A DNA stretch of 64,000 nucleotides, from the NCBI GenBank assembly GCA_001001705.1, contig LCOG01000001.1, positions 22,449 to 86,448 on the forward strand. Reading direction: 5' to 3'. Below the pieces are notes generated by a model, which was given only the letters and a program-made list of their open reading frames with translations, was not told where the DNA came from and did no database searches. Every line of letters begins with the position of its first letter. Positions within the stretch are counted from its first letter, which is position 1. Both the position numbers and the translations under genes were made by a program. Shown one piece after another: positions 1-64,000 of the stretch. This stretch comes from Parcubacteria group bacterium GW2011_GWA2_47_26 (lineage in GTDB: Bacteria; Patescibacteriota; Patescibacteriia; GWA2-47-26).

Positions 1-1164
1 GGCAGCAGCATGAAACACAATATCCGGTCTATACTGCCGAAACACCATATTGATTCGATCAGTATCCCGCGTATCACCTACCAGAAATCGCAGACGCTTT
101 ACCATCTCCGGCGTTTCTCGACGCAAGATTATTTCGGTATGATAGAGTTCGGTCTCATCGATTTCAAAAAGGATTACCTGCCTCGGATTAAACTGACACA
201 CTTGCCGCACGATCTCAAATCCAATTGACCCCGCCCCTCCTGTAACCAGTACTGTCTTGCCCTCAAGGGTAGCTCCTATTTCTTTATAATCAATACGGAC
301 CAACTGCCGGCCAATAAGGTCTTCGATTTTAATATCTTCCAGCTCTTGTACACGTATTTCCGGTCGATGAAATTCGTAAATCCGCGGCATGATTTTAATC
401 TCCTTAGCACCTGCCTCTTTCGCCTGCTTGTAGATTTGCTTAAGGCGTACGTGACCAAGCGCAGGAATGGCGATGATCACCGCTGAAACTTGATACCTCT
501 TTATAAGCGAGGCAAGGTTATCAATCGTTCCCATAACTTTCACACCATGGAGATAGGTATTGATTCTATTTACATCATCATCGAGAAATGCAATCGGCGT
601 ATAGTCATGAAATTTCCCTCTTTGCATATCCCGCAGAATCATCTCACCCGTATTTCCAGCGCCTACAATAATAGTATATTTAGTGCTCTGTACCCGTGAT
701 CCTCGTACAATCTCAAAATACACTCGTTTTGAGATGCGCAAAAACGCCACTAAAAACAAAGTTGCAAACGCATCAATGATGATAATCCTCCGTGGAAAGC
801 CTTGAAACAAAGAGAAACGAAAAAAATATATCCCTATCATCAACGCTCCGCTTGAAAAGATTATTGCCTTCAAGATATTAAAAATCTCTTTCAGGCTTAC
901 AAATCTCCAGCTCAAGCGATACAGTTTAAAATACACAAAACTCATGATCTTGATTACCAAAAACGAGGGGGTTGCAGAGTACATGAGATAACGGTATGGA
1001 TCAGGCAGTTGAAAATCCAGGTGCAGTAAAAATGAGATGTAAAGCGAGAAGAGTATAATAAAGATGTCAAATCCAAAAAAGAACGCAAAGCGCTTCCCTG
1101 GCGTAGGATACAACAACCGTCCCCTCCATGACGTGCTTTTGTTCTGCTGACTGACAACTGCCAT
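1..1164 (-). CDS. CapD/PglF/WbpM-family polysaccharide biosynthesis protein (membrane N-terminus + nucleotide-sugar 4,6-dehydratase-type SDR); 3' end cut by window edge
   Basis: Absent from the ORF track because there is no stop inside the window. My own translation of the minus strand from ATG 1164 gives MAVVSQQNKS... It has hydrophobic segments FAFFFGFDIFIILFSLYISFLL and IIFSSGALMIGIYFF, then YTIIVGAGNTGEMILRDM and GKTVLVTGGAGSIGFEIVRQV...IVFHAAA. The frame runs exactly to base 1. Confidence 0.85.
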   Translation of the reverse strand, partial: MAVVSQQNKSTSWRGRLLYPTPGKRFAFFFGFDIFIILFSLYISFLLHLDFQLPDPYRYLMYSATPSFLVIKIMSFVYFKLYRLSWRFVSLKEIFNILKAIIFSSGALMIGIYFFRFSLFQGFPRRIIIIDAFATLFLVAFLRISKRVYFEIVRGSRVQSTKYTIIVGAGNTGEMILRDMQRGKFHDYTPIAFLDDDVNRINTYLHGVKVMGTIDNLASLIKRYQVSAVIIAIPALGHVRLKQIYKQAKEAGAKEIKIMPRIYEFHRPEIRVQELEDIKIEDLIGRQLVRIDYKEIGATLEGKTVLVTGGAGSIGFEIVRQVCQFNPRQVILFEIDETELYHTEIILRRETPEMVKRLRFLVGDTRDTDRINMVFRQYRPDIVFHAAA

Positions 1165-1190
1165 ATAAATGCAGTCCTCATTATATAATG

Positions 1191-1213
1191 ATAAAACCCC
1201 TTATACAAGGGGG
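1191..1213 (-). terminator. Short hairpin + T-tract spanning the stop of the WecA-like gene (weak terminator or attenuator, or a mini copy of the repeat core)
   Basis: Minus strand ccccttgtataagggg (6-bp stem) followed by ttttat. A TATAAT sits 15 nt before the next ATG. Confidence 0.25.
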
Positions 1214-2238
1214 AACCGGACTCTCTTCTGAATTAACCACCACAACCACGAGAGCAATACAAAAGAAACTCCAAATGCGGGCAGTAAAAACCTCGGCCAG
1301 TAGAAACTCACAAACGCGCCAGCTGCGACAATAAGATTCAACCCAATGACTCGGAGGGTTACTTGAGAATGAGTCAACCCAAACTTAAGAGCCTGGTGAT
1401 ATCCGAATGTACGATGCGCTTCAAACCATTTTTCTCCCTTAAGTGCTCGCCGAAGAGTGCTCAAACCCGCATCAACAAGTACGACTAAAAGCAATGTAGA
1501 CCAAACAAAAACAGGAACCGCATCCGCACGCTCTGAAACGAACGCGAGAGTTGCAAAACTGAATCCAATAAGCACGCTACCCACATCTCCCATAAAAATT
1601 TTTGCCGGATGCCAATTCCACACTAAAAAACCTGCAGCACCTGCAGCGAGAATCCATGTAACAACTGCAAGTTCTGGACGTCCCGCAAGCATAAGCAGAA
1701 TACCTGCAACCGCTCCAATCGCAACCGTTTCCGACCCCAATAGCCCATCAATGCCATCCATAAAATTATACAAATTACTCAAACCCACAATCCAAACAAA
1801 TCCGAGCACACTTCCAGCAACCCCCAGAGAAAGTGTGGTAAACCCAATATTCAGACTTTGAGGCCCCCCCAGGACCCAGAGTACCCAAATAGCGGCTAGC
1901 GCGTGCACTAAAATACGCACACGAGCGTTAAGTGCACGCCGACCGTCAATCCAGCTTATGAGCGCCACCATGCTTCCTCCCCCCGCAAGCGCCAGGCCAA
2001 CCGATGCCTCAACCACACCGATGATACCGAGTGCAACCACGCTTGCCAGAAACACGACTGCGATTGCAAGACCGCCGCCAGTCGGGGTGGGCACTGTATG
2101 TGAACTCCGCTCATTGGGAATTGCTAGCCAACCGCGCTTGCGCGCGTGGCAAAAAATCAACCAAGTGAACAGTACAGAGGCGAGAAAGACGAGAACGAGG
2201 AATACTGCTGTTAATACTAGGGTGAAAAATTCAGACAT
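1201..2238 (-). CDS. Polyprenyl-phosphate HexNAc-1-phosphate transferase (WecA/WbpL/MraY superfamily), likely initiating enzyme
   Basis: 345 aa, hydrophobic throughout (about 10 TM segments). Motifs NLYNFMDGIDGL and KIFMGDVGS. Confidence 0.9.
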   Translation of the reverse strand: MSEFFTLVLTAVFLVLVFLASVLFTWLIFCHARKRGWLAIPNERSSHTVPTPTGGGLAIAVVFLASVVALGIIGVVEASVGLALAGGGSMVALISWIDGRRALNARVRILVHALAAIWVLWVLGGPQSLNIGFTTLSLGVAGSVLGFVWIVGLSNLYNFMDGIDGLLGSETVAIGAVAGILLMLAGRPELAVVTWILAAGAAGFLVWNWHPAKIFMGDVGSVLIGFSFATLAFVSERADAVPVFVWSTLLLVVLVDAGLSTLRRALKGEKWFEAHRTFGYHQALKFGLTHSQVTLRVIGLNLIVAAGAFVSFYWPRFLLPAFGVSFVLLSWLWWLIQKRVRFPLV

Positions 2239-2259
2239 TAACTTTTAAAAATTTTCAAC

Positions 2260-2715
2260 TTATCGTTCCTCAATAGCCCATATATCCCAATACCGCGCGT
2301 CGTAGCGATAATCGTCCCCCTTGGTTTCCTCAAGCGAGGCAGTGGAAAAATAAATGATTTTAGTGCCCGGCGTAAGCGTCATCGCCCCATTGGCAAAACC
2401 GGCGGGAATGAAAAGCACCGCGGGTTTTTTGCCCGAAAGTACAAAACGATGCACCTTGACGTTTTCATCAGGAGCTTCAAAATTGTCGATTTTCACCGCG
2501 CCGACAAGCGCGGCTCCGGAAACTACCAACACATACTTGGCCTCTTTTTTGTGGGCGTGCCAGGCGCGAATAAAGCCCGGACGATGATTGGAAATAGTAT
2601 AGAACCGCTTCACTCCGACAAAATTAAATCCATTTACGTGCGCAACTTCACCTCGATCATCAACACCGAAACCGCCTTCAATAAGCAACGGCTCTTCTCT
2701 ATATACCCCTTCCAT
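2260..2715 (-). CDS. RmlC-like cupin sugar epimerase/ketoisomerase (FdtA/WxcM type)
   Basis: 151 aa. DDRGEV...VKRFYTISN...IRAWHAHKKEAKYVLVVSG forms a cupin core. One nt downstream of the SDR gene. Confidence 0.6.
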   Translation of the reverse strand: MEGVYREEPLLIEGGFGVDDRGEVAHVNGFNFVGVKRFYTISNHRPGFIRAWHAHKKEAKYVLVVSGAALVGAVKIDNFEAPDENVKVHRFVLSGKKPAVLFIPAGFANGAMTLTPGTKIIYFSTASLEETKGDDYRYDARYWDIWAIEER

Positions 2716-2716
2716 A

Positions 2717-3652
2717 TTAGATAATGGGATTAGCTTTTAAAAATGCTTCATTACTATACCTCGGATTGCGTATATCCTTCAAGCGGCCCTCTAAGATAAA
2801 CGCTTGTATTTCCTTTATGCCATCTTCCACCGTACGGGAAGGCTTAAATCCCAGCACACTCCGAGCTTTTTCACTGCCCATACGGTAATCGCCTGTATCC
2901 GTAAGGGCGGCTTCTTTTATCTCAATGGTCGCGTCAGGAATATGCGCTTGAATTTTCTTAGACAGTTCAATAATTTTCATATTCTCGGCATGCAAATTAA
3001 AAATTCCTGTTGGCTTTGTATCTACATTATCTACCATGACTTGCGCAACATCACGCACATGGACAAAAGGACGCGATTGTTCTCCTCCAAATACGATCAT
3101 GCGCTTCTCCATAAGTGCGCGCGCGGTTAAGAGATTAACCACCAGATCAAGACGGGGGCGCGAAAATGAATCGCCAACTCCAAACACCGTGCTTAATCTC
3201 ACAATCAACGCATTTTTATCTTTAAGATATTCCTCTGCGATAAATTTGGTTTTCGTGTATATACTGGAGGGATCTTTGGCGGAGTCCTCATCAAGTACTC
3301 CGTTCTTAATTGCATACATCAGACATGTTGAAGGAAAAATAATGCGACCATCAAAATGTTCGGCCAACCATCCAACCGATGTTTGATTAAATTCAACGGC
3401 AAGTTCCGGATACAGCGCGCACGATCCGTCTGCAACGAGCGCCGCAAGCCAAATCACCGCATCGGACCATTGCAATTGTTTTGCAAGCTTGACCCGATCG
3501 CGAATATCGGCACGCATAAAGTCAATCGGTTTTCTGTAGTGTTCTTCATAAAGAAGCGCGTCATATACTCGCACCGTATGAGAAGTTTTCATCAAAAGAT
3601 CCGTCACAGCTCCTCCAATATAGCCAGCACCTCCAACCACAAGTATGTTCAT
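2717..3652 (-). CDS. NAD-dependent nucleotide-sugar epimerase/dehydratase (SDR)
   Basis: ATG at 3652 (MNILVVGGAGYIGGAV) makes an ATGA overlap with the upstream stop; the track start 3658 is TTG. Catalytic YTKTK. Paralogue of 19489-20466. Confidence 0.85.
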   Translation of the reverse strand: MNILVVGGAGYIGGAVTDLLMKTSHTVRVYDALLYEEHYRKPIDFMRADIRDRVKLAKQLQWSDAVIWLAALVADGSCALYPELAVEFNQTSVGWLAEHFDGRIIFPSTCLMYAIKNGVLDEDSAKDPSSIYTKTKFIAEEYLKDKNALIVRLSTVFGVGDSFSRPRLDLVVNLLTARALMEKRMIVFGGEQSRPFVHVRDVAQVMVDNVDTKPTGIFNLHAENMKIIELSKKIQAHIPDATIEIKEAALTDTGDYRMGSEKARSVLGFKPSRTVEDGIKEIQAFILEGRLKDIRNPRYSNEAFLKANPII

Positions 3653-4866
3653 ACGCAAATCAATCGCTCAAGCGCGTTTATGCACGCTTGTTTGGAAAAA
3701 TGTTTAGTCACGTAATCGTACCCATTGCGCCCCAACTCGTCAAGCTGTCCCCTGTTCTTAAACACATCGCAAATAAGATGGGCTGCGCGCTCCACATCAT
3801 CTGGTATTATCGCATAGCCGCATTGCGCATCGTTAATAATCCGATGCCCCTCACTTTCTTTATTCAAAAACGCGACAACCGGAAGCGAAGCGGCCATATA
3901 GCTAAGCAGTTTTCCGGGAACTGCTGCAGTTTTGTTATCTCCACCTAAAGATAAAAGGCCTACATTAACCTCTTTAACCAACAGAGGATACTCTTCCGAG
4001 GACACAAATGGCTGAAATATCACATTGCGAAGCCCATGTGCTCGCACTTGCTCTTGAAGCCGAATTTTGTCCGTACCATCTCCCACAAAAAGAAAACACA
4101 TCTCATGTATCCCCGATACTCGTTTCGCGATCGCCACAATAAAGTCCAGATTTTGCGCAGGGCCAAAAACACCGGGAAACAGGAAAATAAACTTCCCTGC
4201 GAGTCCATAGCGCGCGCGAAATATACCGCTTGCGCGCATGCGAAGGTAAGGACCTACATCAATCCAATTTTCCACTACCTTTATTTTGTGAGAGGGTACC
4301 CCTTTACGCTCAATTAAAAATTGACGCCCCCCTACTGTATGGGTGGTAATAGCATCCGCCTCACTGTAGGCCTTACGCTCCATCCGCTCAAAAAATTTAA
4401 TTATCAATCTGTTTTTTAGAATTCCAAGATCTACTGCATTTTGAGGAAATATATCTTGGATATTTAAAAGATAGCGAACACCGTACATTCGTTTTATACG
4501 CGCCCCAACCTGCGCCAAAGGAAGGTGAGGAGAATAAACGACTACAGCGTCAACTTTATCTTTCACTAACTTCTTAAATGAACGCATAAAGAAAAAAGGC
4601 AAAGTAATCTGCGCCACTCCGCGCAACAAATAATTGACTTTGTGATGAGGGAGGGTCTTTATTCTAATCACGCGCACTCCATTCTCCATTGAATCGGCAT
4701 TAAACCTCTTGCCTTCGGCTTCACCGCTCAAATTATATTTTGGCCAGGAAGTCAATACCGTTACCTGATGCCCGCGCTTAACCAATTCCTCCGCCAGCTC
4801 TTTAGTCATGGTGGAAATGGAACGAATCTCTGGAGGGTAGGCAATGGTGACTAGAATAATATTCAT
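3649..4866 (-). CDS. Glycosyltransferase family 4 (GT-B, WbuB-like)
   Basis: 405 aa. FLFVGDGTDK and AAVPGKLLSYMAASLPVVAF. Confidence 0.85.
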   Translation of the reverse strand: MNIILVTIAYPPEIRSISTMTKELAEELVKRGHQVTVLTSWPKYNLSGEAEGKRFNADSMENGVRVIRIKTLPHHKVNYLLRGVAQITLPFFFMRSFKKLVKDKVDAVVVYSPHLPLAQVGARIKRMYGVRYLLNIQDIFPQNAVDLGILKNRLIIKFFERMERKAYSEADAITTHTVGGRQFLIERKGVPSHKIKVVENWIDVGPYLRMRASGIFRARYGLAGKFIFLFPGVFGPAQNLDFIVAIAKRVSGIHEMCFLFVGDGTDKIRLQEQVRAHGLRNVIFQPFVSSEEYPLLVKEVNVGLLSLGGDNKTAAVPGKLLSYMAASLPVVAFLNKESEGHRIINDAQCGYAIIPDDVERAAHLICDVFKNRGQLDELGRNGYDYVTKHFSKQACINALERLICV

Positions 4867-4873
4867 AGAAACA

Positions 4874-5998
4874 TTAAAGCATGAAAACCTTTACTAATTT
4901 CCTTGCGGTTTTATCCCAAGTGAAGAATTCCGCATGAGTAAGTCCATTTTGGACAAGCCGTTCACGCAAGGGGCTATCGCTAAGCACGCGCTCAATCTTA
5001 TTGGCAATATCTTCAGGGTCATTTGGATCACAATACAGTGCGGAATTTTCACAAATCTCCGGCATCGGCGGCGTATTTGAAGTCACAATCGGCACGCCGC
5101 ATGCCATCGCTTCAATGAGAGTATGGGGGCAGGATTCAAGTGTCGAAGGAAATACGAATAATGATGCTCCACTCATAAGTTCAAGCAAGCGATCATGAGA
5201 TACCAAGCCAAGAAACCCTACACGCCCCGTAAGCTTATTGTTCTCAACATATGCTCTCACTTTATCAAAATATTTCGCATCGTGTACACCACCCGCAAAC
5301 CATAAAGGCGGCGTTTCGGACCTACGCTTAACCAGCTCCGCATATCCCCGCAATAGATTGAGCTGATTGGAATAGGCCACGAATTTTGAGGCAGTGAGGA
5401 TATAATCTTCACCCTTCCCTCTCCCAATAGGATAGGGTGCTTCGACCGCAATCGGAACAGGTGAAGGCACCGGGTTTCCGTTGTACACCACCGTAATTTT
5501 TTTCTCCGCGTCAGGGATCCGCGCGATTATACGATCTTTTACCGCCTGCGACACAGCCACAACATGGTCTGCTTTGCGCACCGACCATTTAGTGAGCACC
5601 AACTTTATCCATAAAACTGCATTGAGCTTCCAATCATTTTTATACTCTTGGTATGCAAGCGGTTCCATATTGCGCAAAGAAATCACAGTTTTACATGATG
5701 CTAAAAACACATTGAGATTTTTTGCTGTAAACAGCACATCCACCTTATATTCTTTGAGTTTGAACGGGAGAATTAACTGTTCCCATAGAAATCGCTTGAG
5801 GGCAGATTGATTATTTTTTATGCATTCATGAAATATAAAATTCTCCTTGTACATCCTCGTAATCAACGAATGCCCTTGCGGCACAAACAAATGGTATTCG
5901 TTTTCCCGGTCAACCACCCCAAGTGCGGGAATTAAGTTATTAAAATATGTCACCCCACCGTAGCCAATACCTGAAAGTAACGTCATAGCAATCTTCAT
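4874..5998 (-). CDS. Glycosyltransferase family 4
   Basis: ATG 5998 is in an ATGA overlap with the asnB stop. FVFPSTLESCPHTLIEAMACGVPIVTSN is an E-x7-E type motif. Confidence 0.85.
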   Translation of the reverse strand: MKIAMTLLSGIGYGGVTYFNNLIPALGVVDRENEYHLFVPQGHSLITRMYKENFIFHECIKNNQSALKRFLWEQLILPFKLKEYKVDVLFTAKNLNVFLASCKTVISLRNMEPLAYQEYKNDWKLNAVLWIKLVLTKWSVRKADHVVAVSQAVKDRIIARIPDAEKKITVVYNGNPVPSPVPIAVEAPYPIGRGKGEDYILTASKFVAYSNQLNLLRGYAELVKRRSETPPLWFAGGVHDAKYFDKVRAYVENNKLTGRVGFLGLVSHDRLLELMSGASLFVFPSTLESCPHTLIEAMACGVPIVTSNTPPMPEICENSALYCDPNDPEDIANKIERVLSDSPLRERLVQNGLTHAEFFTWDKTARKLVKVFML

Positions 5999-7941
5999 AC
6001 CAAAAGATGCACACGGGACCAGCGCAAAAGCACATATAATCCCCACATACGCGACCAAGTTATGCCGCCTCTACGCTCCAGAAATTGCCGCCACACATTT
6101 TGACACGCCCTAATATTCAATCCGACTGCGTGAGCGGCCTGCACATCATTGAATACTGCATCAACCTGTCCTCGCAAACGACCACGTAGCCACAGCTCCC
6201 ATGGAAATGTAAATCCCATTTTCTTGCGCGCCCAGATTTCGCACGGCATTTCATCACGCACTGTATTTAAGAGTAATGACTTGGGAATATTACGCGCCAT
6301 CTTTTCACGCTCTGGAATAAACATGACCTGTTCCACTAGCACATGGTCCAGATACGGCACGCGCACCTCCAAACCATGCGCCATGCTCATCACATCTCCG
6401 TCGCGCAAAAGCATATTGGCAAGATAGCCGCGAAGCTCAAGAAGGAAAATTTTGTTAAACATGTCCACGCCTGCAATGTCATTCCCGCGGAAGCGGAAAT
6501 CCACGATTCCCTGATCGATTGTGGATCCCCGACCACGATCGGGGATAACAATTGTTGCTACCGCGTCTTGACTAAACAACTGCCTTGCAATCCCATAAAA
6601 CGTCGACACCTCCCCATCTGACATCAAATATTGCGCCAGCTTTGATCGTGCCACACTACCCTCACCAATAATTCGCGCCAACATTGCCCGCTTCCAACGT
6701 GGTAGCAAATGCAACATTTTCCACCACCGCACCATCCGCGGAATTCGCCGAAAGGTCGGATACCCGCCAAACACTTCGTCTCCGCCTTGGCCGGAAAGCA
6801 CCACTTTAATTCCAACATCTCGCACGGCTTTAGAAATAACATAAGCATTAACTCCGTCAATGGTGGGCTGATCTTGCGCATCAAGCGCGGCCGGCAACAA
6901 CTTTTCTAAATCGCTATCACCCACTTTCAGTTCATGATGCCGCGCACAAAACTTTTCACCGATCATACGCGCATAATGGCCCTCGGCATATTCTTCTTCC
7001 TCAAATGTTACAGAAAACGAATCCAACGTTTTGCCTGCCACACGATGCGCAAGAATTGCCAGCGCGCTGGAATCCACTCCCCCGCTTAAAAAAAGTCCAA
7101 CCGGCACATCGGAAACAAAGTGATGGCGAACTGTATCCTCGAGCACCTCTCGTAGCCCCTCCTGACCTCCCCTTAACCTAAGGGGAGGGACGCTGCTGGA
7201 ATCCCCCCCTCTTAAGTTAAAAGGGGGCTGGGGGGAGTTATGAACGGAACCCGGACTCCAATAAGCCCCACTCTCCACCTTCCCGCTCTCCATCTCATAT
7301 ACAAGATATTGCGCAGGTAACATCGCCTGCACGCCCTTTACAATGGTCAAAGGCGCTTGCACTGCGCCAAATGCTAAAAATGACTGCACTGCCTCGAAAT
7401 TAACCTTGCGCGGTACAATTTCACTTGCAAGTAATGCCTTCACTTCAGAAGAAAATGCAAACAAATTTTCGCTCTTAAAATAATAAAGCGGCTTAATACC
7501 AAACCTGTCCACCGCAAGAAACAATTTTTGCGCTCGCGCGTCAAAAAGCGCAAACGCAAACATCCCGCGCAATTTCTCCACACACTTCACGCCATACTCG
7601 GCATACGCTTTGAGAATCACCTCGGTATCACTTTGCGAGCGAAACGCATGCCCCTTTTTTTCAAGCTCAATCTTAACCGCTTTGAAATTATAAATCTCCC
7701 CATTAAAAACGATCCAATTATCAGTTGTCTCGTCGCGCATGGGCTGATGCCCCGCCGGAGACAAATCAATAATCGCCAGCCGCCGATGCACCAGGCCAAC
7801 TACGCGCCCGCCATCCCCCACTGGCACAATCTCAATCCCCTCATCATCCGGCCCGCGATGCGCAAGCGAAGCCGCAATTTTTTTCAAAAGCGGCTTTTGT
7901 ACTAACTGTTCTGTGCCTATGATCCCGGCTATTCCACACAT
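5995..7941 (-). CDS. asnB: Asparagine synthase (glutamine-hydrolysing) family amidotransferase (AsnB/WbpS-like), with a repeat-derived insertion in the interdomain linker
   Basis: Start set at MCGIAGI, giving the Cys2 nucleophile. PP-loop SDVPVGLFLSGGVDSS. The track ORF extension 7942-8028 is read-through of repeat copy B. Confidence 0.9.
   Translation of the reverse strand: MCGIAGIIGTEQLVQKPLLKKIAASLAHRGPDDEGIEIVPVGDGGRVVGLVHRRLAIIDLSPAGHQPMRDETTDNWIVFNGEIYNFKAVKIELEKKGHAFRSQSDTEVILKAYAEYGVKCVEKLRGMFAFALFDARAQKLFLAVDRFGIKPLYYFKSENLFAFSSEVKALLASEIVPRKVNFEAVQSFLAFGAVQAPLTIVKGVQAMLPAQYLVYEMESGKVESGAYWSPGSVHNSPQPPFNLRGGDSSSVPPLRLRGGQEGLREVLEDTVRHHFVSDVPVGLFLSGGVDSSALAILAHRVAGKTLDSFSVTFEEEEYAEGHYARMIGEKFCARHHELKVGDSDLEKLLPAALDAQDQPTIDGVNAYVISKAVRDVGIKVVLSGQGGDEVFGGYPTFRRIPRMVRWWKMLHLLPRWKRAMLARIIGEGSVARSKLAQYLMSDGEVSTFYGIARQLFSQDAVATIVIPDRGRGSTIDQGIVDFRFRGNDIAGVDMFNKIFLLELRGYLANMLLRDGDVMSMAHGLEVRVPYLDHVLVEQVMFIPEREKMARNIPKSLLLNTVRDEMPCEIWARKKMGFTFPWELWLRGRLRGQVDAVFNDVQAAHAVGLNIRACQNVWRQFLERRGGITWSRMWGLYVLLRWSRVHLLV
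7155..7245. repeat. GC-rich nested-hairpin repeat, copy A (inside asnB, in frame)
   Basis: Hairpin cctccccttaacctaaggggagg at 7166-7188. A second hairpin pairs ccccct with aggggg within 7203-7227. Flanks are cccctcc and ggggggagttatg. Translated as SVHNSPQPPFNLRGGDSSSVPPLRLRGGQEGL. Confidence 0.85.
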
Positions 7942-7953
7942 ACCTTTCTCAAT

Positions 7954-8067
7954 CTCCTCCCCTTTCCGCCCGAGGCGGATCCGCCTTTGGAGGAAAGATA
8001 AGGGGAGGCGGGGAGGGGTTATGATCAACTCGCAACTCCCCTTAATCCCCTCTTACTCTAAGAGGGG
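7954..8067. repeat. Nested-hairpin repeat, copy B (intergenic, upstream of asnB)
   Basis: ctcctcccctttcc...ggaaagataaggggaggcggggaggggttatgatcaactcgcaac...cccctcttactctaagagggg aligns by eye with copy E. Its first loop holds the perfect palindrome aggcggatccgcct (7973-7986). Confidence 0.85.
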
Positions 8068-8083
8068 AAACATCGGCCATCAT

Positions 8084-8110
8084 AACAAAAACCCCGCCTT
8101 TTGGCGAGGG
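8084..8110 (-). terminator. Intrinsic (Rho-independent) terminator after the methyltransferase gene
   Basis: The minus-strand RNA just after the TGA reads CCCUCGCC-AAAA-GGCGGGG, a 7-bp GC-rich stem with one GU pair. It is followed by UUUUUGUU. Confidence 0.6.
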
Positions 8111-8112
8111 TG

Positions 8113-8931
8113 TCATGACTTTCTCCCCCTTCCAATAATCCCATTTGGCCCATAGCGCACCTCCGCATTCTTAAGTCCGGCTTGCTTAAACCACTTCCTT
8201 ACCGCGCGGAGCGTTTGCGGATTGTCGTAGCGCGGGGAGTACATATCAAAAGTATCCAGCACCGACCATTCTTTGTGTATGCGATACGGCAGGCCAAGCG
8301 TCGGGTAACTGGCAATAGGAAATAATCTAGTTCCGATTGATCCTAAAAATTTATGCGCAATGACCGCAAATGGAAGGAGCAATGCAACAACCGCGCGTAC
8401 GAGCAAATAAAGCACGCGCGACGGAATCCACCGCGTAAACGGACGCAAAAAATACTTCCACTGCAAACGCGAAAAAATTGTTTTCTTGTACACATCAATT
8501 ACAATCTCCCCGCCCGGTTTTACAAATTTTGTGAGCTCCAGGAATGCGCGTTTTGGATCTGGCGTATGCTGGATTACTCCCAAACAAAGTACTTTATCAA
8601 ATGTCCCAATATTTTTTGGAATATCAAAAATATCCGCACGGAAAAGGTGCAAATTTTTATGATGCCCGTTGTTCGCGCGATTGGCCTCAACCGCCTCGCT
8701 CGAATCAAATGACCAAACCTCCGCACCAGTTGAAAGCAACACTTCCGTAAACCGTCCCGCGCCAGATCCGGCCTCTAAAATTCGCTGACCCTCCATACGC
8801 TCCGGCCAACTCGTCACTAAAAAAAGTCGTTTACGCGATATCGGAAGTCCGACGAAGCTATCCAGCTGGGTTTTGGCATGCTTGAGCCACTGAAATCCGA
8901 AAGAGGTGGTGTAGTTTGCGGTGTTATTCAT
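8113..8931 (-). CDS. Class I SAM-dependent methyltransferase
   Basis: ILEAGSGAGRFTEVLL (motif I) and VLCLGVIQH. Followed directly by an intrinsic terminator. Confidence 0.8.
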   Translation of the reverse strand: MNNTANYTTSFGFQWLKHAKTQLDSFVGLPISRKRLFLVTSWPERMEGQRILEAGSGAGRFTEVLLSTGAEVWSFDSSEAVEANRANNGHHKNLHLFRADIFDIPKNIGTFDKVLCLGVIQHTPDPKRAFLELTKFVKPGGEIVIDVYKKTIFSRLQWKYFLRPFTRWIPSRVLYLLVRAVVALLLPFAVIAHKFLGSIGTRLFPIASYPTLGLPYRIHKEWSVLDTFDMYSPRYDNPQTLRAVRKWFKQAGLKNAEVRYGPNGIIGRGRKS

Positions 8932-8960
8932 AAATCTGTGTACGAATTACTAATCTTGTC

Positions 8961-9004
8961 CGAATATTACGAATAAATTGTTCAATCCAAATTCGTAGTA
9001 TTCG
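8961..9004. promoter_or_regulatory. 14-nt inverted repeat straddling the stop codon of the DUF2079-like gene
   Basis: cgaatattacgaat (8961-8974) and attcgtagtattcg (8991-9004) match at 13 of 14 positions as complements, 16 nt apart. Further attcgta-like words lie nearby at 8942 and 9012. Confidence 0.3.
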
Positions 9005-10673
9005 CAACGCCATTCGTTGATTCATACACATTACGATAAAGCTCATAGCCATCCTCCTCTGCCACGCGCTCCCATACTTCATTTGCCACCACTGCGTCAA
9101 TCTCTTCCTTACTCATGTGCGCGGGACTTTCTGACCTCAATCCATTATTGGTACGATCCACAAACACATAGTCCGCCTGATATTGCCCGTCTTTACTGAC
9201 AATCTGGGGGAATGGCATTGCGCCGCGTTTCTTAAACAGGCGTGGTTGGAGAAATTCTTGCGCTGACACAATCGCATCCTCTGGAATCATCTCCACGAAT
9301 TTATTAGCCGCGCGGTGATGGTCTGTAACACGATACACGGACCAATGAAAATCCTGTGTCCGAAACGGCGCAGGCTGGATATTTTTAAGCCAGAATTGCA
9401 GAGAAATTGGCGAGGGACCGAAAAAGATGTTGGAGACAAGCACTGCGGCAAGCAGAGCATTCATGAACGCCCCCTCACCCCTCACCCCTGCCTGCGCAGG
9501 CAGGCCAACTCTCTCCCAAAGGGAGAGGGAGACGAAACGAGGCCAGGCCTTAAGCAGAGCGTAAAAAATAAATGGCACGCTGGGCGCGATATAATAAAGC
9601 ATATATGAAGTATGAATCGTGCCCTCGCTCAAAAGCCCAATCCCGATATTCGCCGCCGCGCCGATAAGAACGAGCGGCGCTAAAAGCGGAACAAACAGCA
9701 CGGGCAACCCCAACATGAAAATGTTGGCAAGTTTTGTTGGATCAAGGATAACGGTCAGCGCCGCAATGGGATGGCGTATTACACTGCTCACGATTTCAAG
9801 CGGGCTCGTACCAAATTGAGCAAACGATCCGGCGGCAACATGCTTAAACTGTTCCGCGCTACTAAAGGCCGGCATAACCACACTCGTTATCAGCACAAAT
9901 CCCACGAGCCCAAGTGTGAGCGCAGACAATCCTTCCTTACGCCGCTTCGCAAAAACCCACGCATACACGCCAAACATCGCCACGGTCAATCCAACCTCCT
10001 CGCGCACCAAAATCGCGAGTATTACAAAAATTAGATACGGAACCATACGCCGTGTTTCAAAAAAATACAGCATCCATAGCAGAAGCGGAATACTAAACCG
10101 CAACATTTCAAATTCATACAAAGTAATGTATTGAAATGTGGGATACCAAAGCAAAAGTACAACTACAAAAAATCCGGACATCTTCCTACCATCTTTCCAT
10201 AACCCCTCCTCGCCTCCCCTTATCTTAAGGGGAGGAACATAGTGGAGAAGCGCCAGTTTATACAGTGGAATCGCCGCGGAAAGCATGGCGAGCGCATTGA
10301 ACACCATCAGTGTTTCCGGCCGCGGGATGAGCTTAAAAGGAATCGCGAACAAGTAAATCAAGGGTATGAAGTGAACGGAAAAATAATTTAGCGTTCCGGG
10401 AATTATAAATTCATGACTTAATATTTCTGGCCAGCCCTTTATGGTAATGTTCCGAAGTATTTGCAACCAGTGCGAAAAATCAGTAAAAAAATGGAGATTC
10501 TGATATTTCAAATATTGCGCAAAAAAAATGTACGCGGATAATCCCATCAGCGCGTACAACAACCATAAAGGAATCTTCCACCCCAAACGACGGCTCGTTA
10601 CATATGTCAAAACACTCCCGACGATCACCGCAAACGCGCCGATAAGATAAAAAATGACCAGCGAGGCATTCAT
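8982..10673 (-). CDS. Polytopic membrane protein, DUF2079/GT-C-like
   Basis: Start at MNASLV (ATG 10673), 2 nt after the stop of the small upstream ORF. Many hydrophobic segments. The NYFSVHFIPLIYLF region and the size recall DUF2079. Two repeat insertions give PPLKIRGGEEGLW and SLSLWERVGLPAQAGVRGEGA. Confidence 0.55.
   Translation of the reverse strand: MNASLVIFYLIGAFAVIVGSVLTYVTSRRLGWKIPLWLLYALMGLSAYIFFAQYLKYQNLHFFTDFSHWLQILRNITIKGWPEILSHEFIIPGTLNYFSVHFIPLIYLFAIPFKLIPRPETLMVFNALAMLSAAIPLYKLALLHYVPPLKIRGGEEGLWKDGRKMSGFFVVVLLLWYPTFQYITLYEFEMLRFSIPLLLWMLYFFETRRMVPYLIFVILAILVREEVGLTVAMFGVYAWVFAKRRKEGLSALTLGLVGFVLITSVVMPAFSSAEQFKHVAAGSFAQFGTSPLEIVSSVIRHPIAALTVILDPTKLANIFMLGLPVLFVPLLAPLVLIGAAANIGIGLLSEGTIHTSYMLYYIAPSVPFIFYALLKAWPRFVSLSLWERVGLPAQAGVRGEGAFMNALLAAVLVSNIFFGPSPISLQFWLKNIQPAPFRTQDFHWSVYRVTDHHRAANKFVEMIPEDAIVSAQEFLQPRLFKKRGAMPFPQIVSKDGQYQADYVFVDRTNNGLRSESPAHMSKEEIDAVVANEVWERVAEEDGYELYRNVYESTNGVANTTNLD
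9469..9532. repeat. Hairpin repeat, copy C (ccctcacc / tgcctgcgcaggca / ctctccc-nnn-gggagag type), in frame in the membrane protein
   Basis: ccccctcacccctcacccctgcctgcgcaggcaggccaactctctcccaaagggagaggga. Same module order as copies F and G. Confidence 0.8.
10198..10240. repeat. Hairpin repeat, copy D (in frame in the membrane protein)
   Basis: cataacccctcctcgcctccccttatcttaaggggagg. The reverse complement matches aagataaggggaggcggggaggggttatg of copy B. Confidence 0.8.
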
Positions 10674-10675
10674 AC

Positions 10676-10900
10676 TTATTTCTCTTTTTTCGCATCTCGT
10701 TTCCAATGTGCTTTTATCCATCTTGAAATTTGCTTCCAGAAAAAGAGTATCGGACTTAAAACAAACGCCAACGCGGCGATCCCAATAAGATACACCGCTT
10801 GAAAAAGCTGACCGGCAAGGCCAAGATCAATGTAGGCCTGCGCCTGATTTGGAACAAACACAATAATCAAAAGGGTCATTAGAGCTAAACATTTTCTCAT
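10676..10900 (-). CDS. Small secreted/membrane protein (signal peptide + one TM)
   Basis: 74 aa. MRKCLALMTLLIIVFVPNQAQA, then a hydrophobic helix and a basic tail. Fits the gap between neighbours exactly. Confidence 0.35.
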   Translation of the reverse strand: MRKCLALMTLLIIVFVPNQAQAYIDLGLAGQLFQAVYLIGIAALAFVLSPILFFWKQISRWIKAHWKRDAKKEK

Positions 10901-10916
10901 ATGTTATTGGCTACAA

Positions 10917-13196
10917 TTAAAAATGTTCAAAATTTCTTATGGCTCTCGTTTTCTCAATCCTCTCGCGTACTAATTTCATAAGCTCATCCCTCACTTCAGT
11001 TTTCTTTTGGGCAATATTATTATCTTCATTCGGGTCAAGTTTCAAATTGAATAATTCCACCTGCGGATAGCGCTCAAGAAAACGCTGCGCGCTTTCCGGC
11101 GGCTCTACTTCTTCAAAACGACGATTCGCGTAAAAACGATAGATCAATTTGTAATCACCTTTATACACCAAAAATGTAATTGACTGCGTTGCAGCATCGA
11201 TTTTTGCGAATGACAAACCTTCCGGTATGGCTTGGGAAAATGTCGTGCGCTCAATTGGTTTGTCGCGTTCCTGCTCAATATACTTCCAAAGCGACTCGCC
11301 CTCCATCCAACCCGGTACTGGCATACCAAGCGTATCAAGGATCGTTGGCATTAAATCCACATGCGAGGCAAGGGTTTTAATTCTCCGGCCCTCCGTCTGT
11401 CCGGGCATATGAATTAAGAGCGGAATTCGCGCGGTTTGCTCATACATGACACCAGTGAGATGAAACATATCTCCTTTTTCAAAGGCCTGACCATGATCGG
11501 TACTAATGATCAGCATGGAATTATCAAACAGCCCATCGCTTTTAAGAATTTCTAAAAATCTGCCCAGCGCCACGTCTGCCCCGGCAATATATTCCTCGGA
11601 CATCAGTCGCAGTTTACGCGCCAAGGGCTCGTACTTTGGATTAAGCGGCGGCCCATTCCACACCAACTCCTGCATTACATTTTCATATTTGTAATCGCCG
11701 GGTTCATCAAGAAACTGTTCGTCAGCACGAATATACGGTTGATGCGGCGCCCACTGATGCATCCACAGGAAAGCGGGTTGGTCTTTATTTTCCAAATAAT
11801 CCAGCGTGGGAGCATACTTGTCGCTTCCCGGCCCTGCGACACGCTCTGGAGGAGAGTACGTTTCGCTTGATATGCTTGATATTTTGACTAATCGCCCAAA
11901 CCACGAAATGTACTTGGAAAAATAATCGTTGTGCAACGCCGCTATCCATCCCGGAGCAATAGGATATCCTCGTCCGGAAATACTCAAAAAATACTCCTGC
12001 AGTTGAGTGCCATACACATTCTTTCTCAAGCGCTCGGGCAAATCATTGTACGCGGAAAGAAAGGTAAAAATCTTTCCGCGTCCTAAGTGCAAATTAGGCC
12101 CATATAAGACATATACACTATCCCAACCCAATTTATCAAACACGCGCGGCATATAACCCACCACATTGCCAGCGGCAAGATTTACCCCATACTGGGAAGA
12201 CCTTACACCGTAATAATGCATTCCCGTAATCATGGCAGTCACACTTTGCGTGGTATTGTCCGCTTCAGCATGCATATTTTCAAACACATAACTGGTTTTT
12301 GCTAGCTCATCCATTACCGGCGTGGTCGGCCGCTCGTTGCCATAAAGCGACATGCGGTTTGCGCTCAAACCGTCAAAAGTAACCATGATAATATTCTGTA
12401 CTTCTCCTTTTTTCCGGGCTTGATCTTGTACGGAAGTAATTTCTATTTCTGTAACTGGATTTAAGCCAACAAATGCATACGCGGTGCCAGCAATGCTGAC
12501 AAACAAAATTATTGTCGCAGGAACAACAAACAAACGAAAACGGCTTAACACAGTATGAATCTTTTTCCTATACAAAACGTAATATACCAAAAACATGCCG
12601 AGGCCGTATTTTTGAAAAAAAGCGGTTTTATCCGGATGATGTTCAATCACAATACTTAAAAGAATACTGCTGACAATCAGTGGTGCAAAAGAGAACACAA
12701 GGATTCCTATTGTTTTTGGCAGATCATCCTCAATAGATTTGCGCAAAACAAAATAGTGTAAGATTAAGAAAATGACAAAGATACCCAAGAGCACAGCCAA
12801 ACTTATAATCCGCGCGTCACGATCAAAATGCTGGGCTGGTATAGTATTGCGAATCCACAACCGCAAAAATATAAAATTAATTTGTAAGACAAAAACGAAG
12901 ATGGTAAACTGCAATATCTTAACAATCCACGGAGTCAATCGGATGCTAATCCTCTGTACCAACACAGTAATACTAGAAAACAAAATACTAATTATGCCTG
13001 CGGCGACAAAGAAAAACAAACCAAGCATGAATGCGGTATTAATGATTCTGCGGATATCTATCTGATACACCAGCGAATTCCACCTAAAAAGCAAATCCAG
13101 CGTCACAAAATATACGAGCGCCAAAAAAATCTGCGCGGCAAATAAGAGAAACAGTCTGCGGATCTTAATTTTTGTCGAAGTTTCACTACCGGGCAT
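10917..13196 (-). CDS. Membrane-anchored alkaline-phosphatase/sulfatase-fold enzyme (LtaS/EptA-like phosphotransferase more likely than a sulfatase)
   Basis: About 8 N-terminal TM segments. NIIMVTFDGLSANRMS; ADNTTQSVTAMITG, with Thr where sulfatases have CxPxR; ISTDHGQAF; FNLKLDPNEDNNIA. The start is ambiguous: ATG 13196 or 13244, and the track start 13262 is TTG. Confidence 0.8.
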   Translation of the reverse strand: MPGSETSTKIKIRRLFLLFAAQIFLALVYFVTLDLLFRWNSLVYQIDIRRIINTAFMLGLFFFVAAGIISILFSSITVLVQRISIRLTPWIVKILQFTIFVFVLQINFIFLRLWIRNTIPAQHFDRDARIISLAVLLGIFVIFLILHYFVLRKSIEDDLPKTIGILVFSFAPLIVSSILLSIVIEHHPDKTAFFQKYGLGMFLVYYVLYRKKIHTVLSRFRLFVVPATIILFVSIAGTAYAFVGLNPVTEIEITSVQDQARKKGEVQNIIMVTFDGLSANRMSLYGNERPTTPVMDELAKTSYVFENMHAEADNTTQSVTAMITGMHYYGVRSSQYGVNLAAGNVVGYMPRVFDKLGWDSVYVLYGPNLHLGRGKIFTFLSAYNDLPERLRKNVYGTQLQEYFLSISGRGYPIAPGWIAALHNDYFSKYISWFGRLVKISSISSETYSPPERVAGPGSDKYAPTLDYLENKDQPAFLWMHQWAPHQPYIRADEQFLDEPGDYKYENVMQELVWNGPPLNPKYEPLARKLRLMSEEYIAGADVALGRFLEILKSDGLFDNSMLIISTDHGQAFEKGDMFHLTGVMYEQTARIPLLIHMPGQTEGRRIKTLASHVDLMPTILDTLGMPVPGWMEGESLWKYIEQERDKPIERTTFSQAIPEGLSFAKIDAATQSITFLVYKGDYKLIYRFYANRRFEEVEPPESAQRFLERYPQVELFNLKLDPNEDNNIAQKKTEVRDELMKLVRERIEKTRAIRNFEHF

Positions 13197-14616
13197 AGAG
13201 TATAAATTGTCTTGTCGGAGTATGCGGGGGGTAATATACAACATCCTTGTATCGCGAATCAAGCAGTAGTTTCAATTCATCAAATGAATACCCAGAATGG
13301 TCGCGATGGCTGTTGGCTATCAATTTTTTTACTTTTGGATCTTCAGGTGAAACCCATTCCAAAAGTACGTGGCCATTTGAAAACGCATCCAGCACATCAA
13401 GCACGCGCGCAAAACCTTGTCGACTGGTGATTGCCAAATGGTGAATAAGCGCAAAGGCAAATACCATATCCGCTTGAAAACGCTCGGACGCTGAAGGAAA
13501 CTGTTTTGCAAGCCATCCAAATCTTGGGGACGGATTCAACACGTCAAGCACGAGAGGCAGAATATCGGCACTTCTTTGTTTTGCGTCACTATAAAGTTTT
13601 GACACGCTTGGCTCGTCAGTGTCAACCGCAATTACCCGCGCACCAACGGACGCCGCAAGCAGTGCATACACCCCTGTATTGCAACCCGCGTCAAATACTG
13701 ATGATGGTTTATAGCGATGTAAAACATCATACACTGTTTTTTCTTTTTGAACAAACTCCCGCTCTCCGTACGAACACATTTCCTTTTTATCTTCATAATA
13801 CGCTCGCCAATGAGATCTTTCACTGGATATTTTTATTGCCTCTACTTCTTTGATTAATGCCTTGAAAAAAGTTTTTCGTCCCCGCGCCACATTCGCACTT
13901 TTTCGCTGATATGACTTTTTAATAAATCCGCGCATTTTTTCTTCCAACTTCAATCGGCGAATAACATTGGCCAAATGAAAATTTGAAGCGTGCTTGGCAT
14001 AATGAAACGGGTAGCGCGTCTTAAGCGAAAATGGCGCGAGCCGGAAAAACTGCTCGGCTGGTAATCCACCGAGATATTCAAAAAGAAACCGCCGTGCTGC
14101 ATCAAAAAGACCTACGGAATAAAGATACAGGGGAAACAAAAAGAAATTGCAAAATTGTTCATACGGTGCCCAAAGCACGTCAGAACGCGCCGGAACAAAT
14201 GAACCAAAATCTATAAAAACCGGCTTGGTGCCTTCAAAAAAGATATTCCAAGGATACGCATCCTGCAAGGTCAAATTCTCGTCTGAAATTTCAAGGCAAA
14301 TATTGAGTGTAAGAAGTGCCGCATCTTTGAGCATTTGCGGAGTCCACTCTATGCAGTAGCTCGGGTATTGAACGCGTCGGTGCTCAATTAAAAACCCAAA
14401 CCCATCCGCAGTCTCTTGTGGTATTTGAGTATCAATCACTTTCCCCTGTTCCTGTAATCGTTTAATCGTCGCGTTTTCCATCAGTCGTTTCACGTGTTCA
14501 ACGCTATCAAGGGATATACCACGGAAGATCCGCCCGTTCCATAAAAAAACACGACCGTATGGATCCACATACGACGAGAGGTCAAAATGGATTTCTTCTG
14601 CTAAAATTTTCGTCAT
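13186..14616 (-). CDS. Two-domain protein: unrecognised N-terminal domain + class I SAM methyltransferase
   Basis: VFDAGCNTGVYALLAASVGARVIAVDTD and MVFAFALIHHL in the C-terminal third. The N-terminal ~270 aa match no family I recognise. Confidence 0.7.
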   Translation of the reverse strand: MTKILAEEIHFDLSSYVDPYGRVFLWNGRIFRGISLDSVEHVKRLMENATIKRLQEQGKVIDTQIPQETADGFGFLIEHRRVQYPSYCIEWTPQMLKDAALLTLNICLEISDENLTLQDAYPWNIFFEGTKPVFIDFGSFVPARSDVLWAPYEQFCNFFLFPLYLYSVGLFDAARRFLFEYLGGLPAEQFFRLAPFSLKTRYPFHYAKHASNFHLANVIRRLKLEEKMRGFIKKSYQRKSANVARGRKTFFKALIKEVEAIKISSERSHWRAYYEDKKEMCSYGEREFVQKEKTVYDVLHRYKPSSVFDAGCNTGVYALLAASVGARVIAVDTDEPSVSKLYSDAKQRSADILPLVLDVLNPSPRFGWLAKQFPSASERFQADMVFAFALIHHLAITSRQGFARVLDVLDAFSNGHVLLEWVSPEDPKVKKLIANSHRDHSGYSFDELKLLLDSRYKDVVYYPPHTPTRQFILYAR

Positions 14617-14619
14617 GAG

Positions 14620-15822
14620 CTATATCGTTAATCCATCCTCCCGATACGACCGCTCAATCCAAAGATGGTGGTCCTCGGGCTTATGCATCCGGAAAGCGTC
14701 ATTATCAAGCCGCCATAATAAATCCTGCGCAATTCTTTCAGACGCCTTGCCGTCGCCTAATCCATGATGCCATGTTTTACCATACAGACCTTCAAATTTT
14801 TTAAACACCCCCTCTGCAGGATACTTTTCCGGAGCGGCCGGGTCAAATTTTACTGAAGAGCCTACATCGTACACTTGCGGACGCTCGGTCGCTTTGCGCA
14901 TCTGCAGTGAAGGTACTTGCAGTACACAAGTTTCCTCCACAATAGTTCCGGAATCGGTAATGACCCCGCGGCTGTTTACTATAAGCGCGACAATTTCCAT
15001 ATAGCCGATCGGATCTACCATAATCACATTTGGGGGAAGCGCAAGCCCATACTCTTTAAGCACTTTTTGCGTACGATAACTTAATGGCAAATAAATCTTC
15101 CGATCCGTTGAGCCAATCAGTTTGAGAATCGCCTCAAACGAAGAACGGATATGCACATTCTCACGGCGATGCCAAGTCATCAAGTAATATTCTCCTTTCT
15201 CAATGCCGCGTTCCTTAAAAAACTCCTGCGTAGCAATCGCGTCAAATTTCTCTTTTTGATTAAAATAATAAGTATCTAAGATTTCCACGATAGGATTGCC
15301 ATATGTTACAACAATATTCTTGGGATTGAGTCCTGCTAACATCCCTTGATACTTATATTCCGGGAAATAGGTATAGACCACATCAGACAACTGATCTATC
15401 AGGTTGCGATATTTCGTTTCCGGCATGCGCCAGTCGTATGCGCTCCAGCATCCTTCAAAATGCACAATAGGAATATTTAACTGCGCCGCGGCAATAGACC
15501 CTACTATTGTATTGGTATCGCCCAAAAACATCACCGCCTCCGGCTTCAACTCTTCGAGTACGGGATAGAGTTTTCGCATCACATCAGAAACAACCTCGGC
15601 ATCATTGTCGCCGGTTGCTCCCAGCTCAAGCGAAGGCCGCGGCACATCCAGTTCCTGAAAAAATACTTCTTTCAAATTATCCGAATAATGCTGGCCGGAC
15701 CAAATAAATACGATCTCATGTTTATCCTGCGCAAATAGTTGTTTAAGCACAAGCGAAGCACGGATGATATCCGGACGAATCCCAAGTACAATGGCGAGTT
15801 TCTTTTTCATAATATGTTTCAT
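14620..15822 (-). CDS. UDP-N-acetylglucosamine 2-epimerase family (WecB/Epimerase_2)
   Basis: LAIVLGIRPDIIRASLV, WSGQHYS, FLGDTNT, PIVHFEGC, MPETKYRN. Confidence 0.8.
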   Translation of the reverse strand: MKHIMKKKLAIVLGIRPDIIRASLVLKQLFAQDKHEIVFIWSGQHYSDNLKEVFFQELDVPRPSLELGATGDNDAEVVSDVMRKLYPVLEELKPEAVMFLGDTNTIVGSIAAAQLNIPIVHFEGCWSAYDWRMPETKYRNLIDQLSDVVYTYFPEYKYQGMLAGLNPKNIVVTYGNPIVEILDTYYFNQKEKFDAIATQEFFKERGIEKGEYYLMTWHRRENVHIRSSFEAILKLIGSTDRKIYLPLSYRTQKVLKEYGLALPPNVIMVDPIGYMEIVALIVNSRGVITDSGTIVEETCVLQVPSLQMRKATERPQVYDVGSSVKFDPAAPEKYPAEGVFKKFEGLYGKTWHHGLGDGKASERIAQDLLWRLDNDAFRMHKPEDHHLWIERSYREDGLTI

Positions 15823-15910
15823 TCTCTCCTCCCCTTAATGTAAGGTGAGGCTGGGATGGGTTATGGATGACTCGTAACCCCCTCTATATCCCCCTTAACC
15901 TAAGGGGGAG
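15823..15910. repeat. Nested-hairpin repeat, copy E (intergenic; overlaps the stop of the RmlD-like gene and abuts the start of the 2-epimerase gene)
   Basis: ctcctccccttaatgtaaggtgaggctgggatgggttatggatgactcgtaaccccctctatatcccccttaacctaagggggag. Confidence 0.85.
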
Positions 15911-16757
15911 AAAATTGATTAAGTTGTTTCAATGCTTCCTCCATGTTATTTCCGTGTGAAAATAATCTTTCTAACCACTCGTACTTGGTCTTAAGCACGC
16001 GCTCAACACTACCCCGCGGGTCTTCCGTCGGTTCCACACTGATATTCTTTTTGAACACTTTTTTAAACAACACCAGCAACTCATACTTTGTCATCGGTCC
16101 ATTTGGCGCAAAATGAAACACGGATGATTCTTTCCGCAGCGCATTAAACGCGCCGGTCTTGATGATTTTCTCACATAACTGCGCAAATTGTAAGGTAGTA
16201 ACTCCGTTCCAGATATGATTGGTAAAACCCTTAACCACCCAGCCGTCGGGCTGGGACAAAAACCATTCCAGCAGTCCTTTCTTCTTGTTGGGACTGGAAC
16301 CAATAATAGAAGTACGGATATTGATCACATTGGGCGCATTCACTTCCCCTTCAAGCTTACTTTTTCCATACGCATCAGTCGAATCCGCCGGCGAATCTTC
16401 ATCGTAGCCCTCACCCGGCCTACGACCACCCTCTCCCTTAGGGAGAGGGTGGGGTGAGGGGCGACCGGAAAATACCCCGTCGGTAGACATATTTATAATT
16501 TTCGCGCTTGTTGCTTTTGCTAACCGATGAGGAAACTCTGCATTCACCGCTTGCATCTGCGCCTCATCACTCCCGGAAAGTACGCCAATGCAGTTAATTA
16601 CATACTCATACACGGAGACATCTTGCTGCGTAAATGTTTCTACATCAAAATTTCTAGAATCCACTCCCTTGACTTCCCATTCTTTCTCTTGCGCAAGCGC
16701 CTTCAATACCATGTGCCCTAGCATGCCGGTGCTTCCGAGTACAAGAATCTTTTTCAT
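15900..16757 (-). CDS. RmlD-like NAD(P)-dependent sugar reductase, with an in-frame repeat insertion
   Basis: MKKILVLGSTGMLGHMV. STDGVFSG[RPSPHPLPKGEGGRRPGEG]YDEDSPADSTDAYGKSKLEGE, where the bracketed part is repeat copy F. The last codons SPP-TAG lie in repeat copy E. Confidence 0.7.
   Translation of the reverse strand: MKKILVLGSTGMLGHMVLKALAQEKEWEVKGVDSRNFDVETFTQQDVSVYEYVINCIGVLSGSDEAQMQAVNAEFPHRLAKATSAKIINMSTDGVFSGRPSPHPLPKGEGGRRPGEGYDEDSPADSTDAYGKSKLEGEVNAPNVINIRTSIIGSSPNKKKGLLEWFLSQPDGWVVKGFTNHIWNGVTTLQFAQLCEKIIKTGAFNALRKESSVFHFAPNGPMTKYELLVLFKKVFKKNISVEPTEDPRGSVERVLKTKYEWLERLFSHGNNMEEALKQLNQFSPP
16408..16460. repeat. Hairpin repeat, copy F (in frame in the RmlD-like gene)
   Basis: Perfect 11-bp-stem hairpin caccctctcccttagggagagggtg at 16427-16451. 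It is nested in the outer arms ccctcacc and ggtgaggg. Confidence 0.85.
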
Positions 16758-16762
16758 GGATA

Positions 16763-18052
16763 TTACGAAACAATAGTTACCTTAGGAAGCGGCACGATAA
16801 ATTTTCCACCTTTGTCGGTGTAATCCGTGCGCTTCTTTAAAACTTCATTCATAAAACTCCAGGCAAATAAAAGCGCGTAGTCGGGAGATTTTCCTGTTTT
16901 CGTATGTTCCCAGGGGAAAATTTGTACATGTGTTCCTGGGGTATAAAAACCATGCTTGGCTGGCGCATCATCCACCACATAATCAAGATATTCATTATCA
17001 ATGCCACAATAATTCATAATCATTGTTCCTCGCCCAGAGGCGCCATAACCGATAATTGTTTTGCCATCTGCCTTAAGTTGCGCAAGAAGATCCATTAATT
17101 GTACTTTTGTTCCGGCAATTTTTTCCCCGTACTGCATAAACGTTTCAGTCCGGCCATATCCTTTAGCCTGTTCATCCATTTCCATCTGCCGCACCGCTTC
17201 GGTAACCGCACGACCTCCGCCTTTTTTCTGCGCGTAAAAACGTGCGGCGCCGGAACGCACTCCCGGAGTATAAGTAACGTCAAAAATCTCCATTCCATGC
17301 CGTCCGAGAAAATTTTGCAAAGCTTTAAGTGAATAATAATTGCAATGTTCATGATAAATCATGTCGTATTGCATCTCTTCCATGAGCGTCCCTAGATAAT
17401 ACACTTCAAACACAAATACACCGTCATCTTTAAGGAGCTCGGCTACTCCCTTGCCCACACTCACCATATTATCAATATGGGCGAACGAATAACTGGAGGT
17501 AATAGCATCAAATTGCCCGTGCTCCGCGCGTATACGCTTGGCAACTTCTTCATTAAAAAAATCGTTCACAATGGTAAAACCTTCTTGCTTGACCGAGTTC
17601 ACCACATTGGTTGCCGGATCAACCCCCACTGCCTTCACCCCTAACGCGGCAAACGGTTTTAACATGACGCCATCATTACAACCGATTTCAAATACCGACG
17701 GGTTCGGACGATCTTTCAAAAACCGCTCGTGTGTCTCACGCGCCCATTCACTGCAATGTTCCACAAGTGTTTTGATCGCGGAGGAAAAATAAAAATAATC
17801 CTTAAATAGTGTCTCGGGAGGAATTGCTTGCGGAACTTGCACAAGCGTGCAATCTTTGCAGAATGATACACAGAGCGGGTACAGCTTTTCTTGTGGGATT
17901 TGATCTTTGCGCAAAAATCCGCCCGCCAGCGGCATCAATCCAAAATCCATGACTTTTAGAAGATTGGATCCTTCACAACAGCGGCAAGTGGTGTGATGAA
18001 TAAATGCTCCTATATTATTATTATTATTATTATTATTATTTTGGTCTCCCAT
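16763..18052 (-). CDS. NDP-hexose C-methyltransferase family (TylCIII/EvaC-like: Zn ribbon + MTase + C-terminal domain)
   Basis: CRCCEG...CKDCTLVQ, VFEIGCNDGVML, C-terminal IIGYGASGRG. The N-terminus MGDQ(N)9 is encoded by (AAT)9. Confidence 0.75.
   Translation of the reverse strand: MGDQNNNNNNNNNIGAFIHHTTCRCCEGSNLLKVMDFGLMPLAGGFLRKDQIPQEKLYPLCVSFCKDCTLVQVPQAIPPETLFKDYFYFSSAIKTLVEHCSEWARETHERFLKDRPNPSVFEIGCNDGVMLKPFAALGVKAVGVDPATNVVNSVKQEGFTIVNDFFNEEVAKRIRAEHGQFDAITSSYSFAHIDNMVSVGKGVAELLKDDGVFVFEVYYLGTLMEEMQYDMIYHEHCNYYSLKALQNFLGRHGMEIFDVTYTPGVRSGAARFYAQKKGGGRAVTEAVRQMEMDEQAKGYGRTETFMQYGEKIAGTKVQLMDLLAQLKADGKTIIGYGASGRGTMIMNYCGIDNEYLDYVVDDAPAKHGFYTPGTHVQIFPWEHTKTGKSPDYALLFAWSFMNEVLKKRTDYTDKGGKFIVPLPKVTIVS
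18014..18040. repeat. Trinucleotide microsatellite (ATT)9, which is (AAT)9 on the coding strand
   Basis: 27 nt of uninterrupted att. It is read as Asn9 at the C-methyltransferase N-terminus. In the GT2 frame it begins with that gene's TAA stop. Confidence 0.95.
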
Positions 18053-18776
18053 AAAAAAATGCGATTAATGCATAACATAAATAAGTTACCATAGTGCGCA
18101 AGGTATAGGGGAAATGCGTATCGCCTTGCCCTGCTTTACGATCCGTAAGAATATAAGGGACTTCACAGAATGAACGGGCCAGACGTTTTGCTTGACACAA
18201 TTCTTCCATAATAATAGGGAATCCGTTCTCTTTTAAGTGCAATTGCTTGAGTATCTCTGCTTTCACTGCTCGAAATCCGTTGGTAACATCCGTGAGCGGC
18301 AATTGAAAAAGAAATCCGCCCACCATATTACCAATCCGTGAAAACATCCTGCGCTTAAAGGCAACTCCTTCCATACCGCCGCCTTTTGTATACCGTGTGG
18401 CTTTAATGTACTCGCAACCTTGGGTCATCTTATCGTAAAACAACGTAAGATATTTAGGATGGTTTGTCAAATCGCTATCCATAAATAACGCGTAGTCATA
18501 CCCGTTATCTATCGCGTAGCGCATGCCTGTACGTAGCCCAGCGCCATACCCTTGATTACGATTATGCGACACCATAGTGAACCGCGACTTATCACCAACT
18601 TTGTCAACCATAACACGAACAATCTCGACTGTTCTATCTTTTGAACCGTCGTTTACAATCAGAAGAGTAGTGGAATATGGGAGCGTTTCAAGATAAGGGA
18701 GAATGGTTTCAATACTGGACTTCGCAATCGCTTCCTCGTTATACATAGGAATAATAATGCACACTTTCAAAACCAT
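18036..18776 (-). CDS. GT2 polyprenol-phosphate glycosyltransferase (DPM1/ArnC/GtrB-like)
   Basis: ATG 18776 (MVLKVCIIIPMYNEE); the track start 18818 is TTG. LIVNDGSKDRT, FMDSDL, and a C-terminal hydrophobic tail. Confidence 0.8.
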   Translation of the reverse strand: MVLKVCIIIPMYNEEAIAKSSIETILPYLETLPYSTTLLIVNDGSKDRTVEIVRVMVDKVGDKSRFTMVSHNRNQGYGAGLRTGMRYAIDNGYDYALFMDSDLTNHPKYLTLFYDKMTQGCEYIKATRYTKGGGMEGVAFKRRMFSRIGNMVGGFLFQLPLTDVTNGFRAVKAEILKQLHLKENGFPIIMEELCQAKRLARSFCEVPYILTDRKAGQGDTHFPYTLRTMVTYLCYALIAFFYGRPK

Positions 18777-19492
18777 AAAATTCCTAAACGATGTCCAAAT
18801 CCGCGCGCAAGAATCCAAAGATATCCTAGACCTTCTCGCACAAGATTGAAATCTTTATTAAGGGGTGACGGTTTCATTACCGATGAGACATAGCCCACCT
18901 TTCCCTTTGCTAACAGCGCCTTTAACGTAATTTCCGGACAAATGCTGTAACCATTTTGGGTGAGGCCAAGCGCCTGGATAAACGCCCGGTCAAACATCTT
19001 AAACCCATAGGTGGAATCAGTGATATCCTGGCGCAATAATGCCCGCGTGAGTGTACGATAGATCACCTGATACACTTTAAACTTGAACGGCATACCGCGC
19101 GCGTCTTCCGGTTTGGTATAGCGAGTCGCCTGTACCACTTGCGCGCCTTGACGAATTTTTAAAAGCATCTTTGGGATAATACTTAAATCATCCTCGCCAT
19201 AGGGAGAAACAATAGCTGCATATCGGCTTGCGGAGTGTGCGATGCCAAAACGGGTAAGCGCGCCAAACAATGCATCACGGCTGCTACGCTGAAGCATGGT
19301 CATTTTAAGCCAAGGGTAGTTTTTACGCGCATACTCAACTATCATCTCGGGATTCTTTGCGCTAGGATTCGCAACCACTATAAGATCAACATCGCTCGGA
19401 TTGACCATTAAATACCGAGCGAGTTCGTCAATAAATTTTGGCAATGTTTCAATAGTTGAAACACAGGGAACAACAATGGACAACTCATTCAT
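18767..19492 (-). CDS. Divergent GT2-like protein (nucleotide-binding Asp motif degenerate)
   Basis: LSIVVPCVSTIETL and DLIVVANPSAKN, where GT2 enzymes normally have VDDGS. Retains SPYGEDDL. Confidence 0.55.
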   Translation of the reverse strand: MNELSIVVPCVSTIETLPKFIDELARYLMVNPSDVDLIVVANPSAKNPEMIVEYARKNYPWLKMTMLQRSSRDALFGALTRFGIAHSASRYAAIVSPYGEDDLSIIPKMLLKIRQGAQVVQATRYTKPEDARGMPFKFKVYQVIYRTLTRALLRQDITDSTYGFKMFDRAFIQALGLTQNGYSICPEITLKALLAKGKVGYVSSVMKPSPLNKDFNLVREGLGYLWILARGFGHRLGILWF

Positions 19493-20466
19493 AAGTTATG
19501 CTTGATCACCCGCCCCAGTGGCGACTCATATTCAGAAAGCAATGGCCTTAAATAAAGATAATTGGAAAAACGCGTCGTAAACGAATCTTTAATACGGCCT
19601 TCTTCGAGCAATTGTTTCAATTCTCTGATTCCGTCATCCACAGTTAATTTTGGATCAAATCCCAGCTCAACTTTGGCCTTATCAGATGAGACACGATAAT
19701 CCCGATCATCTTGAAATTTATCCGATGTAATTTCAACTTCCACATCGGTAAAGTAAGCTTTGATTCGTTCCGCTATCTGTAGGATAGTAACATTTTCGGA
19801 GTGAAGATTGTAAATACCGGTCTGCGTTTTATCAAGCACATGTGCCACCGTTGCCGCCGCATCGCGTACATGCAAAAGTGGACGGTACTGCGCTCCACCA
19901 AATACGCTGATTTTTTTATGCAGCGCAGCGCGCATCGCCAATGTGTTCACCACTAAATCAAACCGGACCCGTGAAAATGTGTCGCTGACCCCAAAAAGCG
20001 TGCCTAACCGGAAAATCAGCGCGCCAGGATGCGCCGCTAGGATTTCCTCTCCCCAAAGCTTCGTCTTAGCGTATAAGGAAAGCGGATTCAATGCCGATAT
20101 TTCCGTCAGCACGCTTTCGCTTGCGCCATATACAGAACAGGATGACATGAAAATAATACGGCCACGAAAATGGTCTTTTAAATATTCCAATGAACGCTTA
20201 TTCACGTCAAACGTAAGCTCCTCATTTAGCGCACACGCAGGATCACCCACTAACGCCGCAAGCCACACTACTGCATCAGCCCAATCCAAATGCTTTTGTA
20301 ATTTCTCATAATCCCGCACATCTCCGCGCACAAACGGAATCTGCTTGCGATATGATTCTTCATATAATAAAAGGTCGTACACAAGAATCTCGTGGGGCGA
20401 CTGCATTAAAATATCCGTAAGCGCGCCACCGAGATAACCCGCACCACCAACAATCAATATTTTCAT
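19489..20466 (-). CDS. NAD-dependent nucleotide-sugar epimerase/dehydratase (SDR), paralogue of 2717-3652
   Basis: ATG 20466 (MKILIVGGAGYLGGAL) in an ATGA overlap with the upstream stop. YAKTK. The 5' 180 nt of the track ORF overlaps the upstream gene. Confidence 0.85.
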   Translation of the reverse strand: MKILIVGGAGYLGGALTDILMQSPHEILVYDLLLYEESYRKQIPFVRGDVRDYEKLQKHLDWADAVVWLAALVGDPACALNEELTFDVNKRSLEYLKDHFRGRIIFMSSCSVYGASESVLTEISALNPLSLYAKTKLWGEEILAAHPGALIFRLGTLFGVSDTFSRVRFDLVVNTLAMRAALHKKISVFGGAQYRPLLHVRDAAATVAHVLDKTQTGIYNLHSENVTILQIAERIKAYFTDVEVEITSDKFQDDRDYRVSSDKAKVELGFDPKLTVDDGIRELKQLLEEGRIKDSFTTRFSNYLYLRPLLSEYESPLGRVIKHNL

Positions 20467-22139
20467 ACAGATTTTATCCGCATATTTTCTGTAGATTCGC
20501 CTTTCATTTGCTGATTCGCACCGTAATTTACATTGGTTGCCGCATAGGTCAGCGCGATAATAGTCCAAAGCCAAGGATGCACCCAAGTAATATCTGCCAT
20601 ATTCACCAGTCCCGCGACAGTTACCAGTAACGCAAACAAGAAACACAGGAGTTTTCTTTTTTCAGGATCAGAAGTGGTACGCAGAACATAAGCACTTTTA
20701 TAAATCACTGTTCCTAATATTCCCAAAAAAGCGAAAAGTCCGATCGCGCCGGTTTCTGCCCAAGCATTCAGATAAATATTATAAATACCAATGATCCCTG
20801 GACTAAACTCCGTATTACTTAAAACAATTTCGCGAAAAGGCAACCAAGCCAGATAATCTTTATCGAGCGATTTTACTCTAAGAGTTTTAGAATAATCATC
20901 TATTACGCGAGGCGTTTGTCCTGCGCCAATTCCTGTCCATGGGTTAGACCAGCCCATCAGCCATCCACTCATAAAGCCGCGCATTCTGACATCAACAGAT
21001 GACCCTCTCCCAAACAATCCTGCCCATCGCCGACTCACTTGATTTTCAGCACTATACTCATCAATGAGAAAAGTGGGTTTTTCTTTAAGAGGCGGAGATG
21101 GTTCCGGTGCTGGCGCTGGCGGAGATGGTTCCGGTGCTGGCGCTGGCGGAGATGGTTCCGGTGCTGGCGCTGGTGTAGCAGGAGCTGGTTCAGGAGCTGA
21201 AGGAGCTACAGCCACCTCTACTGGTTCAGGTTTAGGCGTTAATTTTTTTTCAAGCAATAGTGCCAGCTTTTGACTCTGTTTTTCACTTTCTTTAAGGTCC
21301 AGCGCGCCTCCAGTAATTGTATTATAAGCCAAAAGATATTTATTCTTTATTGGAACAATGTTTAATTGAAAAACTAAAAGAACAACAAAAAGAAATGTGA
21401 GTGTAAATGCTTTGAGGCGCTGACCAACCAGCATAACCATTAGCAATATCAGTAAAATTAGCGTTGCGATTTGATGAAGCTTGACTGCAGGCAGTATTGT
21501 TACCCACAGCCATAATGCCACAAAAAACCACAAAACATATCTTATTTTTTTATTTTTTTCACTAAAAAATACGTACACCAATCCAACTCCAAACATCAGC
21601 AACATATATGCAAAATAACCCGCGATATCATTGCCTAAAATAGTCGGCTGTTCTCGGGTCATAAAAATTCCACCCCGCATTATGTAAATCGCAAAGGAAT
21701 GCATTACCACAATCACTGCCGCCGCTCCCATCACAACCATTATGGCTCGTAACAAACTCTCCGAGCGTATCACATTAAAAAGGATAATCACCAATACGCT
21801 GTAACTGGCAACTGCTATTGCAACATCAAAACCAGCCTCCGGTATTGGTGAATTTACAACCGAAACAAACTGTATTGAAAACTGCAAAAGCAGAAACGCG
21901 TAGAACCACGGCGCTTTTTTTATTACAATCTGACCATTCAAATACGCACGCGTACCAAAAATAACCACGAACAAAAGCGCTATTTCTGTAAATTTAATCA
22001 CACGGCCATTTCGAAATAAATCTAACCCAAATACATTAAAAGGCAGAACAGCAATATATATAAGAATACTCAAATTGAGCCAAAAACTTTCCTTTTGACT
22101 AAGGGCGTATTTTATGTCTTGAAGAAAAGCAATTCTCAT
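20463..22139 (-). CDS. O-antigen ligase/polymerase family (Wzy_C) membrane protein with a Pro/Ala/Glu-rich repeat linker
   Basis: About 10 TM segments in the N-terminal half. WSNPWTGIGAGQ and NIYLNAWAETGAIGLFAFLGIL. Internal APEPSPPAPAPEPSPPAPAPEPSPP. Confidence 0.7.
   Translation of the reverse strand: MRIAFLQDIKYALSQKESFWLNLSILIYIAVLPFNVFGLDLFRNGRVIKFTEIALLFVVIFGTRAYLNGQIVIKKAPWFYAFLLLQFSIQFVSVVNSPIPEAGFDVAIAVASYSVLVIILFNVIRSESLLRAIMVVMGAAAVIVVMHSFAIYIMRGGIFMTREQPTILGNDIAGYFAYMLLMFGVGLVYVFFSEKNKKIRYVLWFFVALWLWVTILPAVKLHQIATLILLILLMVMLVGQRLKAFTLTFLFVVLLVFQLNIVPIKNKYLLAYNTITGGALDLKESEKQSQKLALLLEKKLTPKPEPVEVAVAPSAPEPAPATPAPAPEPSPPAPAPEPSPPAPAPEPSPPLKEKPTFLIDEYSAENQVSRRWAGLFGRGSSVDVRMRGFMSGWLMGWSNPWTGIGAGQTPRVIDDYSKTLRVKSLDKDYLAWLPFREIVLSNTEFSPGIIGIYNIYLNAWAETGAIGLFAFLGILGTVIYKSAYVLRTTSDPEKRKLLCFLFALLVTVAGLVNMADITWVHPWLWTIIALTYAATNVNYGANQQMKGESTENMRIKSV
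21092..21172. repeat. 27-bp tandem repeat, three exact copies (degenerate continuation to ~21210), inside the Wzy_C gene
   Basis: The unit ggcggagatggttccggtgctggcgct occurs three times head to tail. It encodes (PAPAPEPSP)n on the minus strand. Confidence 0.9.
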
Positions 22140-22147
22140 ATTGTCTG

Positions 22148-23299
22148 TCAGAAAATAAAAGATTGGTATAGTTTATCATACTTTTTTACTATGTCGCCAA
22201 TACTGAACTGTTTCACCATTGAAGACCGTGCCTCATTCCCTATACGTTCCGCCTCTTGAGGGTGTGTTATAATATGGGTAATCGCATAGGCAAGCGCGGG
22301 TGCATCATCAAGCGGAACCAGATAGCTATTCACTTTGTGTGTCGCCAGCGCCCGTATTCCCTCAATATCAGACCCTATAACAGGAAGCCCAGAACTCATC
22401 GCTTCAAGAAGAACGTTTGACAAACCCTCGGCGCGAGAAGGAAGTACAAAAAGATCCACAACTTGATAGTATATGCGCACATCTCTGACTGTGCCACAAA
22501 ACGTTATTTCGTCACCAAGGTTATGGGTAGCAACATATCGTTCGAATGACGGGCGCAGTGGTCCGTCTCCAACAATCCAAAGGTGTGTATTACATCTAAC
22601 GTTGCGCATTGCCTCCAGAAGCACGGGAATATTTTTTTGAGGATCAAACTTACCGACAAAAAGCGCGATCTTCTTATCAGGTGCGATTCCCATCTCTTTG
22701 CGCAACGCCGTCTTTTGCGCCGTATCGGACGGATAAAAGTGTTCGGTATCCACACCGTTAGGAATATCAACAATTGGGTGGAAACTCTCAACCACCATCT
22801 CTTTGCGTGTCTCTTCGCTTATAGCAATCCACTCATCCACTGCGCGCCGCATCATTTTCTTTATCCATAGTGATCCGGGAAGTATGTTGAGAAATTTAAC
22901 ATCACCGAATTCGCCTCCGCAGCAATTTTTTACAACTAATTTTTTTGAACGCAGGAATAATTTCGCAAAACCCGCCACAACTCCAGAGGTATAGAGTTGA
23001 TGGGCGTGTATAATATCGTACCGCTTTCGTAGAATAAAAAGCAACGCTAACACACCCAATCCATATAAGACTATATTAAGATATCGCGCACCTCCCACAA
23101 GTGGAATCCGGTATACTTGAAATCCTTCTTTTTTATCAACTATGCGCAGATGTTCTTTACTCATGTGCCCGAGATACGCGCAAGTAATAAAAAAAATCTC
23201 GTGTCCGTTTTTCCGTAGTCGCTTAGCAAGTTGCAATGCTTGCCGCTCCATTCCGCCAGTTTGAGAATCAAGATAAGTGAGCAGATACACAATTTCCAT
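22148..23299 (-). CDS. Glycosyltransferase family 4
   Basis: TGGMERQALQLAKRL, LFVGKFDPQKN, VLPSRAEGLSNVLLEAMSSGLPVIGS. Confidence 0.85.
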   Translation of the reverse strand: MEIVYLLTYLDSQTGGMERQALQLAKRLRKNGHEIFFITCAYLGHMSKEHLRIVDKKEGFQVYRIPLVGGARYLNIVLYGLGVLALLFILRKRYDIIHAHQLYTSGVVAGFAKLFLRSKKLVVKNCCGGEFGDVKFLNILPGSLWIKKMMRRAVDEWIAISEETRKEMVVESFHPIVDIPNGVDTEHFYPSDTAQKTALRKEMGIAPDKKIALFVGKFDPQKNIPVLLEAMRNVRCNTHLWIVGDGPLRPSFERYVATHNLGDEITFCGTVRDVRIYYQVVDLFVLPSRAEGLSNVLLEAMSSGLPVIGSDIEGIRALATHKVNSYLVPLDDAPALAYAITHIITHPQEAERIGNEARSSMVKQFSIGDIVKKYDKLYQSFIF

Positions 23300-24452
23300 A
23301 AAGTTCCTCGTATGGCCGGACTATCTTTTCCATTGCATAGTGCTCATCAATGATTACTCGCGAACGTCCGCCCATTTCTAGGCGTTCGCGTAGATGATCA
23401 ACCATATATTGCATAGCATCGCATAGAGTTTTGGAATTCTCTGGATCAATCAGAATTCCATTACCATTTACTAAATCGCTATTGCCTCCCCGATTGCTCA
23501 AAATAACCGGCAACCCATAAGCCATTGCTTCCAGCGCTGAATTGGAAAGTCCTTCAGTTGAAGAAGGTAGCACAAATACATCACTTTTTTTCAAATATTC
23601 ACCAACATCATCCACTGGCCCTTGAATATCCACAATATCTGTCAGATTATACTGCTTTACTGCATCCGTCAATGCTGCACGATCCGGGCCGTCACCAAGC
23701 AGGATCAACTTCATTTTGTCACGATAAGAAAGCGGCAGGGCATTAACCGCGTCAAGTAATAAAATAAGATTTTTTTTAAATGTGAAAGTGCCAGTAAAGA
23801 TAAATCGTACAAGTGAATTACCCTCACCTGCCTGCGCAGACAGCCCCTCTCCTCTCCCGATGGGAGAGAGTCTCCGATTGTAATTGGAGGGGTCCACCCC
23901 ATTGGGAATATACACTAACTTTTCCTCAGAAACATGGTTACGCACAAGATCATCATAAACCGCCCGGCTTGTCCATACAAATTTTGTGATGGTGCGCTTC
24001 ACATTCCATGCGGCCAATTGTCCGTAGATATGGGTTCTCCGCAACACCTCCAAGTCAAATCTTTCTCCGGAATTGCCGATTTTACATACAATTGGTTTAT
24101 TTCTTAGGGGTGCCGCGAGGGTGGCCGCAAAAGCCGGCCAAAGACATTGGTGCACATGCACCACATCATATCCCTGCGCAATTCTATACACCCGCCACCA
24201 CATAAAAAATGGTGCGAGATATCCAAGACCAATACGATATCCAAATGCGCGGATCACGGGATACCATACACGCTCAACTTCCACACCGTCAATCATTTCG
24301 TGTTTCTGTGTGTTTCGCGGATTCCGTACGGTAAGCACCTTGATACTGTGTCCATGCGCCTTGAGTGCCTTTGATAACTTTAAACACTGCCGCTCCGCGC
24401 CTCCAACAATCGGATGGAATTGGCCAATAACCATTAAAATCTTCATAGCCAT
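23268..24452 (-). CDS. Glycosyltransferase family 4 with an in-frame repeat insertion between the two Rossmann halves
   Basis: VGGAERQCLKLSKAL. NGVDPSNYNR[RLSPIGRGEGLSAQAGEGN]SLVRFIFTGTF, where the bracketed part is repeat copy G. VLPSSTEGLSNSALEAMAYGLPVILS. Confidence 0.85.
   Translation of the reverse strand: MAMKILMVIGQFHPIVGGAERQCLKLSKALKAHGHSIKVLTVRNPRNTQKHEMIDGVEVERVWYPVIRAFGYRIGLGYLAPFFMWWRVYRIAQGYDVVHVHQCLWPAFAATLAAPLRNKPIVCKIGNSGERFDLEVLRRTHIYGQLAAWNVKRTITKFVWTSRAVYDDLVRNHVSEEKLVYIPNGVDPSNYNRRLSPIGRGEGLSAQAGEGNSLVRFIFTGTFTFKKNLILLLDAVNALPLSYRDKMKLILLGDGPDRAALTDAVKQYNLTDIVDIQGPVDDVGEYLKKSDVFVLPSSTEGLSNSALEAMAYGLPVILSNRGGNSDLVNGNGILIDPENSKTLCDAMQYMVDHLRERLEMGGRSRVIIDEHYAMEKIVRPYEELYGNCVSAHLS
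23821..23875. repeat. Hairpin repeat, copy G (in frame in a GT4 gene)
   Basis: ccctcacctgcctgcgcagacagcccctctcctctcccgatgggagagagtctcc. Confidence 0.8.
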
Positions 24453-24458
24453 TCAAAA

Positions 24459-24487
24459 AGTATACTCACAAACACAAGGGAAAACAA
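24459..24487 (-). promoter_or_regulatory. Putative sigma70-type promoter giving a leaderless mRNA for the 24452-8113 gene block
   Basis: Minus strand TTGTTT (24487-24482), 17-nt spacer, TATACT (24464-24459). The A of ATG 24452 lies 7 nt after the -10 hexamer. Confidence 0.4.
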
Positions 24488-24544
24488 GGCCTGACTCTAA
24501 GATAAATGAAAAGCGAGGCGGAGAAAATTAAAACTCGTTCGGAC

Positions 24545-24573
24545 TTGACCAACATGGCTTGCCCCAGTATTAT
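24545..24573 (+). promoter_or_regulatory. Putative sigma70-type promoter for the single plus-strand gene
   Basis: TTGACC (24545-24550), 17-nt spacer, TATTAT (24568-24573). ATG 24601 is about 21 nt downstream of the predicted start site. Confidence 0.45.
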
Positions 24574-24600
24574 AATAATAGAATTATTGACCAAAATATT

Positions 24601-25503
24601 ATGACGGATATTGAATGGATTCTTTTTTCCAAAGATAGAACCCTGCAGGCCAAATCCTGCATACTTTCACTTACGGCGCTCTCTGATGTCGTGGCAGAAG
24701 ATATAACAGTACTCTATATTGATTCCGAAAACATAAGTTACGAGCCGCTCAAAAAAGAATTTCCCTGCCGTTTTGTAAAACAGACTAATTTCTACGAGAA
24801 TATTATGGAAATCCTGCGCAGCATTTCAAAACCGTTTGTTGCGTTTCTAGTGGATGATCTTATCTTCCGTGATCATTTTACCGCTGCCGAAATAAGCGCT
24901 CTCATGCGCCTATATCCGGAACTCGATAGTTTTTCGCTGCGTCTGGGGAGAAATATCAAAGACGGCCATCCGCCAAAATTTGAAGCAATAGGGAACGGCG
25001 TGCTGTCATGGAAAACAACTCCGGGCATGGGGAAGTCGTGGAACTATTTCTGGGAACTTACCGGGGCGATCTACCGCAGAGAAATGGCGCTTGATTACAT
25101 GAAACAATGCCCTGCCGACAAAATGACATTTCCTAACCCGATGGAATTTCTCTATTATGATATTGTACCGAATATTTTGGCAAGTTCACGCGGCGCATTC
25201 AGTATCCTAAAACATCCGAAGTATCTGCTCTGGAAACTTTTTCGTCAATCAGCGATGTCCAAGCGCATCGCCTGTTACGAGAAGTCGCGCGTCTTTACAC
25301 AAGGTGTGAACTTGGTGGCCAGCCGAGATATCAATTATGAGGCTTACATTACCCCCAAAAAGATGCACGAATTATTTTTAAAAGGATATCGTATAGATTT
25401 TGAATGCTTAAAAGATGTGCAAAATGTCAAACCCAATGCCGGACGACAATATTTCCGCTTAGTGGGTACTGGAGGAGAAATACACCCGCTGTCGGTTTTT
25501 TAA
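24601..25503 (+). CDS. Hypothetical protein, possible GT-A-type glycosyltransferase (DxD-like FLVDDLIF); the only plus-strand gene
   Basis: ATG 24601 (MTDIEWILFSKDRTLQ). The track start 24559 is TTG and lies inside the putative promoter. No family recognised with confidence. Confidence 0.45.
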   Translation: MTDIEWILFSKDRTLQAKSCILSLTALSDVVAEDITVLYIDSENISYEPLKKEFPCRFVKQTNFYENIMEILRSISKPFVAFLVDDLIFRDHFTAAEISALMRLYPELDSFSLRLGRNIKDGHPPKFEAIGNGVLSWKTTPGMGKSWNYFWELTGAIYRREMALDYMKQCPADKMTFPNPMEFLYYDIVPNILASSRGAFSILKHPKYLLWKLFRQSAMSKRIACYEKSRVFTQGVNLVASRDINYEAYITPKKMHELFLKGYRIDFECLKDVQNVKPNAGRQYFRLVGTGGEIHPLSVF

Positions 25504-26429
25504 TGCAGTGTTTCTAAAAACCACTCATACGTTTTCTCGAGACCATCTCTAAGACTAATCGTATGTCTCCATCCAAGCTGATGCAATAGAGAAACATCAA
25601 GCAATTTTTTGGGCATGCCATCTGGCTTGGTTGTATCAAAAACTAATGCCCCTCCATAACCCATAATATCTTTAATCATAGAAGCCAGTTCCTTTATTGA
25701 TATATCCTCCCCTGTCCCGACATTTAAAAATTGTTTCCCATCGTAATTCTGCATAAGAAAATAAATAGCGTCAGCCAGATCATCAACATGCAAAAATTCT
25801 CGCCTACTGTTGCCACTCCCCCAGATAACAACCTCTTTAGCACTATTCATTTTTGCCGCATGCATTCGCCTTATCAAGGCCGGGATAACATGGGAAGATT
25901 CTAAATCAAAATTATCATTTTTTCCATAGATATTGGTCGGCATACAGGAGATAAACTTCTTATTAAATTCCATATAGATATACTCACATAGCTTCATGCC
26001 GGCAATTTTAGCCAAAGCATAACTCTCGTTCGTGGACTCCGGCTTACCATCCATAAAATATTCTTCCTTCATCGGCTGGGGGCATTCTCGCGGATAAATA
26101 CAACTACTCCCTAAAAAGAGAAGTTTCTTGACACCTTGCTCATGTGCTAGCCAGATAATATTGTTTTGGATCATCAGATTTTCATACAGGAACTCCGCTG
26201 GATACGTTATGTTTGCCTTAATCCCTCCCACACGAGCCGCTGCCACAATAACGTAATCTGGTTTTTCTTGTAAAAAAGAGGGCCGAACGGCTTCCTGGTC
26301 CAGAAGATCTACCTCATCTCTTGTTTTTAAGATTAGATGCTCAAACCCATCCTTTTGCAACTTCCGCACAATTGCTGATCCCACCATGCCGGTATGTCCG
26401 GCAATATAAATTTTACTTTTCTTATCCAT
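25500..26429 (-). CDS. fcl: GDP-L-fucose synthase family (Fcl/WcaG; equally compatible with the GDP-colitose synthase ColC)
   Basis: KIYIAGHTGMVGSAIVRKL, LFLGSSCIYP, YALAKIAG, REFLHVDDLA. Confidence 0.9.
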   Translation of the reverse strand: MDKKSKIYIAGHTGMVGSAIVRKLQKDGFEHLILKTRDEVDLLDQEAVRPSFLQEKPDYVIVAAARVGGIKANITYPAEFLYENLMIQNNIIWLAHEQGVKKLLFLGSSCIYPRECPQPMKEEYFMDGKPESTNESYALAKIAGMKLCEYIYMEFNKKFISCMPTNIYGKNDNFDLESSHVIPALIRRMHAAKMNSAKEVVIWGSGNSRREFLHVDDLADAIYFLMQNYDGKQFLNVGTGEDISIKELASMIKDIMGYGGALVFDTTKPDGMPKKLLDVSLLHQLGWRHTISLRDGLEKTYEWFLETLH

Positions 26430-26455
26430 ACAATTATTTATTCTTTTTCTGCCAG

Positions 26456-27619
26456 CTACGGAAGAAGCAATGAATGTAAAATATCCACTTCTTCACCCGT
26501 CAATTCTGGATTATTACAGAAGTAAAATCCATTTTGATGAACAAAACGAGCATTCGTACAATGTTCTCCGGAAGAAACATATTTTCTGTAAAATGGCTGC
26601 TGCGTCATATCGCCAGCAATGATCGGACGGATCTCTACCCTATTATCTTCAAATCTTTTTTTGTATTTTTCAAGCACCTCCTTATCTTTACACACCACTG
26701 GCATAGCAAAATTCGATATACAATCCATATGCTGAACATGAAGCGGCAGTAAATCAGGATTATTTTCTGCGGCTTTTTGGAACTGCTGAAAATTCAAAGC
26801 GCGTTTTGCAACAATCTCGTCCCAATATTGAAGCTGTTCATTACCCAAAAATCCGCCGATCTCCGTTGGCCTTATATTAAAAGCTAAATCGTAAAACGTG
26901 TATCGCGCATAATGTTCACCAACATTGTGATCTTTCCGTAACGCTTGCTTTTTTGCCTCACCCAAATTCCTGTCCCAGCCGTGTGCTCGAACCATTTTCA
27001 GCATGTCCGCCAATTCCTCATCATCAGTACAAATCATTCCACCTTCGATTGTTGATAAATGATGTCCGACGAAAAAAGAAAACGTCGAAGCCATGCCAAA
27101 ATTACCCAACAACTTGCCATCCACCTTCGATCCAAGGGCTTCGCAATTGTCTTCCAACAGTAATATTTCGTTCTCATTACAAAACTCTTTCATGCGCACG
27201 ATATTATCGCTAAACCCCAACACATGGGTCAGAAAAACAGTCTTCACAGACGCAATCTGATCTTTAAGAGTTTTCCACGAAACATTCAGCGTATCCAGTC
27301 TGCAATCAATAGCCACAGGATGGAGGCCCAATTGTATGAGCGGCATCACATTGGTTGCCCATGTCAAGGCTGAAAATCCAATCGGGTCACCTTTTTTGAG
27401 CCGGCCGAGATTAAGTAAAGCTTGTATAAGGGCCAGATTGGCACTGCTCCCGCTATTGACAAAGACAGCGAATTTTCTACCCTGTTTTTTTGCAAACCCA
27501 TATTCGAACTTCGCGCACTCGGCGCTCATACTCAAAATTTCTGCTTTTGCCAAAAATGCAAGCAACTTTTTTTTGGTTTCTGGTTCGTTATAAAACGACG
27601 ATTTGACTAATTTAATCAT
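26456..27619 (-). CDS. DegT-fold PLP/PMP enzyme with His in place of the Schiff-base Lys: ColD-like GDP-4-keto-6-deoxymannose 3-dehydratase candidate
   Basis: 387 aa. FVNSGSSANLALIQAL; TFSFFVGHHLSTIEGGMICTDDEE, with HH where aminotransferases have K; VRAHGWDR. Sits between gmd and the fcl-like gene. Confidence 0.7.
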   Translation of the reverse strand: MIKLVKSSFYNEPETKKKLLAFLAKAEILSMSAECAKFEYGFAKKQGRKFAVFVNSGSSANLALIQALLNLGRLKKGDPIGFSALTWATNVMPLIQLGLHPVAIDCRLDTLNVSWKTLKDQIASVKTVFLTHVLGFSDNIVRMKEFCNENEILLLEDNCEALGSKVDGKLLGNFGMASTFSFFVGHHLSTIEGGMICTDDEELADMLKMVRAHGWDRNLGEAKKQALRKDHNVGEHYARYTFYDLAFNIRPTEIGGFLGNEQLQYWDEIVAKRALNFQQFQKAAENNPDLLPLHVQHMDCISNFAMPVVCKDKEVLEKYKKRFEDNRVEIRPIIAGDMTQQPFYRKYVSSGEHCTNARFVHQNGFYFCNNPELTGEEVDILHSLLLP

Positions 27620-27622
27620 ACG

Positions 27623-28672
27623 CTATCTATTTAAGTGCTTTTCGTTGGCAAAATCCGCATCGACCATGATTTTGACCAATTCATCAAACTTGACTTTGGG
27701 TTCCCAACCCAAAATCTTTTTCGCCTTTGAGAAATCACCAAGCAGTGCATCCACTTCAGCAGGTCGAAAATATCGCGGATCAATGCCAATAATTACCTTA
27801 TTTGCCTTTCGGTCAATTCCTTTTTCATTAATTCCATCTCCCTCCCAAACCAAATCAATTTCAAGCTGCTTGGCAGCGGCTTCTGTGAATTCACGCACGG
27901 AATGAGATTCCCCGGTTGCCAACACATAGTCATCGCCTGTAGGTTGTTGAAGCATAAGCCACATACCTTCCATAAAATCTTTGGCATACCCCCAATCCCG
28001 TTTTGAGTGTAAATTTCCAAGATACAATTTTTCATCCACACCCAATTTTATTCTGGATAATCCACGGGTAATTTTTCTGGTAACAAATGTTTCGCCGCGT
28101 CGAGGAGACTCATGATTAAATAATATCCCATTGGAAGCATGGATACCGTACGCTTCACGATAGTTTTTTGTGACCCAATAGGCAAACACTTTCGCGCAGC
28201 CATAGGGACTTCGAGGATAAAATGGCGTAGTCTCTTTTTGCGGAATTTCCAGAGCTTTCCCAAACATCTCCGATGACGACGCCTGATAGTATTTTGTTTT
28301 AATACCGCTTTCCTTAATGGCATCTAACATCCTAATTGCTCCCAATCCGTCAATATCAGCTGTATATTCCGGAATATCAAAACTGACCCGTACATGGCTC
28401 TGCGCGCCCAAATTATAAATTTCGTCAGGCTGGATTTTTTCGATCAATCGAGAAAGATTGCTGGCATCAGACAAATCGCCATAATGCAAAAAAAACTTCT
28501 TATTTTCTTCATGTAACTCTTGGAAAATATGATCAACACGCGAGGTATTAAAAGTACTGGCCCGCCTGATAATACCATGCACCTCATACCCCTTATCTAA
28601 CAGCAACTCGGCTAAATAACTGCCGTCTTGTCCGGTGATACCGGTAATAAGGGCTTTTTTCATACCGATCAT
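27623..28672 (-). CDS. gmd: GDP-mannose 4,6-dehydratase
   Basis: [72 protein letters not shown]. Confidence 0.95.
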
Positions 28673-28677
28673 ACAAT

Positions 28678-29763
28678 TTATGCTTTGATGATGTTAATAA
28701 AACGACGACAAAACTCCTCCTGCCCCTCATCAGTGCAAAGTACCCTCTTATACTCCTCCTGCGCGTTACGCGCCAATTCTATCATATCTTGCGGATGTTG
28801 TAAAGCATACTCCATCTGTTGCTCAAAATCTGAAAGATTCCAAACAAAGGGCAGATAGGTTTGCCCTGTAATCCAGAGATCCGGCCAGGTTTCAAGATGA
28901 TCCATATTTTGCTTGATCATGGCTGATCCGCAGATTATAATTTCAAAATCGCGATAACAAATCTCCCCAAATCCAAATGGAGAAATCGCAAAAATGGATT
29001 GGCATAGCTCTTTAAAATATTCTTTCTTCGGTAAACGGTCCATAACTATCTTACCGTTTAACAAACGCTTAATTTCGCGACGTGAACAACCAACCGTCTC
29101 TCTTGAGTAGGACATTCCAATGCGACCGCTGCATAAGACTGGCCTTTTAGCTGACGGCTTATGCCAGCGGTGGGGATAAAATCGGGGAAGCACACCAAAT
29201 TTATGCCAAATTTTTCCAAGTGCTTCACCATAATAACCGTAATTAGCTAATCCATAATTCCATCCGATACCTATTTTCTTTAAATCTTCTTCATTGGGGA
29301 TATGATTAAGATGCGGCGCGCCCGGGTCTTGATCGTTAATTTCAAATTGTTGATGATAAAAATCAGTAAAAATCCGTGAACCATAGTACTTTTTCTTATA
29401 TCCCTGCCGATCTTTCAGTACTTGATTTTTCGCGTAATAATCCACATACGGCAAGACCATAAATTTGGCAGACCCGGTACTGTCACCCGTATCAAACCAA
29501 ACCACCCGACCAACTTTCCGCTTCGCATCTTCAAGAAATTTAAAAAGATCTTCTCTTTTAGATTCTTCCCACCATGATTTGAAAAACTCACTGCCCAGGC
29601 AAAGCACATCACAATCAAAAAGTTTAGGAGAAATCGATGAATAAAATTCAAGTGTTACTCCATAATGTTTTAATCGCCCACGATTATACATCAATGGAAA
29701 TACAAATGCCTCGCCATTACGCGTGTAGTACTTTCCATCCTGCAGAACATAAACTTTTGTCAT
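28678..29763 (-). CDS. Hypothetical protein, possible CgeB/Glyco_trans_1_2-like glycosyltransferase
   Basis: 361 aa. Only the C-terminal [26 protein letters not shown] resembles a GT-B catalytic-half motif. Confidence 0.4.
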
Positions 29764-29785
29764 ACTTCATTGGAACTAATATACT

Positions 29786-31612
29786 CTACCGCTTCGCAGC
29801 ATAATCATGGCATAAAGAGATGCGTCGTTTATTCCATTGGTCAAAATGTAGCATTGTATACATAATATGCTGCACATGCCTTTTTGATAATCCTGAATAC
29901 AAATCAAAATCAAAAACAGACTTAATATGTGGAAACATAATTTCTTTTTCAAGATCAAACGCATCATACTCCGACCGTAATTCCTTTAACACTCCACTCG
30001 CTCCCCAAAGTCTGGCCAGGTCTGGCCAACTGCCGTAGGTGGCGATTGGATTTGAAGCGCACATTTCAAGCGGCGCTTTAAACATCCATCGGCGCGGTGG
30101 GAGATGTTTTGCAGTAATAATAATCTCATTCAGCCATGAAGACCTAAATAAAGGAAGTTGAGTCACCGCGTTTGGAATATGCGCTGTTTTTCTCAAAAAC
30201 GGCCACATTGCTTTATTAAATAATTTTCCGTTTATTTTTATTTTCTGTGAAGCAACGCGAGCAATCTCAATCACAGAACGATCTGTAAATACCTCAAAAG
30301 AAGAATAATTAAAAATATTTGTTGTTAAATTCGCATTATGCTGATTTCTTGAAAACGGCCACATCCAACTCCATTCCCAGGCCGATCCATCTTCTCTTAA
30401 GTTATTCCAATACTCCATGGTTTCTTTTCTTCTTTTTATCACTTCATCCAAAATATCCGGCTTAAATAAAAAAGAAAATCTTTTTATGTATTCTTTCCCT
30501 CCCCTAAGATATGTAGAATCTGTAGGATCAAATTTCTCAAGTGGGCCCAAATGCCTACCAAGAAAAATTTTTCCAGTTACATTTGCTTCATGCAGTTTTA
30601 AAAGTGTATCCGACATGTATCCCCCAAGCACCGCATCAAATCCATAGGATTTGATGCTATCCAAAAATCCTAAATGCACCGCGCGAGTGAATGTAGAATG
30701 CGGCCCTTCCAAACCAATATACGAACCCACTACATGAGGATAGTATTCGGGGTCTCTTAAAAAGAGCTCGTGTTCAAGACCATTTACTTTCGCAACCTCG
30801 CGGGCAATGCCGGATTCTGTATTTTCTACATCGGTTACAGTAATGCCTTTACCTTTAATTTCAAAATGTGCCATCAAACCGGCAAGAGCGCGGGAATCAA
30901 TTCCACCGCTCAAAAACAGCCCAACATTTTTTTTACCATCCAAAATACCTTCGCTTGCGTTTAAAATACCTTTACGCAGTTCTTGCGATAATCCTTGAAT
31001 ATCGCTTGACCCCTCATTGTTGCGGCAGGATGGCTGCCAATATTGAAACTCTGATGCAAATACTTCCCGATCATGTGTTATTCTTATGCAGGAAGCGTAA
31101 GAAACTTCTTTTATCCCAAGATATGCAGTATAAGGGTAGGTCATTGAAACATTTATCATATATTCAGCAATAGAGGTATAATCAACATCGTCATTCCTGC
31201 CAGTTATCAAAGCTAAACGATCAACATCAGTCGAAAAAGCGATCCCGCTTCCGTCGATAAATCGGCTTTGATAAAGATGAAAAGAATTGCCCAAATCCGT
31301 AATAATATGGCACTGCGAATTTGCGTCATCTTTCACTATTATAAAAAAATTTCCGGCAAGATAATTTCCCCATTTGTTACTATCCCGTTCTTTCAACAAT
31401 TCTTGCACCAATGGAGCAGATTTTTCATTTCCCTCCTCTTTAAACACCTCATCTTGGGCAATTCCGGAAATACTATTGCGCTGGTAAAGTCGCGGAGCGC
31501 CTTTGATATAGATCACTTTGTCTGCTTTGGTGCGGACATTACCATACCCAGAATAATGATTTTCAAGCTCAACCGCGCAATATTGATTTTTTACTGCCAC
31601 AAAGGAGTGCAT
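29786..31612 (-). CDS. Asparagine-synthase-family protein lacking the N-terminal Cys nucleophile
   Basis: 608 aa. Begins MHSFVAV at an ATG. LFLSGGIDSRALAGL PP-loop and an AsnB-type synthetase domain. Confidence 0.75.
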   Translation of the reverse strand: MHSFVAVKNQYCAVELENHYSGYGNVRTKADKVIYIKGAPRLYQRNSISGIAQDEVFKEEGNEKSAPLVQELLKERDSNKWGNYLAGNFFIIVKDDANSQCHIITDLGNSFHLYQSRFIDGSGIAFSTDVDRLALITGRNDDVDYTSIAEYMINVSMTYPYTAYLGIKEVSYASCIRITHDREVFASEFQYWQPSCRNNEGSSDIQGLSQELRKGILNASEGILDGKKNVGLFLSGGIDSRALAGLMAHFEIKGKGITVTDVENTESGIAREVAKVNGLEHELFLRDPEYYPHVVGSYIGLEGPHSTFTRAVHLGFLDSIKSYGFDAVLGGYMSDTLLKLHEANVTGKIFLGRHLGPLEKFDPTDSTYLRGGKEYIKRFSFLFKPDILDEVIKRRKETMEYWNNLREDGSAWEWSWMWPFSRNQHNANLTTNIFNYSSFEVFTDRSVIEIARVASQKIKINGKLFNKAMWPFLRKTAHIPNAVTQLPLFRSSWLNEIIITAKHLPPRRWMFKAPLEMCASNPIATYGSWPDLARLWGASGVLKELRSEYDAFDLEKEIMFPHIKSVFDFDLYSGLSKRHVQHIMYTMLHFDQWNKRRISLCHDYAAKR

Positions 31613-31621
31613 TGTAAAAAA

Positions 31622-32659
31622 TTACAAAATATCCTTAGGAGAAGGGTGACCGTTAAATGATCCCAGGCGAGGCATTGGCATTTTCCGGTTATTGAATACT
31701 ATTGACGGTTGATCATTCAGGATTCCCTTAAAATAATCCACGGTCTTTTTCATTCCTTCTATTACTGGAACAGTCGGCTGCCAATTCAGCTTTAATTTAG
31801 CCAGAGAAATATCCGGTCTGCGTTGCTTGGGATCATCAGCTGGGAGGGGTAAAAATTTAATCTGGCTCGTAGAACCGATAAGCCCTAAAATCTTCTTGGC
31901 ATAATTAAGAATTGTATACTCTTCTGGATTACCAATATTAACTGGCCCATAAAAATCCTTTACCTCCATCAATGCCGTCAAGCCAGCGATTAAATCGCTT
32001 ACATATTGAAAACTGCGCGTCTGCGTTCCATCTCCAAAAATAGTGATGTCCCTGCCTCTTAGCGCCTGAACAATAAAATTAGATACAACTCGTCCATCAT
32101 CAAATGCCATCCGTGGTCCGTAAGTGTTAAAAATCCGCGCCACGCGCACATCAACATTATATTGTCGCCGATAATCCCAGCAAATCGTTTCAGCGCATCT
32201 CTTTCCTTCATCATAACAAGCGCGCGGTGACAATACATTCACATTGCCGCGGTATTCTTCGATTTGTGGATGAACTGCCGGGTCACCATATACTTCAGAG
32301 GTAGAAGCGTGCACTACTCTGGCACCTAATCGCCGGGCCAGCTCCAGAACATTAATCATTCCCTGAACATTGGTCTTTACCGTCTGCACCGGATCAATCT
32401 GATAATAGTAAGGAGAGGCCGGACACGCAAGATGATAAATCTCATCTACCTCAAAAGACATTGGCATATTTACATCATGCCGAATCAATTCAAAGCGCTC
32501 GCTCCCCAGTAGGTGACGGATGTTGCTTTTTGAGCCGGTAAAAAAATTGTCAAGGCAAAGTACTTCGTGACCAACTTCATGAAGCGCATCGCATAAATGC
32601 GAACCAACAAAACCCGCACCACCGGTCACCAGAATTGTTTTCTTGAAAAAAGAAGCCAT
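31622..32659 (-). CDS. uxs: UDP-glucuronate decarboxylase (UDP-xylose synthase)
   Basis: Start at [22 protein letters not shown] (ATG 32659). [39 protein letters not shown]. Confidence 0.9.
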
Positions 32660-32759
32660 AGGTATATTGAAAACGTTCACGATCGGATAATTTATCTTAC
32701 AACATAGTGTGCGGGGTATCAATCTGCCGCACGCGCTCTACCGGAACTCCTTTAAAATT

Positions 32760-33338
32760 TCATACTTCAACCAACTTGCCTTCTTTAACTACATACCTGC
32801 TTTTGCAGTCTATACATATAAGCACATCATCCGTTTGGAGCGGCACGCCGCATTTACATACCCACCCCGCTTGTCTTGCAGGAACTCCGCGCACCAATGC
32901 ATAATCCGGCACATCCCTAGTTACAACTGCTCCGGCACCAATAAGAGCATACCGTCCGATTGTAACCCCACACAAAATCGTCGCATTCGCACCAATCGTC
33001 GCACCATGCCGAACTCGCGTAGGACGAAATTTATCTTTTCGCTCAATAAACGCCCGAGGAGTGATTACATTGGTAAACACGCATGAGGGACCGCAAAAGA
33101 CTTCATCTTCCAGCATAGTTCCTTTGTAAAGGGAAACATTATTTTGGATTTTACAACGATTTCCTATCGTCACATCCGGCCCAATCATAACATTTTGTCC
33201 GATCACACATGATTTTCCAATTACACTTCCCCCAAGTATATGCGAAAAGTGCCAAATCTTCGTACCCTCTCCTATAGTCACCAATTCATCTACATAGGAA
33301 GATCCGTGTACGAAAAATGGTGAAACGGTATTTGTCAT
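32760..33338 (-). CDS. Left-handed beta-helix N-acetyltransferase (WbpD/WlbB-like)
   Basis: Hexapeptide repeats throughout, e.g. IGEGTKIWHFSHI, IGQNVMIGPDVTIGNRCKIQNNVSLY and IGANATILCGVTIGRYALIGAGAVV. Confidence 0.85.
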   Translation of the reverse strand: MTNTVSPFFVHGSSYVDELVTIGEGTKIWHFSHILGGSVIGKSCVIGQNVMIGPDVTIGNRCKIQNNVSLYKGTMLEDEVFCGPSCVFTNVITPRAFIERKDKFRPTRVRHGATIGANATILCGVTIGRYALIGAGAVVTRDVPDYALVRGVPARQAGWVCKCGVPLQTDDVLICIDCKSRYVVKEGKLVEV

Positions 33339-33341
33339 AGA

Positions 33342-34316
33342 TTATGAAATAAGTGACTCTTGGGCACGTTGAAGAACGCGCAACACCCGCAATCCTTCCT
33401 CTCCATCAGTTCGAGGCAGTTTGCGTTCACGCACGCATTCAAGAAAATGGGTTAACTCTTCTTTGAGGGGTTCGGCATCATTAAATTCAATTACCCGATG
33501 TTCTGCTTTATGAGCAATGGGAATAAAACCGTTTTTCATCTCAATGGTATGCGGATAAAGGCAAAGTTTGTTCTCTGCACAATCATCAAATACTGCCATC
33601 GCTTTGGACCCCACCACCACAAACCGTTGCTCTTTATAAGGATGCAGCCAACTGACAAACACGTGGCCCTTTATACTATTTTGAAATGAAATGAGCGTCA
33701 ATGTAGTATCATGTATTGCTTCACTAACATACGCGCCGCCCCAGGCATGCACTTCCTTCGGCTCCTCGCCGACCATAGAGAGCATGATTGAGATGTCATG
33801 CGGAGCAAAACTCCAAAGCACATTTTCTTCTGTGCGAAGCTTTCCAATATTGAGACGATTGGAATACAAATAACGGAGATTACCAAGTTCACCACTGCGC
33901 GCCAGGGTATATAATGCGCGCATTGCCGGATGATATTGCAAAAGATGTCCAACCATCAAAATTTTATTTCGCGCGCGAGCAATTTGTACAAGAGATTCTC
34001 CCTCCTCCACCCGCAGTGCGAGGGGCTTTTCAACAAAAACGTCTTTACCTGCCTCCAGCGCCTGACGCGCAAACGCATAATGCATAACAGCGGGAGCGGC
34101 AATTGCAATGGCCTCAATTTCGGGATCATTAAAAAGATCCTCTGGCTTTTTTGTATAGCGCACGTCGGGGGCCTCTGCGATTCTCTGTGCAATAATCTCA
34201 TCCGAGGTGTCACAGGCATATTTTAAAACTCCCAATTCAATAAAATTGCGCAAAAGATTTTTTCCCCAATATCCCAGACCAATAAGACCTACTTGCGGTG
34301 CGTCTAATTTCGACAT
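33342..34316 (-). CDS. Gfo/Idh/MocA oxidoreductase (WbpB-like 3-dehydrogenase)
   Basis: Start at MSKLDAPQVGLIGLGYWGKNL (ATG 34316). VFVEKPLA. Confidence 0.85.
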   Translation of the reverse strand: MSKLDAPQVGLIGLGYWGKNLLRNFIELGVLKYACDTSDEIIAQRIAEAPDVRYTKKPEDLFNDPEIEAIAIAAPAVMHYAFARQALEAGKDVFVEKPLALRVEEGESLVQIARARNKILMVGHLLQYHPAMRALYTLARSGELGNLRYLYSNRLNIGKLRTEENVLWSFAPHDISIMLSMVGEEPKEVHAWGGAYVSEAIHDTTLTLISFQNSIKGHVFVSWLHPYKEQRFVVVGSKAMAVFDDCAENKLCLYPHTIEMKNGFIPIAHKAEHRVIEFNDAEPLKEELTHFLECVRERKLPRTDGEEGLRVLRVLQRAQESLIS

Positions 34317-35539
34317 ATATTCTCTAACAATGTCCACTCCCGCGCAATGCGTGATTTCCAACTCTCTAAAATAGTATTGCTTAATACCTTGGTGCGCCGC
34401 GCACACTCTTGGATGCGTTCAGGGTGATTTAATAAATCCGCAATTTTGACCGCCAGATCTTCTGCAATGCGCATGCGATCTACTCGCAACACTATATCTT
34501 CCGGTAGGAGCTCATCCGTATCAGTGTCAACTATCCTATCACCTTTAAGCACAATTGTACATATTCCGGCGACTAATGCCTCCAGCACGGTATTGCTCAA
34601 ATTGCCAAGCGTATTTAGTGATACATAGATATCCGAATTATTATAAAAACGCTGTGTCTCGCTATGGGAAGCGTGTCCAGCAAGTATAACTGCCCCATTC
34701 AAACCATAACGCGCAAGGCGACTCTTCACCTCTCCTTCAAGCACTCCCGTTCCAACCATAGTGACGGTGAACCTGACAGACGTCCGTCTCTCGCGCATTA
34801 ATCGCAATGCTTCAATAAATTCCAAACACCCTTTATCAGAATCAAGGCGCCCCACAAAAAGAATGCGCACCGGATCGTGTAAAATATGATCTACATCGGC
34901 CCGCGAAATCTCATCTACACCATTGAGTAACATAACATGCGGCACCTTTTTATTTAAAAATGCTTTCAGCACATATGAAACCGGACTACCATCTTTTGAA
35001 CAGATAACATAAGAAAACGGTGCGCGTATGGCGAAATATTGAATCGGGTGAAGGATTGCGTTTCTGCAACGCTCATACAACTCTCCCAAACGCGCAACTC
35101 CAAGCATCCGTACTACCACCTTGAAATGCGTACCCCATGCAAAGATTGCGCCCAATCCCAAATGTGCGCGATCACAATAGACAAGGCTCGGTCGTAGTTT
35201 ATAAACGCGCCATACCGCAATAATGGAATGGATGAAATTTGTAACCAGCGCGTCAATTCTTAAAACGCCAGTTAAAGAGTAAAATGGGATGATCACGAAA
35301 GTAATCGCTGACAATGCGTTAATCCTATGCTCCATGACGCGACGTATCTCTGCGCTCTCCCTAGGTGTTTTACAGAACAGCAACACGGTACTCTCTTTTC
35401 CCTGCCGCGCGGCATGTTCTAAGAGTTTATAAATCGCGGGTACACCCTGCGGATTCCATATTCCATTTTTTACAGAACGCAACCCGCTAAAAAAACGGAA
35501 TATAAAAACGAATTGTCTACTTGAGGATTGATTCTCCAT
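34304..35539 (-). CDS. Glycosyltransferase family 4
   Basis: ILFVGRLDSDKGCLEFIEAL and GNLSNTVLEALVAGICTIV. Confidence 0.75.
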   Translation of the reverse strand: MENQSSSRQFVFIFRFFSGLRSVKNGIWNPQGVPAIYKLLEHAARQGKESTVLLFCKTPRESAEIRRVMEHRINALSAITFVIIPFYSLTGVLRIDALVTNFIHSIIAVWRVYKLRPSLVYCDRAHLGLGAIFAWGTHFKVVVRMLGVARLGELYERCRNAILHPIQYFAIRAPFSYVICSKDGSPVSYVLKAFLNKKVPHVMLLNGVDEISRADVDHILHDPVRILFVGRLDSDKGCLEFIEALRLMRERRTSVRFTVTMVGTGVLEGEVKSRLARYGLNGAVILAGHASHSETQRFYNNSDIYVSLNTLGNLSNTVLEALVAGICTIVLKGDRIVDTDTDELLPEDIVLRVDRMRIAEDLAVKIADLLNHPERIQECARRTKVLSNTILESWKSRIAREWTLLENICRN

Positions 35540-35564
35540 ATGTTGGCAATAATTACATCCGACA

Positions 35565-36710
35565 TCATGGCTCCTGTGTAATCGCCTGAGCTACTGTCGT
35601 ACATTCCTCCAGAGTTAGAAATGGACCCATGGGCAAATTGAGAACATGCGTTGCAGCTTCCTCAGCGTGAACAAGACTACCCCCGACTCTACTACGCCCA
35701 GCTCCAAAAACCACCATGGTGTGTAGTGGCTTTGGATAATAAACATTGGTAGAGATTCCATGCGCCAACAAACGCTCGCAGAGTTGGCTACGGTTGTCTG
35801 GATTAACTTTGATTGTGTATTGATGAAAAACATGATGAGCACCCTCTGCTTGGTATGGAATCTCCGTCCCGGAGACTGATTGCAAGGTTGCATCATACCA
35901 TTTCGCAACTGCACGGCGTTTTTCATTAAATACATCCACATGGGGTAATTTCGCAAGCAGGATTGCTGCCTGCAAGGTATCTAATCGCGCATTATATCCA
36001 ATGTGCTCCGGATTATATTTATCTTTTCCCCCATGCTGTAAAAGCATGCGTACATATTCCGCCAAAATTTTATCATCAGTTGCGATCATTCCAGCATCAC
36101 CGCAAGCGCCCAGATTTTTGGAAGGGAAAAAACTGAACGCTCCCATTGTCCCGATGGTGCCAACTTTTTGATTGCGCCATCGTGCTCCAAATGCTTGCGC
36201 CGTATCTTCTAGAACAAAACATTTGTATGTATTTGCCACTTCCATAATTGCATCCATATTGCACGGCTGTCCGTACAGATGCACCGGAACGATTCCCACC
36301 ACCTGTCCTGCAGGACTACGCTCGAGATAACTACGGATCGCTGCCGGATCAATATTAAATGTGCGTGGGTCGATATCCACAAATACCGGCGTAGCGCCCG
36401 CACGGAGAATTGCATCGCTCGTGGCGATAAATGTAAATGGTGTGGTAATAATTTCATCAGATGAATCAAAAAATTCCTTGCCTTTTAATTTCAAGGCTAA
36501 AGCTCGTAAACTGAGCACCAACGCATCGGTACCAGACGAAATTCCAATACAATGTGTTGACCCTAAATAATGTGAAGCTGCTTTTTCAAACTCTTCAACC
36601 TCCTTACCAAGAATCCAGTGCTGATGGACAAAACAACGCTGGACTGCCGTATCAATATCTTCTTTCATGCATTCGTACTCTCGCGATAAATTAAGCATTG
36701 GAATTTGCAT
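35565..36710 (-). CDS. DegT/DnrJ/EryC1 sugar aminotransferase (WbpE-like)
   Basis: ATG 36710 (MQIPMLNLSREY), 1 nt after the upstream stop. GISSGTDALVLSL and FSFFPSKNLGACGDAGM, with the PLP Lys present. Confidence 0.9.
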   Translation of the reverse strand: MQIPMLNLSREYECMKEDIDTAVQRCFVHQHWILGKEVEEFEKAASHYLGSTHCIGISSGTDALVLSLRALALKLKGKEFFDSSDEIITTPFTFIATSDAILRAGATPVFVDIDPRTFNIDPAAIRSYLERSPAGQVVGIVPVHLYGQPCNMDAIMEVANTYKCFVLEDTAQAFGARWRNQKVGTIGTMGAFSFFPSKNLGACGDAGMIATDDKILAEYVRMLLQHGGKDKYNPEHIGYNARLDTLQAAILLAKLPHVDVFNEKRRAVAKWYDATLQSVSGTEIPYQAEGAHHVFHQYTIKVNPDNRSQLCERLLAHGISTNVYYPKPLHTMVVFGAGRSRVGGSLVHAEEAATHVLNLPMGPFLTLEECTTVAQAITQEP

Positions 36711-36711
36711 A

Positions 36712-37536
36712 TTAATCAAAATAATTTTTACACAATGCAATGTACTCATGTCCGGGCACGACAAAAAATGTTTCCGCGTACCGCGCTTGATTTGTTTTTA
36801 AAAATCGGCAATTAAACGCGTTAAGTCCTTTAATATAATGCGCCCAATCTCTACTTCTTTTTTGACTCTCCCAAATGTTTATTAACTCTATTTTTTGGTC
36901 CATCACGTCAGTAATATCTACAACTACATTCGGCAGTACTGTGGAATAAACCTGATAAGCCCACACTTCAAACTTGGAAGACCTTTCACCTTTAAAAGCT
37001 TCGTAGAACAATTTACTGCACTCTCTATGATCTATGTGATCATCAGCTAAAAATGGAATAAAAACCGCCTCCGGCTGGAATGTTTTTACAGCGCTTCTAA
37101 ATTTTTGCAATATTTTTTCGTCTAACGGTATTGATTTTTTGTCATACCTCCAGAATTCCACATTAGTTCCAAATTGTCGCGCTACTCTCATAGTCTCGTC
37201 CTCTAATACCTGCCGATCAGAATCCTGGCTATTAGGATTTGTCCCGGATGTTATGTAGATTACTTTTATATTAACGCCCTGCTTAATACACTTGAGCAAT
37301 ACTCCTCCGGAAGATAGCACATCATCATCTGGATGTGGAGAAAAAACTAAAATCTTTTTTGCATCTGGCCGATCCATCAGAATTGGCTCAAGATTTTGCG
37401 AAAAACGCTTTGATTCTAAAACCCCTGCCAGCGCGTCTAAATCACGCAAGCCCATCCAGTCTCTTAAAACAAACTTATAATTTGCTTTTGTTGGGTTTCT
37501 CATGAGGAGGGTTTTAAATTTTGAAATTATTTTCAT
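36712..37536 (-). CDS. PIG-L/LmbE-family N-deacetylase
   Basis: ILVFSPHPDDDVLSSGGVLLK and DDHIDHRE. Confidence 0.85.
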   Translation of the reverse strand: MKIISKFKTLLMRNPTKANYKFVLRDWMGLRDLDALAGVLESKRFSQNLEPILMDRPDAKKILVFSPHPDDDVLSSGGVLLKCIKQGVNIKVIYITSGTNPNSQDSDRQVLEDETMRVARQFGTNVEFWRYDKKSIPLDEKILQKFRSAVKTFQPEAVFIPFLADDHIDHRECSKLFYEAFKGERSSKFEVWAYQVYSTVLPNVVVDITDVMDQKIELINIWESQKRSRDWAHYIKGLNAFNCRFLKTNQARYAETFFVVPGHEYIALCKNYFD

Positions 37537-38168
37537 AATACTATATTATACCCTTTCCCAGATAACACAACCGTAACACCTTTTCTTGCATCTTGGTTTA
37601 CAAAATTAAGAGCACCTACACGCCGTACAGTATATGCAAAAAAAATTTTAAATCCCGCCGAATTAATCCCGGCTTGTGAAGCAATATTATCGTTAGTACA
37701 GTCAATATATACCTGTTCAACGCCTTGTTGAGCACACAAAGCTTTCGCTCTCAACAATCCTTTCTTATATAAATCCCGCCGCCTGTACTGGGGTGCAGTA
37801 AAGCAATCCCATATATATGCGGTGCAAGGTTTAACAACTAATTTTGTCTTGAATACCCAGGGTACTAATATTGAAGTGCTTTCCGGATATGAAATCCACA
37901 TATAAAATACTACTGCATTGTCCTGATCAAAAAATCCATAACAATAATGATGCCCATCTTTTAAGCGATTATAAAATTTCTCTATTCTATTCTTTTCATC
38001 AAATATAGGATCTTTTGCAAACAGTTCTTTTGGTATTTGTTTAAAAACATAATTATTATTTTGAATTAACAATTCTGAAGTCACCTCAGATCTAAAAAAA
38101 ATCCCATGGCGAGCTTGTATTGTAATAAACCGATTGATAATATCCTTCATACTAAATAATCCTTCCAT
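37533..38168 (-). CDS. GNAT-family acyltransferase (probable)
   Basis: YIWDCFTAPQYRRRDLYKKGLLRAKALCAQQGVEQVYIDC...ASQAGINSAGFK. The start is either ATG 38168 or ATG 38150. Confidence 0.55.
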   Translation of the reverse strand: MEGLFSMKDIINRFITIQARHGIFFRSEVTSELLIQNNNYVFKQIPKELFAKDPIFDEKNRIEKFYNRLKDGHHYCYGFFDQDNAVVFYMWISYPESTSILVPWVFKTKLVVKPCTAYIWDCFTAPQYRRRDLYKKGLLRAKALCAQQGVEQVYIDCTNDNIASQAGINSAGFKIFFAYTVRRVGALNFVNQDARKGVTVVLSGKGYNIVL

Positions 38169-39168
38169 GTTTTTTCCGCCATACTCCTACTTTCCTCCTC
38201 AAAAATAAGGGGCCTCGCGCGATACCCACAGCCGCTACAGCATCAAAAATCTTTGCGAGACAAAAACTTTTTTCTTTTATATTCTGCCTAAGTGGCGTGT
38301 AGTAATACAGTTCTCGCGGAATGCCTCCAAAATTAACCTTTGATTGATATACACCGCTTCCTTCTCGCGATTCTCCCATATCCAATATTGAGATTCCGTT
38401 TTTAATACAGAGCTTCATTGTCTCCCAAATAAGAAATTGAGTCGGGGCGTACTGTTCTGTACCAGTGCGATAAGCCTGAAAAGGGTAAATCGCGCAATCT
38501 TTGTTTAAGAGATTTAATATCCCTCCAATTACTTCGTTGCTAGATTTTGCCACAATTAGTTCAACTCGATCAGCTAATTGCTCAGTAAGATTTTTAAAAA
38601 ACTCATAGGAATGGATTGAGATGCCTTTTCCAAGCATCCGCTGCCTGTATATCTTATAAAATTCCCGTAAGTTTTGCAATCCGTACTCGGCAATGAGGCC
38701 TGATTTTATCGCTTTCCGTATCATGTTGCGCGTCTTGTTGCTCAAGGCGCGCCAGGCCTCTTCTTCAGAAGAGGCAAGTCCCATACAGACTGTTTTTTTA
38801 CTATATCCTTCAATACTAGTCGCCACTCGCGTGTAGCCGGAACTAATTACCGCCGCAGTGGCTCCTTGCGCTTTACACCATGGTATTAAAAAGGTAAACA
38901 ATTCATTAACGCTTGCATTATCGGCAATCAATCCAAATCGCAGTGAATAGAATACTCTCCCTCCCGGCGTCTTTGCAAAGTAGCCAGGGCATACCCCGCA
39001 AATCTCTCCAGCGCTGTTTTCTGCGAATATAAAAAAAGTGTCTACCCCATAACTTTTTTTAAGAATCTCCTTCCAGACATAATAATTCATCGATGGTTGT
39101 GCCGAATATCTATCAAGATACGCATCCCATCGGCCACGATCATCATTAGTTGCGAAATATACTGCCAT
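38152..39168 (-). CDS. FemAB/Acetyltransf_6-like (aminoacyl- or acyl-transferase fold)
   Basis: 338 aa. SNKTRNMIRKAIKSGL, LREFYKIYRQRMLGKGI, VIGGILNLL, LIWETMKLCIKNGISILDMGES, YQSKVNFGG. Confidence 0.6.
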   Translation of the reverse strand: MAVYFATNDDRGRWDAYLDRYSAQPSMNYYVWKEILKKSYGVDTFFIFAENSAGEICGVCPGYFAKTPGGRVFYSLRFGLIADNASVNELFTFLIPWCKAQGATAAVISSGYTRVATSIEGYSKKTVCMGLASSEEEAWRALSNKTRNMIRKAIKSGLIAEYGLQNLREFYKIYRQRMLGKGISIHSYEFFKNLTEQLADRVELIVAKSSNEVIGGILNLLNKDCAIYPFQAYRTGTEQYAPTQFLIWETMKLCIKNGISILDMGESREGSGVYQSKVNFGGIPRELYYYTPLRQNIKEKSFCLAKIFDAVAAVGIARGPLFLRRKVGVWRKKHGRII

Positions 39169-39174
39169 AATCCT

Positions 39175-40968
39175 TTAAATTTGTTGTGATACGGACATTT
39201 GATGAAACTTGCTATTACGATTCTCATATAGATTTTTAAAAGTGCCTTCCTCAAGCACGTGCCCTTGATCAATTACATAAAGATAATCCGCGTTTTTAAT
39301 CGTTGACAAACGATGCGCAATAAGAATTATCGTCTTGGTGCCTTTAATGGCATCCAAACTTTTCTGAATATATTGTTCGGACTCCGTATCCAGCGCGCTT
39401 GTCGCCTCGTCAAACACAATAATATCTGGGCCGCGATAGAGTTCACGAGCAATGGCCACTCGCTGGCGCTGGCCTACTGAAAGATTGATGCCGCGATCAC
39501 CAACCATTGTGTCATACCGAAATGGTAAGCGTTCAATAAAGTCAGTGCAATATGCCTTTCTACATTGCTCCTCGACCCGCCGCATCACGTCTTCCTTCGG
39601 TCGGTCATCCCAAAATGAAATGTTATCTGCGATCGTACCATTAAACATAGTAATTTCCTGTGTTACATAACCGATATGCTGACGCAACCAGCTCACATCA
39701 AGATTCTGATACGGAATCCTATCAAACATAATTTCACCCGTAGTTGGTTTCAGGATGCCGCTTACCAAATCAACAATGGTTGATTTTCCAACCCCCGAGG
39801 CGCCCACAAGTGCGACCACGGTATTTTTTTTAAACTCCATACTGATCGAAGATAGAATTAACTTCGTGTCGTAGGAAAAACTCACGTTATGAAACCTGAT
39901 TGCGTTATCCAGTTTATCTTTCTTGATTATCCCGCCTTGTTCTTTGAGCTTGGCAATTTTTTCAAGAGCCTCCGGAATCACCTTGAGCGCGCCACTGCCG
40001 CTCAAAAACTTTTGCCAGCTTGACTGCAGCGTCACGACACGCATGAACGTACGATAAAACAGCAGGATGAGTACAGCAATGAGTGAAAATTCCTTACCAA
40101 AAAATGCAATTTCAACATAAAGCAACAGTGAAACAAGAATCACTGCAAGTGATTCAGGCAGATTTGCAAGGAATCCACCAATGATCGCAATCTTGAAACG
40201 CAAATGAGTAGCACGATGGATAATGTCTTCCAAATACTGTCCCGTAGTGGAAATACGACTCGTGGATTTCAAATATTTATAAAACTGCATGAATTCTACC
40301 AATCCGCCTTGTAAGCGTTCATCTTCTTTGACTACGCGAAGTGAATATTGCTTGGTTAGTGTCATAAACCTCCGAAAAAGAATAAATACCACCATTCCAG
40401 CCCCAACTGCGCTCAGGGTAATTCTCCAATCAAGAAGCACAGAAAATCCTAGATACACCGTAATAAAGATAAGGCTCACGAGCACCCCACCGTAATTCTG
40501 AAATGCGCCTAAAAATGTCCAGAGTACGGAAGCAAGAATGTTCATAAAGTACCCTGTAGAGGTTTGAAGATAGAGCAGCCGGTAATCAGCGTTGGCCCAT
40601 CCCCTAATGATACGACTCGACACGGTTCTATAAAGGTCTCGTGTAATACGTTGGGCAATAATATCCTGGATAAATGTAAAGAAGAATTTGAATATAAAAA
40701 CAAGACTTATGAGAAGTAGGATTCCCGTAAGAGTGTCCATGTGCAATGCACGAAGCACTGATGAAAATAATTCCAAAAATGCGCTCCCATTCGTCTCTTC
40801 CCCGATTTGCAAACGCGCCAAAAGAGGAAAAAACAGGACAATTCCAACACCCTCAAAAAGACCGGCAACAAACATTAAAAATGGCAAGAGGAGGAATTTC
40901 CATTTTGCCAAATCTAAAAATACCCTAAAATACGAAAAAAAAGATTTTGCCCGCGGAGGAGAATTCAT
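39175..40968 (-). CDS. ABC exporter, fused TMD-NBD half-transporter (MsbA/PglK type; candidate lipid-linked glycan flippase)
   Basis: Six N-terminal TM segments. Walker A GASGVGKST, signature LSVGQRQR, Walker B IIVFDEATSALD. Confidence 0.9.
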   Translation of the reverse strand: MNSPPRAKSFFSYFRVFLDLAKWKFLLLPFLMFVAGLFEGVGIVLFFPLLARLQIGEETNGSAFLELFSSVLRALHMDTLTGILLLISLVFIFKFFFTFIQDIIAQRITRDLYRTVSSRIIRGWANADYRLLYLQTSTGYFMNILASVLWTFLGAFQNYGGVLVSLIFITVYLGFSVLLDWRITLSAVGAGMVVFILFRRFMTLTKQYSLRVVKEDERLQGGLVEFMQFYKYLKSTSRISTTGQYLEDIIHRATHLRFKIAIIGGFLANLPESLAVILVSLLLYVEIAFFGKEFSLIAVLILLFYRTFMRVVTLQSSWQKFLSGSGALKVIPEALEKIAKLKEQGGIIKKDKLDNAIRFHNVSFSYDTKLILSSISMEFKKNTVVALVGASGVGKSTIVDLVSGILKPTTGEIMFDRIPYQNLDVSWLRQHIGYVTQEITMFNGTIADNISFWDDRPKEDVMRRVEEQCRKAYCTDFIERLPFRYDTMVGDRGINLSVGQRQRVAIARELYRGPDIIVFDEATSALDTESEQYIQKSLDAIKGTKTIILIAHRLSTIKNADYLYVIDQGHVLEEGTFKNLYENRNSKFHQMSVSQQI

Positions 40969-40970
40969 TT

Positions 40971-42473
40971 TTAATGATTTAATGATCCAATAAACGATCC
41001 ATATATTACCTCAACTTCTCTTTTAGTCGCGGGTTCTCTATCTTTGGAAGCGTAATCACTCCAATGCAAATCTATCGACGAGGCTTTGAGTGCAGCAAGA
41101 TACCTCTTACCGTCTTCTTGCCGTCGCTTTTTGTTCTCCTCTGTATCTTCACTACAGCATATGTTAAACAAAAGGGGTCTTAATTCTTTCCATGACTCAA
41201 CCACATGCACTGATGGCAAAAAATTAAAGTTATTATGAATACCAAACGAGATAACGGGTATACCCAGTATGACTGCCTCGGTGCCCACTGTGCTGGCAAT
41301 GACTATTACACATCGTGCATTCCTTGCTATATCGAGCGCATAAGATGAAGGCGAAACCATTACTATATTAGGAATACCCAAAATAGTTGAATAAAAATCC
41401 CTCGGCCTCCTACTTATACCTCCAAGATGATCTTTGACAACAAGAATTGTGCCCGCCGGCAGATTCTTCGCTATAAGTTCAATAAGAGCCAATTGCTCAT
41501 TAAATTCAGGACTTAACAAACTCAAAGCCGTCTCTGGCTCAATGTGCAAAGGATAAAAAACATACGACATGCCGCGTAGTCCCTTATGATCTATAAATGT
41601 ATCACTTCCCAAATTTCTTACAGCTCTATACGTTCTATATGCAGATTTAATTTTCTCAAATAATTTATAATTGCTCATCGTGACTATTTTTTTATATTTC
41701 CGGCTGGCATGAATTCTCAATTGTAACAAAATTTCTTCTACAAAAGCAATGGTTGAGCCAGCGCGTTTGAACCTCTGATAGTTTTTATCTGACCAGGGAA
41801 GCCTTTTTAGATCACGAATTTCTTCAGCATTCACAAGTCGGTCGGGATCTTCAATTATCTTAAACTTCTGTTTGATTTCCGGAAATGAATAATATTCGTC
41901 AGTCCCCCAATGAAAATATGACTGATACTTAGCAAAGGTAAAAGCGCGAATCGGAATGCCACGTCCCCTTGCTACCACTGAACAAGTTTTTCCTACAACT
42001 CCGGAAGATATTCCGATAATTAAGTCCGGGTTGATCTTGTCAAAACAGTCCTCCCAAAAACGAATAGCTTTGTTAAACATGTTTACCGATTTTATATATG
42101 TTGCGTTATTGCTTAATTCAGATTTAGGATGCCCTATTCCGCCAGCAGAACAACCACGCCCCAGATGCCTATCGCTTTGTAGCGTATCCATAACGAGCGT
42201 CTTGTATCTATGCTCATATTCTCTTGCTTCTTTATATATTTCCTCAACTTCGTTAGAACAATCATTATATTCGGAGGGGAAGAAATCAAGAGTAATAAAA
42301 GTATCTATCGTCCCCATGCGATCCTGTTTTTTCCAATATGCAATATCTTTGGGAGTATTACAAATGAAATGAATCTTCGCTTCCAATTGTTTCTTTATCT
42401 CCTCGGCAAGAGGAACCCATAACCAATTATAATTTGACAGTCCCCAAATAACGACATTTTTTATTGCTTGCAT
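40971..42473 (-). CDS. Capsule_synth (KpsS/KpsC-like) family protein
   Basis: 500 aa. FYPLHIEPETAL, ILVVKDHLGG and IASTVGTEAVILGIPVISFG resemble the KpsS/KpsC pattern. Confidence 0.6.
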   Translation of the reverse strand: MQAIKNVVIWGLSNYNWLWVPLAEEIKKQLEAKIHFICNTPKDIAYWKKQDRMGTIDTFITLDFFPSEYNDCSNEVEEIYKEAREYEHRYKTLVMDTLQSDRHLGRGCSAGGIGHPKSELSNNATYIKSVNMFNKAIRFWEDCFDKINPDLIIGISSGVVGKTCSVVARGRGIPIRAFTFAKYQSYFHWGTDEYYSFPEIKQKFKIIEDPDRLVNAEEIRDLKRLPWSDKNYQRFKRAGSTIAFVEEILLQLRIHASRKYKKIVTMSNYKLFEKIKSAYRTYRAVRNLGSDTFIDHKGLRGMSYVFYPLHIEPETALSLLSPEFNEQLALIELIAKNLPAGTILVVKDHLGGISRRPRDFYSTILGIPNIVMVSPSSYALDIARNARCVIVIASTVGTEAVILGIPVISFGIHNNFNFLPSVHVVESWKELRPLLFNICCSEDTEENKKRRQEDGKRYLAALKASSIDLHWSDYASKDREPATKREVEVIYGSFIGSLNH

Positions 42474-42488
42474 AAAGGATCCGGTTTC

Positions 42489-43445
42489 TTACATTTTGTA
42501 ATCAAAATAATCCAATATTGGTTTTAAATGCTTTCCAATAAAGGATATTTCACTCTCATTCAGTACTTGTATTTTTCTACTAAGAACTGATCTGCCCACT
42601 CCTGTTAATTGCTCAAAAGAACTACCGTATCCATGGGGCTGCCCACATAATGTAGGCTTTAACAGATTGTCGGTAAATTCAATACCTACGTGATCAGCGA
42701 TATCTCTCATCGTTTTTTCCGGCTCTGCCACTAAATCTTCAAATCTTATAAGCACTGTCCGCTCATCCACTATCTCGGATCGGTTATTCCAAAAAAAATA
42801 ATAATCCTTAATAACCTCGGCAAAATTAATCGGATGCAACGTTTTACTTTTCCTGTTTGTTCTGTCAAGTAACGAGTCTCTACTAAACATTCGGGCTTTC
42901 TTAAGAGAGTCAAGTGCATGATAAGGGTTTCTTATAAAAAAAATACATCTACAATTTTTAAGGTTAACTTTTTTTGTAGACAGTATGCTCCTTCCCATAT
43001 CTCCTATAAACATATACGCCGTGTCACGCTCGGAATAATCTGTAGGGAAGGAGTGCGCATAAGCGTTAACTAAACAATTCCAAATCTCGGGAATGCTCGT
43101 GCATCTCTTTAAACCAGCTAAATGATCAAGGAACACTTCCTTTTTAAAGTGAAGATCTACCTCATATTTTACAGGAGCAATTCCGCGAATGACTCCACCG
43201 AGCCAAGGTAATATATCACGGTCAATAAAAGACTCCATTAAATCATCTCTACCAAAGTGCTTAAATGCATCAATAAATAAAGACTCCTGACCTCTTTCTT
43301 GATAATTATATACATGCTCCCAAAAAAAAGCCTCATCAATAAAATGAATAATACCGGGCTGAGAATCAAATAAACGAGTAAGTAGCGTCCCTCCGGATCT
43401 TTTAGGTCCAGAAACAATTATTGTCTTATCAATAGACTTACTCAT
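42489..43445 (-). CDS. Sulfotransferase
   Basis: IIVSGPKRSGGTLLTRLF is a 5'-PSB-like loop. FFIRNPYHALDS is a 3'-PB-like motif. Confidence 0.75.
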   Translation of the reverse strand: MSKSIDKTIIVSGPKRSGGTLLTRLFDSQPGIIHFIDEAFFWEHVYNYQERGQESLFIDAFKHFGRDDLMESFIDRDILPWLGGVIRGIAPVKYEVDLHFKKEVFLDHLAGLKRCTSIPEIWNCLVNAYAHSFPTDYSERDTAYMFIGDMGRSILSTKKVNLKNCRCIFFIRNPYHALDSLKKARMFSRDSLLDRTNRKSKTLHPINFAEVIKDYYFFWNNRSEIVDERTVLIRFEDLVAEPEKTMRDIADHVGIEFTDNLLKPTLCGQPHGYGSSFEQLTGVGRSVLSRKIQVLNESEISFIGKHLKPILDYFDYKM

Positions 43446-44176
43446 ACTTTAATTTCATTTCTAAGTATAGCTCTTCCCATTAAAAGCTCCGCGAATGAAA
43501 AATCTATCTCTTCATCAATATCAATAGATCGTTCCTTCGGCATTACATATAGCGCTGTTTGTTTTGTGATTATGGCGTTCTCTTTAAATAAAGTATCTCT
43601 CGTTGTGGCGTAGATGCCACCATTGGGAATGAAAAGCCTCTCATAAAATTTCCGAACGGTCCTTTTACCTTGAATTGTGCCGAAAAGGTATGGCTCTGCG
43701 TAATTACCCTTTTTAAGTCGGAACATCCATTCAGGTCTCTCACGAATTTCTACTGCCGAAAAGGTCGATGAGAGTGCTTTGCCCTTCATGAGAAGTGATA
43801 TGCATGCGTCAATATCTGCACCGCGACAAAACGGAGAAGTCGGCTGGAGAGTAACAACGATGTCAACCCTCTTTCCTTCCTCCTTCTCAATGGATCTGAT
43901 AACGTGCTGAATAACGACGATAGATGTTGCATTGCTGCCGGAAATTCTTTTTGGTCGTTCATACGGGACCTCGGCTCCATATTGCAAAGAAATCTTTTTT
44001 ATTTCAGGATGATCAGTAGAAACAATAACTCTCCGTAAATATTTGCTTTGGAGAGCGGCGGAGATAATATAGGATATTAACGGTTTCCCTGCTAACAGTT
44101 TTATATTTTTAAGGGGGACCCTTACCGACCCGCCTCTCGCGGGAATAATTCCTATAATATTTAAAGGCATCTTCAT
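43442..44176 (-). CDS. CMP-nonulosonic acid synthetase (acylneuraminate cytidylyltransferase family; NeuA/LegF-like)
   Basis: IIGIIPARGGSVRVPLKNIKLLAGKPLISYII and VTLQPTSPF. Confidence 0.9.
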   Translation of the reverse strand: MKMPLNIIGIIPARGGSVRVPLKNIKLLAGKPLISYIISAALQSKYLRRVIVSTDHPEIKKISLQYGAEVPYERPKRISGSNATSIVVIQHVIRSIEKEEGKRVDIVVTLQPTSPFCRGADIDACISLLMKGKALSSTFSAVEIRERPEWMFRLKKGNYAEPYLFGTIQGKRTVRKFYERLFIPNGGIYATTRDTLFKENAIITKQTALYVMPKERSIDIDEEIDFSFAELLMGRAILRNEIKV

Positions 44177-45249
44177 AAGTTAAACCCTTTTACGGTTTCT
44201 CCGTAAGATTCCCACTGACCAATATCAGACCATGATTTTTCACTTACAGGATAAACACCCACTTTTCCCCCTCTTTCTCTTATCATTTTAATTAGATGGG
44301 GGATATCACATAACTCTTTTATGGGGAGATATTGCAAAACTATTTTTTCCAAAACATACATTCCGGTATTAGCTATAAAATCATACGCGGGTTTCTCTTC
44401 CAACGCGCTTAATTCTCCTCCTGAATTTATTTTCACAACACCATATGGAATAACCGTCTGCTGCATTGATCCTACGATGGTAAGGTCGTTCATATTCTCC
44501 TTATGAAAAGTATATATCTCATCATACCGCGCTTTAATAATCGTATCGCAATTTGAAAGAAAAAAAGTATCCGGAAAGTCTTTAGGAAGGAATTGCAGTC
44601 CTCCTACTGTGCCAAGCGGATCTTCGCCCTCGTCAATATATTTAATTCTATAATTAAAAGAATTATTATCAAAATATGATTTAATCATCTCCCTTTTATG
44701 ATTTAAAATAAGATAGATATCCCCGGCAATGTATTGTAAAAAATTATCAATTATCACTTCCACCGCTGGTTTATCGCCTATTGGTATTAATGCCTTGGGG
44801 AGAATCTTTGTAAATGGGTCTAAACGGCTACCCTTTCCTCCGGCCATAATAATAACGGGCACGTTGAGCGCGGAATATTTTTTATTTATCTCTTCAATAT
44901 TTTCTTCCGCAACGTCTTCCCAAAATATTACCTTCATAATTCGCTTATCCCCATCCACCACCGGAAGTGAGTGAACGCCCGTCTCAAGCATTCTTTTTCT
45001 AACATCTTTTTTTGAAATACCATCTTCAATATACACCGGCTCCTTGTTGTATATCTTATCAACTCTCTCGCGCAAATCACCATCCATAAGTATCCATCTT
45101 CTTATATCGCCGTCGGTAATAGTTCCGAGGAGTCGACAATCTTCATCAGCAACAAAAAGAATCTTTTTGGCTGTCTTGTCCATCTGCTTCATGGCCCCTT
45201 TAATCGTCGAGTCCTCACCCACAAATAAACTGTTCAAATCATCTATCAT
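44173..45249 (-). CDS. CBS-pair + sugar-phosphate nucleotidyltransferase (PtmE-like)
   Basis: GTITDGDIRRW and SLPVVDGDKRIMKVI (CBS), then VIIMAGGKGSRLDPFTKILPKALIPIG. Confidence 0.85.
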   Translation of the reverse strand: MIDDLNSLFVGEDSTIKGAMKQMDKTAKKILFVADEDCRLLGTITDGDIRRWILMDGDLRERVDKIYNKEPVYIEDGISKKDVRKRMLETGVHSLPVVDGDKRIMKVIFWEDVAEENIEEINKKYSALNVPVIIMAGGKGSRLDPFTKILPKALIPIGDKPAVEVIIDNFLQYIAGDIYLILNHKREMIKSYFDNNSFNYRIKYIDEGEDPLGTVGGLQFLPKDFPDTFFLSNCDTIIKARYDEIYTFHKENMNDLTIVGSMQQTVIPYGVVKINSGGELSALEEKPAYDFIANTGMYVLEKIVLQYLPIKELCDIPHLIKMIRERGGKVGVYPVSEKSWSDIGQWESYGETVKGFNL

Positions 45250-45256
45250 ATAAATG

Positions 45257-46476
<1,220 letters not shown>

Positions 46477-46480
<4 letters not shown>

Positions 46481-47112
46481 ATTCTCTTTGCCAAATTTCT
46501 ATAAATCTCGAGGCCATATTGGCCGCTGCATTCCGGATGGAATTGAAAAGCCAAAATATTATCAAACTGAAAACTCGAACAAAACTTATTTGGCCCATAC
46601 TGCGTTATTGAAGAGACAACGTCCTCCTTTTCGAGCTTAACATAATATGAGTGTACAAAATACATTGCCGCGCCATTAGATAACCCGTCCAGCAGCGTCC
46701 CCTTCCACTCAATATCCTTATCTGCCTGTATTTGGTTCCAGCCCACATGCGGCACTTTCACCCCGGGCGCTGTTTGCAATTTCATTACTGTACCTGGAAC
46801 AATGTTCAACCCGGCATGTCGTCCGAATTCAAAGCTCTCCGTCATAAGAATCTGCATGCCCAGACAAATTCCCACAAGCGGCTTGTCTGATAAAGCGTAC
46901 TCGCGCAACACATCCACAAGGCCTTTTTCTGTCAAATGTTCCATCGCAGTTCCGAATGCGCCAACACCAGTCAAAATGACCCCCGCTGACCGCAAAATAT
47001 CATCCCGCGAAGCAGTAATAATAGCACGAATGCCAACTGCTTTACAGGCCTGCTGAACACTGAATAAATTCCCTAGTCCATAATCAATAATTGCAACAAA
47101 TTTGGCATTCAT
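46477..47112 (-). CDS. HisH-like glutamine amidotransferase subunit (polysaccharide-cluster paralogue)
   Basis: VAIIDYGLGNLFSV, GICLGMQIL, FQFHPECS. Confidence 0.9.
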
Positions 47113-48005
47113 ACAGCCGCCACCGGTGTCATCTCGTGTTTAAGACACTGAACGCCGCGATTATTTAAATAATCTTTCAACTCTGGTAAGTCAATACCGT
47201 CCACTCGGGAATACCCTAAATTGCCACGAAGGAAATTCGTGTTTCCTTCACTAAATGATTTTTCTCTATATTTATATTTTTTCAGAAAACTATAATGCAG
47301 AAGGGATGCCATACTCACCGCGTCTACCCTTCCCTTAATAATAATGTCGCATACATGACTCGCGGACCCTGCTCCTCCACCAGCTATCACGGGTATGGAG
47401 ACCGATTCAGTAACTTGTCGAGTCAATTCTATGTCAAATCCTTTTCCAGTGCCTTCATTATCAATTGAAGTAACGAGAATTTCCCCGGCACCCAACTCCG
47501 CTGCCCGCCGAGCCCATTCTATCGCGTCCACACCGGTTTTCTCTCTGCCGTTATCAGTATAACATTCGTATTTTCCGTCCGGCCGCCTCATCGCCTCTAT
47601 AGAAACTACGATGGTAGAAGAACCAAACTCTTGAGACGCTTCCCGAATAAACTCTGGCCTTCTTAATGCAGCCGTATTAATCGCCACTTTATCTGCGCCC
47701 GCCCGTAGAATAGTACGTATATCGTCAATGTTTCGTAAACCGCCGCCGACTGTAAGGGGAATAAAAATTTCACTTGCGGTTTTTTCCACAATATGCAACA
47801 GGTTGTTTCGTCCATAAAGGCTAGCTACAATATCTATATATAATAATTCATCCGCGCCACTCTCGTAATAGTAACGGGCAAAATCTTCTGGCTTGCCAAG
47901 AACACGCAACCCTTCCAGGTGAATACCTTTTACCAGATTTGATCCTTTGATATCCAGGCGCGGGATAATCCGGATGTTAGCCATAGTTTTAGATTGGAAA
48001 TACAT
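47109..48005 (-). CDS. HisF-like cyclase subunit (polysaccharide-cluster paralogue)
   Basis: RIIPRLDIKG, ADELLYIDI, PLTVGGGL, IPVIAGGGAG. The true start is possibly ATG 47984 (MANIRII). Confidence 0.9.
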   Translation of the reverse strand: MYFQSKTMANIRIIPRLDIKGSNLVKGIHLEGLRVLGKPEDFARYYYESGADELLYIDIVASLYGRNNLLHIVEKTASEIFIPLTVGGGLRNIDDIRTILRAGADKVAINTAALRRPEFIREASQEFGSSTIVVSIEAMRRPDGKYECYTDNGREKTGVDAIEWARRAAELGAGEILVTSIDNEGTGKGFDIELTRQVTESVSIPVIAGGGAGSASHVCDIIIKGRVDAVSMASLLHYSFLKKYKYREKSFSEGNTNFLRGNLGYSRVDGIDLPELKDYLNNRGVQCLKHEMTPVAAV

Positions 48006-49183
48006 TATACCGGAGAAGGTGATGTCCGCAAAATATCGTGGAACCGCTTTGGTATCAGTCCCTCAAGCTTAACCTCCGCCAGAACGGCAACGATTCGCTC
48101 ACTCGACTTACCATCGCCATAGGAATTAACAAGATTCTGAAGTGAGGACTGAAAAGACTGGGAAATCGCCTTCTCAATGCCCGCCTTAATCCTTTCTGCG
48201 GAATATCCCACATCAATCACATTAGCGCTGCGCACACGGCCCTCTTCTCGTGTCCCGATATTCACAACCGGCAGTTTAAGTGAAGCTGCTTCAACAATAC
48301 CGCTGGAAGAATTTCCAACCATTGCAGCTGCGTGTCCCATCATGCTAATATACCCTTTATGGCCAAAATTCTTTACGATATATGCGTTGCGATGGTTGCG
48401 GGCGTACGACTCAATTTTTTCAATAATGATCGCGCTCCCCGCATCTTCATTTGGGTAAGTAAACACGACATGATATTCTGAGAAATGCGCAAGCGCATTA
48501 AGTAGATTTATAATATATTTTTTAGTATATTCGTACTCCATGGTTACCGGATGAAAAGTCACCAGTAAGGTTGGCTTTGAAAGATTAACGCCGTAGGCTG
48601 TTGCAAGTTCACTTTTTGAAAAACGCGGCATATTCATTATGTCATCAAGTCCGGGAGCGCCCGAAACCGTAACACGCCACGGTTCTTCTCCCATTTGTTT
48701 AATACGATTCGCATATATCTCGCTGCTGGCAAAATGTAAATGGCTGAATTTAGTCAAGGAATGTCGAAAATAATCATCCAATGCGCCATAAGTGAGCTCC
48801 CCGCCATGAATATGGGCTATGGGAATTCGATAGGGAATCGCTGCTACGGCGGCGGCATGCATCTCATATCGATCTCCAAGCACAACGAGGATGTCCGGGG
48901 CATGGTTACGAAATACCTGCGCAAAATTTTGCGTCCCTACTCCCATGGAACGCGCGATATCAAAAGGCGTATCGCCTTTTGATATCATAGGAATTTTCGC
49001 CGCAATCGGAAAACCATCTTCCTCTATCGCCTTGATTGTATTCCCAAATTTCTCCACCAGATGAGCGCCACTGACATACAGCAAAAGTTCAAGATTGTTA
49101 TGGGCTACTATCTTACGCAGGATCGGGAGATAAACGCCATAATCTGAACGCGCCACTGTCACAATACCAATTTTTCGTTTCAT
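48005..49183 (-). CDS. neuC: Hydrolysing UDP/GDP-HexNAc 2-epimerase (NeuC/LegG family)
   Basis: IGIVTVARSDYGVYLPILRKI, VVLGDRYEMHAAAVAA, IAHIHGGE, GNSSSGIVEAASLKLPVVNIG. Confidence 0.9.
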   Translation of the reverse strand: MKRKIGIVTVARSDYGVYLPILRKIVAHNNLELLLYVSGAHLVEKFGNTIKAIEEDGFPIAAKIPMISKGDTPFDIARSMGVGTQNFAQVFRNHAPDILVVLGDRYEMHAAAVAAIPYRIPIAHIHGGELTYGALDDYFRHSLTKFSHLHFASSEIYANRIKQMGEEPWRVTVSGAPGLDDIMNMPRFSKSELATAYGVNLSKPTLLVTFHPVTMEYEYTKKYIINLLNALAHFSEYHVVFTYPNEDAGSAIIIEKIESYARNHRNAYIVKNFGHKGYISMMGHAAAMVGNSSSGIVEAASLKLPVVNIGTREEGRVRSANVIDVGYSAERIKAGIEKAISQSFQSSLQNLVNSYGDGKSSERIVAVLAEVKLEGLIPKRFHDILRTSPSPV

Positions 49184-50181
49184 AGTGTTATCATTTCATC
49201 CTTAGTAAAATTTCGTGTGGCAATTTTACCAATTACCTTATCCCATGCCATCGGGCTTAATCCTGTCCCCGGTCGTTTTGTTGTAACATTCTCTTGAGTA
49301 AAAACTTCTCCCGCCTGTATATCGCGCTCAGCGATAATACTCTTGCGCGCGATAGCCATAATCTCACGTTCCACCACCGTAGGTCTTTTTACTCCATCGC
49401 CCAGCGCTTTTTCAATATTACGGATAGCGGCCACCATCGCTTTTAGTTCATGCGGTTCAAGTGATGCCTTATGGTCTGGGCCTGACATAGATCTATCCAA
49501 TGTAAAGTGTTTCTCAATCACCCTTGCCCCCAATGCAACCGCCGCGACGGGCACCTCTATCCCAAGCGTATGATCGGAATACCCAACCTGAACGCCTAAT
49601 ACATCTCTCATCGTGCACATAGCGCGTAAATTTACATCTTCCATGGCCGTAGGATAATCGGTATGACAATGAAGAATAACAATGTCATCTTTTGGTGTTC
49701 CTGATTCTATTAAAATATTTAAAGCGGCCCTTACTTCATCCATTTCCGCCATCCCAGTTGACATGATCAATCGCTTTTTAAGCGCACCAAGTTTACGAAG
49801 GTAGGGAAGATTAGTAATTTCCCCGGATGGAATTTTAATGGTTTCTAAACCAAATTTACACAACAAGTCAATGCTCTCCAAGTCAAATGGCGCAGACATG
49901 AAAATAATATTCCGTTCTTTGCAATGAGCAATGAGCTCTTGATGGAACTCTATAGATAACTCTAACTTTTTTAGCATCTCGGCTTGCGATTCATTCGATC
50001 CTGTATTCGCAACCTGGTAATTCGCTTTTATCGCATTAGCAGTTACAACTTTATCGGTCTTGAATGTCTGAAATTTTACCACGTCAGCCCCTGAAGCCGT
50101 CGCGACATCAATAAGTTTTTTAGCAATGATAATATCGCCGTTATGATTTGGCCCTGCTTCTGCAATAATTAAAGTATGCAT
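49180..50181 (-). CDS. neuB: Nonulosonic acid synthase (NeuB/LegI family)
   Basis: IIAEAGPNHNGD, ADVVKFQTF, IKIPSGEITN, YSDHTLG, and a C-terminal SAF-like domain IQAGEVFTQENVTTKRPGTG. Confidence 0.9.
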   Translation of the reverse strand: MHTLIIAEAGPNHNGDIIIAKKLIDVATASGADVVKFQTFKTDKVVTANAIKANYQVANTGSNESQAEMLKKLELSIEFHQELIAHCKERNIIFMSAPFDLESIDLLCKFGLETIKIPSGEITNLPYLRKLGALKKRLIMSTGMAEMDEVRAALNILIESGTPKDDIVILHCHTDYPTAMEDVNLRAMCTMRDVLGVQVGYSDHTLGIEVPVAAVALGARVIEKHFTLDRSMSGPDHKASLEPHELKAMVAAIRNIEKALGDGVKRPTVVEREIMAIARKSIIAERDIQAGEVFTQENVTTKRPGTGLSPMAWDKVIGKIATRNFTKDEMITL

Positions 50182-50194
50182 AAAATATTCTCCT

Positions 50195-51235
50195 TCAAAA
50201 CCAAGATTGTATGTTGCCTTTTGGAAAAGGTTCTTTTAATTCTTGCGCGTTTACTCCGTCAATAAATACATCCTCCTTATAACTAATAGCTAAGCCCTTT
50301 CTTATAGCCGGCGCAGTGATCGTCTCCCCAAGATAGTAATTACGGAGCACCATCTCCGGTTCATTAAAGCCAAAGTGAGCACGGACCGATGTTGTTCCAG
50401 AAAAACGCGCATTAAATTCAAATGGCACTGGGCCATCCTTACCGATCATCAACTGAACATTGAGCGACCCCAAACTCGACAACATTGCTCCAATTTGCCG
50501 CATAAGCACATGGAGTTCAGGAAGCTCCACTACCTCAACAATCCATGAACTTCCGGAACGCAATACTCGCCGCGCAGTAAAAGGACCAAAAAGCTTACCA
50601 TCCTTACACCGAAATATACTGCAAGTATATTCACTGCCAAGCTCCGCCTTAGGCATAGCAATACATTTTTGCAAAAGAGGATTTGATACAGTGGGAAACA
50701 ATCGCGCTAACTCTCCTTCATTATGAAGGATGTGCAATCCACGTGAAGATGTTCCTGATCTGGGTTTTAGTATTACTGGATACCCCCACTCATTTGCTTT
50801 TACAATCGCATCTTCCGCGCTCTTAGGAAGATATGATGGGGCGCAGGGCAATCCATGTTCGCGTAAAAATTCTGCCGTAAGCCATTTATCATCAGCGATA
50901 CGTACCGTTTCAAGCGGTGAAACCACAACCAGCGCGCCCGTTTCCTTTTCAATCTCTTGTTTATATTCGGCAAAAAACATCAAATCAAATTCAGAACCAA
51001 CCATTACTACCTGAATATGTTTCTCTTTTAGCGCATTCATAATCTTCTCCAAAGATCCATCTTCTTCCACTTTTGGGACAATCACCGCCTCATCCGCGCG
51101 ATATAATCCCGCATTCAAGGGGTGGATATCGGCGGCAACGATGATAACTGGCAACGAAGAAATCCGCAAAGATTTCATAATCCCTTGTCCCACAATGCTT
51201 CCTGCTCCCGTAACGAGGACTCTTATCTTTTCCAT
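50195..51235 (-). CDS. ATP-grasp ligase
   Basis: IRVLVTGAGSIVGQGIMKSL, YPVILKPRSGTSSRGL, FEFNARFSGT. Confidence 0.75.
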   Translation of the reverse strand: MEKIRVLVTGAGSIVGQGIMKSLRISSLPVIIVAADIHPLNAGLYRADEAVIVPKVEEDGSLEKIMNALKEKHIQVVMVGSEFDLMFFAEYKQEIEKETGALVVVSPLETVRIADDKWLTAEFLREHGLPCAPSYLPKSAEDAIVKANEWGYPVILKPRSGTSSRGLHILHNEGELARLFPTVSNPLLQKCIAMPKAELGSEYTCSIFRCKDGKLFGPFTARRVLRSGSSWIVEVVELPELHVLMRQIGAMLSSLGSLNVQLMIGKDGPVPFEFNARFSGTTSVRAHFGFNEPEMVLRNYYLGETITAPAIRKGLAISYKEDVFIDGVNAQELKEPFPKGNIQSWF

Positions 51236-51948
51236 ATAGCTTTTTTACCTTCTAAGATTCTTACAACATTGCCCACTTCTTCAAAGTTGTGCGCATCAGA
51301 CCCAAGAGAAATCCTTGCCCCCATCTCGCGGCACCATTTTATAAATTTCCACGGATCTGGATGATAGTATGCATTAATCTCAAAGGCAACGCCGGTTTTT
51401 GCCGCCTTTTTAATCAGCTCCCTAATACTTGCTTCTGAAGGAATTACATCATAACGCTTATAACACATGCCAAATGGATGGGCAAGCACTTGCACGCAAG
51501 GGTTATCTAATGCCGCCATTGCTAACCGAAGCTCAATTTCTTCAGCTTCCTTTTTTGAAACCTCTTCAAAGGAACGCACCCCTCCCTTTCCGTCTGGAAA
51601 TCGATGAACGCTTGCAAGAACAAGCTCGCATTGAGAAAAAACGCTTTTTACACAATCTAGGGTCCCGTCAAAATCCTTTATTCTCGTTTCTACTCCAACC
51701 AACGCTCGGCATTTTTCTTTAGGCAGCGCGTGAACTTCTTCGGCAAATTTATAAAACCAGCTTTCGCTCACTGCGCGCGCATGTTCGCTAAAAAGTACTT
51801 GGGTAAGTCCTCGCGCAATCGCTGCCTCATGTATCGTATTCACACTGTGCGCGCCATCTGTCCACTTTGTATGCATGTGATAATCTGTTCGCGGCACATT
51901 GTGCTTAGTAAAATCCTCTTGGAGTTTGGACAAAGAATCAAGGTTCAT
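51223..51948 (-). CDS. PHP-family phosphoesterase (histidinol-phosphatase-like)
   Basis: DYHMHTKWTDGAHS, FSEHA, ASVHRF, LAHPF, LGSDAH. Confidence 0.75.
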   Translation of the reverse strand: MNLDSLSKLQEDFTKHNVPRTDYHMHTKWTDGAHSVNTIHEAAIARGLTQVLFSEHARAVSESWFYKFAEEVHALPKEKCRALVGVETRIKDFDGTLDCVKSVFSQCELVLASVHRFPDGKGGVRSFEEVSKKEAEEIELRLAMAALDNPCVQVLAHPFGMCYKRYDVIPSEASIRELIKKAAKTGVAFEINAYYHPDPWKFIKWCREMGARISLGSDAHNFEEVGNVVRILEGKKAIWKR

Positions 51949-53063
51949 ACCGGCAGATTTAGTATATTTTTGATCTTCCCTTTGAATCCTCTTTCAACAT
52001 ATTCATTCCTTATAGTATTGTAAAACGCTACCGGAATAATCAAAACAGTATTGTAATGAGACAAATCGATCTCGACTAAAGGACGCACAATCTGCCCGCA
52101 ATATGTCTTCCCATGTTTGGTTTCATCGTTGTCAACGAGGGTAAAATCAAACGGTTTATGCATCCATGCCAACATATTATTCAAAGAATTGTTAGCTCCG
52201 TGGACAAGAATATTTCCTTGCTCCAATAGTCGGTCCACCTTCTGCAATACACGCTTGAGTTTGGCCTCATAATCGTCATATACAATAAAAGGGGCCGGTT
52301 TCATAGCATTACTACCATTCACTCGCGCTCTTACGTCCAAACTGTCATTCGTAGTTGAGCACTCTAACACCTCAAACCCGTTGTTCTGCAGCAAGTAAAA
52401 AGCTGAATGCTGGGTATAGTAATGAACATGCTCATGCAGGAACAATCCCGGATCACCATCCTCTAAGCGGGGCTGGGCGTTAGGAACAGTAAAAAATATT
52501 TCACCTTCCTCTTTTAAATTATTTCTGCAAAAACGAATAATACTGTTAATGTCTTCTGTGTGCTCAAAAACCGAATTCGAAAAAATAAGATCGTGTTTTT
52601 GTGGAAGCTTTAATTTTTCATCTGCAAATTCTTTCAAAAACAAAATGCCGTCTCTTTCTTCGGTTTTGCTGATTGAGGGTTCGATCCCCACTAATTTCTT
52701 TAGACCTTTGTCTTTCAAACACCGTAATAGGTATCCATCGGCACATCCAATTTCAACCACTGATGCATAATTTTTTACATCTATTTTGTCAAGAAAGATT
52801 TGGGCTCTTTTTAGCCCCCAATTTCCGACGCCGGTAGGAGTTGAGGCCTGCGCATGATTTGATAAATATATTTCGTTCAAAATCCTTCTTAGATTCTCAT
52901 CGACGGACTGGTACACGTGCCCGCAAACTTGGCACTGATGAAGAATACATGCGTATGCTCTTCTCTCCTTCTTTTCTTCATCGCTTGCCCCGGTCCAAAT
53001 ACAACCATCTTTCTTGTTCAGTACTTCTATATATTTTTTACTACCACATAAATAACAGCTCAT
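51945..53063 (-). CDS. Zn-ribbon SAM-dependent methyltransferase (C-methyltransferase-like architecture)
   Basis: CYLCGS...CQVCGH, VVEIGCADGYLLRCL, DLIFSNSVFEH. Confidence 0.75.
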   Translation of the reverse strand: MSCYLCGSKKYIEVLNKKDGCIWTGASDEEKKERRAYACILHQCQVCGHVYQSVDENLRRILNEIYLSNHAQASTPTGVGNWGLKRAQIFLDKIDVKNYASVVEIGCADGYLLRCLKDKGLKKLVGIEPSISKTEERDGILFLKEFADEKLKLPQKHDLIFSNSVFEHTEDINSIIRFCRNNLKEEGEIFFTVPNAQPRLEDGDPGLFLHEHVHYYTQHSAFYLLQNNGFEVLECSTTNDSLDVRARVNGSNAMKPAPFIVYDDYEAKLKRVLQKVDRLLEQGNILVHGANNSLNNMLAWMHKPFDFTLVDNDETKHGKTYCGQIVRPLVEIDLSHYNTVLIIPVAFYNTIRNEYVERGFKGKIKNILNLPV

Positions 53064-53073
53064 AATAAGTTCC

Positions 53074-54180
53074 TCATTCAGTGAGCGCTCTTATCGTCAT
53101 ACAAACGTACTGTATATCATCTTCGGAATTCAATGTAGAGCTGGGTAAACATAGTCCCCTTTCGTAAATAGAATAAGAATTCCGGCACTCTGTGCGCTTA
53201 TATTTTTTGTAGGGCGGAAATTCAACAAGAGGTATAAAAATTCTTCTTGTTGGAATTCCTTTTGCTTTCAGCGTACTTTGGAGGGTTGGTATATTTATTT
53301 TCCTGTTAAAAATTATACACGATAACCAATAGGCGCTGTGTGCATTCTCATATTCTTCTTGAAAATGAATAGACGTGATATTTCTAAGTTTTTTGCGATA
53401 TATGCTGTTGTATAGCCTTTTTTTATCTAAAAATTTGTTCAACTTCTCCATTTGCGCGAGCCCCAAAGCCGCTTCAATATTCGTCATCCTATAGTTAAAC
53501 CCCATCTCGGAATGGTAACACCCCCTCGATTTAGATTCATCTTTTGCTTGATTTATTAAAAATTTTATATGTTGTAATCTTTTCGTGTTACGTCCTACTA
53601 TTGCTCCTCCGCCGCCAGTAGTGATAATTTTATTTCCATTAAAACTAAAACACCCAAAATCGCCAAAAGTACCAGTATGTTGACTTTTATACCTTGCTCC
53701 TAAGCTTTCCGTAGCGTCTTCTATAACTTTAAGATCGTATTTTTTTGCGATAGCCATAATTTCTACCATATTACAAGGATTGCCATAAAGGTGCACTGGT
53801 ATTATAGCTTTTGTTTTGTTGGTTATGACTTGCGCTATCTTTTTGGTATCAATATTCCAAGTCGCTAAATCTACATCCACAAATACAGGTTTGGCTCCGG
53901 CATAAATAATCGGATTCACTGTGGCTACAAATGTCAAGGCAGGAACAATCACTTCATCTCCTTTTCCTATACCTAACTCATATAAAGACATGTAAAGTGC
54001 TGCTGTTCCGCTTTGTATTGCAACAGCCCTTTTAACACCTAAATATGCAGAAAATTTATTTTCAAATTCTGTTATAAAAGGACCAACAGATGAGACATAG
54101 TTACTATCTATCGCCCTATTCAGATATTTTTTCTCCAATACTCCGACATTCGGAGCGTCTAGTTGTATTTTTTTAGACAT
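53074..54180 (-). CDS. DegT-family sugar aminotransferase (LegC/PglE-like)
   Basis: AIQSGTAALYMSL and FSFNGNKIITTGGGGAI, with the PLP Lys present. Confidence 0.9.
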   Translation of the reverse strand: MSKKIQLDAPNVGVLEKKYLNRAIDSNYVSSVGPFITEFENKFSAYLGVKRAVAIQSGTAALYMSLYELGIGKGDEVIVPALTFVATVNPIIYAGAKPVFVDVDLATWNIDTKKIAQVITNKTKAIIPVHLYGNPCNMVEIMAIAKKYDLKVIEDATESLGARYKSQHTGTFGDFGCFSFNGNKIITTGGGGAIVGRNTKRLQHIKFLINQAKDESKSRGCYHSEMGFNYRMTNIEAALGLAQMEKLNKFLDKKRLYNSIYRKKLRNITSIHFQEEYENAHSAYWLSCIIFNRKINIPTLQSTLKAKGIPTRRIFIPLVEFPPYKKYKRTECRNSYSIYERGLCLPSSTLNSEDDIQYVCMTIRALTE

Positions 54181-55171
54181 TATAAATATTTGATTTATAA
54201 AATTTTAAATTGTCCTTATGCTTAAACCACTCTATGGTTTCCTCAATACCCTCATCAAAAGAATATTCTTGTTTCCAATCAGTTAATCCAATAATTTTTT
54301 TATTACTCCCCAAAAGCCGCATTACTTCTGATTTTTCTGGCCTGACTCTTTGTTGATCTAATAATACCTTCGCCGTTGGGTTTATTTTTTTGATAATTCT
54401 ATTTGCCAGCTCTTCCATTCTAATCTCCTGACCGCTTGCTATATTTATTTCTTCTCCCACAGTCTTATCTGAGTTAGCTATAGCCATAAAACCGCCACAC
54501 ACATCTTTTACGTAATTGAAATCCCTCGTTGGCTCTAATGACCCCAGCTTTATCTCTTCTTGACCATTTAACAATTGAGTTATAATTGTTGGTATTACTG
54601 CTCTTGCTGATTGCCTTGGGCCATAGGTGTTAAAAGGTCGCGCGATAATCACTGGCGTGCCAAAGGAGCGATAAAATGACTCCGCGATACGATCCGCGCC
54701 TATTTTAGAGGCAGAATATGGCGATTGACCTTGAAAAGGATGTTTTTCATCTATGGGTATATACTGCGCGGTGCCGTATACTTCCGAAGTAGAAGCAACG
54801 ATGACCCGTTGCGCTCCGTACTCCCGAACCGCTTGCAAAACATTAAGCATACCTTTAATGTTCGTGTCCACATATGTATCCGGACTACGGTAGGAAAAAG
54901 GAATCGCAATCAGTGCGGCAAGATGAAACACTACATCTATATCTTTGACAGCGCTCCGCACCCCATATGAATCCCGTACATCGCCCGCAATCACTTCAAC
55001 CTGTTGGAGGACTTCCTTTGGAAGCGTATCAAGCCAGCCCCAGGAGTTGAACGAATTATAAAATACAAAAGCTCGTACCCGGCAATTATTTTTCAATAAT
55101 CGCTCTACAAGATGGCTACCTATAAAACCATCCGCGCCTGTAACAAGAACTTTTTTTGCCTGTAGATCCAT
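54173..55171 (-). CDS. NAD-dependent nucleotide-sugar 4,6-dehydratase (LegB-like SDR)
   Basis: [36 protein letters not shown]. Confidence 0.85.
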   Translation of the reverse strand: MDLQAKKVLVTGADGFIGSHLVERLLKNNCRVRAFVFYNSFNSWGWLDTLPKEVLQQVEVIAGDVRDSYGVRSAVKDIDVVFHLAALIAIPFSYRSPDTYVDTNIKGMLNVLQAVREYGAQRVIVASTSEVYGTAQYIPIDEKHPFQGQSPYSASKIGADRIAESFYRSFGTPVIIARPFNTYGPRQSARAVIPTIITQLLNGQEEIKLGSLEPTRDFNYVKDVCGGFMAIANSDKTVGEEINIASGQEIRMEELANRIIKKINPTAKVLLDQQRVRPEKSEVMRLLGSNKKIIGLTDWKQEYSFDEGIEETIEWFKHKDNLKFYKSNIYNV

Positions 55172-55178
55172 AGCGGTC

Positions 55179-55871
55179 TCATTCTTTATGGGCGCAAATA
55201 ATGAATTCCTGAATCTCGCTGTGAAGATACTTATGCGCGCTATATCCTACATCATCGATATTAAAGTAAGGCCTAATTAATTCAGCAAAGGTTCGCGCAT
55301 CAGGCGGGCAGTATGAGCGGTGTGCTACTGTATCCCCCGGCTCGCGGGTTTCATATACATTGTCTCCGATCGACTTGGCGTATCGAGCAAAATCACTCTG
55401 GGGGCCGTTAATATCAACAATAATTTTAGCACCGGGTTTCATTACACGTAAAAATTCTTTCAACAAATACTCGGCTCGTTCTTTCGAGCCCAGAAGAGAT
55501 AATACACTCAAACAATTCACATAATCAAATTGTGCATCTGGGTAAGGAAGTACAGTGGCCCCGACAGGAAGATGGGTTAATGTGACATGTGATTGTAATT
55601 CTGGTCGCCTCTGCAATTTTCGCTCCACCAGTTGTTTTGCACCTAGCGATGCATCGATAGCCTTAATGGTATAGCCGCATTCGAGTAAATGAATCAGATT
55701 TTCTCCGCATCCAAATGCATATTCCAAAAGTAACCCCGGCTGGCTTTTAAAAAACCATTTTTCGAGTCGGACAAGATCAAGATTGGGATATTTTTTATCC
55801 GAACCGGCAGCATAATTCGCATCCCATTTTTTTACTGTATCCGGATCAACGAGTATCATAGACTCCTTCAT
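55179..55871 (-). CDS. Class I SAM-dependent methyltransferase
   Basis: ATG 55871; the track start 55877 is TTG. LLEYAFGCGENLIHLL and FDYVNCLSVLSLL. Confidence 0.75.
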   Translation of the reverse strand: MKESMILVDPDTVKKWDANYAAGSDKKYPNLDLVRLEKWFFKSQPGLLLEYAFGCGENLIHLLECGYTIKAIDASLGAKQLVERKLQRRPELQSHVTLTHLPVGATVLPYPDAQFDYVNCLSVLSLLGSKERAEYLLKEFLRVMKPGAKIIVDINGPQSDFARYAKSIGDNVYETREPGDTVAHRSYCPPDARTFAELIRPYFNIDDVGYSAHKYLHSEIQEFIICAHKE

Positions 55872-55884
55872 AATCAATATAACA

Positions 55885-56865
55885 TTAATACCCTAATTTC
55901 TTATTAACTACATTGATGAGCGGAAATCCTTTGACAAACCGTTCGATGTTCTGGCGAATGAGCTCCGCGGAACGTTCTCGATTATTATCTGACGGTCCGG
56001 CAATATGAGGAGTAATGACGACATTCTCCATATTAAGGAGAGGATGATCAACTGGCAACGGTTCGGGATCAGTTACATCCAACCCGGCGGATTTAATCCG
56101 CCCTTGCTTGAGCGCTTCTGTCAAAGCTTCCGTATCCACAATCGCTCCTCGACACACATTCACAAAATACGCCGATGGTTTCATTAAGGCAAACTCTTTT
56201 GCGCCAAACATTTTTTTAGTACGACTCGTTACCGGAACGGAAAGGATCACTACATCAGCCAAAGAAAGTACTTCGGATAAACATTCCGGTACATACCATC
56301 TATCAATCGATCGAATCATTGGTATACATTCCTGATCCACTCCATATACCGTCATACCAAACGCGTGTAATCGCTCGGCGATCAACATTCCAATCCCTCC
56401 CGCCCCCACCACAATCGCAAGCTTATTTCGCAGTTCAACCGGTCGCGGCATCATCTTATCCGATGGACGCGCTATTGTAGTACCTATCGTTCCCCGTAAT
56501 ACGAAATGGATATTCCGAGTGAGTGTAAGAAGTAACGCCAGGGCATGGTCGGCTACCTCGGGACCTTGAATCACCCGTCCATTAGTGAGAACTACATCAC
56601 TTTCGATAAGCTCTGGAATAAGAAACTCCTCACATCCGGCTCCAGGGACATGAATCCAGCGCAGGCTATTTCCGGCAAGTTCCAATAATTCTTTTGAGAA
56701 GAATGGGCGTGGACACCCAATAAGTGCCTGCGTATGAGGCATGGCATTACGCATAGCCTCAAGGGTATCATCAACAATAATACACTCAACTTCGGGTAGG
56801 GCCTGAGTTATTTCTTCAATTTTCTCTCTGGGTAGTCCAGTAGATGCAGTAAGAAGTATGCGCAT
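55885..56865 (-). CDS. D-isomer-specific 2-hydroxyacid dehydrogenase (glycerate/phosphoglycerate dehydrogenase-like)
   Basis: VVGAGGIGMLIAERLHAFGMTVYGVD, FVNVCRGAIVD, DVTDPEPLP, ITPHIAG. Confidence 0.85.
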   Translation of the reverse strand: MRILLTASTGLPREKIEEITQALPEVECIIVDDTLEAMRNAMPHTQALIGCPRPFFSKELLELAGNSLRWIHVPGAGCEEFLIPELIESDVVLTNGRVIQGPEVADHALALLLTLTRNIHFVLRGTIGTTIARPSDKMMPRPVELRNKLAIVVGAGGIGMLIAERLHAFGMTVYGVDQECIPMIRSIDRWYVPECLSEVLSLADVVILSVPVTSRTKKMFGAKEFALMKPSAYFVNVCRGAIVDTEALTEALKQGRIKSAGLDVTDPEPLPVDHPLLNMENVVITPHIAGPSDNNRERSAELIRQNIERFVKGFPLINVVNKKLGY

Positions 56866-56891
56866 ACGAATCGACAGCGGGTTTCATCATA

Positions 56892-58487
56892 TCATGGATA
56901 CATAAATTGTTCAACAAACTCCATATTAGGCATTGCTGGCGTAGCGGCGAGGGCCGAAAGTAGATCTTCCTCGCCAAAAATAAGGCGGTTGTGTTCATCA
57001 AAATTCATATACACTATCCGACAACGTTTTTCTAACCGCTCTCGAACATCAATATCCAAACGTGCCTGATCATCTCGCACTAAAAATCCAATCACTGGCT
57101 TATTGGTGCATAAAGCAATGGCAAAGGCGGTGGTTCTAATGTTACCAAATATACACGCACCCGAATCCGTGAGAGCTTGCTCAAAATCACCCGTAGCAAT
57201 TGTAGCGACCGTATCGAAAATTCCTTTTATCTCTCTCATCCGGTCAGGATGCGGCTTATATACCACCTGATATCCAACCTTACGGAGAACATCAATAAGC
57301 CGCAGTTCTAAATCAAGCTGCATTAACGAAAACCGAGCATTTCCAAGATTTTTTCTCCATGGATTATGACAATCGCCAACAACCAGTATTTTTTTAATGC
57401 GGGTTGGGAGCGATTCTTTAGAAAATTTTTGGCGCATCTTCAGATACATATCACTTCCACCGGAGATAATCTTGAGTGGACGCTCTGGAAACAGCCGGTG
57501 GCGGACATACATTCTTTCAAATAATTTAGCGCTGCCCCGGGTATATGCCACAAATTCGTCAGAAATAGCAAATTCGGAAAATGTATAGGTAGGGCTATCG
57601 AACATTGCCATAGCGCCTCCGTGTGTCAAGCTGGTTACTTTTCCACCGGCGTCTCGTACTGCAATTGCCATGGCGCTCAACAGTGGATCCCGAATATGTT
57701 GGGTTATCAAATGGAGTTGCTTCCTTGATTTAACATAACGACGTACCGAGGTTAGCAGTATCGCGGCATCTTCAAGGTGCGATTTGGTAAAGTAAAGAAG
57801 ATAGTGGAGATGCTTAGGCGTGAGGATAATTTGATGACGTGCGGCGACCGCTTGAACTTCTTCTATAATAGATTGGGAAAGTGTTGACAAAATATCTTTA
57901 AACTCTGATGATATATCGCGTCTGCGCATCCAATCTTCTTTGCAATAGGCAATCGACACTGCATAGGGAAGCGAGCGTATATAAGTCTTTATAAACTCAT
58001 TGGGGGCTCCGTACGTAATTCCCTTTTTTCGGCCGAAAAAAAGAGACAAGAATTTTTCTGGTCGCCAATTGTGTTGCAGATTTCGAAGCAACCTCCGCAG
58101 CTGAATCTTCATCATTTTCATTCTGCCCGTGGATGCGTATGTAGTATTGATCAATCGCTTGTCAAGCGTATCGCGAATGATGTCGCAATACCACAGTGAT
58201 TTTTCAGTATAAAGTGGGGCACTGTTTCTTCGAGAAATTTCAAGAATAACTTTCTGCGCATGTAAAAAATGATAATACTCAACTAAGAGTATACTGGCTT
58301 TAATAAGCAATGTATCACGATTTGTTTTTGATTCCATGGCAATACGCCTAGCCATGCACGCTTCAAGGTCGGCACACAATGCAAAAAAATCATTATCCGA
58401 AACCGGCCAAAAGAATTCCTTTTGCCAACGGGCAACTCCGTATTTCTTGACGGCATTGATATCAACAGGAAAAAAAATATCATTCAT
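56892..58487 (-). CDS. Hypothetical protein; the C-terminal half looks like a GT-B domain with an HP motif (candidate nonulosonic acid or capsule transferase)
   Basis: 531 aa. ILVVGDCHNPW, VVYKPHPDR, IRTTAFAIALCTNKPVIGF. The N-terminal ~330 aa are unrecognised. Confidence 0.4.
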   Translation of the reverse strand: MNDIFFPVDINAVKKYGVARWQKEFFWPVSDNDFFALCADLEACMARRIAMESKTNRDTLLIKASILLVEYYHFLHAQKVILEISRRNSAPLYTEKSLWYCDIIRDTLDKRLINTTYASTGRMKMMKIQLRRLLRNLQHNWRPEKFLSLFFGRKKGITYGAPNEFIKTYIRSLPYAVSIAYCKEDWMRRRDISSEFKDILSTLSQSIIEEVQAVAARHQIILTPKHLHYLLYFTKSHLEDAAILLTSVRRYVKSRKQLHLITQHIRDPLLSAMAIAVRDAGGKVTSLTHGGAMAMFDSPTYTFSEFAISDEFVAYTRGSAKLFERMYVRHRLFPERPLKIISGGSDMYLKMRQKFSKESLPTRIKKILVVGDCHNPWRKNLGNARFSLMQLDLELRLIDVLRKVGYQVVYKPHPDRMREIKGIFDTVATIATGDFEQALTDSGACIFGNIRTTAFAIALCTNKPVIGFLVRDDQARLDIDVRERLEKRCRIVYMNFDEHNRLIFGEEDLLSALAATPAMPNMEFVEQFMYP

Positions 58488-59032
58488 GTTAAATCGGGGT
58501 TCAATTTACCAAATAGTAATTCGTCAATATACGAATCTCGAAATCGAACATGCTGCTTTTTCCTTCCCTCTTCAAAAAATCCTAGCTTGAGAAAGGCTTT
58601 TATTGAACCGATGTTATTTTCGTAGGCACCGGCCGTCACCTTATGAAGATGCAGCGTACCAAACGCGTATTCCACAAGAAGTCGGATCGCTTGAGTGGCA
58701 AATCCTCTCCCCCAAGAATTTTGATCTCCAATCATAATGCCGATACTTCCCACGCTATGATGAGGATCAATCGGCCCCAACTTGATATTGCCAATATGCT
58801 CATTGGTGTCTTTTTTCACAATCGCGAACAAATACACCGCGGGGTCTTTTATAACTTTCTCAATATAAGCCCGAACACTCTCTTTCGTATGTACTATAAA
58901 TCTACTCTCAAGAAATTGATTCACCTCCGGAATATTAAGCCAATGCACATATGTATCCGTAGCGTCGGCCGGCTGAATCGGACTAAGATAGATGGTCTCG
59001 CCCTCGAGGCGTAATTGACTATTATCGTGCAT
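58484..59032 (-). CDS. GNAT N-acetyltransferase (RimJ/RimL-like)
   Basis: Start taken at ATG 59032 (MHDNSQLRLEGETIYLSPIQ). ATG 59047 is also possible, and the track start 59086 is GTG. IGIMIGDQNSWGRGFATQAIRLLVEYAF. Confidence 0.75.
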   Translation of the reverse strand: MHDNSQLRLEGETIYLSPIQPADATDTYVHWLNIPEVNQFLESRFIVHTKESVRAYIEKVIKDPAVYLFAIVKKDTNEHIGNIKLGPIDPHHSVGSIGIMIGDQNSWGRGFATQAIRLLVEYAFGTLHLHKVTAGAYENNIGSIKAFLKLGFFEEGRKKQHVRFRDSYIDELLFGKLNPDLT

Positions 59033-60209
59033 AAGGCAAAAGCGCATCGTATACTTGCTTGAATAGAAAATTCTTTTCCTTATCACTTAGTGATATATCT
59101 GTATGAGAAGGGGTAAGTATTTTTTTTCTCAACAACTCGCGCTCATACTCTGTTTCCCAAGTATCGTAGTTATTTCTCCATCCTACCGCTCGCGCATCAT
59201 CTTCTTTTAAAAACGACATCACCGCTTCAGTCGGTAGTCCCCCTTGATATTCCTTGGTTTCATATCCAAATAGGCGCATTTCCGGATCGCATACAAACTC
59301 AATGAATTCCACTGTTCCTTTTGGAAGATATTCTTTCCAAGCTTCAATGCTTTCGGTATACACTCCTTTTTCGGGAACTTTAAAATTACTGTGTACTTTC
59401 CATTCCGTACCTTTCAAGGGACGAAATTTATCCGTATCAAGCATGGCCTCATCATAGTCCACCCCAAGAAATACGCATAATTCCTTAATTATTCTTGCCG
59501 GATCGGATGCTAAATCTTCATATCGTAACAAATATATCCGGCCGTGGAGAGCTGGGTCCTGCGTAAGCATGTGCGCGAATGCCGCATGCTTTCTCCAGTG
59601 ACGAGCGAATGAATACATAAGCGGAACCTTTCCCGCTTTTGAGGGATCCCTTTCTCTTAACTTAAGAGATGAGGCCATGGCCGCACGCGGATCACGTATT
59701 ACGATAATACATTTTGAATTCGGAAATGCTCGAGCCAAAATCGGTAAAAATTCTATTACCCAATTATCATTGAACCCCACCCATGCAGCGCTCTCGGCTC
59801 CGTATGCTTTTTCCAAAATATGGAGACCGCTGGCAAATAACTGCTCGTAGGTAGCTCCTTGAAGTTCTTTCAAAAATGGAGTTACCTCTTGTGCCGCCAA
59901 ACTCATTCTTGCGGACAACTCCGGAACGAGGCGCTCCAATTCTCCGGAGGGAAGTGAAAACCTCAAATCACTGCATTGTATTGCCTTCATCATTGCGATC
60001 TTGTCATCCGAAAAGTAATAATCGTTTAATGGCTGCGCCACGCTAAAACCGGGGTCAATTTTATTTTGAAGGACTGCTGTACGAAAAGAACGAAACAACG
60101 GCAAAAAAGGATCACTCGCCATTTTCACTTCTACATTGATACTCAACATGCGAGCAAAAAAAGTGGTTCCACCTCTTGAAGTTCCCACTGAAAAAAGCGG
60201 ATTACTCAT
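59022..60209 (-). CDS. Sulfotransferase
   Basis: FSVGTSRGGTTFFARML (5'-PSB-like) and IIVIRDPRAAMAS (3'-PB-like). ATGA overlap with the cysC fusion. Confidence 0.75.
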   Translation of the reverse strand: MSNPLFSVGTSRGGTTFFARMLSINVEVKMASDPFLPLFRSFRTAVLQNKIDPGFSVAQPLNDYYFSDDKIAMMKAIQCSDLRFSLPSGELERLVPELSARMSLAAQEVTPFLKELQGATYEQLFASGLHILEKAYGAESAAWVGFNDNWVIEFLPILARAFPNSKCIIVIRDPRAAMASSLKLRERDPSKAGKVPLMYSFARHWRKHAAFAHMLTQDPALHGRIYLLRYEDLASDPARIIKELCVFLGVDYDEAMLDTDKFRPLKGTEWKVHSNFKVPEKGVYTESIEAWKEYLPKGTVEFIEFVCDPEMRLFGYETKEYQGGLPTEAVMSFLKEDDARAVGWRNNYDTWETEYERELLRKKILTPSHTDISLSDKEKNFLFKQVYDALLPYAR

Positions 60210-61006
60210 AGATGACTTTTAATAAATACGTACAGCGATGTTACCGCATCGTTTTGATTTTGTACAGCGGTATCAATTAAGAGATCGGGCGACGTTGGTG
60301 GCTCATAAGGATTGGTCGGGCTATACCCAATCATTGAATCAATCTCTCCGGCAACCGCTTTGGCGTACAATCCTTTTGTATCTCGTTCCATACACTTCTC
60401 AAGTGGACATCTTACATAGACTTCGGCGAAATCAGATCCAATAATGTGTTTAACCGCCTCTCGATCTTCTCGATACGGCGAGATGACCGGAACTAAAACA
60501 ATCTCAACTTCTTCTTTTTTTTCTTTCGCAAGTCGAGCAATCCCCAGATTATTTTCTCGAATATCTTCACGAGAAAATCCTAATTTCCGGTGAACCGTTT
60601 CTCTCACGGCATCACCATCAAGTACGATCACGCGTTTACCGTCTGCTTCAAGACAGTTTTTCACTGCATGGGCGAGAGTGGTTTTTCCCGATCCGGAAAG
60701 ACCCGTAAGCCATACTACTAAGCCATGACGATTTTTTTTAGCATGTTCAGATTTTATGATTCGTATGTAGAGAATAATACAAATAAACAAAAGTACAAGA
60801 GCTAACGCATATTTAATTTGCAGCGGCGGTTGCTGAATTCTTGTAGCGTATGCCAAAGCAATAATGTTGGCAAAAAAAGACAATAACAATAACAGAAAAC
60901 TCAGTCCTTTGACTGTTTTAGTCTTAATAGTCTTAACAATCTGGGGGATGAAGCAAACGGTAAATAAGAATGTTGCCATCCAACCGAGAATTTCAGTGAG
61001 GGACAT
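60206..61006 (-). CDS. cysC: Fusion: PQ-loop/SemiSWEET-like three-helix membrane domain + adenylylsulfate (APS) kinase
   Basis: N-terminal FLFTVCFIPQIVKTIKTKTVKGLSF plus two more helices. Then WLTGLSGSGKTT, LDGDAVR, ISPYREDR, KGLYAKAVAGEI. Confidence 0.85.
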   Translation of the reverse strand: MSLTEILGWMATFLFTVCFIPQIVKTIKTKTVKGLSFLLLLLSFFANIIALAYATRIQQPPLQIKYALALVLLFICIILYIRIIKSEHAKKNRHGLVVWLTGLSGSGKTTLAHAVKNCLEADGKRVIVLDGDAVRETVHRKLGFSREDIRENNLGIARLAKEKKEEVEIVLVPVISPYREDREAVKHIIGSDFAEVYVRCPLEKCMERDTKGLYAKAVAGEIDSMIGYSPTNPYEPPTSPDLLIDTAVQNQNDAVTSLYVFIKSHL

Positions 61007-61007
61007 A

Positions 61008-63263
61008 TTATTCTTTTACAAATACCTCCTCTCCTTGCTCAATCGCCTTTTTGATCATCTGCGCGATTTCCGGGCGAATGAACCACTCCGGCGGCAGCTC
61101 CCCGCTCTCAAATAATTTGCGTGCCTGCGTTCCGCTAATCTGAAGTCGATCTTCCGGCGGATGCGCCATCGCTTCCCATTCATGCATATGAGATCCGAGA
61201 TTCTCTGAGTAAAAAATTTGACCAAAACGAATTGGCGTGATTCCAAGATCAGGGAACCGGTCAAAGATTTCGTGCGACGCGGTCGGAGCATAAAAATCCC
61301 CGACACCGGTATGATCACGTCCGACTATAAAATGACTACAGCCAAAATTCTTCCGACAAATAGCCGTAAATAATGCCTCACGCGGGCCGGCATAGCGCGA
61401 GAAGGTTGCGAGCGTACCAAAAATCACTTTATTTTTTGGATAAAAATGCTGCATCATCAGTTCGTAACCGCGTATGATATAGGACGCTTGAAAATCCCCG
61501 GCCTTCTTTTTCCCAATAACCGGATGCACAAACAATCCGTCGCAAAAATTATCCTCCAAGGCTTTGAGCTGAATATATTCATGCGAGCGATGGATCACAT
61601 TGCGCGTATGGAACCCCACGACTTTGCGCCAGCCGCGCTCCGCAAACAATCGTCGCGTCTGTGCTGGCGTGAGTTCATAGGCTTTCGTGGACGTCTCTCG
61701 CCGAGAGAGTAAATCAATCGTACCGCCCAGAAGAACCGGTTTCATGTTCTTTACTCGTCGAACCCCGGGATGATCATTGCTAAGCGTGCCGTAGAGTTTT
61801 TCCGCAAAAAACTCTTTGTCGATCGTGAAGATATCCTCTAGGCGCAAAAAAGCCATCGGCAGATCCTGACGATCGGCGTATAGCCCGATCGTCTGCCCAA
61901 TTTTAAGATTTTTCGCCTGCTCTTGATTGACATCAAGTATCACTGGAATCGGCCAAATAACGCCGCTTGGCAGACGCATAGTATTAAGCACACTCTCAAC
62001 CTCGCCTCGGGTCATAAATCCTTGCAATGGACTAAACGTCCCGATGCCGATCTGTTCTACATCCATTTGCGCTAATTCATCCAATTGAATTCTTGACAGA
62101 GCTGAAAAATCGGTGTTGGGAATAGTTTTCAGCATGCGATCGACAAGGACTCCACCATGTGGTGGCACCAAAAGCGTGCCATATGAAGATATTGTCAGGT
62201 ACTCGTTCATCTTCAGATGGGCAACCAAATCTTGATCTCTCGTATTGAGAATTGGTTCCGGAACCGCATTGCCCACATGCGAAATAATTTTCTGTAGTGT
62301 CTGGACACAGTCAAATGGATATTTTCCGATTGCCGTTTCAGCAGCCAGGGCAAGTCCGCCTGCTCCGTCCAGGATGCAGCTGACAATATCATGCACCTCG
62401 GCCCGTGTTGGTTTTGGTTTATCTACCATTGTCTCGAGCAAGTTTGTCGCCACAAACACCTCTTTCCCGTGTTCTCTGGCCGCACTGATAATAATTTTTT
62501 GCAACAAAGGCACTTTTTCAATCGGTACTTCTTTACTCAAATCTCCTCGATCAATCAACAGATAATCTGACGCCTTGATGATCTCATCCAAGTTGTGGAG
62601 AGCGTCGACACATTCAATTTTTGAAATAATCTTCATCCGTCCTTGCGTTGCACGCCGCACCTCTTCCACGAATGCGCGCGAACGCATAAACGATGCTGCA
62701 ATCGTACTCACGCCTTTTTGTAAACCGATCTCAATGCCGCGATAATCTTTTTCTGTAAGGCAAGGCAAATTCCACCTACGGTGCGACGATGGATCAACTA
62801 TAACACCTTTATTACTTCCGAGCGCACCGGCAGAGATGGCCGTTGCCAACACACATCCACTATCACGCTTAGAAACATCAGTCACTTGCAATACGAGTGT
62901 TCCAAAATCCAGATGTAAAATATCTCCCAACTCGAGCTGAAAAACGATCGGGAAGGGACGAAGTGCCAGGGCATCGCCGCCACTGGTCACTTCATCGGCG
63001 CATAATCGTACCGTGCCCCCCTCTTCAATCTCAATCTTTTCACCCTGCACATTTCCACTGCGAATCTGTGACCCTTCTGTATCCAACACAAATGGAATCC
63101 CCACGTCTTTAGCAAGATCGATAAAATTCTCAAGATCTTCAAGACTCGAGTGAGACATGTTCACCCGCACAAATGATACGCCTTGATCTTTGAGTTTTTG
63201 CAGTGCCTCGCGGCTGCGTGTTGCGGGACCGAGAGTGACAATAATTGCAGGTTTGCGTTCCAT
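61008..63263 (-). CDS. sat: Fusion: pyruvate-kinase-like A/B-domain barrel + full ATP sulfurylase (sulfate adenylyltransferase)
   Basis: N-terminal half: IIVTLGPATRS, FVRVNMSHSS, VLDTEGSQIRSG, KIISKIECVDAL, LIDRGDLSKEVP, LALAAETAIGKYP. C-terminal half: LVPPHGG, GFHTRNVIHRSHE, VHPVIGKKKAGD, IVGRDHTGVG. Single uninterrupted 751-aa ORF. Confidence 0.85.
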   Translation of the reverse strand: MERKPAIIVTLGPATRSREALQKLKDQGVSFVRVNMSHSSLEDLENFIDLAKDVGIPFVLDTEGSQIRSGNVQGEKIEIEEGGTVRLCADEVTSGGDALALRPFPIVFQLELGDILHLDFGTLVLQVTDVSKRDSGCVLATAISAGALGSNKGVIVDPSSHRRWNLPCLTEKDYRGIEIGLQKGVSTIAASFMRSRAFVEEVRRATQGRMKIISKIECVDALHNLDEIIKASDYLLIDRGDLSKEVPIEKVPLLQKIIISAAREHGKEVFVATNLLETMVDKPKPTRAEVHDIVSCILDGAGGLALAAETAIGKYPFDCVQTLQKIISHVGNAVPEPILNTRDQDLVAHLKMNEYLTISSYGTLLVPPHGGVLVDRMLKTIPNTDFSALSRIQLDELAQMDVEQIGIGTFSPLQGFMTRGEVESVLNTMRLPSGVIWPIPVILDVNQEQAKNLKIGQTIGLYADRQDLPMAFLRLEDIFTIDKEFFAEKLYGTLSNDHPGVRRVKNMKPVLLGGTIDLLSRRETSTKAYELTPAQTRRLFAERGWRKVVGFHTRNVIHRSHEYIQLKALEDNFCDGLFVHPVIGKKKAGDFQASYIIRGYELMMQHFYPKNKVIFGTLATFSRYAGPREALFTAICRKNFGCSHFIVGRDHTGVGDFYAPTASHEIFDRFPDLGITPIRFGQIFYSENLGSHMHEWEAMAHPPEDRLQISGTQARKLFESGELPPEWFIRPEIAQMIKKAIEQGEEVFVKE

Positions 63264-63271
63264 ACTACCAT

Positions 63272-64000
63272 TTAATGATGCACTATGGTTCGGAGTCGCT
63301 GATCCATATTCCAGGGCCGAGCGTCTTTTTTGCGCACCAAACCATTTTTTTCCATTGATTGAAAATAGGGATAGATCTCATCGAATCGGCAGTTGAGTGC
63401 GCGGGCGATCTGAAGCACTGATGTGCTTCCATCTAATAAATGATAGACGATATTGAAATTCCGCACGTGTGATTCACGTTCATAAATCGCGTCTGCAAAT
63501 AAATCATACCGACTCATCCAAAATGGTACAGAATGTACAGATTCAAAAACCGCATCTTGCTCAAGCACATTCACCATATGCATTACAATCTCATGCGCCC
63601 GAGTCATATCTTGTTCTTGAATGCGATCAGGTGTGTCATTGCTTGTGTGATATTGTATAAACGGATATTTCATGAGCGCGAGCGATGAAATCCCCACTTG
63701 TACCGCATCAAAAATATATTCGTCATTCCCGGTCAAACTCCAAAATGGGCTGGTGCCAATGTCATTGAATACACGAGCGCATTCTGCTGCAACGGTATCC
63801 AAATAGCTCTCGCCTGTGCGCGTGGCTTTTAAGTACCACTTCTCCCCGTACCCCACTGAGTCTGAAAACAATGATCCAAAGACGTGCTTGATCTTTTCCG
63901 GATCAGAGGCAATGTAAACCGCAGAACCGATAGTTTCCGGAACAATGAGCAGTCGATAGGTATAGCGCCGCTTGGACTCTCGTGAGAGGGCCTGCATAAT
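63272..64000 (-). CDS. Aminopeptidase-like (M28-fold, DUF4910-type) protein with a C-terminal winged-helix domain; 5' end cut by window edge
   Basis: The frame stays open to base 64000. YRLLIVPETIGSAVYI, YHTSNDTPD, and C-terminal VLQIARALNCRFDEIYPYFQSMEKNGLVRKK. Confidence 0.55.
   Translation of the reverse strand: MMQALSRESKRRYTYRLLIVPETIGSAVYIASDPEKIKHVFGSLFSDSVGYGEKWYLKATRTGESYLDTVAAECARVFNDIGTSPFWSLTGNDEYIFDAVQVGISSLALMKYPFIQYHTSNDTPDRIQEQDMTRAHEIVMHMVNVLEQDAVFESVHSVPFWMSRYDLFADAIYERESHVRNFNIVYHLLDGSTSVLQIARALNCRFDEIYPYFQSMEKNGLVRKKDARPWNMDQRLRTIVHH

What the first reader, a model, noticed from the sequence alone, without database searches (positions are those of the whole stretch)
7155..23875. 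GC-rich nested-hairpin repeat family inserted in frame into five positions of four otherwise recognisable genes
Seven copies share hairpin modules: CCTCCCCTTA-nnn-TAAGGGGAGG with cccctcc/ggagggg flanks, and CCCTCACC, TGCCTGCGCAGGCA and CTCTCCC-nnn-GGGAGAG. Five lie inside ORFs without breaking the frame, and host-family motifs are intact on both sides. The sites are the AsnB interdomain linker (7155-7245), two sites in the DUF2079-like membrane protein (9469-9532 and 10198-10240), RmlD-like between FSG and YDED (16408-16460), and a GT4 inter-Rossmann linker (23821-23875). They translate to PLRLRGG/PLKIRGGEEGL or PLPKGEG/SPIGRGEG/LPAQAG-type peptides. In copies C and G the same hairpin is read in different frames, so only frame-preserving variants appear to have been retained. 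This recalls the behaviour reported for Rickettsia palindromic elements. All copies lie in the left 24 kb and none in the right 40 kb.
Basis: seen in the sequence. Interest (0 to 1): 0.8.

Follow-up and report, generated by a model that had tools for sequence, protein, structure and literature searches.

The report
Coding palindromic repeats in a CPR bacterium
Short GC-rich hairpin repeats that lie mostly between genes in other bacteria and phages have been inserted in frame into loops of five sugar-pathway enzymes of an ultra-small (CPR) bacterium, much as reported for Rickettsia, and this seems not to have been described for this group.

Summary
The window comes from the CPR bacterium "Parcubacteria group bacterium GW2011_GWC2_45_7". 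Its left 24 kb carries seven loci of C/T-rich nested hairpins, 8 perfect ones against 0.1 expected by chance. Five loci lie in frame inside AsnB, a DUF2079 membrane protein (two sites), an RmlD-like reductase and a GT4 glycosyltransferase.

Alignments with up to 120 orthologues show that each segment is lineage-specific. It is absent from the closest relatives, and in a few more distant ones it is replaced by a different repeat at the same spot. Structure models place the AsnB and DUF2079 inserts in low-confidence loops between helices or domains.

Type 1 units follow TCRTAAC-Y6-n3-[CCTCCCCTTA-n3-TAAGGGGAGG], often as inverted pairs. Together these make an 80-90-nt element bounded by TAAC...GTTA. 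The same element, with 20/20-nt identical stems and the same flanks, occurs in Geobacter, Nitrospirae, Firmicutes, many CPR lineages and phage contigs. There it is about 95% intergenic. In CPR loci about half the copies sit in frame in genes, including RuvB, PrmC, Fmt and TsaD.

Best reading: selfish MITE/REPIN-like elements that survive only in permissive loops and in stop-free frames, and are translated. The transposition mechanism is unknown. This is a new member of the Rickettsia-palindromic-element kind.

The parts
7150..7243 (-). Copy A: inverted doublet inside asnB (gene 7941..5995, minus strand). Unit A1 is TCGTAGCCCCTCC-tga-CCTCCCCTTA-acc-TAAGGGGAGG (7150-7188). After a 14-nt spacer comes unit A2, CCCCCCCTCTTAAgttaaAAGGGGG-ct-GGGGGGAGTTATGA (7203-7243). 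It is translated as HNSPQPPFNLRGGDSSSVPPLRLRGGQEGL.
   Evidence: It is absent from the closest AsnB homologues. The AF2 model has its only segment with pLDDT below 50 at residues 234-253, a coil between the glutaminase and synthetase domains. The doublet folds at -48.7 kcal/mol, z -3.35.
7953..8068 (.). Copy B: intergenic composite between the methyltransferase gene and asnB. It holds a split CCTCCCCTT...AAGGGGAGG hairpin enclosing a CCGCC/GGCGG palindrome, then GGGGAGGGGTTATGA, then CTCGCAACTCCCC-ttaa-TCCCCTCTTA-ctc-TAAGAGGGGA. The flanks face inwards.
   Evidence: Folds at -59.6 kcal/mol, z -3.5.
9469..9532 (-). Copy C (type 2) in DUF2079 site 2. On the coding strand it reads TCTCCCTCTCCC-ttt-GGGAGAGA-gttgg-CCTGCCTGCGCAGGCAGG-GGTGAGGGGTGAGGGG, translated as SLSLWERVGLPAQAGVRGEG.
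   Evidence: Orthologue P0122 has the same element without the 18-nt palindrome, and the closest relatives have a 13-aa short form. The AF2 model shows coil at 402-409 with pLDDT below 50 at 404-407.
10197..10240 (-). Copy D (type 1 single unit) in DUF2079 site 1: CCATAACCCCTCC-tcg-CCTCCCCTTA-tct-TAAGGGGAGG on the + strand, translated as PPLKIRGGEEGLW.
   Evidence: 114 of 120 orthologues lack any extra residues here, while P0124 carries its own complete two-flank element at the same site and in the same frame. The AF2 model shows coil at 160-172 between two helices.
15826..15909 (.). Copy E: intergenic doublet between the RmlD-like gene and the Epimerase_2 gene. It reads CCTCCCCTTA-atg-TAAGGtGAGG-ctGGGATGGGTTATGGATGACTCG-TAACCCCC-tctata-TCCCCCTTA-acc-TAAGGGGGA. 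The flanks face inwards.
16408..16461 (-). Copy F (type 2) in the RmlD-like reductase. The outer stem CCCTCACC/GGTGAGGG encloses CCACCCTCTCCCT-t-AGGGAGAGGGTGG. Translated as RPSPHPLPKGEGGRRPGEG.
   Evidence: 117 of 120 orthologues have 27-28 aa between DGVFSG and YGK(S/T)K where the window has 42. Folds at -43.4 kcal/mol, z -4.9.
23821..23875 (-). Copy G (type 2) in GT4 (23268..24452). On the coding strand it reads CTCTCTCCC-atc-GGGAGAG-gagaGGGG-CTGtCTGCGCAGGCAG-GTGAGGG, translated as LSPIGRGEGLSAQAGEG.
   Evidence: It lies at residues 195-211, between Pfam Glyco_transf_4 (16-189) and Glycos_transf_1 (216-354). It is about 13 aa longer than the closest relatives.
5405..5440 (-). Possible degenerate type 2 copy in the paralogous GT4 (4874..6058). 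It reads CACCCTATCCT-att-GGGAGAGGGAAGGGTG, translated as PYPIGRGKGE, at the same inter-Rossmann linker as copy G.
   Evidence: The palindrome is imperfect and no orthologue comparison was made.

Best explanation
These are copies of small, non-autonomous, selfish palindromic repeat elements. At least two families are present.
- Type 1: an asymmetric unit of about 40 nt, TCRTAAC-Y6-n3-hairpin. It usually occurs as an inverted pair, giving an 80-90-nt element bounded by TAAC...GTTA.
- Type 2: an outer stem CCCTCACC/GGTGAGGG around a CTCTCCC/GGGAGAG hairpin.

The proposed sequence of events is as follows.
- The elements spread within and between genomes, probably carried by phages.
- This genome has almost no intergenic DNA, so they land in coding sequence.
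- Only copies survive that add a multiple of three bases, are read in a stop-free frame and fall in a permissive linker or surface loop.
- Those copies are transcribed and translated as Pro/Gly/Arg-rich loops, such as PPLxLRGG and SPxGRGEG.

Shown here: the repeat family, its architecture, the insertions relative to orthologues, their loop location and the cross-phylum and phage distribution. Inferred: mobility, the selection filter, translation of the inserts and the transposition chemistry. The termini fit either a TA-duplicating MITE or a REP/RAYT-like single-strand hairpin element.
For: Repeat family and statistics.

Lineage-specific insertion in otherwise length-invariant segments.

Recurrent independent hits on the same loops:
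- P0124 carries a full element at DUF2079 site 1.
- At least three repeat families, in different frames, occur at site 2.
- P0243 carries a different insert at the RmlD site.

Loop location: the inserts are low-confidence coil between domains or helices.

Distribution:
My own estimate of the chance expectation is about 2.
- It also occurs in 24 stretches of phage contigs, including contigs from the metagenome that holds this organism.
- 29 complete doublets of 75-99 nt are bounded by TAAC...GTTA.

Genic fraction: 19/37 in CPR loci against 7/171 in other bacteria, Fisher p = 1.5e-11. Without the window it is 14/30, p = 7e-9.

In-frame copies in confirmed RuvB, PrmC, Fmt, TsaD and AMP-binding enzymes. 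The RuvB case is exactly 29 extra codons, one doublet, relative to the five closest of 80 metagenome orthologues aligned; the matched lengths of the rest are about 30 codons shorter too.

Frame logic: with a 3-nt loop the type 1 hairpin always carries TAA in one frame, and 7 of 8 genic copies in genome loci use the always-open PPLxLRGG frame.

Compactness: 56 ORFs are tightly packed on one strand, and the two sizeable spacers consist almost entirely of repeats.
Against: - No transposase, RAYT or recombinase is encoded in the window; all 56 ORFs were scanned.
- No autonomous partner bounded by the same termini was found in about 1 Mb of held loci.
- No target-site duplication beyond a possible TA could be shown.
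- No empty site is available at high nucleotide identity; the nearest orthologues are 64-76% identical in protein.
- Identical proteins carrying the inserts occur on 5-6 contigs, so nothing shows current activity.
- Stems stay perfectly complementary inside coding sequence while loops vary. Pure neutral decay does not predict this, so it hints at recent insertion, templated correction or selection on structure.
- All copies cluster in the left 24 kb of a functionally uniform 64-kb glycan cluster. The chance of this is about 0.001 for 7 independent sites, and it is unexplained.
- Translation of the inserts is not demonstrated.
Confidence: 0.75

Rival explanations
1. The hairpins are functional cis-elements, retained for what they do and not merely tolerated. 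Candidate roles are mRNA or DNA structures that pause ribosomes at domain boundaries, sequester SD-like GGGGAGG/GGAGGGG motifs, stabilise the long polycistronic transcript, or bind a nucleoid protein such as IHF/HU, as proposed for similar Geobacter sequences.
For: - Stems are perfectly complementary and their sequence is conserved across phyla, while loops vary.
- The AsnB and GT4 copies lie exactly at interdomain linkers.
- Folding is very stable, -43 to -60 kcal/mol.
- Aklujkar et al. [quoted passage not shown]
Against: - Orthologues work without them; 114-117 of 120 lack them.
- Positions are scattered and differ between relatives.
- Three of the five genic copies fold no better than shuffles of the same composition.
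- About 95% of copies elsewhere are intergenic, with no fixed position relative to genes.
- This reading is not exclusive of a selfish origin.
Confidence: 0.1
2. The segments were not inserted from elsewhere. They are locally generated low-complexity or quasi-palindromic sequence in fast-evolving loops, made by template switching or slippage, and their similarity is convergent.
For: - The host sites are the most length-variable parts of the proteins.
- The sequence is compositionally simple, C/T runs facing G/A runs.
Against: - Copies share about 40 aligned positions including non-palindromic flanks (TCRTAAC, GGGGTTATGA).
- The same 80-90-nt doublet, with two different internal hairpins in a fixed order, recurs in unrelated genes, in intergenic DNA, in other phyla and in phages.
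Confidence: 0.05
3. The elements interrupt the genes but are not translated. They would be excised from the mRNA or bypassed by the ribosome, as with T4 gene 60 or the byp elements of Magnusiomyces mitochondria.
For: Stable hairpins lie inside ORFs. GC-rich mobile hairpins are bypassed in one yeast mitochondrion; this rests on my own knowledge and was not tested here.
Against: - All five window copies, and the CPR copies in RuvB, PrmC, Fmt and TsaD, are stop-free and preserve the frame. That would be unnecessary if they were skipped.
- The always-open frame is used preferentially.
- In RmlD the element-encoded residues replace about 4 residues of a segment that is length-invariant in 117 of 120 orthologues, so exact removal would shorten the loop.
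Confidence: 0.03
4. They are DNA uptake signal sequences, often paired as inverted repeats, which accumulate in tolerant reading frames of coding DNA as in Haemophilus and Neisseria.
For: CPR bacteria are thought to rely on DNA uptake (my own knowledge). Uptake sequences do accumulate in permissive frames and in poorly conserved protein regions.
Against: - The same sequence occurs in many unrelated phyla and in phages. Uptake signals are lineage-specific.
- Copies are clustered in 24 kb and absent from the next 40 kb.
- The unit is a structured 40-90-nt element, not a 9-12-mer.
Confidence: 0.03

Closest known systems
Rickettsia palindromic elements (RPE; Ogata et al. 2000 and 2002, as summarised in PMC10969869)
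   Same: Both are palindromic repeats inserted in frame into unrelated protein-coding genes of a small, compact genome. Both are tolerated in loops without destroying the fold. In both, copies also occur between genes and no transposase is known.
   Different: RPEs are about 100-150 bp and restricted to Rickettsia and relatives. Here the units are about 40 nt (80-90 nt as doublets), unrelated in sequence and made of C/T-rich against G/A-rich arms. They are shared almost identically by many phyla and phages, where they are mostly intergenic.
REP / REPIN / BIME elements mobilised by RAYT transposases (PMC3116915, seen; otherwise my own knowledge)
   Same: Both have a 20-40-nt hairpin preceded by a conserved short 5' motif (GTAG in REPs, TAAC here). 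Both are asymmetric units found in either orientation, commonly as inverted doublets that fold into one long hairpin, with mosaic combinations of hairpin variants.
   Different: REPs are by definition extragenic and species-specific, and they are linked to a RAYT gene flanked by REPs. Here half the CPR copies are intragenic, the sequence is shared across phyla, and no RAYT was seen in the DNA examined.
Geobacter 'multicopy nucleotide sequences' (Aklujkar et al. 2009, PMC2700814, class 4 CCYTC-based sites; Aklujkar et al. 2010, PMC2996986)
   Same: This is probably the same superfamily. [quoted passage not shown] My scan found the element in many Geobacteraceae. [quoted passage not shown]
   Different: Those reports are brief annotation notes. 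The sequences were interpreted as IHF/HU binding sites, with no architecture, no cross-phylum analysis and no link to CPR or phages. I could not verify sequence identity because the supplementary alignments are not held as text.
MITEs with TA target duplication (for example Correia elements of Neisseria; review PMC10969869)
   Same: The doublet is 75-99 nt long with terminal inverted repeats (C)ATAACCCCTCC...GGRGGGGTTAT(G), and a TA at both ends could be a duplicated target. Occasional in-frame intragenic copies are known for MITEs.
   Different: No duplication beyond the TA, no parent insertion sequence and no empty site were found. Single one-flank units are common, which fits REP-like elements better than MITEs.
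Coding palindromes of Nematomorpha mitochondria (PMC6649704) and GC-cluster/byp elements of yeast mitochondria (my own knowledge)
   Same: All are hairpin-forming inverted repeats embedded in protein-coding genes of compact genomes.
   Different: Those are organellar, much longer (up to 284 bp) or bypassed during translation, and unrelated in sequence.

Membership tests
Rickettsia palindromic elements (RPE) | Sequence homology to one of the RPE families (about 100-150 bp consensus) | not tested
   No RPE consensus sequence was available to align. The unit length here (about 40 nt; 75-99 nt as doublets) and the taxon differ. Rfam, which could hold related structured repeats, gave no hit.
Rickettsia palindromic elements (RPE) | Palindromic repeat inserted in frame in unrelated protein genes, with host motifs intact on both sides | tested here: met
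   The same behaviour is seen in other CPR genes.
Rickettsia palindromic elements (RPE) | Insert located on the protein surface or in a loop, compatible with the fold | tested here: met
   In the AsnB model the insert is the only segment with pLDDT below 50 and is interdomain coil. In the DUF2079 model both sites are coil between helices. RmlD and GT4 were not modelled; for GT4 the Pfam domain borders place the insert between the two Rossmann halves.
REP / REPIN (RAYT-mobilised) | Short imperfect palindrome preceded by a conserved 5' tetranucleotide, occurring in both orientations and as inverted doublets | tested here: met
   Three of the four type 1 loci in the window are inverted doublets. 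The tetranucleotide is TAAC, not GTAG.
REP / REPIN (RAYT-mobilised) | Extragenic location | tested here: not met
   5 of 7 window loci, and 19 of 37 copies in CPR loci, are inside ORFs. In non-CPR bacteria 164 of 171 are extragenic.
REP / REPIN (RAYT-mobilised) | A cognate RAYT (Y1/HUH transposase) gene in the genome, typically flanked by REPs | tested here: inconclusive
   None of the 56 window ORFs is a RAYT. The rest of the genome could not be read.
MITE (non-autonomous DNA transposon) | Terminal inverted repeats | tested here: met
   29 doublets are bounded by TAAC(C/T)CC...GG(G/A)GTTA, and the consensus often extends to CATAAC...GTTATG.
MITE (non-autonomous DNA transposon) | Target-site duplication flanking the element | tested here: inconclusive
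   Only the terminal TA could be a duplication, and no longer direct repeat is seen. Filled and empty comparisons are possible only at 60-75% protein identity.
MITE (non-autonomous DNA transposon) | Parent insertion sequence with the same termini encoding a transposase | tested here: not met
   The search for TAAC...GTTA pairs 0.6-3 kb apart enclosing a long ORF, in about 1 Mb of loci, found only ThiG, a phage tail-like protein and a spurious ORF. The sample is small.
Intron, intein or translational-bypass element | Removal of the segment from the RNA or protein, or skipping by the ribosome, with no requirement for an open frame | not testable with these tools
   Indirect evidence is against it: all copies are stop-free and in frame, with a frame preference. 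At 13-30 aa they are too short for an intein, and Rfam found no intron.
CRISPR array | Regularly spaced identical direct repeats with unique spacers | tested here: not met
   Copies are dispersed over 17 kb, inverted, and inside genes.

The most novel reading that the evidence does not exclude
An element of about 85 nt bounded by TAAC...GTTA, with two hairpins, is kept almost identical in sequence across distant bacterial phyla and is carried by phages. It behaves as a pan-bacterial mobile element. In CPR/Patescibacteria, whose genomes have almost no intergenic room, it and sister families are a major and recurrent source of the lineage-specific loops seen in their proteins, including essential enzymes such as RuvB, TsaD, Fmt and PrmC. 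The conserved perfect stems may further mean that the element is maintained by an unknown hairpin-recognising enzyme shared across phyla.
Probability: 0.35. Interest if true: 0.7.

Novelty: new member of a known kind. Interest (0 to 1): 0.6.

Why it matters
- In-frame 'coding palindromes' are treated as a Rickettsia curiosity. The 2024 MITE review calls them exceptional and says only that something similar is 'conceivable' elsewhere (PMC10969869).
- Finding the same behaviour in CPR bacteria, a large part of bacterial diversity, with an element shared with Geobacter, Nitrospirae, Firmicutes and phages, would have three consequences.
  - It would explain part of the odd insertions that complicate CPR protein annotation and alignment.
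  - It would give a natural experiment on which loops of conserved enzymes tolerate 13-30 extra residues.
  - It would pose a concrete question about what moves or maintains a 40-90-nt hairpin element across phyla.
- Practical point: gene callers and homology tools should expect PPLxLRGG, SPxGRGEG and GVRGEG peptides as repeat-derived.

Tried and rejected
- **Rfam.** A scan of the whole window with permissive filters found nothing relevant.
- **Literature by sequence.** Full-text search for the four 10-mers returned only unrelated primers.
- **Literature by topic.** Searches linking RPE-like insertion with CPR, Patescibacteria or MAGs found none.
- **Geobacter supplements.** The alignments are not held as text, so identity with the 'class 4' family could not be checked.
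- **Empty sites at high identity.** None exist in the protein databases, where the nearest orthologues are 64-76% identical. The one metagenome scan was therefore spent on RuvB of a Rifle Uhrbacterium. It gave a clean 29-codon insertion but only 75% identity, too diverged to read a target duplication.
- **Autonomous partner.** No element with the same termini and a transposase was found. One search failed on a frame error.
- **Integron attC site.** Considered and rejected. RYYYAAC...GTTRRRY has the AAC/GTT on the inner side of the core sites, whereas here TAAC/GTTA are outermost and the Y/R runs lie inside.
- **Type IB topoisomerase CCCTT site.** Rejected, because types 1b and 2 lack it.
- **CRISPR, intein, intron.** Rejected on architecture and size.
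- **Assembly artefact.** Rejected, because two independent assemblies are identical across four copies.
- **GC-window and k-mer scans.** Searches were too noisy to be useful.

Full report
**Source and setting**

- The AsnB protein of the window is 100% identical to a protein of 'Parcubacteria group bacterium GW2011_GWC2_45_7', a CPR/Patescibacteria MAG. That protein is seen on 5 contigs.
- A JGI contig from metagenome 3300025309 (L001) is 99.92% identical to window 8298-17520. It differs only by two small indels in the sulfatase gene.
- The window holds 56 tightly packed ORFs, nearly all on the minus strand.
- Pfam shows one very large surface-glycan and sulfation cluster. It includes GT4, GT2 and GT family 4 enzymes, sugar-nucleotide epimerases and dehydratases, DegT aminotransferases, NeuB, ATP sulfurylase, APS kinase, sulfotransferases, a sulfatase and an ABC transporter.
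- No transposase or recombinase is encoded.
- Only two spacers of appreciable length exist, 7942-8112 and 15823-15899. Both consist almost entirely of the repeats.

**Check of the observation**

- They are far more than chance would give.
  - CCTCCCCTTA with up to 1 mismatch gives 14 hits against 2.7 expected.
  - Perfect pyrimidine/purine hairpins number 8 against 0.1 in shuffles.
  - With one mismatch allowed there are 8 regions, all between 7165 and 16452.
- A formal alignment of the seven type 1 units with three relatives keeps about 40 columns. The consensus is TCRTAACCCCTCC-nnn-CCTCCCCTTA-nnn-TAAGGGGAGG. The similarity therefore does not dissolve under alignment.
- Five loci lie in intact ORFs with Pfam domains on both sides.
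- The CTCTCCC/GGAGAG hairpin is read in all three frames in the three type 2 copies.
- Correction: asnB starts at ATG 7941 (MCGIAG...), so locus B is intergenic.
- Addition: a degenerate copy probably sits at 5405-5440, in the linker of the second GT4.

**Anatomy**

- Type 1 is an asymmetric unit: a TAAC motif, a run of six or seven pyrimidines, three bases, then a 10+10 hairpin whose loop borders read TTA...TAA.
- Units occur in both orientations and mostly as inverted pairs.
  - In asnB the TAAC flanks face outwards.
  - In the two intergenic loci the flanks face inwards.
- In the loci fetched from elsewhere I found 29 complete doublets of 75-99 nt. All are bounded by TAAC...GTTA.
- In most of them the order is fixed: hairpin 1 is CCTCCCCTTA/TAAGGGGAGG and hairpin 2 is CCCCCTCTTA/TAAGAGGGGG, or variants of these.
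- Type 2 has an outer stem CCCTCACC/GGTGAGGG around CTCTCCC-nnn-GGGAGAG, plus a short third module.
- In copies C and G that third module is the 18-nt palindrome CTG(C/T)CTGCGCAGGCAG.
  - The orthologous element in P0122 lacks exactly these 18 nt.
  - The palindrome occurs alone in a Gottesmanbacteria locus.
  - Nesting is therefore plausible but not proven.
- Predicted folding:
  - asnB doublet: -48.7 kcal/mol (z -3.35).
  - RmlD copy: -43.4 kcal/mol (z -4.9).
  - Intergenic locus B: -59.6 kcal/mol (z -3.5).
  - Copies C, D and G fold no better than shuffles of the same skewed composition.

**Insertions, not ancestral sequence**

| Host protein | Window | Orthologues |
|---|---|---|
| AsnB (YWSP...DTVRHH segment) | 48 aa, the longest of 120 | closest relatives (62-67% identical) 24-28 aa |
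| DUF2079 site 1 | 30 aa | 114 of 120 have 13-14 aa |
| DUF2079 site 2 | 27 aa | closest relatives have a 13-aa short form |
| RmlD-like (DGVFSG...YGK(S/T)K) | 42 aa | 117 of 120 have 27-28 aa |
| GT4 linker | about 13 aa longer | closest relatives |

- At DUF2079 site 1 the closest orthologues, P0122 and P0123, have no insert. P0124, which is more distant, has its own complete two-flank type 1 element at the same site and in the same frame.
- At DUF2079 site 2 a scattered set of orthologues carries different repeat-derived peptides.
  - SLSLWERVGVR-type peptides occur in P0122, P0167 and P0219.
  - The same hairpin in another frame occurs in P0126 and P0128.
  - An unrelated VIA...RSDN/RNDR palindrome family occurs in P0124 and P0131.
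- In the RmlD-like protein the closest orthologue, P0242, has no insert, while P0243 has a different and longer repeat-like insert at the same place.
- This patchy pattern, which does not follow the phylogeny and involves several families, is what repeated insertion plus selection for permissive loops would produce.

**Structure**

- The AsnB model has pLDDT 85.6 and pTM 0.87. Its only segment below pLDDT 50 is at residues 234-253, which lies within the insert. It is coil between the glutaminase and synthetase domains.
- The DUF2079 model has pLDDT 76. It puts site 1 in coil 160-172 and site 2 in coil 402-409, each between helices.
- The GT4 insert, residues 195-211, lies between the two Pfam Rossmann halves.

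**Distribution**

- The exact hairpin CCTCCCCTTA-N2-5-TAAGGGGAGG was searched in one genome per species of GTDB. My own estimate of the chance expectation is about 2.
- The hits span these groups:
  - Geobacteraceae and Desulfuromonadales
  - Nitrospirota and Thermodesulfovibrionia
  - other Deltaproteobacteria and Gammaproteobacteria
  - Firmicutes and Bacteroidales
  - many CPR lineages: Uhr-, Gottesman-, Doudna-, Dojka- and Saccharibacteria, and Parcubacteria
- The non-palindromic flanks are conserved too.
- IMG/VR phage contigs also carry the hairpin, in 24 stretches and with several copies per contig. Some come from the metagenome that holds this organism and from others with neighbouring JGI identifiers.
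- Type 2 occurs in CPR, Deltaproteobacteria, Nitrospirae, Geobacter and phage loci as well.

**Where the copies sit**

- I used a simple test: a stop-free frame through the element with at least 50 codons on each side.

| Group | Copies inside long ORFs |
|---|---|
| CPR loci, window included | 19 of 37 |
| CPR loci, window excluded | 14 of 30 |
| Other bacteria | 7 of 171 |
| Phage contigs | 4 of 49 |

- Fisher's test against other bacteria gives p = 1.5e-11 with the window and p = 7e-9 without it.
- Pfam confirms that the CPR hosts are real housekeeping genes:
  - RuvB, with the insert between the AAA-lid and winged-helix domains
  - PrmC
  - Fmt
  - an AMP-binding enzyme
- TsaD and a PMT_2 membrane protein also carry copies, in bins labelled Gammaproteobacteria.
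- The RuvB insert is exactly 29 codons, one doublet, relative to the five closest of 80 metagenome orthologues, which I aligned. The matched lengths of the other 75 are about 30 codons shorter as well.
- With a 3-nt loop the type 1 hairpin has TAA in one frame. A second frame is open only if the loop gives TAY. The third frame, PPLxLRGG, is always open, and 7 of 8 genic copies in genome loci use it.

**Interpretation**

- The most economical reading is a family of small selfish elements with REP/REPIN- or MITE-like architecture.
- They spread horizontally, with phages as plausible carriers. In a genome with almost no non-coding DNA they are seen mainly where selection lets them persist.
- Those places are linkers and loops, with a length that is a multiple of three and a stop-free frame. 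They are then translated as flexible Pro/Gly/Arg-rich loops.
- Shown: the family, its architecture, the insertions, the loop location, the distribution and the CPR-specific genic enrichment.
- Inferred: mobility, the selection filter, translation and the enzyme.
- Several observations are against or remain unexplained.
  - No transposase, no autonomous partner and no target duplication beyond a possible TA were found.
  - No empty site is available at high nucleotide identity.
  - Stems stay perfect inside coding DNA while loops vary.
  - All copies cluster in the left 24 kb of a functionally uniform cluster, with a chance of about 0.001.

**Comparison with known systems**

- In behaviour this matches Rickettsia palindromic elements, which the 2024 MITE review still presents as the exceptional case.
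- In architecture it is closer to REP/REPIN/BIME elements or to a TA-flanked MITE.
- It is very likely the same superfamily that Aklujkar et al. noted in passing in Geobacter.
[quoted passage not shown] - I found no paper describing such coding repeats in CPR bacteria.

**Verdict**

- Novelty: a new member of a known kind. The notable extras are the cross-phylum and phage distribution and the frequent insertion into essential CPR genes.
- Interest: 0.6.

Noticed in passing
L002-L120 (genome loci) and L124-L147 (phage contigs): The type 1 element has identical 10+10 stems and conserved TAAC/GTTA flanks across Geobacteraceae, Nitrospirota, Deltaproteobacteria, Firmicutes, Bacteroidales, many CPR lineages and IMG/VR phage contigs. 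Firmicutes copies have a distinct flank (cttatcccctccg...) and a CCA loop.
   Followed up: partly
L025:2700-4200 (Desulfuromonadaceae MAG): Eight copies of the element lie in 1.4 kb. Four of them sit in tandem units of about 220 nt, each holding one complete doublet plus a conserved spacer of about 130 nt. This is a higher-order repeat built from the same element.
   Followed up: no
Orthologues P0124 and P0131 (DUF2079 site 2), P0003 (AsnB second variable region), L036 (AMP-binding enzyme): A second, unrelated palindromic repeat family is also inserted in frame in CPR proteins. It translates as VIASPEGAWRS...LLRFARSDN or VIARERSDRGDL...SFAPRNDR, and one instance has the DNA core GTCATCGCAAGC...GCTCGCAGTGAC. 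Sometimes it occupies the same loop as the type 2 element.
   Followed up: no
window 11674-11679 and 11141-11142 (sulfatase gene 10917-13262): The JGI assembly L001 lacks 5 nt and 2 nt here. This splits the 781-aa sulfatase into products of 532 and 188 aa. These are the only differences in 9.2 kb, so they are either a frameshift polymorphism or assembly errors.
   Followed up: partly
window 21091-21173, inside ORF 20463-22139: A perfect 27-nt tandem repeat of 3.1 copies (GGCGGAGATGGTTCCGGTGCTGGCGCT) lies in a 558-aa ORF with no Pfam match. It would encode a 9-residue peptide repeat.
   Followed up: no
window 18013-18040: A perfect (TAT)x9.3 microsatellite lies at the overlap of the C-methyltransferase ORF (16763-18052) and the GT2 ORF (18036-18818). 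It could be a slippage site near a start codon.
   Followed up: no
window 1-64000, especially 59022-63263: The whole 64 kb is one co-directional glycan cluster in a CPR genome, and it includes a full sulfation route. One 751-aa ORF (61008-63263) fuses a pyruvate-kinase barrel, a PUA_2 domain and an ATP sulfurylase. There is an APS kinase with an N-terminal PQ-loop (60206-61006), two sulfotransferases, a sulfatase, and NeuB/CMP-sugar genes.
   Followed up: no
window 1-24000 against 24001-64000: All repeat loci lie in the left 24 kb, although the right 40 kb encodes the same kind of enzymes. GC content is also higher on the left: 0.44-0.50 for genes at 5995-10721 against 0.34-0.45 for many genes on the right. 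The left part may have a different origin or age.
   Followed up: partly
window 5405-5440 and 23821-23875: Two paralogous GT4 genes carry a type 2 element at the same inter-Rossmann linker; one copy is degenerate. Such a shared patch could serve as a recombination point for swapping donor and acceptor domains. This is speculation.
   Followed up: no
L113:1022-2365 and L045:5461-7188: In-frame copies in TsaD and in a PMT_2 membrane protein lie on contigs of bins labelled 'uncultured Gammaproteobacteria'. Either in-gene insertion also happens outside CPR, or these contigs are mis-binned.
   Followed up: no

What the first reader, a model, noticed from the sequence alone, without database searches (positions are those of the whole stretch)
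42489..63263. PAPS supply and two sulfotransferases bracket a nonulosonic acid pathway: predicted sulfated acidic glycan
Sat, CysC and two proteins with sulfotransferase PAPS-binding motifs sit in the same co-directional gene string as the NeuB, NeuC and CMP-transferase genes. The two proteins are 59022-60209 (GTSRGGTTF, IRDPR) and 42489-43445 (GPKRSGGTL, IRNPYHALDS). A dedicated, locus-encoded PAPS source next to carbohydrate sulfotransferases implies that sulfate esters are a built-in decoration of this glycan. Such decoration is uncommon in bacteria and has mostly been described for a few lineages.
Basis: inference. Interest (0 to 1): 0.6.

Follow-up and report, generated by a model that had tools for sequence, protein, structure and literature searches.

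The report
Sulfation cassette inside a sialic-acid-like sugar locus
A tiny groundwater bacterium (Parcubacteria, CPR) carries a large surface-sugar gene cluster that makes a sialic-acid-like sugar, its own activated sulfate, and two sulfate-transferring enzymes; relatives of these two enzymes sit in the same kind of sugar cluster in many unrelated bacteria, which points to an undescribed class of sulfated bacterial surface sugars.

Summary
Both flagged proteins are sulfotransferases by Pfam score, conserved PAPS-binding motifs and high-confidence structure models that match only sulfotransferases. Sat and CysC are intact. All genes from 63997 down to 38152 lie on one strand with gaps of 26 nt or less.

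The sugar pathway is legionaminic-acid type, and the organism is a CPR bacterium (Parcubacteria GW2011_GWC2_45_7 / GWA2_47_26).

New findings:
- ST1 and ST2 are distant paralogs that define two unnamed families.
- ST1 homologs from more than 10 phyla lie within 10 kb of a NeuB-type synthase in 21 of 28 loci and of a DUF4910 gene in 25 of 28. CysC is often adjacent, and one homolog is a CysC::ST1 fusion.
- ST2 homologs lie in nonulosonic-acid loci next to an ABC exporter and a ~490-aa protein.
- "Sat" is a pyruvate-kinase::PUA::Sat fusion that is widespread in CPR and DPANN genomes.
- "CysC" carries a rare N-terminal PQ-loop membrane domain.

Built-in glycan sulfation is well supported. Which residue is sulfated is unknown. 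I found no paper describing sulfated bacterial nonulosonic acids, these sulfotransferase families or the PK-Sat fusion.

The parts
63272..63997 (-). C-terminal part of a DUF4910/DUF2172 (M28-like metallopeptidase fold plus winged helix) protein. The gene runs off the window end; it is 451 aa in the sister contig L001.
   Evidence: Pfam DUF4910 4.8e-24. Full-length gene seen in L001. PDB 3k9t 3e-43. A homolog lies within 10 kb of ST1 homologs in 25 of 28 loci, and within 300 bp in 9. The family's link to modified-sugar loci is already published, with function unknown (PMC4000134).
61008..63263 (-). Pyruvate-kinase barrel :: PUA_2 :: ATP sulfurylase fusion (PK-Sat), the first step of PAPS synthesis. 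The PK domain lacks the C-terminal regulatory domain but keeps its catalytic motifs.
   Evidence: Pfam PK 1e-72, PUA_2 1e-42, ATP-sulfurylase 4e-77. NF003166 428 bits against cutoff 387. Sat motifs HTRNVIHRSH and VGRDHTG read directly. PK residues R33/N35/S37/H38, D61-T62, K215/E217, D241 and T273 align to those of solved PKs. More than 120 full-length homologs in Patescibacteria, Nanoarchaeota and Woesearchaeota.
60206..61006 (-). PQ-loop (SemiSWEET-like, 3 TM) :: APS kinase fusion, the second step of PAPS synthesis, tethered to the membrane.
   Evidence: Pfam PQ-loop 2e-13 and APS_kinase 2e-50. TIGR00455 187 bits against cutoff 138. TM helices at aa 2-20, 34-52 and 66-84. P-loop GLSGSGKTT, LDGD and ISPY motifs read. 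A stand-alone PQ-loop homolog (70% identity) sits in the Sungbacteria sulfation module L042.
59022..60209 (-). ST1: cytoplasmic PAPS-dependent sulfotransferase. It is the founding member of an unnamed ~390-aa family tied to nonulosonic-acid loci.
58484..59086 (-). GNAT N-acetyltransferase (weakly PseH-like). It is the candidate for the missing LegH step. The true start is probably near 59032, since the gene is called as 182 aa in sister contigs.
   Evidence: Pfam Acetyltransf_3 1.9e-25. PseH 6e-13, below cutoff. Gene call in L001. GNAT homolog near ST1 in 9 of 28 loci.
56892..58487 (-). 531-aa soluble protein with no family match. It is conserved in some nonulosonic-acid loci.
   Evidence: No Pfam or NCBIfam hit. 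No TM segment. 27% homolog next to a LegB-like gene in L037.
55885..56865 (-). D-2-hydroxyacid dehydrogenase. Its probable role is supplying a hydroxy-acyl side group.
   Evidence: Pfam 2-Hacid_dh_C 5.5e-49. All NCBIfam hits are below cutoff. The proposed role is inference.
55179..55877 (-). SAM-dependent methyltransferase.
   Evidence: Pfam Methyltransf_11 2.5e-10.
54173..55171 (-). LegB, NAD-dependent 4,6-dehydratase of the legionaminic acid pathway.
   Evidence: TIGR04180 493 bits against cutoff 475.
53074..54180 (-). LegC-family aminotransferase.
   Evidence: TIGR04181 434.5 bits against cutoff 420.
51945..53063 (-). SAM-dependent methyltransferase (372 aa).
   Evidence: Pfam Methyltransf_23 1.3e-17. 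25% homolog in L033.
51223..51948 (-). PHP-family phosphoesterase, paired with the ATP-grasp ligase.
   Evidence: Pfam PHP 3.5e-9. Nearest solved relatives are the PolX PHP domain and YcdX. A PHP (51%) plus ATP-grasp (50%) pair sits next to NeuB in L033. Not found near ST1 in the 29 genome loci.
50195..51235 (-). ATP-grasp ligase. It probably adds an acyl or amino-acyl group to the sugar.
   Evidence: NF009402 325.6 bits against cutoff 218. The proposed role is inference.
49180..50181 (-). NeuB/LegI-type nonulosonic acid synthase.
   Evidence: TIGR03569 495.6 bits against cutoff 399.65.
48005..49183 (-). NeuC/LegG-type hydrolysing 2-epimerase.
   Evidence: TIGR03568 447 bits against cutoff 236.
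47109..48005 (-). HisF/WbuZ-like cyclase subunit of the acetamidino (amidotransferase) system.
   Evidence: WbuZ 276.8 and HisF 282.6 bits, both just below cutoff.
46477..47112 (-). HisH-like glutaminase subunit of the amidotransferase system.
   Evidence: TIGR01855 200 bits against cutoff 105.
45257..46480 (-). WbuX-family N-acetyl sugar amidotransferase.
   Evidence: TIGR03573 327 bits against cutoff 203.
44173..45249 (-). CBS-domain sugar-1-phosphate nucleotidyltransferase (PtmE-like architecture).
   Evidence: Pfam CBS plus NTP_transferase. The PtmE assignment rests on architecture and my own knowledge; there is no curated model hit.
43442..44176 (-). CMP-nonulosonic acid synthetase (cytidylyltransferase).
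   Evidence: Pfam CTP_transf_3 2e-25. PseF model 143 bits against cutoff 205.7, so below cutoff.
42489..43445 (-). ST2: cytoplasmic PAPS-dependent sulfotransferase. It is the founding member of a small unnamed ~310-aa family that sits beside an ABC exporter and a ~490-aa protein in nonulosonic-acid loci.
40971..42473 (-). 500-aa protein with a weak KpsC/KpsS-type Capsule_synth match. It is the candidate CMP-sugar-dependent transferase and a conserved neighbour of ST2.
   Evidence: Pfam PF05159 2.2e-5, 24.5 bits against cutoff 20. Homologs adjacent to ST2 in L033 (28%) and L037 (26%). The transferase role is inference.
39175..40968 (-). MsbA/PglK/HepA-type ABC exporter (fused TMD-NBD). It is the candidate flippase or exporter of the finished lipid-linked glycan and a conserved neighbour of ST2.
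   Evidence: Pfam ABC_tran. NCBIfam HepA, MsbA and PglK models hit, all below cutoff. Adjacent to ST2 homologs in L035 and L037.

Best explanation
The minus-strand segment from about 63997 down to 39175 encodes a self-contained cytoplasmic route to a sulfated glycan that contains legionaminic acid.

Shown: sulfate can be activated by PK::PUA::Sat (giving APS) and by the membrane-tethered PQ-loop::CysC (giving PAPS). Two soluble PAPS-type sulfotransferases, ST1 and ST2, are encoded in the same gene string. A complete legionaminic-type pathway with an acetamidino system lies between them.

Inferred:
- ST1 acts at or near the monomer stage, on the nonulosonic acid, its precursor or one of its N-acyl/O-substituents. 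The reason is that across phyla its family travels with NeuB, GNAT and DUF4910 genes.
- ST2 acts at the assembly stage, on the lipid-linked or growing glycan before export. The reason is that its family travels with the ~490-aa transferase-like protein and the MsbA/PglK-type ABC exporter.
- The PK domain probably uses PEP to rephosphorylate the ADP released by CysC, supplying ATP to the energetically costly PAPS pathway in an organism with little ATP-generating capacity.
- The PQ-loop domain anchors CysC at the membrane or has an unknown transport role.

After cytoplasmic sulfation, the glycan is flipped or exported by the ABC transporter.
For: Sulfotransferase identity. Both lack TM segments.

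PAPS enzymes are intact.

Pathway assignment.

Tight co-directional packing.

ST1 family context: NeuB in 21 of 28 loci, DUF4910 in 25 of 28, CysC in 7 of 28, and a nonulosonic-acid pathway gene of some kind in 24 of 29 loci. These span Omnitrophota, Planctomycetia, Dehalococcoidia, Leptospira, Desulfovibrionales, Bacteroidota, Nitrospirota and others.

Gene-fusion evidence: the CysC::ST1 fusion P0050 lies next to PK-Sat, NeuB, GNAT and DUF4910.

ST2 family context: CMP-transferase, CysC, ST2, a CapsSyn-like gene, NeuB/NeuC and PK-Sat in L033; an ABC exporter next to ST2 in L035 and L037.

ST1 and ST2 are paralogs: hhalign probability 99.2%, E = 9e-20.

PK-Sat sits in glycan or sulfation loci of other CPR and DPANN genomes. 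One example is PQ-loop + sulfotransferase + PK-Sat-CysC + a CysQ-like phosphatase.

PK catalytic residues are retained.
Against: There are no chemical data, so the acceptor is unknown.

The nearest solved relatives of both enzymes are tyrosylprotein sulfotransferases and the CurM/OLS 'activating' sulfotransferases, not carbohydrate sulfotransferases. Heparan-sulfate 3-OSTs appear only lower in the ST2 list.

The monomer-stage versus assembly-stage split rests only on neighbourhoods.

No CysQ-type PAP phosphatase was found in the window, and the PHP protein is not of the known pAp-phosphatase type.

In the one characterised glycan that has both legionaminic acid and sulfate (Halorubrum sp. PV6), the sulfate is on the neighbouring hexuronic acid (PMC6137143).

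The rest of the genome could not be checked for assimilatory genes.
Confidence: 0.68

Rival explanations
1. The locus does make a sulfated glycan, but the sulfate sits on another sugar of the repeat or oligosaccharide (for example the residue that carries the legionaminic acid), not on the nonulosonic acid. ST1's linkage to NeuB would then only reflect that such glycans are always capped by a nonulosonic acid.
For: In the Halorubrum sp. [quoted passage not shown] The window encodes many further sugar pathways and glycosyltransferases. ST2 sits by the transferase and exporter genes, not among the monomer genes.
Against: ST1 is embedded among monomer-synthesis genes (NeuB, GNAT, LegC, WbuX, DUF4910) in more than 20 loci whose remaining sugar content differs. 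That pattern fits an acceptor common to all of them.
Confidence: 0.3
2. One of the sulfotransferases, most plausibly ST1, is an 'activating' enzyme like CurM ST, OLS ST, retinol dehydratase or LGS1. Sulfate would be installed as a leaving group for an elimination, substitution or cyclisation during synthesis of the modified sugar or its side chain, and would be absent from the final product.
For: CurM and OLS sulfotransferase domains are among the closest solved relatives by sequence profile and by fold. The conserved partner DUF4910 has a non-canonical active site and unknown chemistry (PMC4000134).
Against: No thioesterase or other known partner of sulfate-elimination chemistry is present. 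There are two sulfotransferases plus a dedicated, energetically reinforced PAPS supply, and one sulfotransferase sits next to the exporter, which fits stoichiometric decoration better. The CurM/TPST similarity may simply reflect the broad Sulfotransfer_3 family.
Confidence: 0.1
3. ST1 and/or ST2 are protein or peptide tyrosine sulfotransferases (TPST/RaxST-like) that act on a glycoprotein or secreted peptide rather than on sugar.
For: The best PDB matches are TPST1 and TPST2: E = 7e-19 by profile and 4e-9 by fold for ST1.
Against: Identity to TPST is only 17-20%. No peptide-precursor or secretion/processing genes are linked. The conserved neighbours are sugar-nucleotide enzymes in every phylum examined.
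Confidence: 0.04
4. Sat and CysC are the organism's ordinary sulfate-assimilation genes and are only linked to the glycan genes by chance. The sulfotransferases would then draw on a general PAPS pool.
Against: The same linkage recurs in unrelated lineages and includes gene fusions (CysC::ST1, PK-Sat-CysC). No PAPS/APS reductase or sulfite reductase appears in the Pfam tables of any fetched PK-Sat locus or in the 64-kb window.
Confidence: 0.04

Closest known systems
NodP/NodQ + NodH of Sinorhizobium meliloti (dedicated PAPS synthesis linked to a carbohydrate sulfotransferase for Nod-factor sulfation); comparison from my own knowledge
   Same: A locus-encoded second-purpose PAPS supply (ATP sulfurylase plus APS kinase) is genetically coupled to a PAPS-dependent sulfotransferase that decorates a secreted or surface glycoconjugate.
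   Different: The ATP sulfurylase here is the homo-oligomeric Sat type fused to a pyruvate-kinase barrel, not the CysD/CysN-like NodPQ type. The kinase is fused to a PQ-loop membrane domain. There are two sulfotransferases of unnamed families. The acceptor pathway is a nonulosonic acid glycan rather than a lipo-chitooligosaccharide. The host is a CPR bacterium.
Vertebrate sialate O-sulfotransferases WSCD1/WSCD2 (PMC9304399)
   Same: If ST1 acts on the nine-carbon sugar, the product class (a sulfated sialic-acid-family sugar) would be analogous.
   Different: According to that paper's abstract and my own knowledge, the vertebrate enzymes are Golgi proteins acting on finished sialoglycans. No specific sequence relationship to ST1 or ST2 was seen or tested. 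ST1 and ST2 are soluble cytoplasmic proteins whose nearest relatives are TPST and CurM ST.
Halorubrum sp. [quoted passage not shown]
   Same: It is a prokaryotic surface glycan that combines legionaminic acid and sulfate.
   Different: It is archaeal and N-linked, and the sulfate is on the neighbouring hexuronic acid. No sulfotransferase was assigned in the passages read.
Campylobacter jejuni-type legionaminic acid pathway (LegB, LegC, LegH, LegG, LegI, LegF, PtmE); pathway knowledge is my own, family matches are tool results
   Same: LegB and LegC score above their curated cutoffs. NeuC-type epimerase, NeuB-type synthase, CMP-transferase and a CBS-nucleotidyltransferase are all present.
   Different: There is no hexapeptide-type LegH in the segment; a GNAT stands in its place. 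Extra genes are present: a WbuX/HisH/HisF amidotransferase set, two methyltransferases, a 2-hydroxyacid dehydrogenase, a PHP plus ATP-grasp pair, and the sulfation genes.
CurM / OLS 'activating' sulfotransferase domains and tyrosylprotein sulfotransferases (Pfam Sulfotransfer_3)
   Same: They share the fold and PAPS-binding motifs, and they are the closest solved structures.
   Different: Identity is only 15-20%. ST1 and ST2 are stand-alone proteins in sugar loci. ST1 has extra helical insertions and a ~80-aa C-terminal extension (TM-score normalised to the query is only 0.45-0.50).

Membership tests
PAPS-dependent sulfotransferase superfamily (Pfam Sulfotransfer_1/_3) | 5'-phosphosulfate-binding loop (P-loop-like, PKxGTT / xRxGTT) near the N-terminus | tested here: met
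   ST1 has GTSRGGTT with R12 and G14 invariant and T15 at 90% or more. It aligns to GMPRSGTT of TPST. ST2 has GPKRSGGT with P14, K15, S17 and G18 invariant.
PAPS-dependent sulfotransferase superfamily (Pfam Sulfotransfer_1/_3) | 3'-phosphate-binding motif (R-D/N-P ... S eight residues downstream) | tested here: met
   ST1 has R172, D173 and R175 invariant, with P174 and S180 at 90% or more. It aligns to IRDGRAxVHS of TPST. ST2 has R172, N173, P174 and S180 invariant.
PAPS-dependent sulfotransferase superfamily (Pfam Sulfotransfer_1/_3) | Sulfotransferase alpha/beta fold | tested here: met
   The AF2 models have pLDDT 92.3 and 87.7. The Foldseek PDB top 37 hits for ST1 and top 50 for ST2 are all sulfotransferases.
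PAPS-dependent sulfotransferase superfamily (Pfam Sulfotransfer_1/_3) | Catalytic base (His or Glu/Asp) positioned after the 5'-PSB loop | tested here: inconclusive
   Conserved acidic or His candidates exist: D33 and E153 in ST1; E38, E43 and H44 in ST2. Their spatial position relative to PAPS was not modelled.
PAPS-dependent sulfotransferase superfamily (Pfam Sulfotransfer_1/_3) | PAPS-dependent sulfuryl transfer activity and acceptor identity | not testable with these tools
   This needs an enzyme assay.
ATP sulfurylase (Sat type) | PUA-like N-domain plus catalytic domain with the (Q/H)xRNxxHxxH and GRDHAG motifs, scoring above the curated cutoff | tested here: met
   NF003166 428 bits against cutoff 387, and TIGR00339 336 bits against cutoff 323. 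HTRNVIHRSH and VGRDHTG are read.
Pyruvate kinase | Full A/B/C domain architecture, scoring above the curated cutoff | tested here: not met
   Only the barrel (A plus B) domain is present, at aa 3-320. TIGR01064 scores 292 bits against cutoff 306, and the profile is matched only to position 359 of 476.
Pyruvate kinase | Catalytic and metal-binding residues of the barrel | tested here: met
   R33/N35/S37/H38, D61-T62, R68, K215/E217, D241, T273 and E308 align with the conserved positions of PDB 2e28 and 6du6. The correspondence to named catalytic residues rests on my own knowledge.
APS kinase (CysC) | Walker A loop, LDGD motif and ISPY motif, scoring above the curated cutoff | tested here: met
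   TIGR00455 187 bits against cutoff 138.7. GLSGSGKTT, LDGDAVR and ISPYRED are read.
SemiSWEET / PQ-loop transporters | Three-TM PQ-loop unit, scoring above the family cutoff | tested here: inconclusive
   Pfam PQ-loop scores 50.3 bits against cutoff 22 and three TM helices are present. The NCBIfam SemiSWEET_2 model scores only 37 bits against cutoff 80. Transport function is unknown.
Legionaminic acid biosynthesis pathway | LegB dehydratase and LegC aminotransferase | tested here: met
   TIGR04180 scores 493 bits against cutoff 475. TIGR04181 scores 434.5 bits against cutoff 420.
Legionaminic acid biosynthesis pathway | Hydrolysing 2-epimerase, NeuB-type synthase and CMP-transferase | tested here: met
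   TIGR03568 scores 447 bits and TIGR03569 scores 495.6 bits, both above cutoff. The cytidylyltransferase is supported by Pfam only; the PseF model is below cutoff.
Legionaminic acid biosynthesis pathway | LegH-type (hexapeptide) N-acetyltransferase | tested here: not met
   No hexapeptide transferase lies in 42-64 kb. A GNAT (58484-59086) is the only acetyltransferase there, and a hexapeptide protein lies at 32760-33338. The identity of the final sugar (Leg versus an epimer) is therefore not settled.
Formylglycine sulfatases (for the 'Sulfatase' gene at 10917-13262) | C/S-x-P-x-R formylglycine motif in a soluble or secreted enzyme | tested here: not met
   The sequence reads NTTQSV at the equivalent position, after about 7 N-terminal TM helices. 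This is LtaS/EptA-like architecture, so it is not a sulfate-removing enzyme.

The most novel reading that the evidence does not exclude
ST1 sulfates the legionaminic-type nonulosonic acid itself, or its nucleotide-activated form. This would be the first prokaryotic sulfated sialic-acid-like sugar. The ST1 and ST2 families would mark this chemistry in more than 10 phyla. In CPR and DPANN organisms the sulfate donor would be made by a previously undescribed PEP-driven, membrane-associated PAPS 'metabolon' consisting of PK::Sat(::CysC) plus a PQ-loop protein.
Probability: 0.33. Interest if true: 0.82.

Novelty: new variant of a known kind. Interest (0 to 1): 0.66.

Why it matters
Sulfate esters and sialic-acid-like sugars are the two main ways cells put strong negative charge and recognition signals on their surface. 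Bacteria were not known to couple the two genetically.

If confirmed, the ST1 and ST2 families would give genome annotators a marker for sulfated nonulosonic-acid glycans. Carriers would include cultured Leptospira and Pseudodesulfovibrio, marine single-cell genomes, an animal symbiont and ultra-small CPR bacteria.

It would also address a gap noted in the granular-sludge EPS literature. There, sulfated and sialylated polymers are measured chemically but the responsible sulfotransferases could not be found with known reference sequences (PMC10483923).

For CPR and DPANN biology, it would reinterpret the frequently annotated 'sat/cysC' genes as surface-decoration genes rather than sulfur-assimilation or sulfur-cycling genes. 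It also shows a very small genome investing at least 64 kb in surface glycans.

The PK::Sat fusion suggests a testable way of driving PAPS synthesis with PEP.

Tried and rejected
- PHP protein (51223-51948) as the missing PAP (pAp) phosphatase: rejected. Its nearest relatives are PolX-PHP and YcdX, not the TrpH-type enzymes. It co-varies with the ATP-grasp gene, not with ST1.
- The 'Sulfatase' at 10917-13262 as a sulfate-editing enzyme: rejected. It has no C/SxPxR motif and has a polytopic N-terminus, like LtaS/EptA.
- PQ-loop::CysC as a common architecture: rejected. In the exhaustive search the close PQ-loop relatives are stand-alone 80-130 aa proteins, and the two ~262-aa hits are not CysC fusions.
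- PQ-loop as an exclusive sulfation component: only partly supported. PK-Sat/CysC is adjacent in 9 of 50 close loci, and in 4 of 18 loci with at least 2.5 kb on both sides. The others sit in general glycan loci.
- Promoter and terminator scan of 44-64 kb: counts equal the shuffled expectation, so it is uninformative.
- ST1 in annotated plasmid and phage collections: no match.
- Literature searches for a PK-Sat fusion, CPR sulfotransferases, sulfated nonulosonic, pseudaminic or legionaminic acids, and Parcubacteria sulfate assimilation: nothing relevant. The exceptions were DUF4910 (PMC4000134) and the Halorubrum glycan.
- The first metagenome scan with the 30-sequence PQ alignment failed because it had no conserved stretch. 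It was repeated with 9 sequences.
- The window's own genome was not among the species representatives in genome contigs, so a whole-genome check for cysH, sir or cysDN was impossible.

Full report
**1. What is in the sequence**

Every long ORF from 63997 down to about 25500 is on the minus strand. From the DUF4910 gene (63272-63997, cut by the window end) down to the FemAB-like gene (38152-39168), successive genes are separated by -13 to +26 nt. The whole flagged stretch is therefore laid out like a single operon. A promoter and terminator scan gave counts equal to shuffled sequence and adds nothing.

The identical proteins are annotated in two Rifle-aquifer CPR genomes. These are Parcubacteria group bacterium GW2011_GWC2_45_7 (contig LCLE01000002.1) and GW2011_GWA2_47_26. 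They also occur in a JGI metagenome.

The rest of the 64-kb window is also glycan biosynthesis. It contains GT4 and GT2 glycosyltransferases, Gmd, several DegT aminotransferases, a Wzy-like protein, DUF2079 and a WecA-like initiating transferase.

**2. The two candidate sulfotransferases are real**

ST1 (59022-60209) and ST2 (42489-43445) both exceed the Pfam gathering scores for Sulfotransfer_3 and Sulfotransfer_1.

Family alignments show that the PAPS-binding residues are invariant:
- ST1: R12 and G14 in the 5'-PSB loop; R172, D173 and R175 in the 3'-PB motif; S180 conserved.
- ST2: P14, K15, S17 and G18; then R172, N173, P174 and S180.

Profile searches against all PDB sequences return only sulfotransferases at significant E-values:
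- ST1: TPST at 7e-19 and CurM ST at 2e-13, with the two motifs aligned to those of TPST.
- ST2: OLS and CurM ST at 1e-10.

The AlphaFold models are confident (pLDDT 92.3 with pTM 0.93, and pLDDT 87.7 with pTM 0.88). Their Foldseek matches are sulfotransferase structures throughout the significant range. For ST2 these include the heparan-sulfate 3-O-sulfotransferases.

Neither protein has a signal peptide-like or TM segment, so they act in the cytoplasm, where PAPS is made.

The two are distant paralogs: hhalign probability 99.2%, E = 9e-20, 18% identity over 285 columns, including a shared C-terminal region.

**3. The PAPS supply is intact but unusual**

The 751-aa 'Sat' is a three-part protein: a pyruvate-kinase barrel (aa 3-320), PUA_2, and ATP sulfurylase. 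The sulfurylase part passes NCBI's curated cutoff and shows the HxxH and GRDH motifs.

The PK part lacks the C-terminal regulatory domain, so it fails the full-length PK models. It nevertheless keeps the residues that align with the conserved substrate and metal positions of solved pyruvate kinases.

This fusion is not a local oddity. More than 120 full-length homologs at 55-63% identity occur in Patescibacteria, Nanoarchaeota and Woesearchaeota. Many are extended by a fused APS kinase to about 930 aa. I found no paper describing it.

The 266-aa 'CysC' has a canonical APS-kinase domain preceded by a three-helix PQ-loop/SemiSWEET-like membrane domain.

An exhaustive search with that domain found 35 close relatives (E ≤ 1e-10). 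Almost all are stand-alone proteins of 80-130 aa, and the two ~262-aa hits are not CysC fusions. The fusion itself is therefore rare.

The stand-alone form does recur in sulfation modules:
- In a Candidatus Sungbacteria genome, a 91-aa PQ-loop gene (70% identical) precedes a sulfotransferase, a PK-Sat-CysC triple fusion and a CysQ-like phosphatase.
- In a metagenome scan, PK-Sat and/or CysC was the immediate neighbour in 9 of 50 close loci, and in 4 of 18 loci with at least 2.5 kb on both sides. It was the most frequent neighbour family.
- The remaining neighbours were general glycan genes.

**4. The sugar pathway**

LegB and LegC pass their curated cutoffs. The NeuC-type hydrolysing epimerase and NeuB-type synthase pass theirs. 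A WbuX amidotransferase with HisH and HisF partners, a CBS-nucleotidyltransferase and a CMP-transferase complete a legionaminic-type pathway with an acetamidino option.

A hexapeptide LegH is missing from the segment, and the GNAT next to ST1 is the likely substitute. Two methyltransferases, a 2-hydroxyacid dehydrogenase, a PHP plus ATP-grasp pair and a 531-aa unknown protein point to further side-group chemistry. Their roles are inferred.

**5. Comparative genomics: the main new result**

*ST1 family.* ST1 has 81 cluster-level homologs, all unnamed. There is a sharp E-value gap between the last clear member (7e-36) and the next hit (3.5e-5), so it is a well-delimited family.

A scan of one genome per species found 29 loci. 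They come from Omnitrophota, Ignavibacteria, Planctomycetia, Dehalococcoidia, Hyphomicrobiales, the Olavius Gamma-3 symbiont, Rhodoferax, Burkholderiales, Bacteroidota, two Leptospira species, Desulfovibrionales, Nitrospirota and others.

Within a median of 19 kb of DNA per locus, among the 28 loci with a full ST1 hit:
- a NeuB homolog was present in 21;
- a DUF4910 homolog was present in 25, and within 300 bp in 9;
- CysC was present in 7;
- GNAT, LegC or WbuX/HisH/HisF were present in 9-12 each.

Some nonulosonic-acid pathway gene was present in 24 of the 29 loci.

The cultured Leptospira ainlahdjerensis locus reads NeuB, CMP-transferase, LegC-like, GNAT, CysC, DUF4910, ST1, WbuX, HisH, HisF and NeuB.

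The closest relative (60% identity) has DUF4910, PK-Sat and ST1 beside NeuB.

One homolog is a single CysC::ST1 polypeptide flanked by PK-Sat, NeuB, GNAT, two DUF4910 genes and an ABC exporter.

*ST2 family.* ST2 has 29 homologs. The three neighbourhoods examined are all nonulosonic-acid loci, but the immediate partners are different. They are an MsbA/PglK-type ABC exporter and a ~490-aa protein homologous to the window's weak Capsule_synth-like gene. One locus also has an adjacent CysC and a PK-Sat.

*Conclusion.* The recurrence across phyla, together with the fusions, argues strongly that the PAPS genes serve these sulfotransferases, and that both sulfotransferase families work on nonulosonic-acid glycans.

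**6. Mechanism proposed**

Shown: an intact activation pathway, two cytoplasmic PAPS-type sulfotransferases and a legionaminic-type pathway in one gene string.

Inferred from neighbourhoods:
- ST1 acts at or near the monomer stage.
- ST2 acts on the assembling, lipid-linked glycan just before ABC-mediated export.

Inferred from domain content:
- The PK barrel recycles ADP with PEP to feed Sat and CysC.
- The PQ-loop tethers CysC to the membrane where assembly occurs, or has an unknown transport role.

The acceptor atom is unknown.

**7. Rivals**

(a) Sulfate sits on a neighbouring sugar, as in the Halorubrum sp. PV6 N-glycan, where a sulfated hexuronic acid carries the terminal legionaminic acid. 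This remains quite possible, especially for ST2.

(b) Sulfation is transient and 'activating', as with CurM ST, which is among the nearest structures. This is possible but not favoured.

(c) The enzymes are TPST-like protein sulfotransferases. Nothing in the context supports this.

(d) Sat and CysC are assimilatory and linked by chance. The recurrent linkage and the fusions contradict this, although the whole genome could not be checked.

**8. Relation to what is known**

The logic is that of NodPQ/NodH: a dedicated PAPS supply plus a glycan sulfotransferase.

The association of DUF4910 with NeuB-containing modified-sugar loci was published in 2014, with its function left open and no mention of sulfotransferases (PMC4000134).

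Sialic-acid sulfation is known from animals (PMC9304399).

In the searchable literature I found no description of any of the following:
- sulfated bacterial nonulosonic acids;
- the ST1 or ST2 families;
- a link between nonulosonic-acid loci and sulfotransferases;
- the PK-Sat fusion.

The granular-sludge paper explicitly notes that known reference sulfotransferases fail to explain chemically detected sulfated, sialylated polymers.

I rate the finding a new variant of a known kind.

**9. Limits**

- There are no chemical or enzymatic data.
- Context counts rest on tblastn with the window's proteins at E < 1e-8 and at least 50% coverage, so divergent partners are missed.
- Several loci are short contigs.
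- Only three ST2 neighbourhoods were examined.
- Absence from the held literature is not proof of absence.

Noticed in passing
window 61008-63263 (-): The ATP sulfurylase is fused to a C-domain-less pyruvate kinase barrel with intact catalytic residues. More than 120 full-length homologs occur in Patescibacteria, Nanoarchaeota and Woesearchaeota, and many are also fused to APS kinase. No description was found in the literature searched.
   Followed up: partly
window 60206-61006 (-), aa 1-90; L042 5834-6109; L055, L060-L062, L065, L067, L073, L080, L088: A SemiSWEET-sized PQ-loop domain is fused to APS kinase, which is a rare architecture. Close stand-alone homologs sit directly beside PK-Sat/CysC in 9 of 50 metagenome loci and in a Sungbacteria sulfation module; otherwise they sit in general glycan loci. 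Its function (anchor, sulfate or PAPS-related transport, or lipid-linked sugar handling) is unexplained.
   Followed up: yes
window 63272-63997 (-), continues beyond the window; L001 516-1871: A DUF4910/DUF2172 M28-like protein with a winged helix (PDB 3k9t family) is the most constant neighbour of ST1 homologs (25 of 28 loci, often in two copies). The pairing with a sulfotransferase could mean a deacylase plus N-sulfotransferase logic like that of NDST, but this is pure speculation.
   Followed up: partly
window 10917-13262 (-): A 781-aa 'Sulfatase'-family protein has about 7 N-terminal TM helices and NTTQSV in place of the C/SxPxR formylglycine motif. It looks like an LtaS/EptA-type phospho-group transferase that decorates the glycan outside the cell, not a sulfatase.
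   Followed up: yes
window 50195-51948 (-); L033 18785-20482: A PHP phosphoesterase plus ATP-grasp ligase pair is conserved (about 50% identity) next to NeuB in an unrelated locus. It is probably a side-group (acyl or amino-acyl) module for the nonulosonic acid.
   Followed up: partly
window 56892-58487 (-); L037 860-2437: A 531-aa soluble protein has no Pfam or NCBIfam match. A 27% homolog sits beside a LegB-like gene in another nonulosonic-acid locus. Function unknown.
   Followed up: partly
window 24559-25503 (+): This is the only sizeable plus-strand ORF in the 64-kb minus-strand array (314 aa, TTG start, no Pfam hit). It fills a ~1-kb gap between minus-strand genes. It may be a real opposite-strand gene or may mask a degraded minus-strand gene.
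   Followed up: no
window 1-64000: The entire 64-kb window is glycan biosynthesis: at least two sugar-nucleotide systems, more than 8 glycosyltransferases, a Wzy-like protein, DUF2079 and an ABC exporter. That is a very large investment for a CPR bacterium, whose genomes are typically about 1 Mb (my own knowledge).
   Followed up: partly
L041 6748-10298 (Woesearchaeota): In a DPANN archaeon, the PK-Sat gene overlaps by 4 nt with an upstream soluble Sulfatase-family gene (418 aa). CysC lies 0.9 kb downstream, inside a glycosyltransferase-rich locus. No recognisable sulfotransferase was called there.
   Followed up: no
L023 1572-3563 (Leptospira ainlahdjerensis): A 663-aa FAD/NAD-binding protein fused to a cysteine-dioxygenase-type cupin sits inside the Leptospira nonulosonic-acid/ST1 locus. 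This is an unusual sulfur-related domain in a sugar cluster.
   Followed up: no

What the first reader, a model, noticed from the sequence alone, without database searches (positions are those of the whole stretch)
43442..59032. Legionaminic-acid-like nonulosonic acid pathway with an acetamidino module
The gene set matches the established GDP-linked legionaminic acid route. It includes a CBS-nucleotidyltransferase (PtmE-like, 44173-45249), a 4,6-dehydratase (54173-55171) and an aminotransferase (53074-54180). It also includes an N-acetyltransferase candidate (GNAT, 58484-59032), a hydrolysing 2-epimerase (48005-49183), a NeuB-type synthase (49180-50181) and a CMP-transferase (43442-44176). A PP-loop N-acetyl sugar amidotransferase plus HisH/HisF paralogues (45257-48005) is the trio associated with acetamidino (Am) groups on such sugars. 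The exact stereochemistry (Leg, Pse or another) cannot be decided from sequence by eye.
Basis: established knowledge. Interest (0 to 1): 0.55.

Follow-up and report, generated by a model that had tools for sequence, protein, structure and literature searches.

The report
Legionaminic-acid gene cluster with swapped acyltransferase
A groundwater Parcubacteria (candidate phyla radiation) genome carries a genuine legionaminic-acid-type sugar pathway with an acetamidino module, but an uncharacterised methyltransferase, phosphoesterase and ATP-grasp ligase cassette sits where the usual N-acetyltransferase should be, so the sugar probably carries an unusual acyl group.

Summary
LegB and LegC pass NCBIfam's curated cut-offs. 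NeuC is closest to the solved GDP/UDP-diNAcBac hydrolysing 2-epimerase. NeuB falls among synthases from LegB/LegC clusters and apart from solved PseI and NeuB. A PtmE-like guanylyltransferase, a CMP-synthetase and a WbuX/HisH/HisF trio are present. A GDP-route legionaminic-acid pathway with an acetamidino module is therefore supported.

Two points are not supported. The cluster lacks a LegH/NeuD-type hexapeptide acetyltransferase. The GNAT proposed instead belongs to a separate conserved block: GNAT, a 531-aa GT-B-like protein, a 2-hydroxyacid dehydrogenase and a methyltransferase.

PHP plus ATP-grasp recurs in Leg-type clusters of many phyla that lack the hexapeptide enzyme. Clusters with that enzyme lack the pair. 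Other relatives hold a formyltransferase, another ATP-grasp or a FemAB-like enzyme there. I infer an ATP-dependent N7-acylation giving CMP-Leg5Am7R, with R unknown.

The source is Parcubacteria GW2011_GWC2_45_7. PAPS-synthesis genes and sulfotransferases flank the cluster. This is a new variant of a known kind.

The parts
44173..45249 (-). PtmE-like CBS + sugar-1-phosphate nucleotidyltransferase (predicted GlcN(Ac)-1-P guanylyltransferase)
   Evidence: Pfam CBS + NTP_transferase. No NCBIfam equivalog passed its cut-off. Homologues sit in the same position in Leg-type clusters. L134 has a 522-bit relative. GTP specificity is inferred from C. jejuni PtmE (PMC5378307).
54173..55171 (-). LegB, NAD-dependent 4,6-dehydratase
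   Evidence: TIGR04180 LegB 493 bits, above the cut-off of 475. The PseB model gives only 71.5 bits.
53074..54180 (-). LegC-family PLP aminotransferase (makes the 4-amino group, the future N7)
   Evidence: TIGR04181 434.5 bits, above the cut-off of 420. PseC gives 274 bits, below its cut-off of 423. It matches PDB 7b0m 'sugar aminotransferase' closely (497.8 bits, E 1.9e-148). The next best structures are GDP-perosamine synthases.
51945..53063 (-). Class I SAM methyltransferase-like protein (372 aa), first gene of the cassette in the 'LegH slot'
   Evidence: Pfam Methyltransf_23. Overlaps the PHP gene. A methyltransferase-like gene lies directly upstream of PHP in 5 of 18 related loci under a strict criterion. 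Weaker MT372-like hits occur in several more.
51223..51948 (-). PHP-family metal phosphoesterase (241 aa)
   Evidence: Pfam PHP. Closest solved relatives are the PolX PHP domain and YcdX. The canonical motifs DYHMH, SEH, E87, H115, H157 and GSDAH are present. It lies immediately upstream of the ATP-grasp in 19 of 23 orthologous loci.
50195..51235 (-). ATP-grasp ligase (346 aa), proposed N7 (sugar N4) acylating enzyme
   Evidence: NF009402 325.6 bits, above the cut-off of 218. 892 homologues at E<=1e-10, about 60% identical across phyla. AF2 model pLDDT 90.5; the best folds are 2pn1, PurK, CPS, biotin carboxylase, PurT, PurD and PylC. It is embedded in LegB-LegC-NeuC-NeuB clusters that lack a hexapeptide acetyltransferase.
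49180..50181 (-). LegI-like NeuB-family nonulosonic acid synthase
   Evidence: TIGR03569 495.6 bits, above the cut-off of 399.7. PseI gives 297.8 bits, below its cut-off of 340. It is 57-65% identical to synthases in LegB/LegC/NeuC contexts and 31-38% identical to solved PseI, Nm NeuB, SpsE and Leptospira NeuB. In 75-80 of 100 bootstraps it falls in an outgroup-free Leg-context clade.
48005..49183 (-). LegG-like hydrolysing NDP-sugar 2-epimerase (NeuC family)
   Evidence: TIGR03568 447 bits. The best solved structures are 5zlr and 5xvs, GDP/UDP-N,N'-diacetylbacillosamine 2-epimerase (hydrolysing), at 275 bits. Human GNE gives 176 bits.
47109..48005 (-). HisF/WbuZ-like cyclase-type subunit of the acetamidino module
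   Evidence: WbuZ 276.8 and HisF 282.6 bits, both just under their cut-offs. Pfam His_biosynth. Adjacent to HisH and WbuX, as in L007, L009, L014, L020, L025 and L027.
46477..47112 (-). HisH-like glutaminase subunit of the acetamidino module
   Evidence: TIGR01855 200 bits, above the cut-off of 105.
45257..46480 (-). WbuX-family PP-loop N-acetyl sugar amidotransferase
   Evidence: TIGR03573 327 bits, above the cut-off of 203. Intact here (407 aa). Two other assemblies of the same population carry a TGA at codon 42.
43442..44176 (-). CMP-nonulosonate synthetase (LegF-like cytidylyltransferase)
   Evidence: Pfam CTP_transf_3. The PseF model gives 143 bits, below its cut-off of 206. L134 has a 315-bit relative beside PtmE.
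58484..59032 (-). GNAT (Acetyltransf_3) acetyltransferase, conserved partner of the 531-aa protein; role unknown
   Evidence: Pfam Acetyltransf_3 90.6 bits. PseH gives 49 bits, below its cut-off of 93. Homologues (104-118 bits) lie directly upstream of unk531 homologues in L133, L134 and L136. Only 1 of about 25 ATP-grasp-type loci has one.
56892..58487 (-). 531-aa protein of a small uncharacterised family with a divergent GT-B-like fold (candidate transferase)
   Evidence: No Pfam or NCBIfam hit. 45 homologues. AF2 pLDDT 89. Weak Foldseek hits to UDP-GlcNAc 2-epimerases and GT-B glycosyltransferases, TM 0.3-0.5. Invariant H289-G290 and K411-x-H413-P414.
55885..56865 (-). D-isomer-specific 2-hydroxyacid dehydrogenase
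   Evidence: Pfam 2-Hacid_dh_C. No NCBIfam equivalog passed its cut-off. It follows unk531 homologues in L136 and in L137 (411 bits).
55179..55877 (-). Small class I methyltransferase (about 226-232 aa)
   Evidence: Pfam Methyltransf_11/25. A 281-bit homologue follows the dehydrogenase in the Uhrbacteria locus L137.
42489..43445 (-). Sulfotransferase overlapping the end of the CMP-synthetase gene
   Evidence: Pfam Sulfotransfer_3. A 342-bit homologue lies in the Halobacteriovorax Leg locus L025. Sulfotransferases follow the CMP-synthetase in L007.
59022..63263 (-). Sulfotransferase (59022-60209), PQ-loop/SemiSWEET + APS kinase fusion (60206-61006) and pyruvate-kinase barrel + ATP sulfurylase fusion (61008-63263): PAPS supply and use
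   Evidence: Pfam and NCBIfam hits. The same PK-ATP-sulfurylase fusion lies next to Leg clusters in L007 and L025.

Best explanation
The interval is the core of a GDP-route legionaminic-acid (Leg) pathway with an acetamidino module. It lies in a glycan locus that fills the whole 64-kb window, in Parcubacteria bacterium GW2011_GWC2_45_7. The canonical N-acetylation step has been exchanged.

Inferred order of steps:
1. The PtmE-like enzyme makes GDP-GlcN(Ac).
2. LegB dehydrates it at C4/C6.
3. LegC installs the 4-amino group.
4. In place of a LegH hexapeptide acetyltransferase, the ATP-grasp ligase (50195-51235) uses ATP to attach a carboxylic acid to that amine. The adjacent PHP phosphoesterase probably removes a phosphate from a phosphorylated acyl donor or product. 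The 372-aa methyltransferase probably methylates the group.
5. LegG-like NeuC removes GDP and epimerises C2.
6. LegI-like NeuB condenses the hexose with PEP.
7. The LegF-like enzyme makes the CMP-sugar.
8. WbuX/HisH/HisF convert the 5-N-acetyl group to 5-N-acetimidoyl.

The predicted product is CMP-Leg5Am7R, where R is a non-acetyl acyl group of unknown identity.

What is shown and what is inferred:
- Shown: family membership of the core enzymes, and the comparative-genomic pattern.
- Inferred: substrate order, the role of the ATP-grasp/PHP/methyltransferase cassette, and the stereochemistry.

A second conserved block probably tailors or transfers the sugar. It comprises the GNAT, the 531-aa GT-B-like protein, the 2-hydroxyacid dehydrogenase and the small methyltransferase. 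Flanking PAPS genes and sulfotransferases suggest that the final glycan is sulfated.
For: Core identity:
- LegB and LegC exceed NCBIfam's curated cut-offs, while the PseB and PseC models fail.
- NeuB passes NeuB_NnaB and fails PseI.
- NeuC is closest to the solved hydrolysing diNAcBac 2-epimerase.
- NeuB groups with synthases from Leg contexts, at 57-65% identity. It is 31-38% identical to solved PseI and NeuB. 75-80 of 100 bootstraps support this grouping.
- LegC's best named solved relatives are GDP-perosamine synthases.
- WbuX passes its cut-off and is flanked by HisH and HisF paralogues.

The slot:
- The only hexapeptide acetyltransferase in the 64 kb is at 32760-33338. It lies beside WbpB/WbpE-like genes, 10 kb away.
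- ATP-grasp orthologues (49-61% identical) in Omnitrophota, Scalindua, Syntrophomonas, Rhodocyclaceae, Bdellovibrionota, Desulfuromonadaceae, SAR116 and others lie in LegB-LegC-NeuC-NeuB-PtmE clusters. PHP is directly upstream in 19 of 23.
- Among Leg-type clusters, 13 with the ATP-grasp have no in-cluster hexapeptide gene. 20 clusters with a hexapeptide gene lack both PHP and the ATP-grasp.
- The closest relatives of the window's LegB, LegC, PtmE and LegF (L133, L134) carry a formyltransferase between LegC and NeuB.
- L120, L121 and L123 carry a different ATP-grasp there, and L070 carries a FemAB-like enzyme. The slot therefore holds interchangeable amide-forming enzymes.
- L136 pairs a methyltransferase and an ATP-grasp with a HAD hydrolase instead of PHP. 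This supports a ligase-plus-phosphatase logic.
- The ATP-grasp and PHP catalytic motifs are conserved.
Against: - No enzyme here has been assayed, and the acyl group is unknown.
- One locus, L040, has a hexapeptide gene next to PHP and an ATP-grasp split over three frames. Exclusivity is therefore not absolute.
- In Sinorhizobium pSymB the PHP, ATP-grasp and SDR trio sits beside cysD-nodQ-cysQ with no NulO genes. The module is therefore not specific to Leg and could serve another tailoring reaction.
- 13 of 22 related loci have an SDR after the ATP-grasp, which the window lacks.
- The two locus sets were retrieved with different queries, so the 2x2 table is not a random sample.
- The ATP-grasp fold neighbours (PurK, PurT, CPS) are generic.
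- No biochemically characterised LegI, LegB or LegC sequence could be placed in a tree with these tools.
- The GNAT, or an unlinked acetyltransferase elsewhere in the genome, could still acetylate N4.
Confidence: 0.55

Rival explanations
1. This is the reader's version: a canonical Leg5Am7Ac pathway. N4-acetylation is done by the GNAT at 58484-59032, by the distant hexapeptide enzyme, or by an unlinked gene. The methyltransferase, PHP and ATP-grasp cassette performs some other tailoring reaction, for example on a hydroxyl or carboxyl group or on another sugar of the polymer.
For: - The GNAT has weak PseH similarity, E 6e-13.
- L040 shows a hexapeptide gene co-occurring with PHP and ATP-grasp.
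- Sinorhizobium has the PHP, ATP-grasp and SDR trio without NulO genes.
- GDP-GlcN also needs an N-acetyltransferase in the C. jejuni scheme (established knowledge, Schoenhofen 2009 as summarised in PMC5378307).
Against: - The GNAT is paired with the 531-aa protein in loci that already have a formyltransferase in the slot.
- A GNAT homologue is absent from nearly all ATP-grasp-type Leg clusters.
- 13 of 13 intact ATP-grasp-type clusters lack an in-cluster hexapeptide gene, against 20 of 26 other clusters that have one.
- The window's hexapeptide gene belongs to a WbpB/WbpE-type set. That set co-occurs with a separate LegH-like gene in L053, L077, L086, L107 and L110.
Confidence: 0.3
2. The PHP and ATP-grasp pair belongs functionally to the sulfation part of the locus. 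It might, for example, handle PAP or PAPS or a sulfated intermediate. Its place inside the Leg cluster would then be incidental.
For: - In Sinorhizobium it directly follows cysD-nodQ-cysQ.
- The window, L007 and L025 combine it with PAPS genes and sulfotransferases.
- Some PHP-family enzymes hydrolyse 3',5'-pAp (own knowledge, not tested here).
Against: - Most ATP-grasp-type Leg clusters show no PAPS genes or sulfotransferases within 10 kb.
- The pair sits between LegC and NeuB or NeuC, often with overlapping reading frames.
- This reading gives the ATP-grasp no obvious role.
Confidence: 0.1
3. The cluster makes pseudaminic acid or true sialic acid (Neu5Ac) rather than a Leg-type sugar.
For: The best solved-structure hit of NeuB is a PseI (8h2c, 204 bits, against 156 for N. 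meningitidis NeuB). No LegI structure exists for comparison.
Against: - The PseB, PseC, PseI and PseF models all fall below their cut-offs, while LegB, LegC and NeuB_NnaB pass.
- A NeuC-type hydrolysing 2-epimerase is present and no PseG was found.
- A 4,6-dehydratase and a 4-aminotransferase are not needed for Neu5Ac.
- The tree separates the window's NeuB from PseI and NeuB.
Confidence: 0.03

Closest known systems
Campylobacter jejuni GDP-linked CMP-legionaminic acid pathway (PtmE, LegB, LegC, LegH, LegG, LegI, LegF; Schoenhofen et al. 2009, as summarised in PMC5378307)
   Same: It has a CBS-nucleotidyltransferase, a LegB-family dehydratase, a LegC-family aminotransferase, a NeuC-type hydrolysing 2-epimerase, a NeuB-type synthase and a CMP-synthetase. 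The related locus L007 even keeps the PtmE, GFO/IDH/MocA, cytidylyltransferase and SDR gene order. This order resembles my recollection of C. jejuni Cj1329-Cj1332, which was not checked here.
   Different: There is no LegH-type hexapeptide N-acetyltransferase. A methyltransferase, PHP and ATP-grasp cassette occupies that position. No PtmF or PtmA homologues lie next to PtmE in the window. The host is a CPR bacterium, not a flagellated pathogen.
Acetamidino modification systems: WbuX/WbuY/WbuZ, and C. jejuni PseA or PtmG with HisH/HisF paralogues
   Same: A PP-loop WbuX-family amidotransferase lies beside HisH and HisF paralogues next to NulO genes. This is the arrangement associated with 5-N-acetimidoyl groups (established knowledge; PMC5378307 for pseA and ptmG).
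   Different: HisF is 298 aa, with a C-terminal extension of about 55 aa, and scores just under both the HisF and WbuZ cut-offs. Part of the natural population carries a nonsense allele of WbuX.
Tannerella forsythia Leg and Pse loci (Leg derivative with an unknown acyl group; Pse5Am7Gra)
   Same: It is a Leg-type locus recognised by LegB, LegC, LegG, LegI, LegF and PtmE homologues. Its NulO carries non-acetyl N-acyl groups whose genetic basis is unknown (PMC5378307).
   Different: T. forsythia keeps a PglD-like hexapeptide acetyltransferase (BFO_1067), and pseA and ptmG have no homologue there. The window has the opposite pattern.
Sinorhizobium meliloti pSymB SMb21226-SMb21228 (PHP, ATP-grasp, SDR) in the nodP2-smb21248 polysaccharide cluster
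   Same: PHP is directly followed by an ATP-grasp that is 37% identical to the window's, next to PAPS synthesis genes and sulfotransferases (PMC5498481).
   Different: There are no NulO genes. An SDR is present and there is no methyltransferase. The polysaccharide is uncharacterised, so it offers no functional transfer.
ATP-grasp amidoligase plus phosphatase in C. jejuni capsule glucuronamide synthesis (Cj1438 and Cj1435; recalled from memory, not checked here)
   Same: The logic is the same: an ATP-grasp forms a sugar amide with a phosphorylated partner, and a phosphatase then removes the phosphate.
   Different: It is a different ATP-grasp family and a different phosphatase fold. The sugar supplies the carboxylate there, whereas here the sugar is proposed to supply the amine. 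This is an analogy only.

Membership tests
GDP-route legionaminic acid pathway (C. jejuni type) | LegB-family NAD-dependent 4,6-dehydratase (non-inverting) | tested here: met
   TIGR04180 493 bits, above the cut-off of 475. PseB gives 71.5 bits against a cut-off of 408. Activity and retention of configuration were not assayed.
GDP-route legionaminic acid pathway (C. jejuni type) | LegC-family 4-aminotransferase | tested here: met
   TIGR04181 434.5 bits, above the cut-off of 420. PseC gives 274 bits, below its cut-off of 423.5.
GDP-route legionaminic acid pathway (C. jejuni type) | LegH / NeuD / PglD-type hexapeptide N-acetyltransferase acting on the 4-amino sugar | tested here: not met
   There is no hexapeptide protein between 42 and 64 kb. 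The only one in the window (32760-33338) sits with WbpB/WbpE-like genes. The slot is occupied by the methyltransferase, PHP and ATP-grasp genes.
GDP-route legionaminic acid pathway (C. jejuni type) | Hydrolysing NDP-sugar 2-epimerase (LegG), not PseG | tested here: met
   NeuC_NnaA 447 bits. The closest solved structure is the GDP/UDP-diNAcBac hydrolysing 2-epimerase, 5zlr and 5xvs.
GDP-route legionaminic acid pathway (C. jejuni type) | NulO synthase of the Leg clade (LegI) | tested here: inconclusive
   It passes NeuB_NnaB and fails PseI. It groups with synthases from LegB/LegC contexts in 75-80% of bootstraps. No biochemically characterised LegI sequence was available for the tree.
GDP-route legionaminic acid pathway (C. 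jejuni type) | PtmE-type GTP-specific GlcN-1-P nucleotidyltransferase | tested here: inconclusive
   The CBS + NTP_transferase architecture and conserved position are present. Nucleotide specificity cannot be read from the sequence.
GDP-route legionaminic acid pathway (C. jejuni type) | CMP-Leg synthetase (LegF) | tested here: met
   CTP_transf_3. It is below the PseF and KdsB equivalog cut-offs. It lies in the terminal position of the cluster, as in related loci.
GDP-route legionaminic acid pathway (C. jejuni type) | D-glycero-D-galacto configuration of the product | not testable with these tools
   This needs NMR of the sugar. No extra epimerase gene lies within the core, but 4-epi and 8-epi forms cannot be excluded.
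Acetamidino (Am) module WbuX/WbuY/WbuZ | PP-loop N-acetyl sugar amidotransferase | tested here: met
   TIGR03573 327 bits, above the cut-off of 203.
Acetamidino (Am) module WbuX/WbuY/WbuZ | Adjacent HisH-like glutaminase and HisF-like subunit | tested here: met
   HisH gives 200 bits, above the cut-off of 105. HisF-like gives WbuZ 277 against 300 and HisF 283 against 295, both just below cut-off. The three genes overlap or abut.
Pseudaminic acid pathway | PseB, PseC, PseH, PseG, PseI and PseF equivalogs | tested here: not met
   All Pse models score below their cut-offs, and no PseG (Glyco_tran_28_C) was found.

The most novel reading that the evidence does not exclude
The PHP plus ATP-grasp pair, often with an SDR or a methyltransferase, may be a widespread and unrecognised route for N-acylating nucleotide-linked 4-amino sugars without acetyl-CoA. 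It would stand in for LegH and generate a family of legionaminic acids with new N7 substituents. One possibility is a (methylated) hydroxy-acid derived from a phosphorylated glycolytic acid such as 3-phosphoglycerate or PEP. In this Parcubacterium, and in Omnitrophota and Halobacteriovorax, the resulting Leg5Am7R would be part of a sulfated surface glycan.
Probability: 0.3. Interest if true: 0.65.

Novelty: new variant of a known kind. Interest (0 to 1): 0.5.

Why it matters
Nonulosonic acids owe much of their biological specificity to their N-acyl groups. The genes that install anything other than acetyl or acetimidoyl are largely unknown, as PMC5378307 says explicitly.

The comparison made here suggests that the gene or genes between LegC and LegI form an exchangeable 'acyl slot'. 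In different loci the slot holds a hexapeptide acetyltransferase, a formyltransferase, one of two ATP-grasp families, or a FemAB-like enzyme. If correct, this gives a simple genomic rule for predicting N7 diversity. It also supplies a set of candidate enzymes for chemoenzymatic synthesis of Leg analogues.

The locus also shows that a CPR bacterium, a group generally thought to have small genomes and limited biosynthesis (own knowledge), devotes at least 64 kb to an elaborate, probably sulfated, Leg-containing surface glycan. This is relevant to how such episymbionts interact with hosts. The public annotation of these genes is generic (SpsE, carbamoylphosphate synthase, histidinol phosphatase).

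Tried and rejected
- Literature searches linking ATP-grasp, PHP or carbamoyl-phosphate-synthase-like proteins to legionaminic or nonulosonic acids, and NulOs to CPR or Parcubacteria, found nothing relevant. A search for PDB code 7B0M found no paper.
- Solved-structure sequence searches for the ATP-grasp and PHP gave only a structural-genomics entry and generic relatives. Foldseek on the ATP-grasp model gave generic ATP-grasp neighbours and did not reveal the substrate.
- A promoter and terminator scan of 42-61.5 kb was no better than shuffles. It is consistent with one long operon but not informative.
- I considered that the fragmented hisF and WbuX gene calls in public assemblies meant a decayed module. 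This was rejected for hisF, where the cause is an N-gap that the window closes. For WbuX the difference is a real single-base nonsense polymorphism.
- I considered the hexapeptide gene at 32760-33338 as LegH. I rejected it as the default because its orthologues sit beside WbpB/WbpE-like genes in loci that also carry a separate in-cluster hexapeptide gene.
- The first bootstrap attempt timed out and was redone with a faster distance method.
- A plasmid search for cultured carriers of the ATP-grasp found only distant (37% identical) Sinorhizobium homologues of unknown function.
- The C. botulinum Maf paper gave no information on Leg5GluNMe7Ac biosynthesis genes.

Full report
**Observation.** The window is almost entirely minus-strand genes with small gaps or overlaps.
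- 43442-44176 is a CTP_transf_3 cytidylyltransferase.
- 44173-45249 is a CBS + NTP_transferase protein.
- 45257-46480 is a WbuX-family N-acetyl sugar amidotransferase (327 bits, cut-off 203).
- 46477-47112 is HisH.
- 47109-48005 is HisF/WbuZ-like.
- 48005-49183 is NeuC_NnaA (447 bits).
- 49180-50181 is NeuB_NnaB (496 bits).
- 53074-54180 is LegC-family (434.5 bits, cut-off 420).
- 54173-55171 is LegB (493 bits, cut-off 475).
- 58484-59032 is an Acetyltransf_3 GNAT.

- an ATP-grasp (50195-51235), a PHP phosphoesterase (51223-51948) and a 372-aa methyltransferase (51945-53063), all between LegC and NeuB;
- a small methyltransferase (55179-55877), a D-2-hydroxyacid dehydrogenase (55885-56865) and a 531-aa protein without any family hit (56892-58487), all between the GNAT and LegB.

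**Source.** The NeuB protein occurs with identical sequence on several public contigs. The window is at least 99.9% identical to them. Exact look-ups name the organism as Parcubacteria group bacterium GW2011_GWC2_45_7, from a contig of 114,869 bp. The deposited names are generic: SpsE, carbamoylphosphate synthase large subunit, histidinol phosphatase and dTDP-glucose 4,6-dehydratase. The rest of the window is also glycan biosynthesis:
- a GT4-family priming transferase and many glycosyltransferases;
- a GDP-mannose dehydratase and a C-methyltransferase;
- WbpB/WbpE/WbpD-like genes and an AsnB homologue;
- a sulfatase-domain protein and a Wzy-like protein;
- an ABC exporter and a weak Capsule_synth protein.

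**Is it Leg, Pse or Neu?**
- LegB and LegC pass NCBIfam's curated thresholds, while PseB (71.5 bits) and PseC (274 bits against 423.5) do not.
- NeuB passes NeuB_NnaB and fails PseI (298 bits against 340).
- NeuC's best solved relatives are the hydrolysing GDP/UDP-N,N'-diacetylbacillosamine 2-epimerases 5zlr and 5xvs (275 bits). Human GNE scores 176 bits.
- LegC matches PDB 7b0m closely (497.8 bits). This is an unpublished 'sugar aminotransferase'. The next best are GDP-perosamine synthases, which fits a GDP-linked substrate.
- NeuB's best solved hit is a PseI (8h2c, 204 bits). No LegI structure exists, however.

- The window's NeuB is 57-65% identical to synthases encoded beside LegB, LegC and NeuC.
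- It is 31-38% identical to PseI, N. meningitidis NeuB, B. subtilis SpsE and a Leptospira NeuB.
- In 75-80 of 100 bootstraps it lies in a clade of at least 40 Leg-context sequences that contains no outgroup.

Three features point to a Leg-type route with GDP-linked intermediates. These are a NeuC-type 2-epimerase rather than PseG, a dehydratase and aminotransferase that Neu5Ac synthesis does not need, and a PtmE-like enzyme. This is the same reasoning used for Tannerella forsythia (PMC5378307). The exact stereochemistry cannot be read from the sequence.

**The missing LegH.** The canonical route needs an N-acetyltransferase for the 4-amino group. In C. jejuni this is LegH and in T. forsythia a PglD-like enzyme (PMC5378307).
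- The window has a single hexapeptide-repeat protein, at 32760-33338. It is next to a GFO/IDH/MocA oxidoreductase and near a DegT aminotransferase. I read this as a WbpB/WbpE/WbpD-type set (own knowledge).
- Orthologues of that set occur in other loci alongside a separate in-cluster hexapeptide gene.

**The cassette in the slot.**
- The ATP-grasp has 892 homologues at E<=1e-10, about 60% identical across phyla.
- In Omnitrophota, Syntrophomonas and Scalindua contigs it lies inside LegB-LegC-NeuC-NeuB-PtmE-cytidylyltransferase clusters, directly preceded by a PHP gene.
- A scan of GTDB genomes gave 43 loci. In 23 orthologous loci PHP is immediately upstream in 19. An extended SDR follows in 13 of 22. 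A methyltransferase-like gene precedes PHP in at least 5 of 18.
- No hexapeptide protein was found inside these clusters, either by Pfam on the unassigned ORFs or by a repeat heuristic validated on the window.
- I then fetched the 80 closest metagenomic relatives of the window's LegB (59-72% identity). None has the ATP-grasp or PHP. Where the cluster is captured, a 200-240-aa hexapeptide protein usually sits between LegC and NeuB or PtmE.

Counting clusters that contain NeuB plus LegB or LegC:

| Cluster content | Count |
|---|---|
| ATP-grasp present (12 with PHP), no in-cluster hexapeptide gene | 13 |
| PHP, ATP-grasp split into two pieces, no hexapeptide gene (I take this to be L030) | 1 |
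| PHP, ATP-grasp split into three pieces, hexapeptide gene present (L040) | 1 |
| In-cluster hexapeptide gene, no PHP or ATP-grasp | 20 |
| Neither | 5 |

- Of the five with neither, three (L120, L121, L123) carry a different ATP-grasp of about 318 aa in the same slot.
- One (L070) carries a FemAB-family protein before NeuB.
- One (L089) carries a short hexapeptide protein.

The exception is L040. It has LegB, a 191-aa hexapeptide protein, PHP, and an ATP-grasp split over three frames.

The closest relatives of the window's LegB, LegC, PtmE and cytidylyltransferase are in L133 and L134 (LegC 545-552 bits, PtmE 522 bits). Between LegC and NeuB, L134 has a formyltransferase and L133 has a formyltransferase-carbamoyltransferase fusion.

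The simplest reading is that the position after LegC is an exchangeable slot for the enzyme that acylates the new amine. In the window this enzyme would be the ATP-grasp.

**What the cassette might do.**
- The ATP-grasp model is confident (pLDDT 90.5). It resembles enzymes that activate small carboxylates as acyl phosphates and pass them to amines: PurK, PurT, PurD, PylC, CPS and biotin carboxylase. It also resembles an uncharacterised structural-genomics protein, 2pn1.
- Its nucleotide- and metal-binding residues are invariant among 15 orthologues.
- The PHP protein keeps the canonical metal-binding motifs. Its closest solved relatives are PolX PHP domains and YcdX.
- In L136 a methyltransferase and an ATP-grasp are followed by a HAD hydrolase rather than PHP. 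This suggests that a phosphatase of any fold will serve.

I therefore propose that the ligase joins a phosphorylated acid to the amine and the phosphatase then removes the phosphate. Candidate acids are 3-phosphoglycerate, PEP and O-phosphoserine. In some lineages the product would then be reduced by the SDR, or methylated. The identity of the acid is a guess. The ligase-plus-phosphatase logic is an inference, supported only by gene association and by analogy.

The same PHP, ATP-grasp and SDR trio is a core feature of Sinorhizobium pSymB (SMb21226-21228 in strain 1021). It follows cysD-nodQ-cysQ in a cluster for an uncharacterised, putatively sulfated polysaccharide (PMC5498481). The module is therefore not restricted to NulO pathways.

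**The second block.**
- The 531-aa protein belongs to a family of only 45 detected members.
- Its model (pLDDT 89) has weak GT-B-fold similarity, with TM 0.3-0.5 to UDP-GlcNAc 2-epimerases and GT-B glycosyltransferases.
- It has invariant H289-G290 and K411-x-H413-P414 motifs.
- Homologues are preceded by an Acetyltransf_3 GNAT in L133, L134 and L136. They are followed by a 2-hydroxyacid dehydrogenase in L136 and L137, and by a small methyltransferase in L137, a Candidatus Uhrbacteria contig.
- GNAT, unk531, dehydrogenase and methyltransferase thus form a conserved NulO-associated unit, separate from the slot. Its function is open. It could be a transferase for the NulO or for a hydroxy-acid substituent.
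- This is the main reason for not accepting the GNAT as the LegH substitute.

**Sulfation.**
- Upstream lie a sulfotransferase, a PQ-loop + APS kinase fusion and a pyruvate-kinase-barrel + ATP sulfurylase fusion.
- A second sulfotransferase overlaps the end of the cytidylyltransferase gene.
- L007 (Omnitrophota) and L025 (Halobacteriovorax) combine the same kind of Leg cluster with sulfotransferases and the same PK-sulfurylase fusion. L025 also shares the Capsule_synth-like protein, the ABC exporter and a PIG-L deacetylase.
- The final glycan is probably sulfated. Whether the sulfate is on Leg is unknown.

**Verdict.** The claim that the set matches the established route, with a GNAT as acetyltransferase, is not supported. 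The locus is best described as a new variant of a known pathway in which the N7-acylation step has been swapped. Confidence is about 0.85 for a Leg-type pathway with an Am module. It is about 0.5 for the ATP-grasp as the N7-acylating enzyme. It is low for any specific acyl group.

Noticed in passing
window 46355-46357 (codon 42 of WbuX, 45257-46480): The window has AGA (Arg). Two other assemblies of the same population have TGA at this codon: GCA_001001845.1 contig LCLE01000002.1 and an ANAN16-1 scaffold. The stop splits the N-terminal Cys-rich region. This may be a natural on/off polymorphism of the acetamidino modification, or an assembly or consensus difference.
   Followed up: partly
window 61008-63263: A 751-aa fusion of a pyruvate kinase barrel domain, without the C-terminal regulatory domain, to a PUA_2 + ATP sulfurylase. 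The same fusion occurs next to Leg clusters in Omnitrophota (L007, 730 aa) and Halobacteriovorax (L025, 506 bits). It may regenerate ATP to drive APS formation.
   Followed up: partly
window 60206-61006: APS kinase with an N-terminal PQ-loop/SemiSWEET-like membrane domain of about 85 aa. This is an unusual fusion of a small transporter-like module to a PAPS-pathway kinase.
   Followed up: no
window 63272-64000 (gene runs off the window end): The protein has DUF4910, Peptidase_M28-like and HTH_47 domains. [quoted passage not shown] It is required for the di-O-methylglyceroyl form of pseudaminic acid in C. jejuni 11168 (PMC3068675). Homology to Cj1295 itself was not tested.
   Followed up: partly
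window 36712-39168: PIG-L family de-N-acetylase, a GNAT and a FemAB-family protein in a row, followed by an ABC exporter. PIG-L genes also accompany formyltransferases in L133, L134 and L137, and a FemAB-like gene precedes NeuB in L070. This suggests a second system that swaps N-acyl groups.
   Followed up: partly
window 52758-52814 and 48359-48392: Dense SNP patches against otherwise identical public contigs. There are 10 differences in 57 nt within the 372-aa methyltransferase (L001 only). There are 4 differences in 34 nt within NeuC (L001-L003). They look like short recombination tracts or strain mixtures.
   Followed up: no
window 47109-48005: The HisF-like protein is 298 aa. The His_biosynth domain ends near residue 240, leaving a C-terminal extension of about 55 aa with no family hit. 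Public assemblies have a scaffold gap inside this gene (window 47500-47592) that the window closes.
   Followed up: partly
window 40971-42473: A 500-aa protein with a weak Capsule_synth (KpsC/KpsS-like) hit. It is conserved in the Halobacteriovorax locus L025 (185 bits). It is a candidate CMP-ulosonic-acid-dependent transferase for the Leg derivative.
   Followed up: no
L133 and L134 (metagenome contigs): These loci carry two NulO pathways side by side, with two NeuB and two cytidylyltransferase genes. In the Pse-like half an ATP-grasp sits between a PseG-like gene and NeuB. ATP-grasp ligases may therefore also stand in for the acetyltransferase in Pse-type clusters.
   Followed up: no
window 24559-25503 (+ strand): The only sizeable plus-strand ORF in the window (314 aa, TTG start) has no Pfam hit. 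It lies between two minus-strand sugar-nucleotide genes. It may not be a real gene.
   Followed up: no
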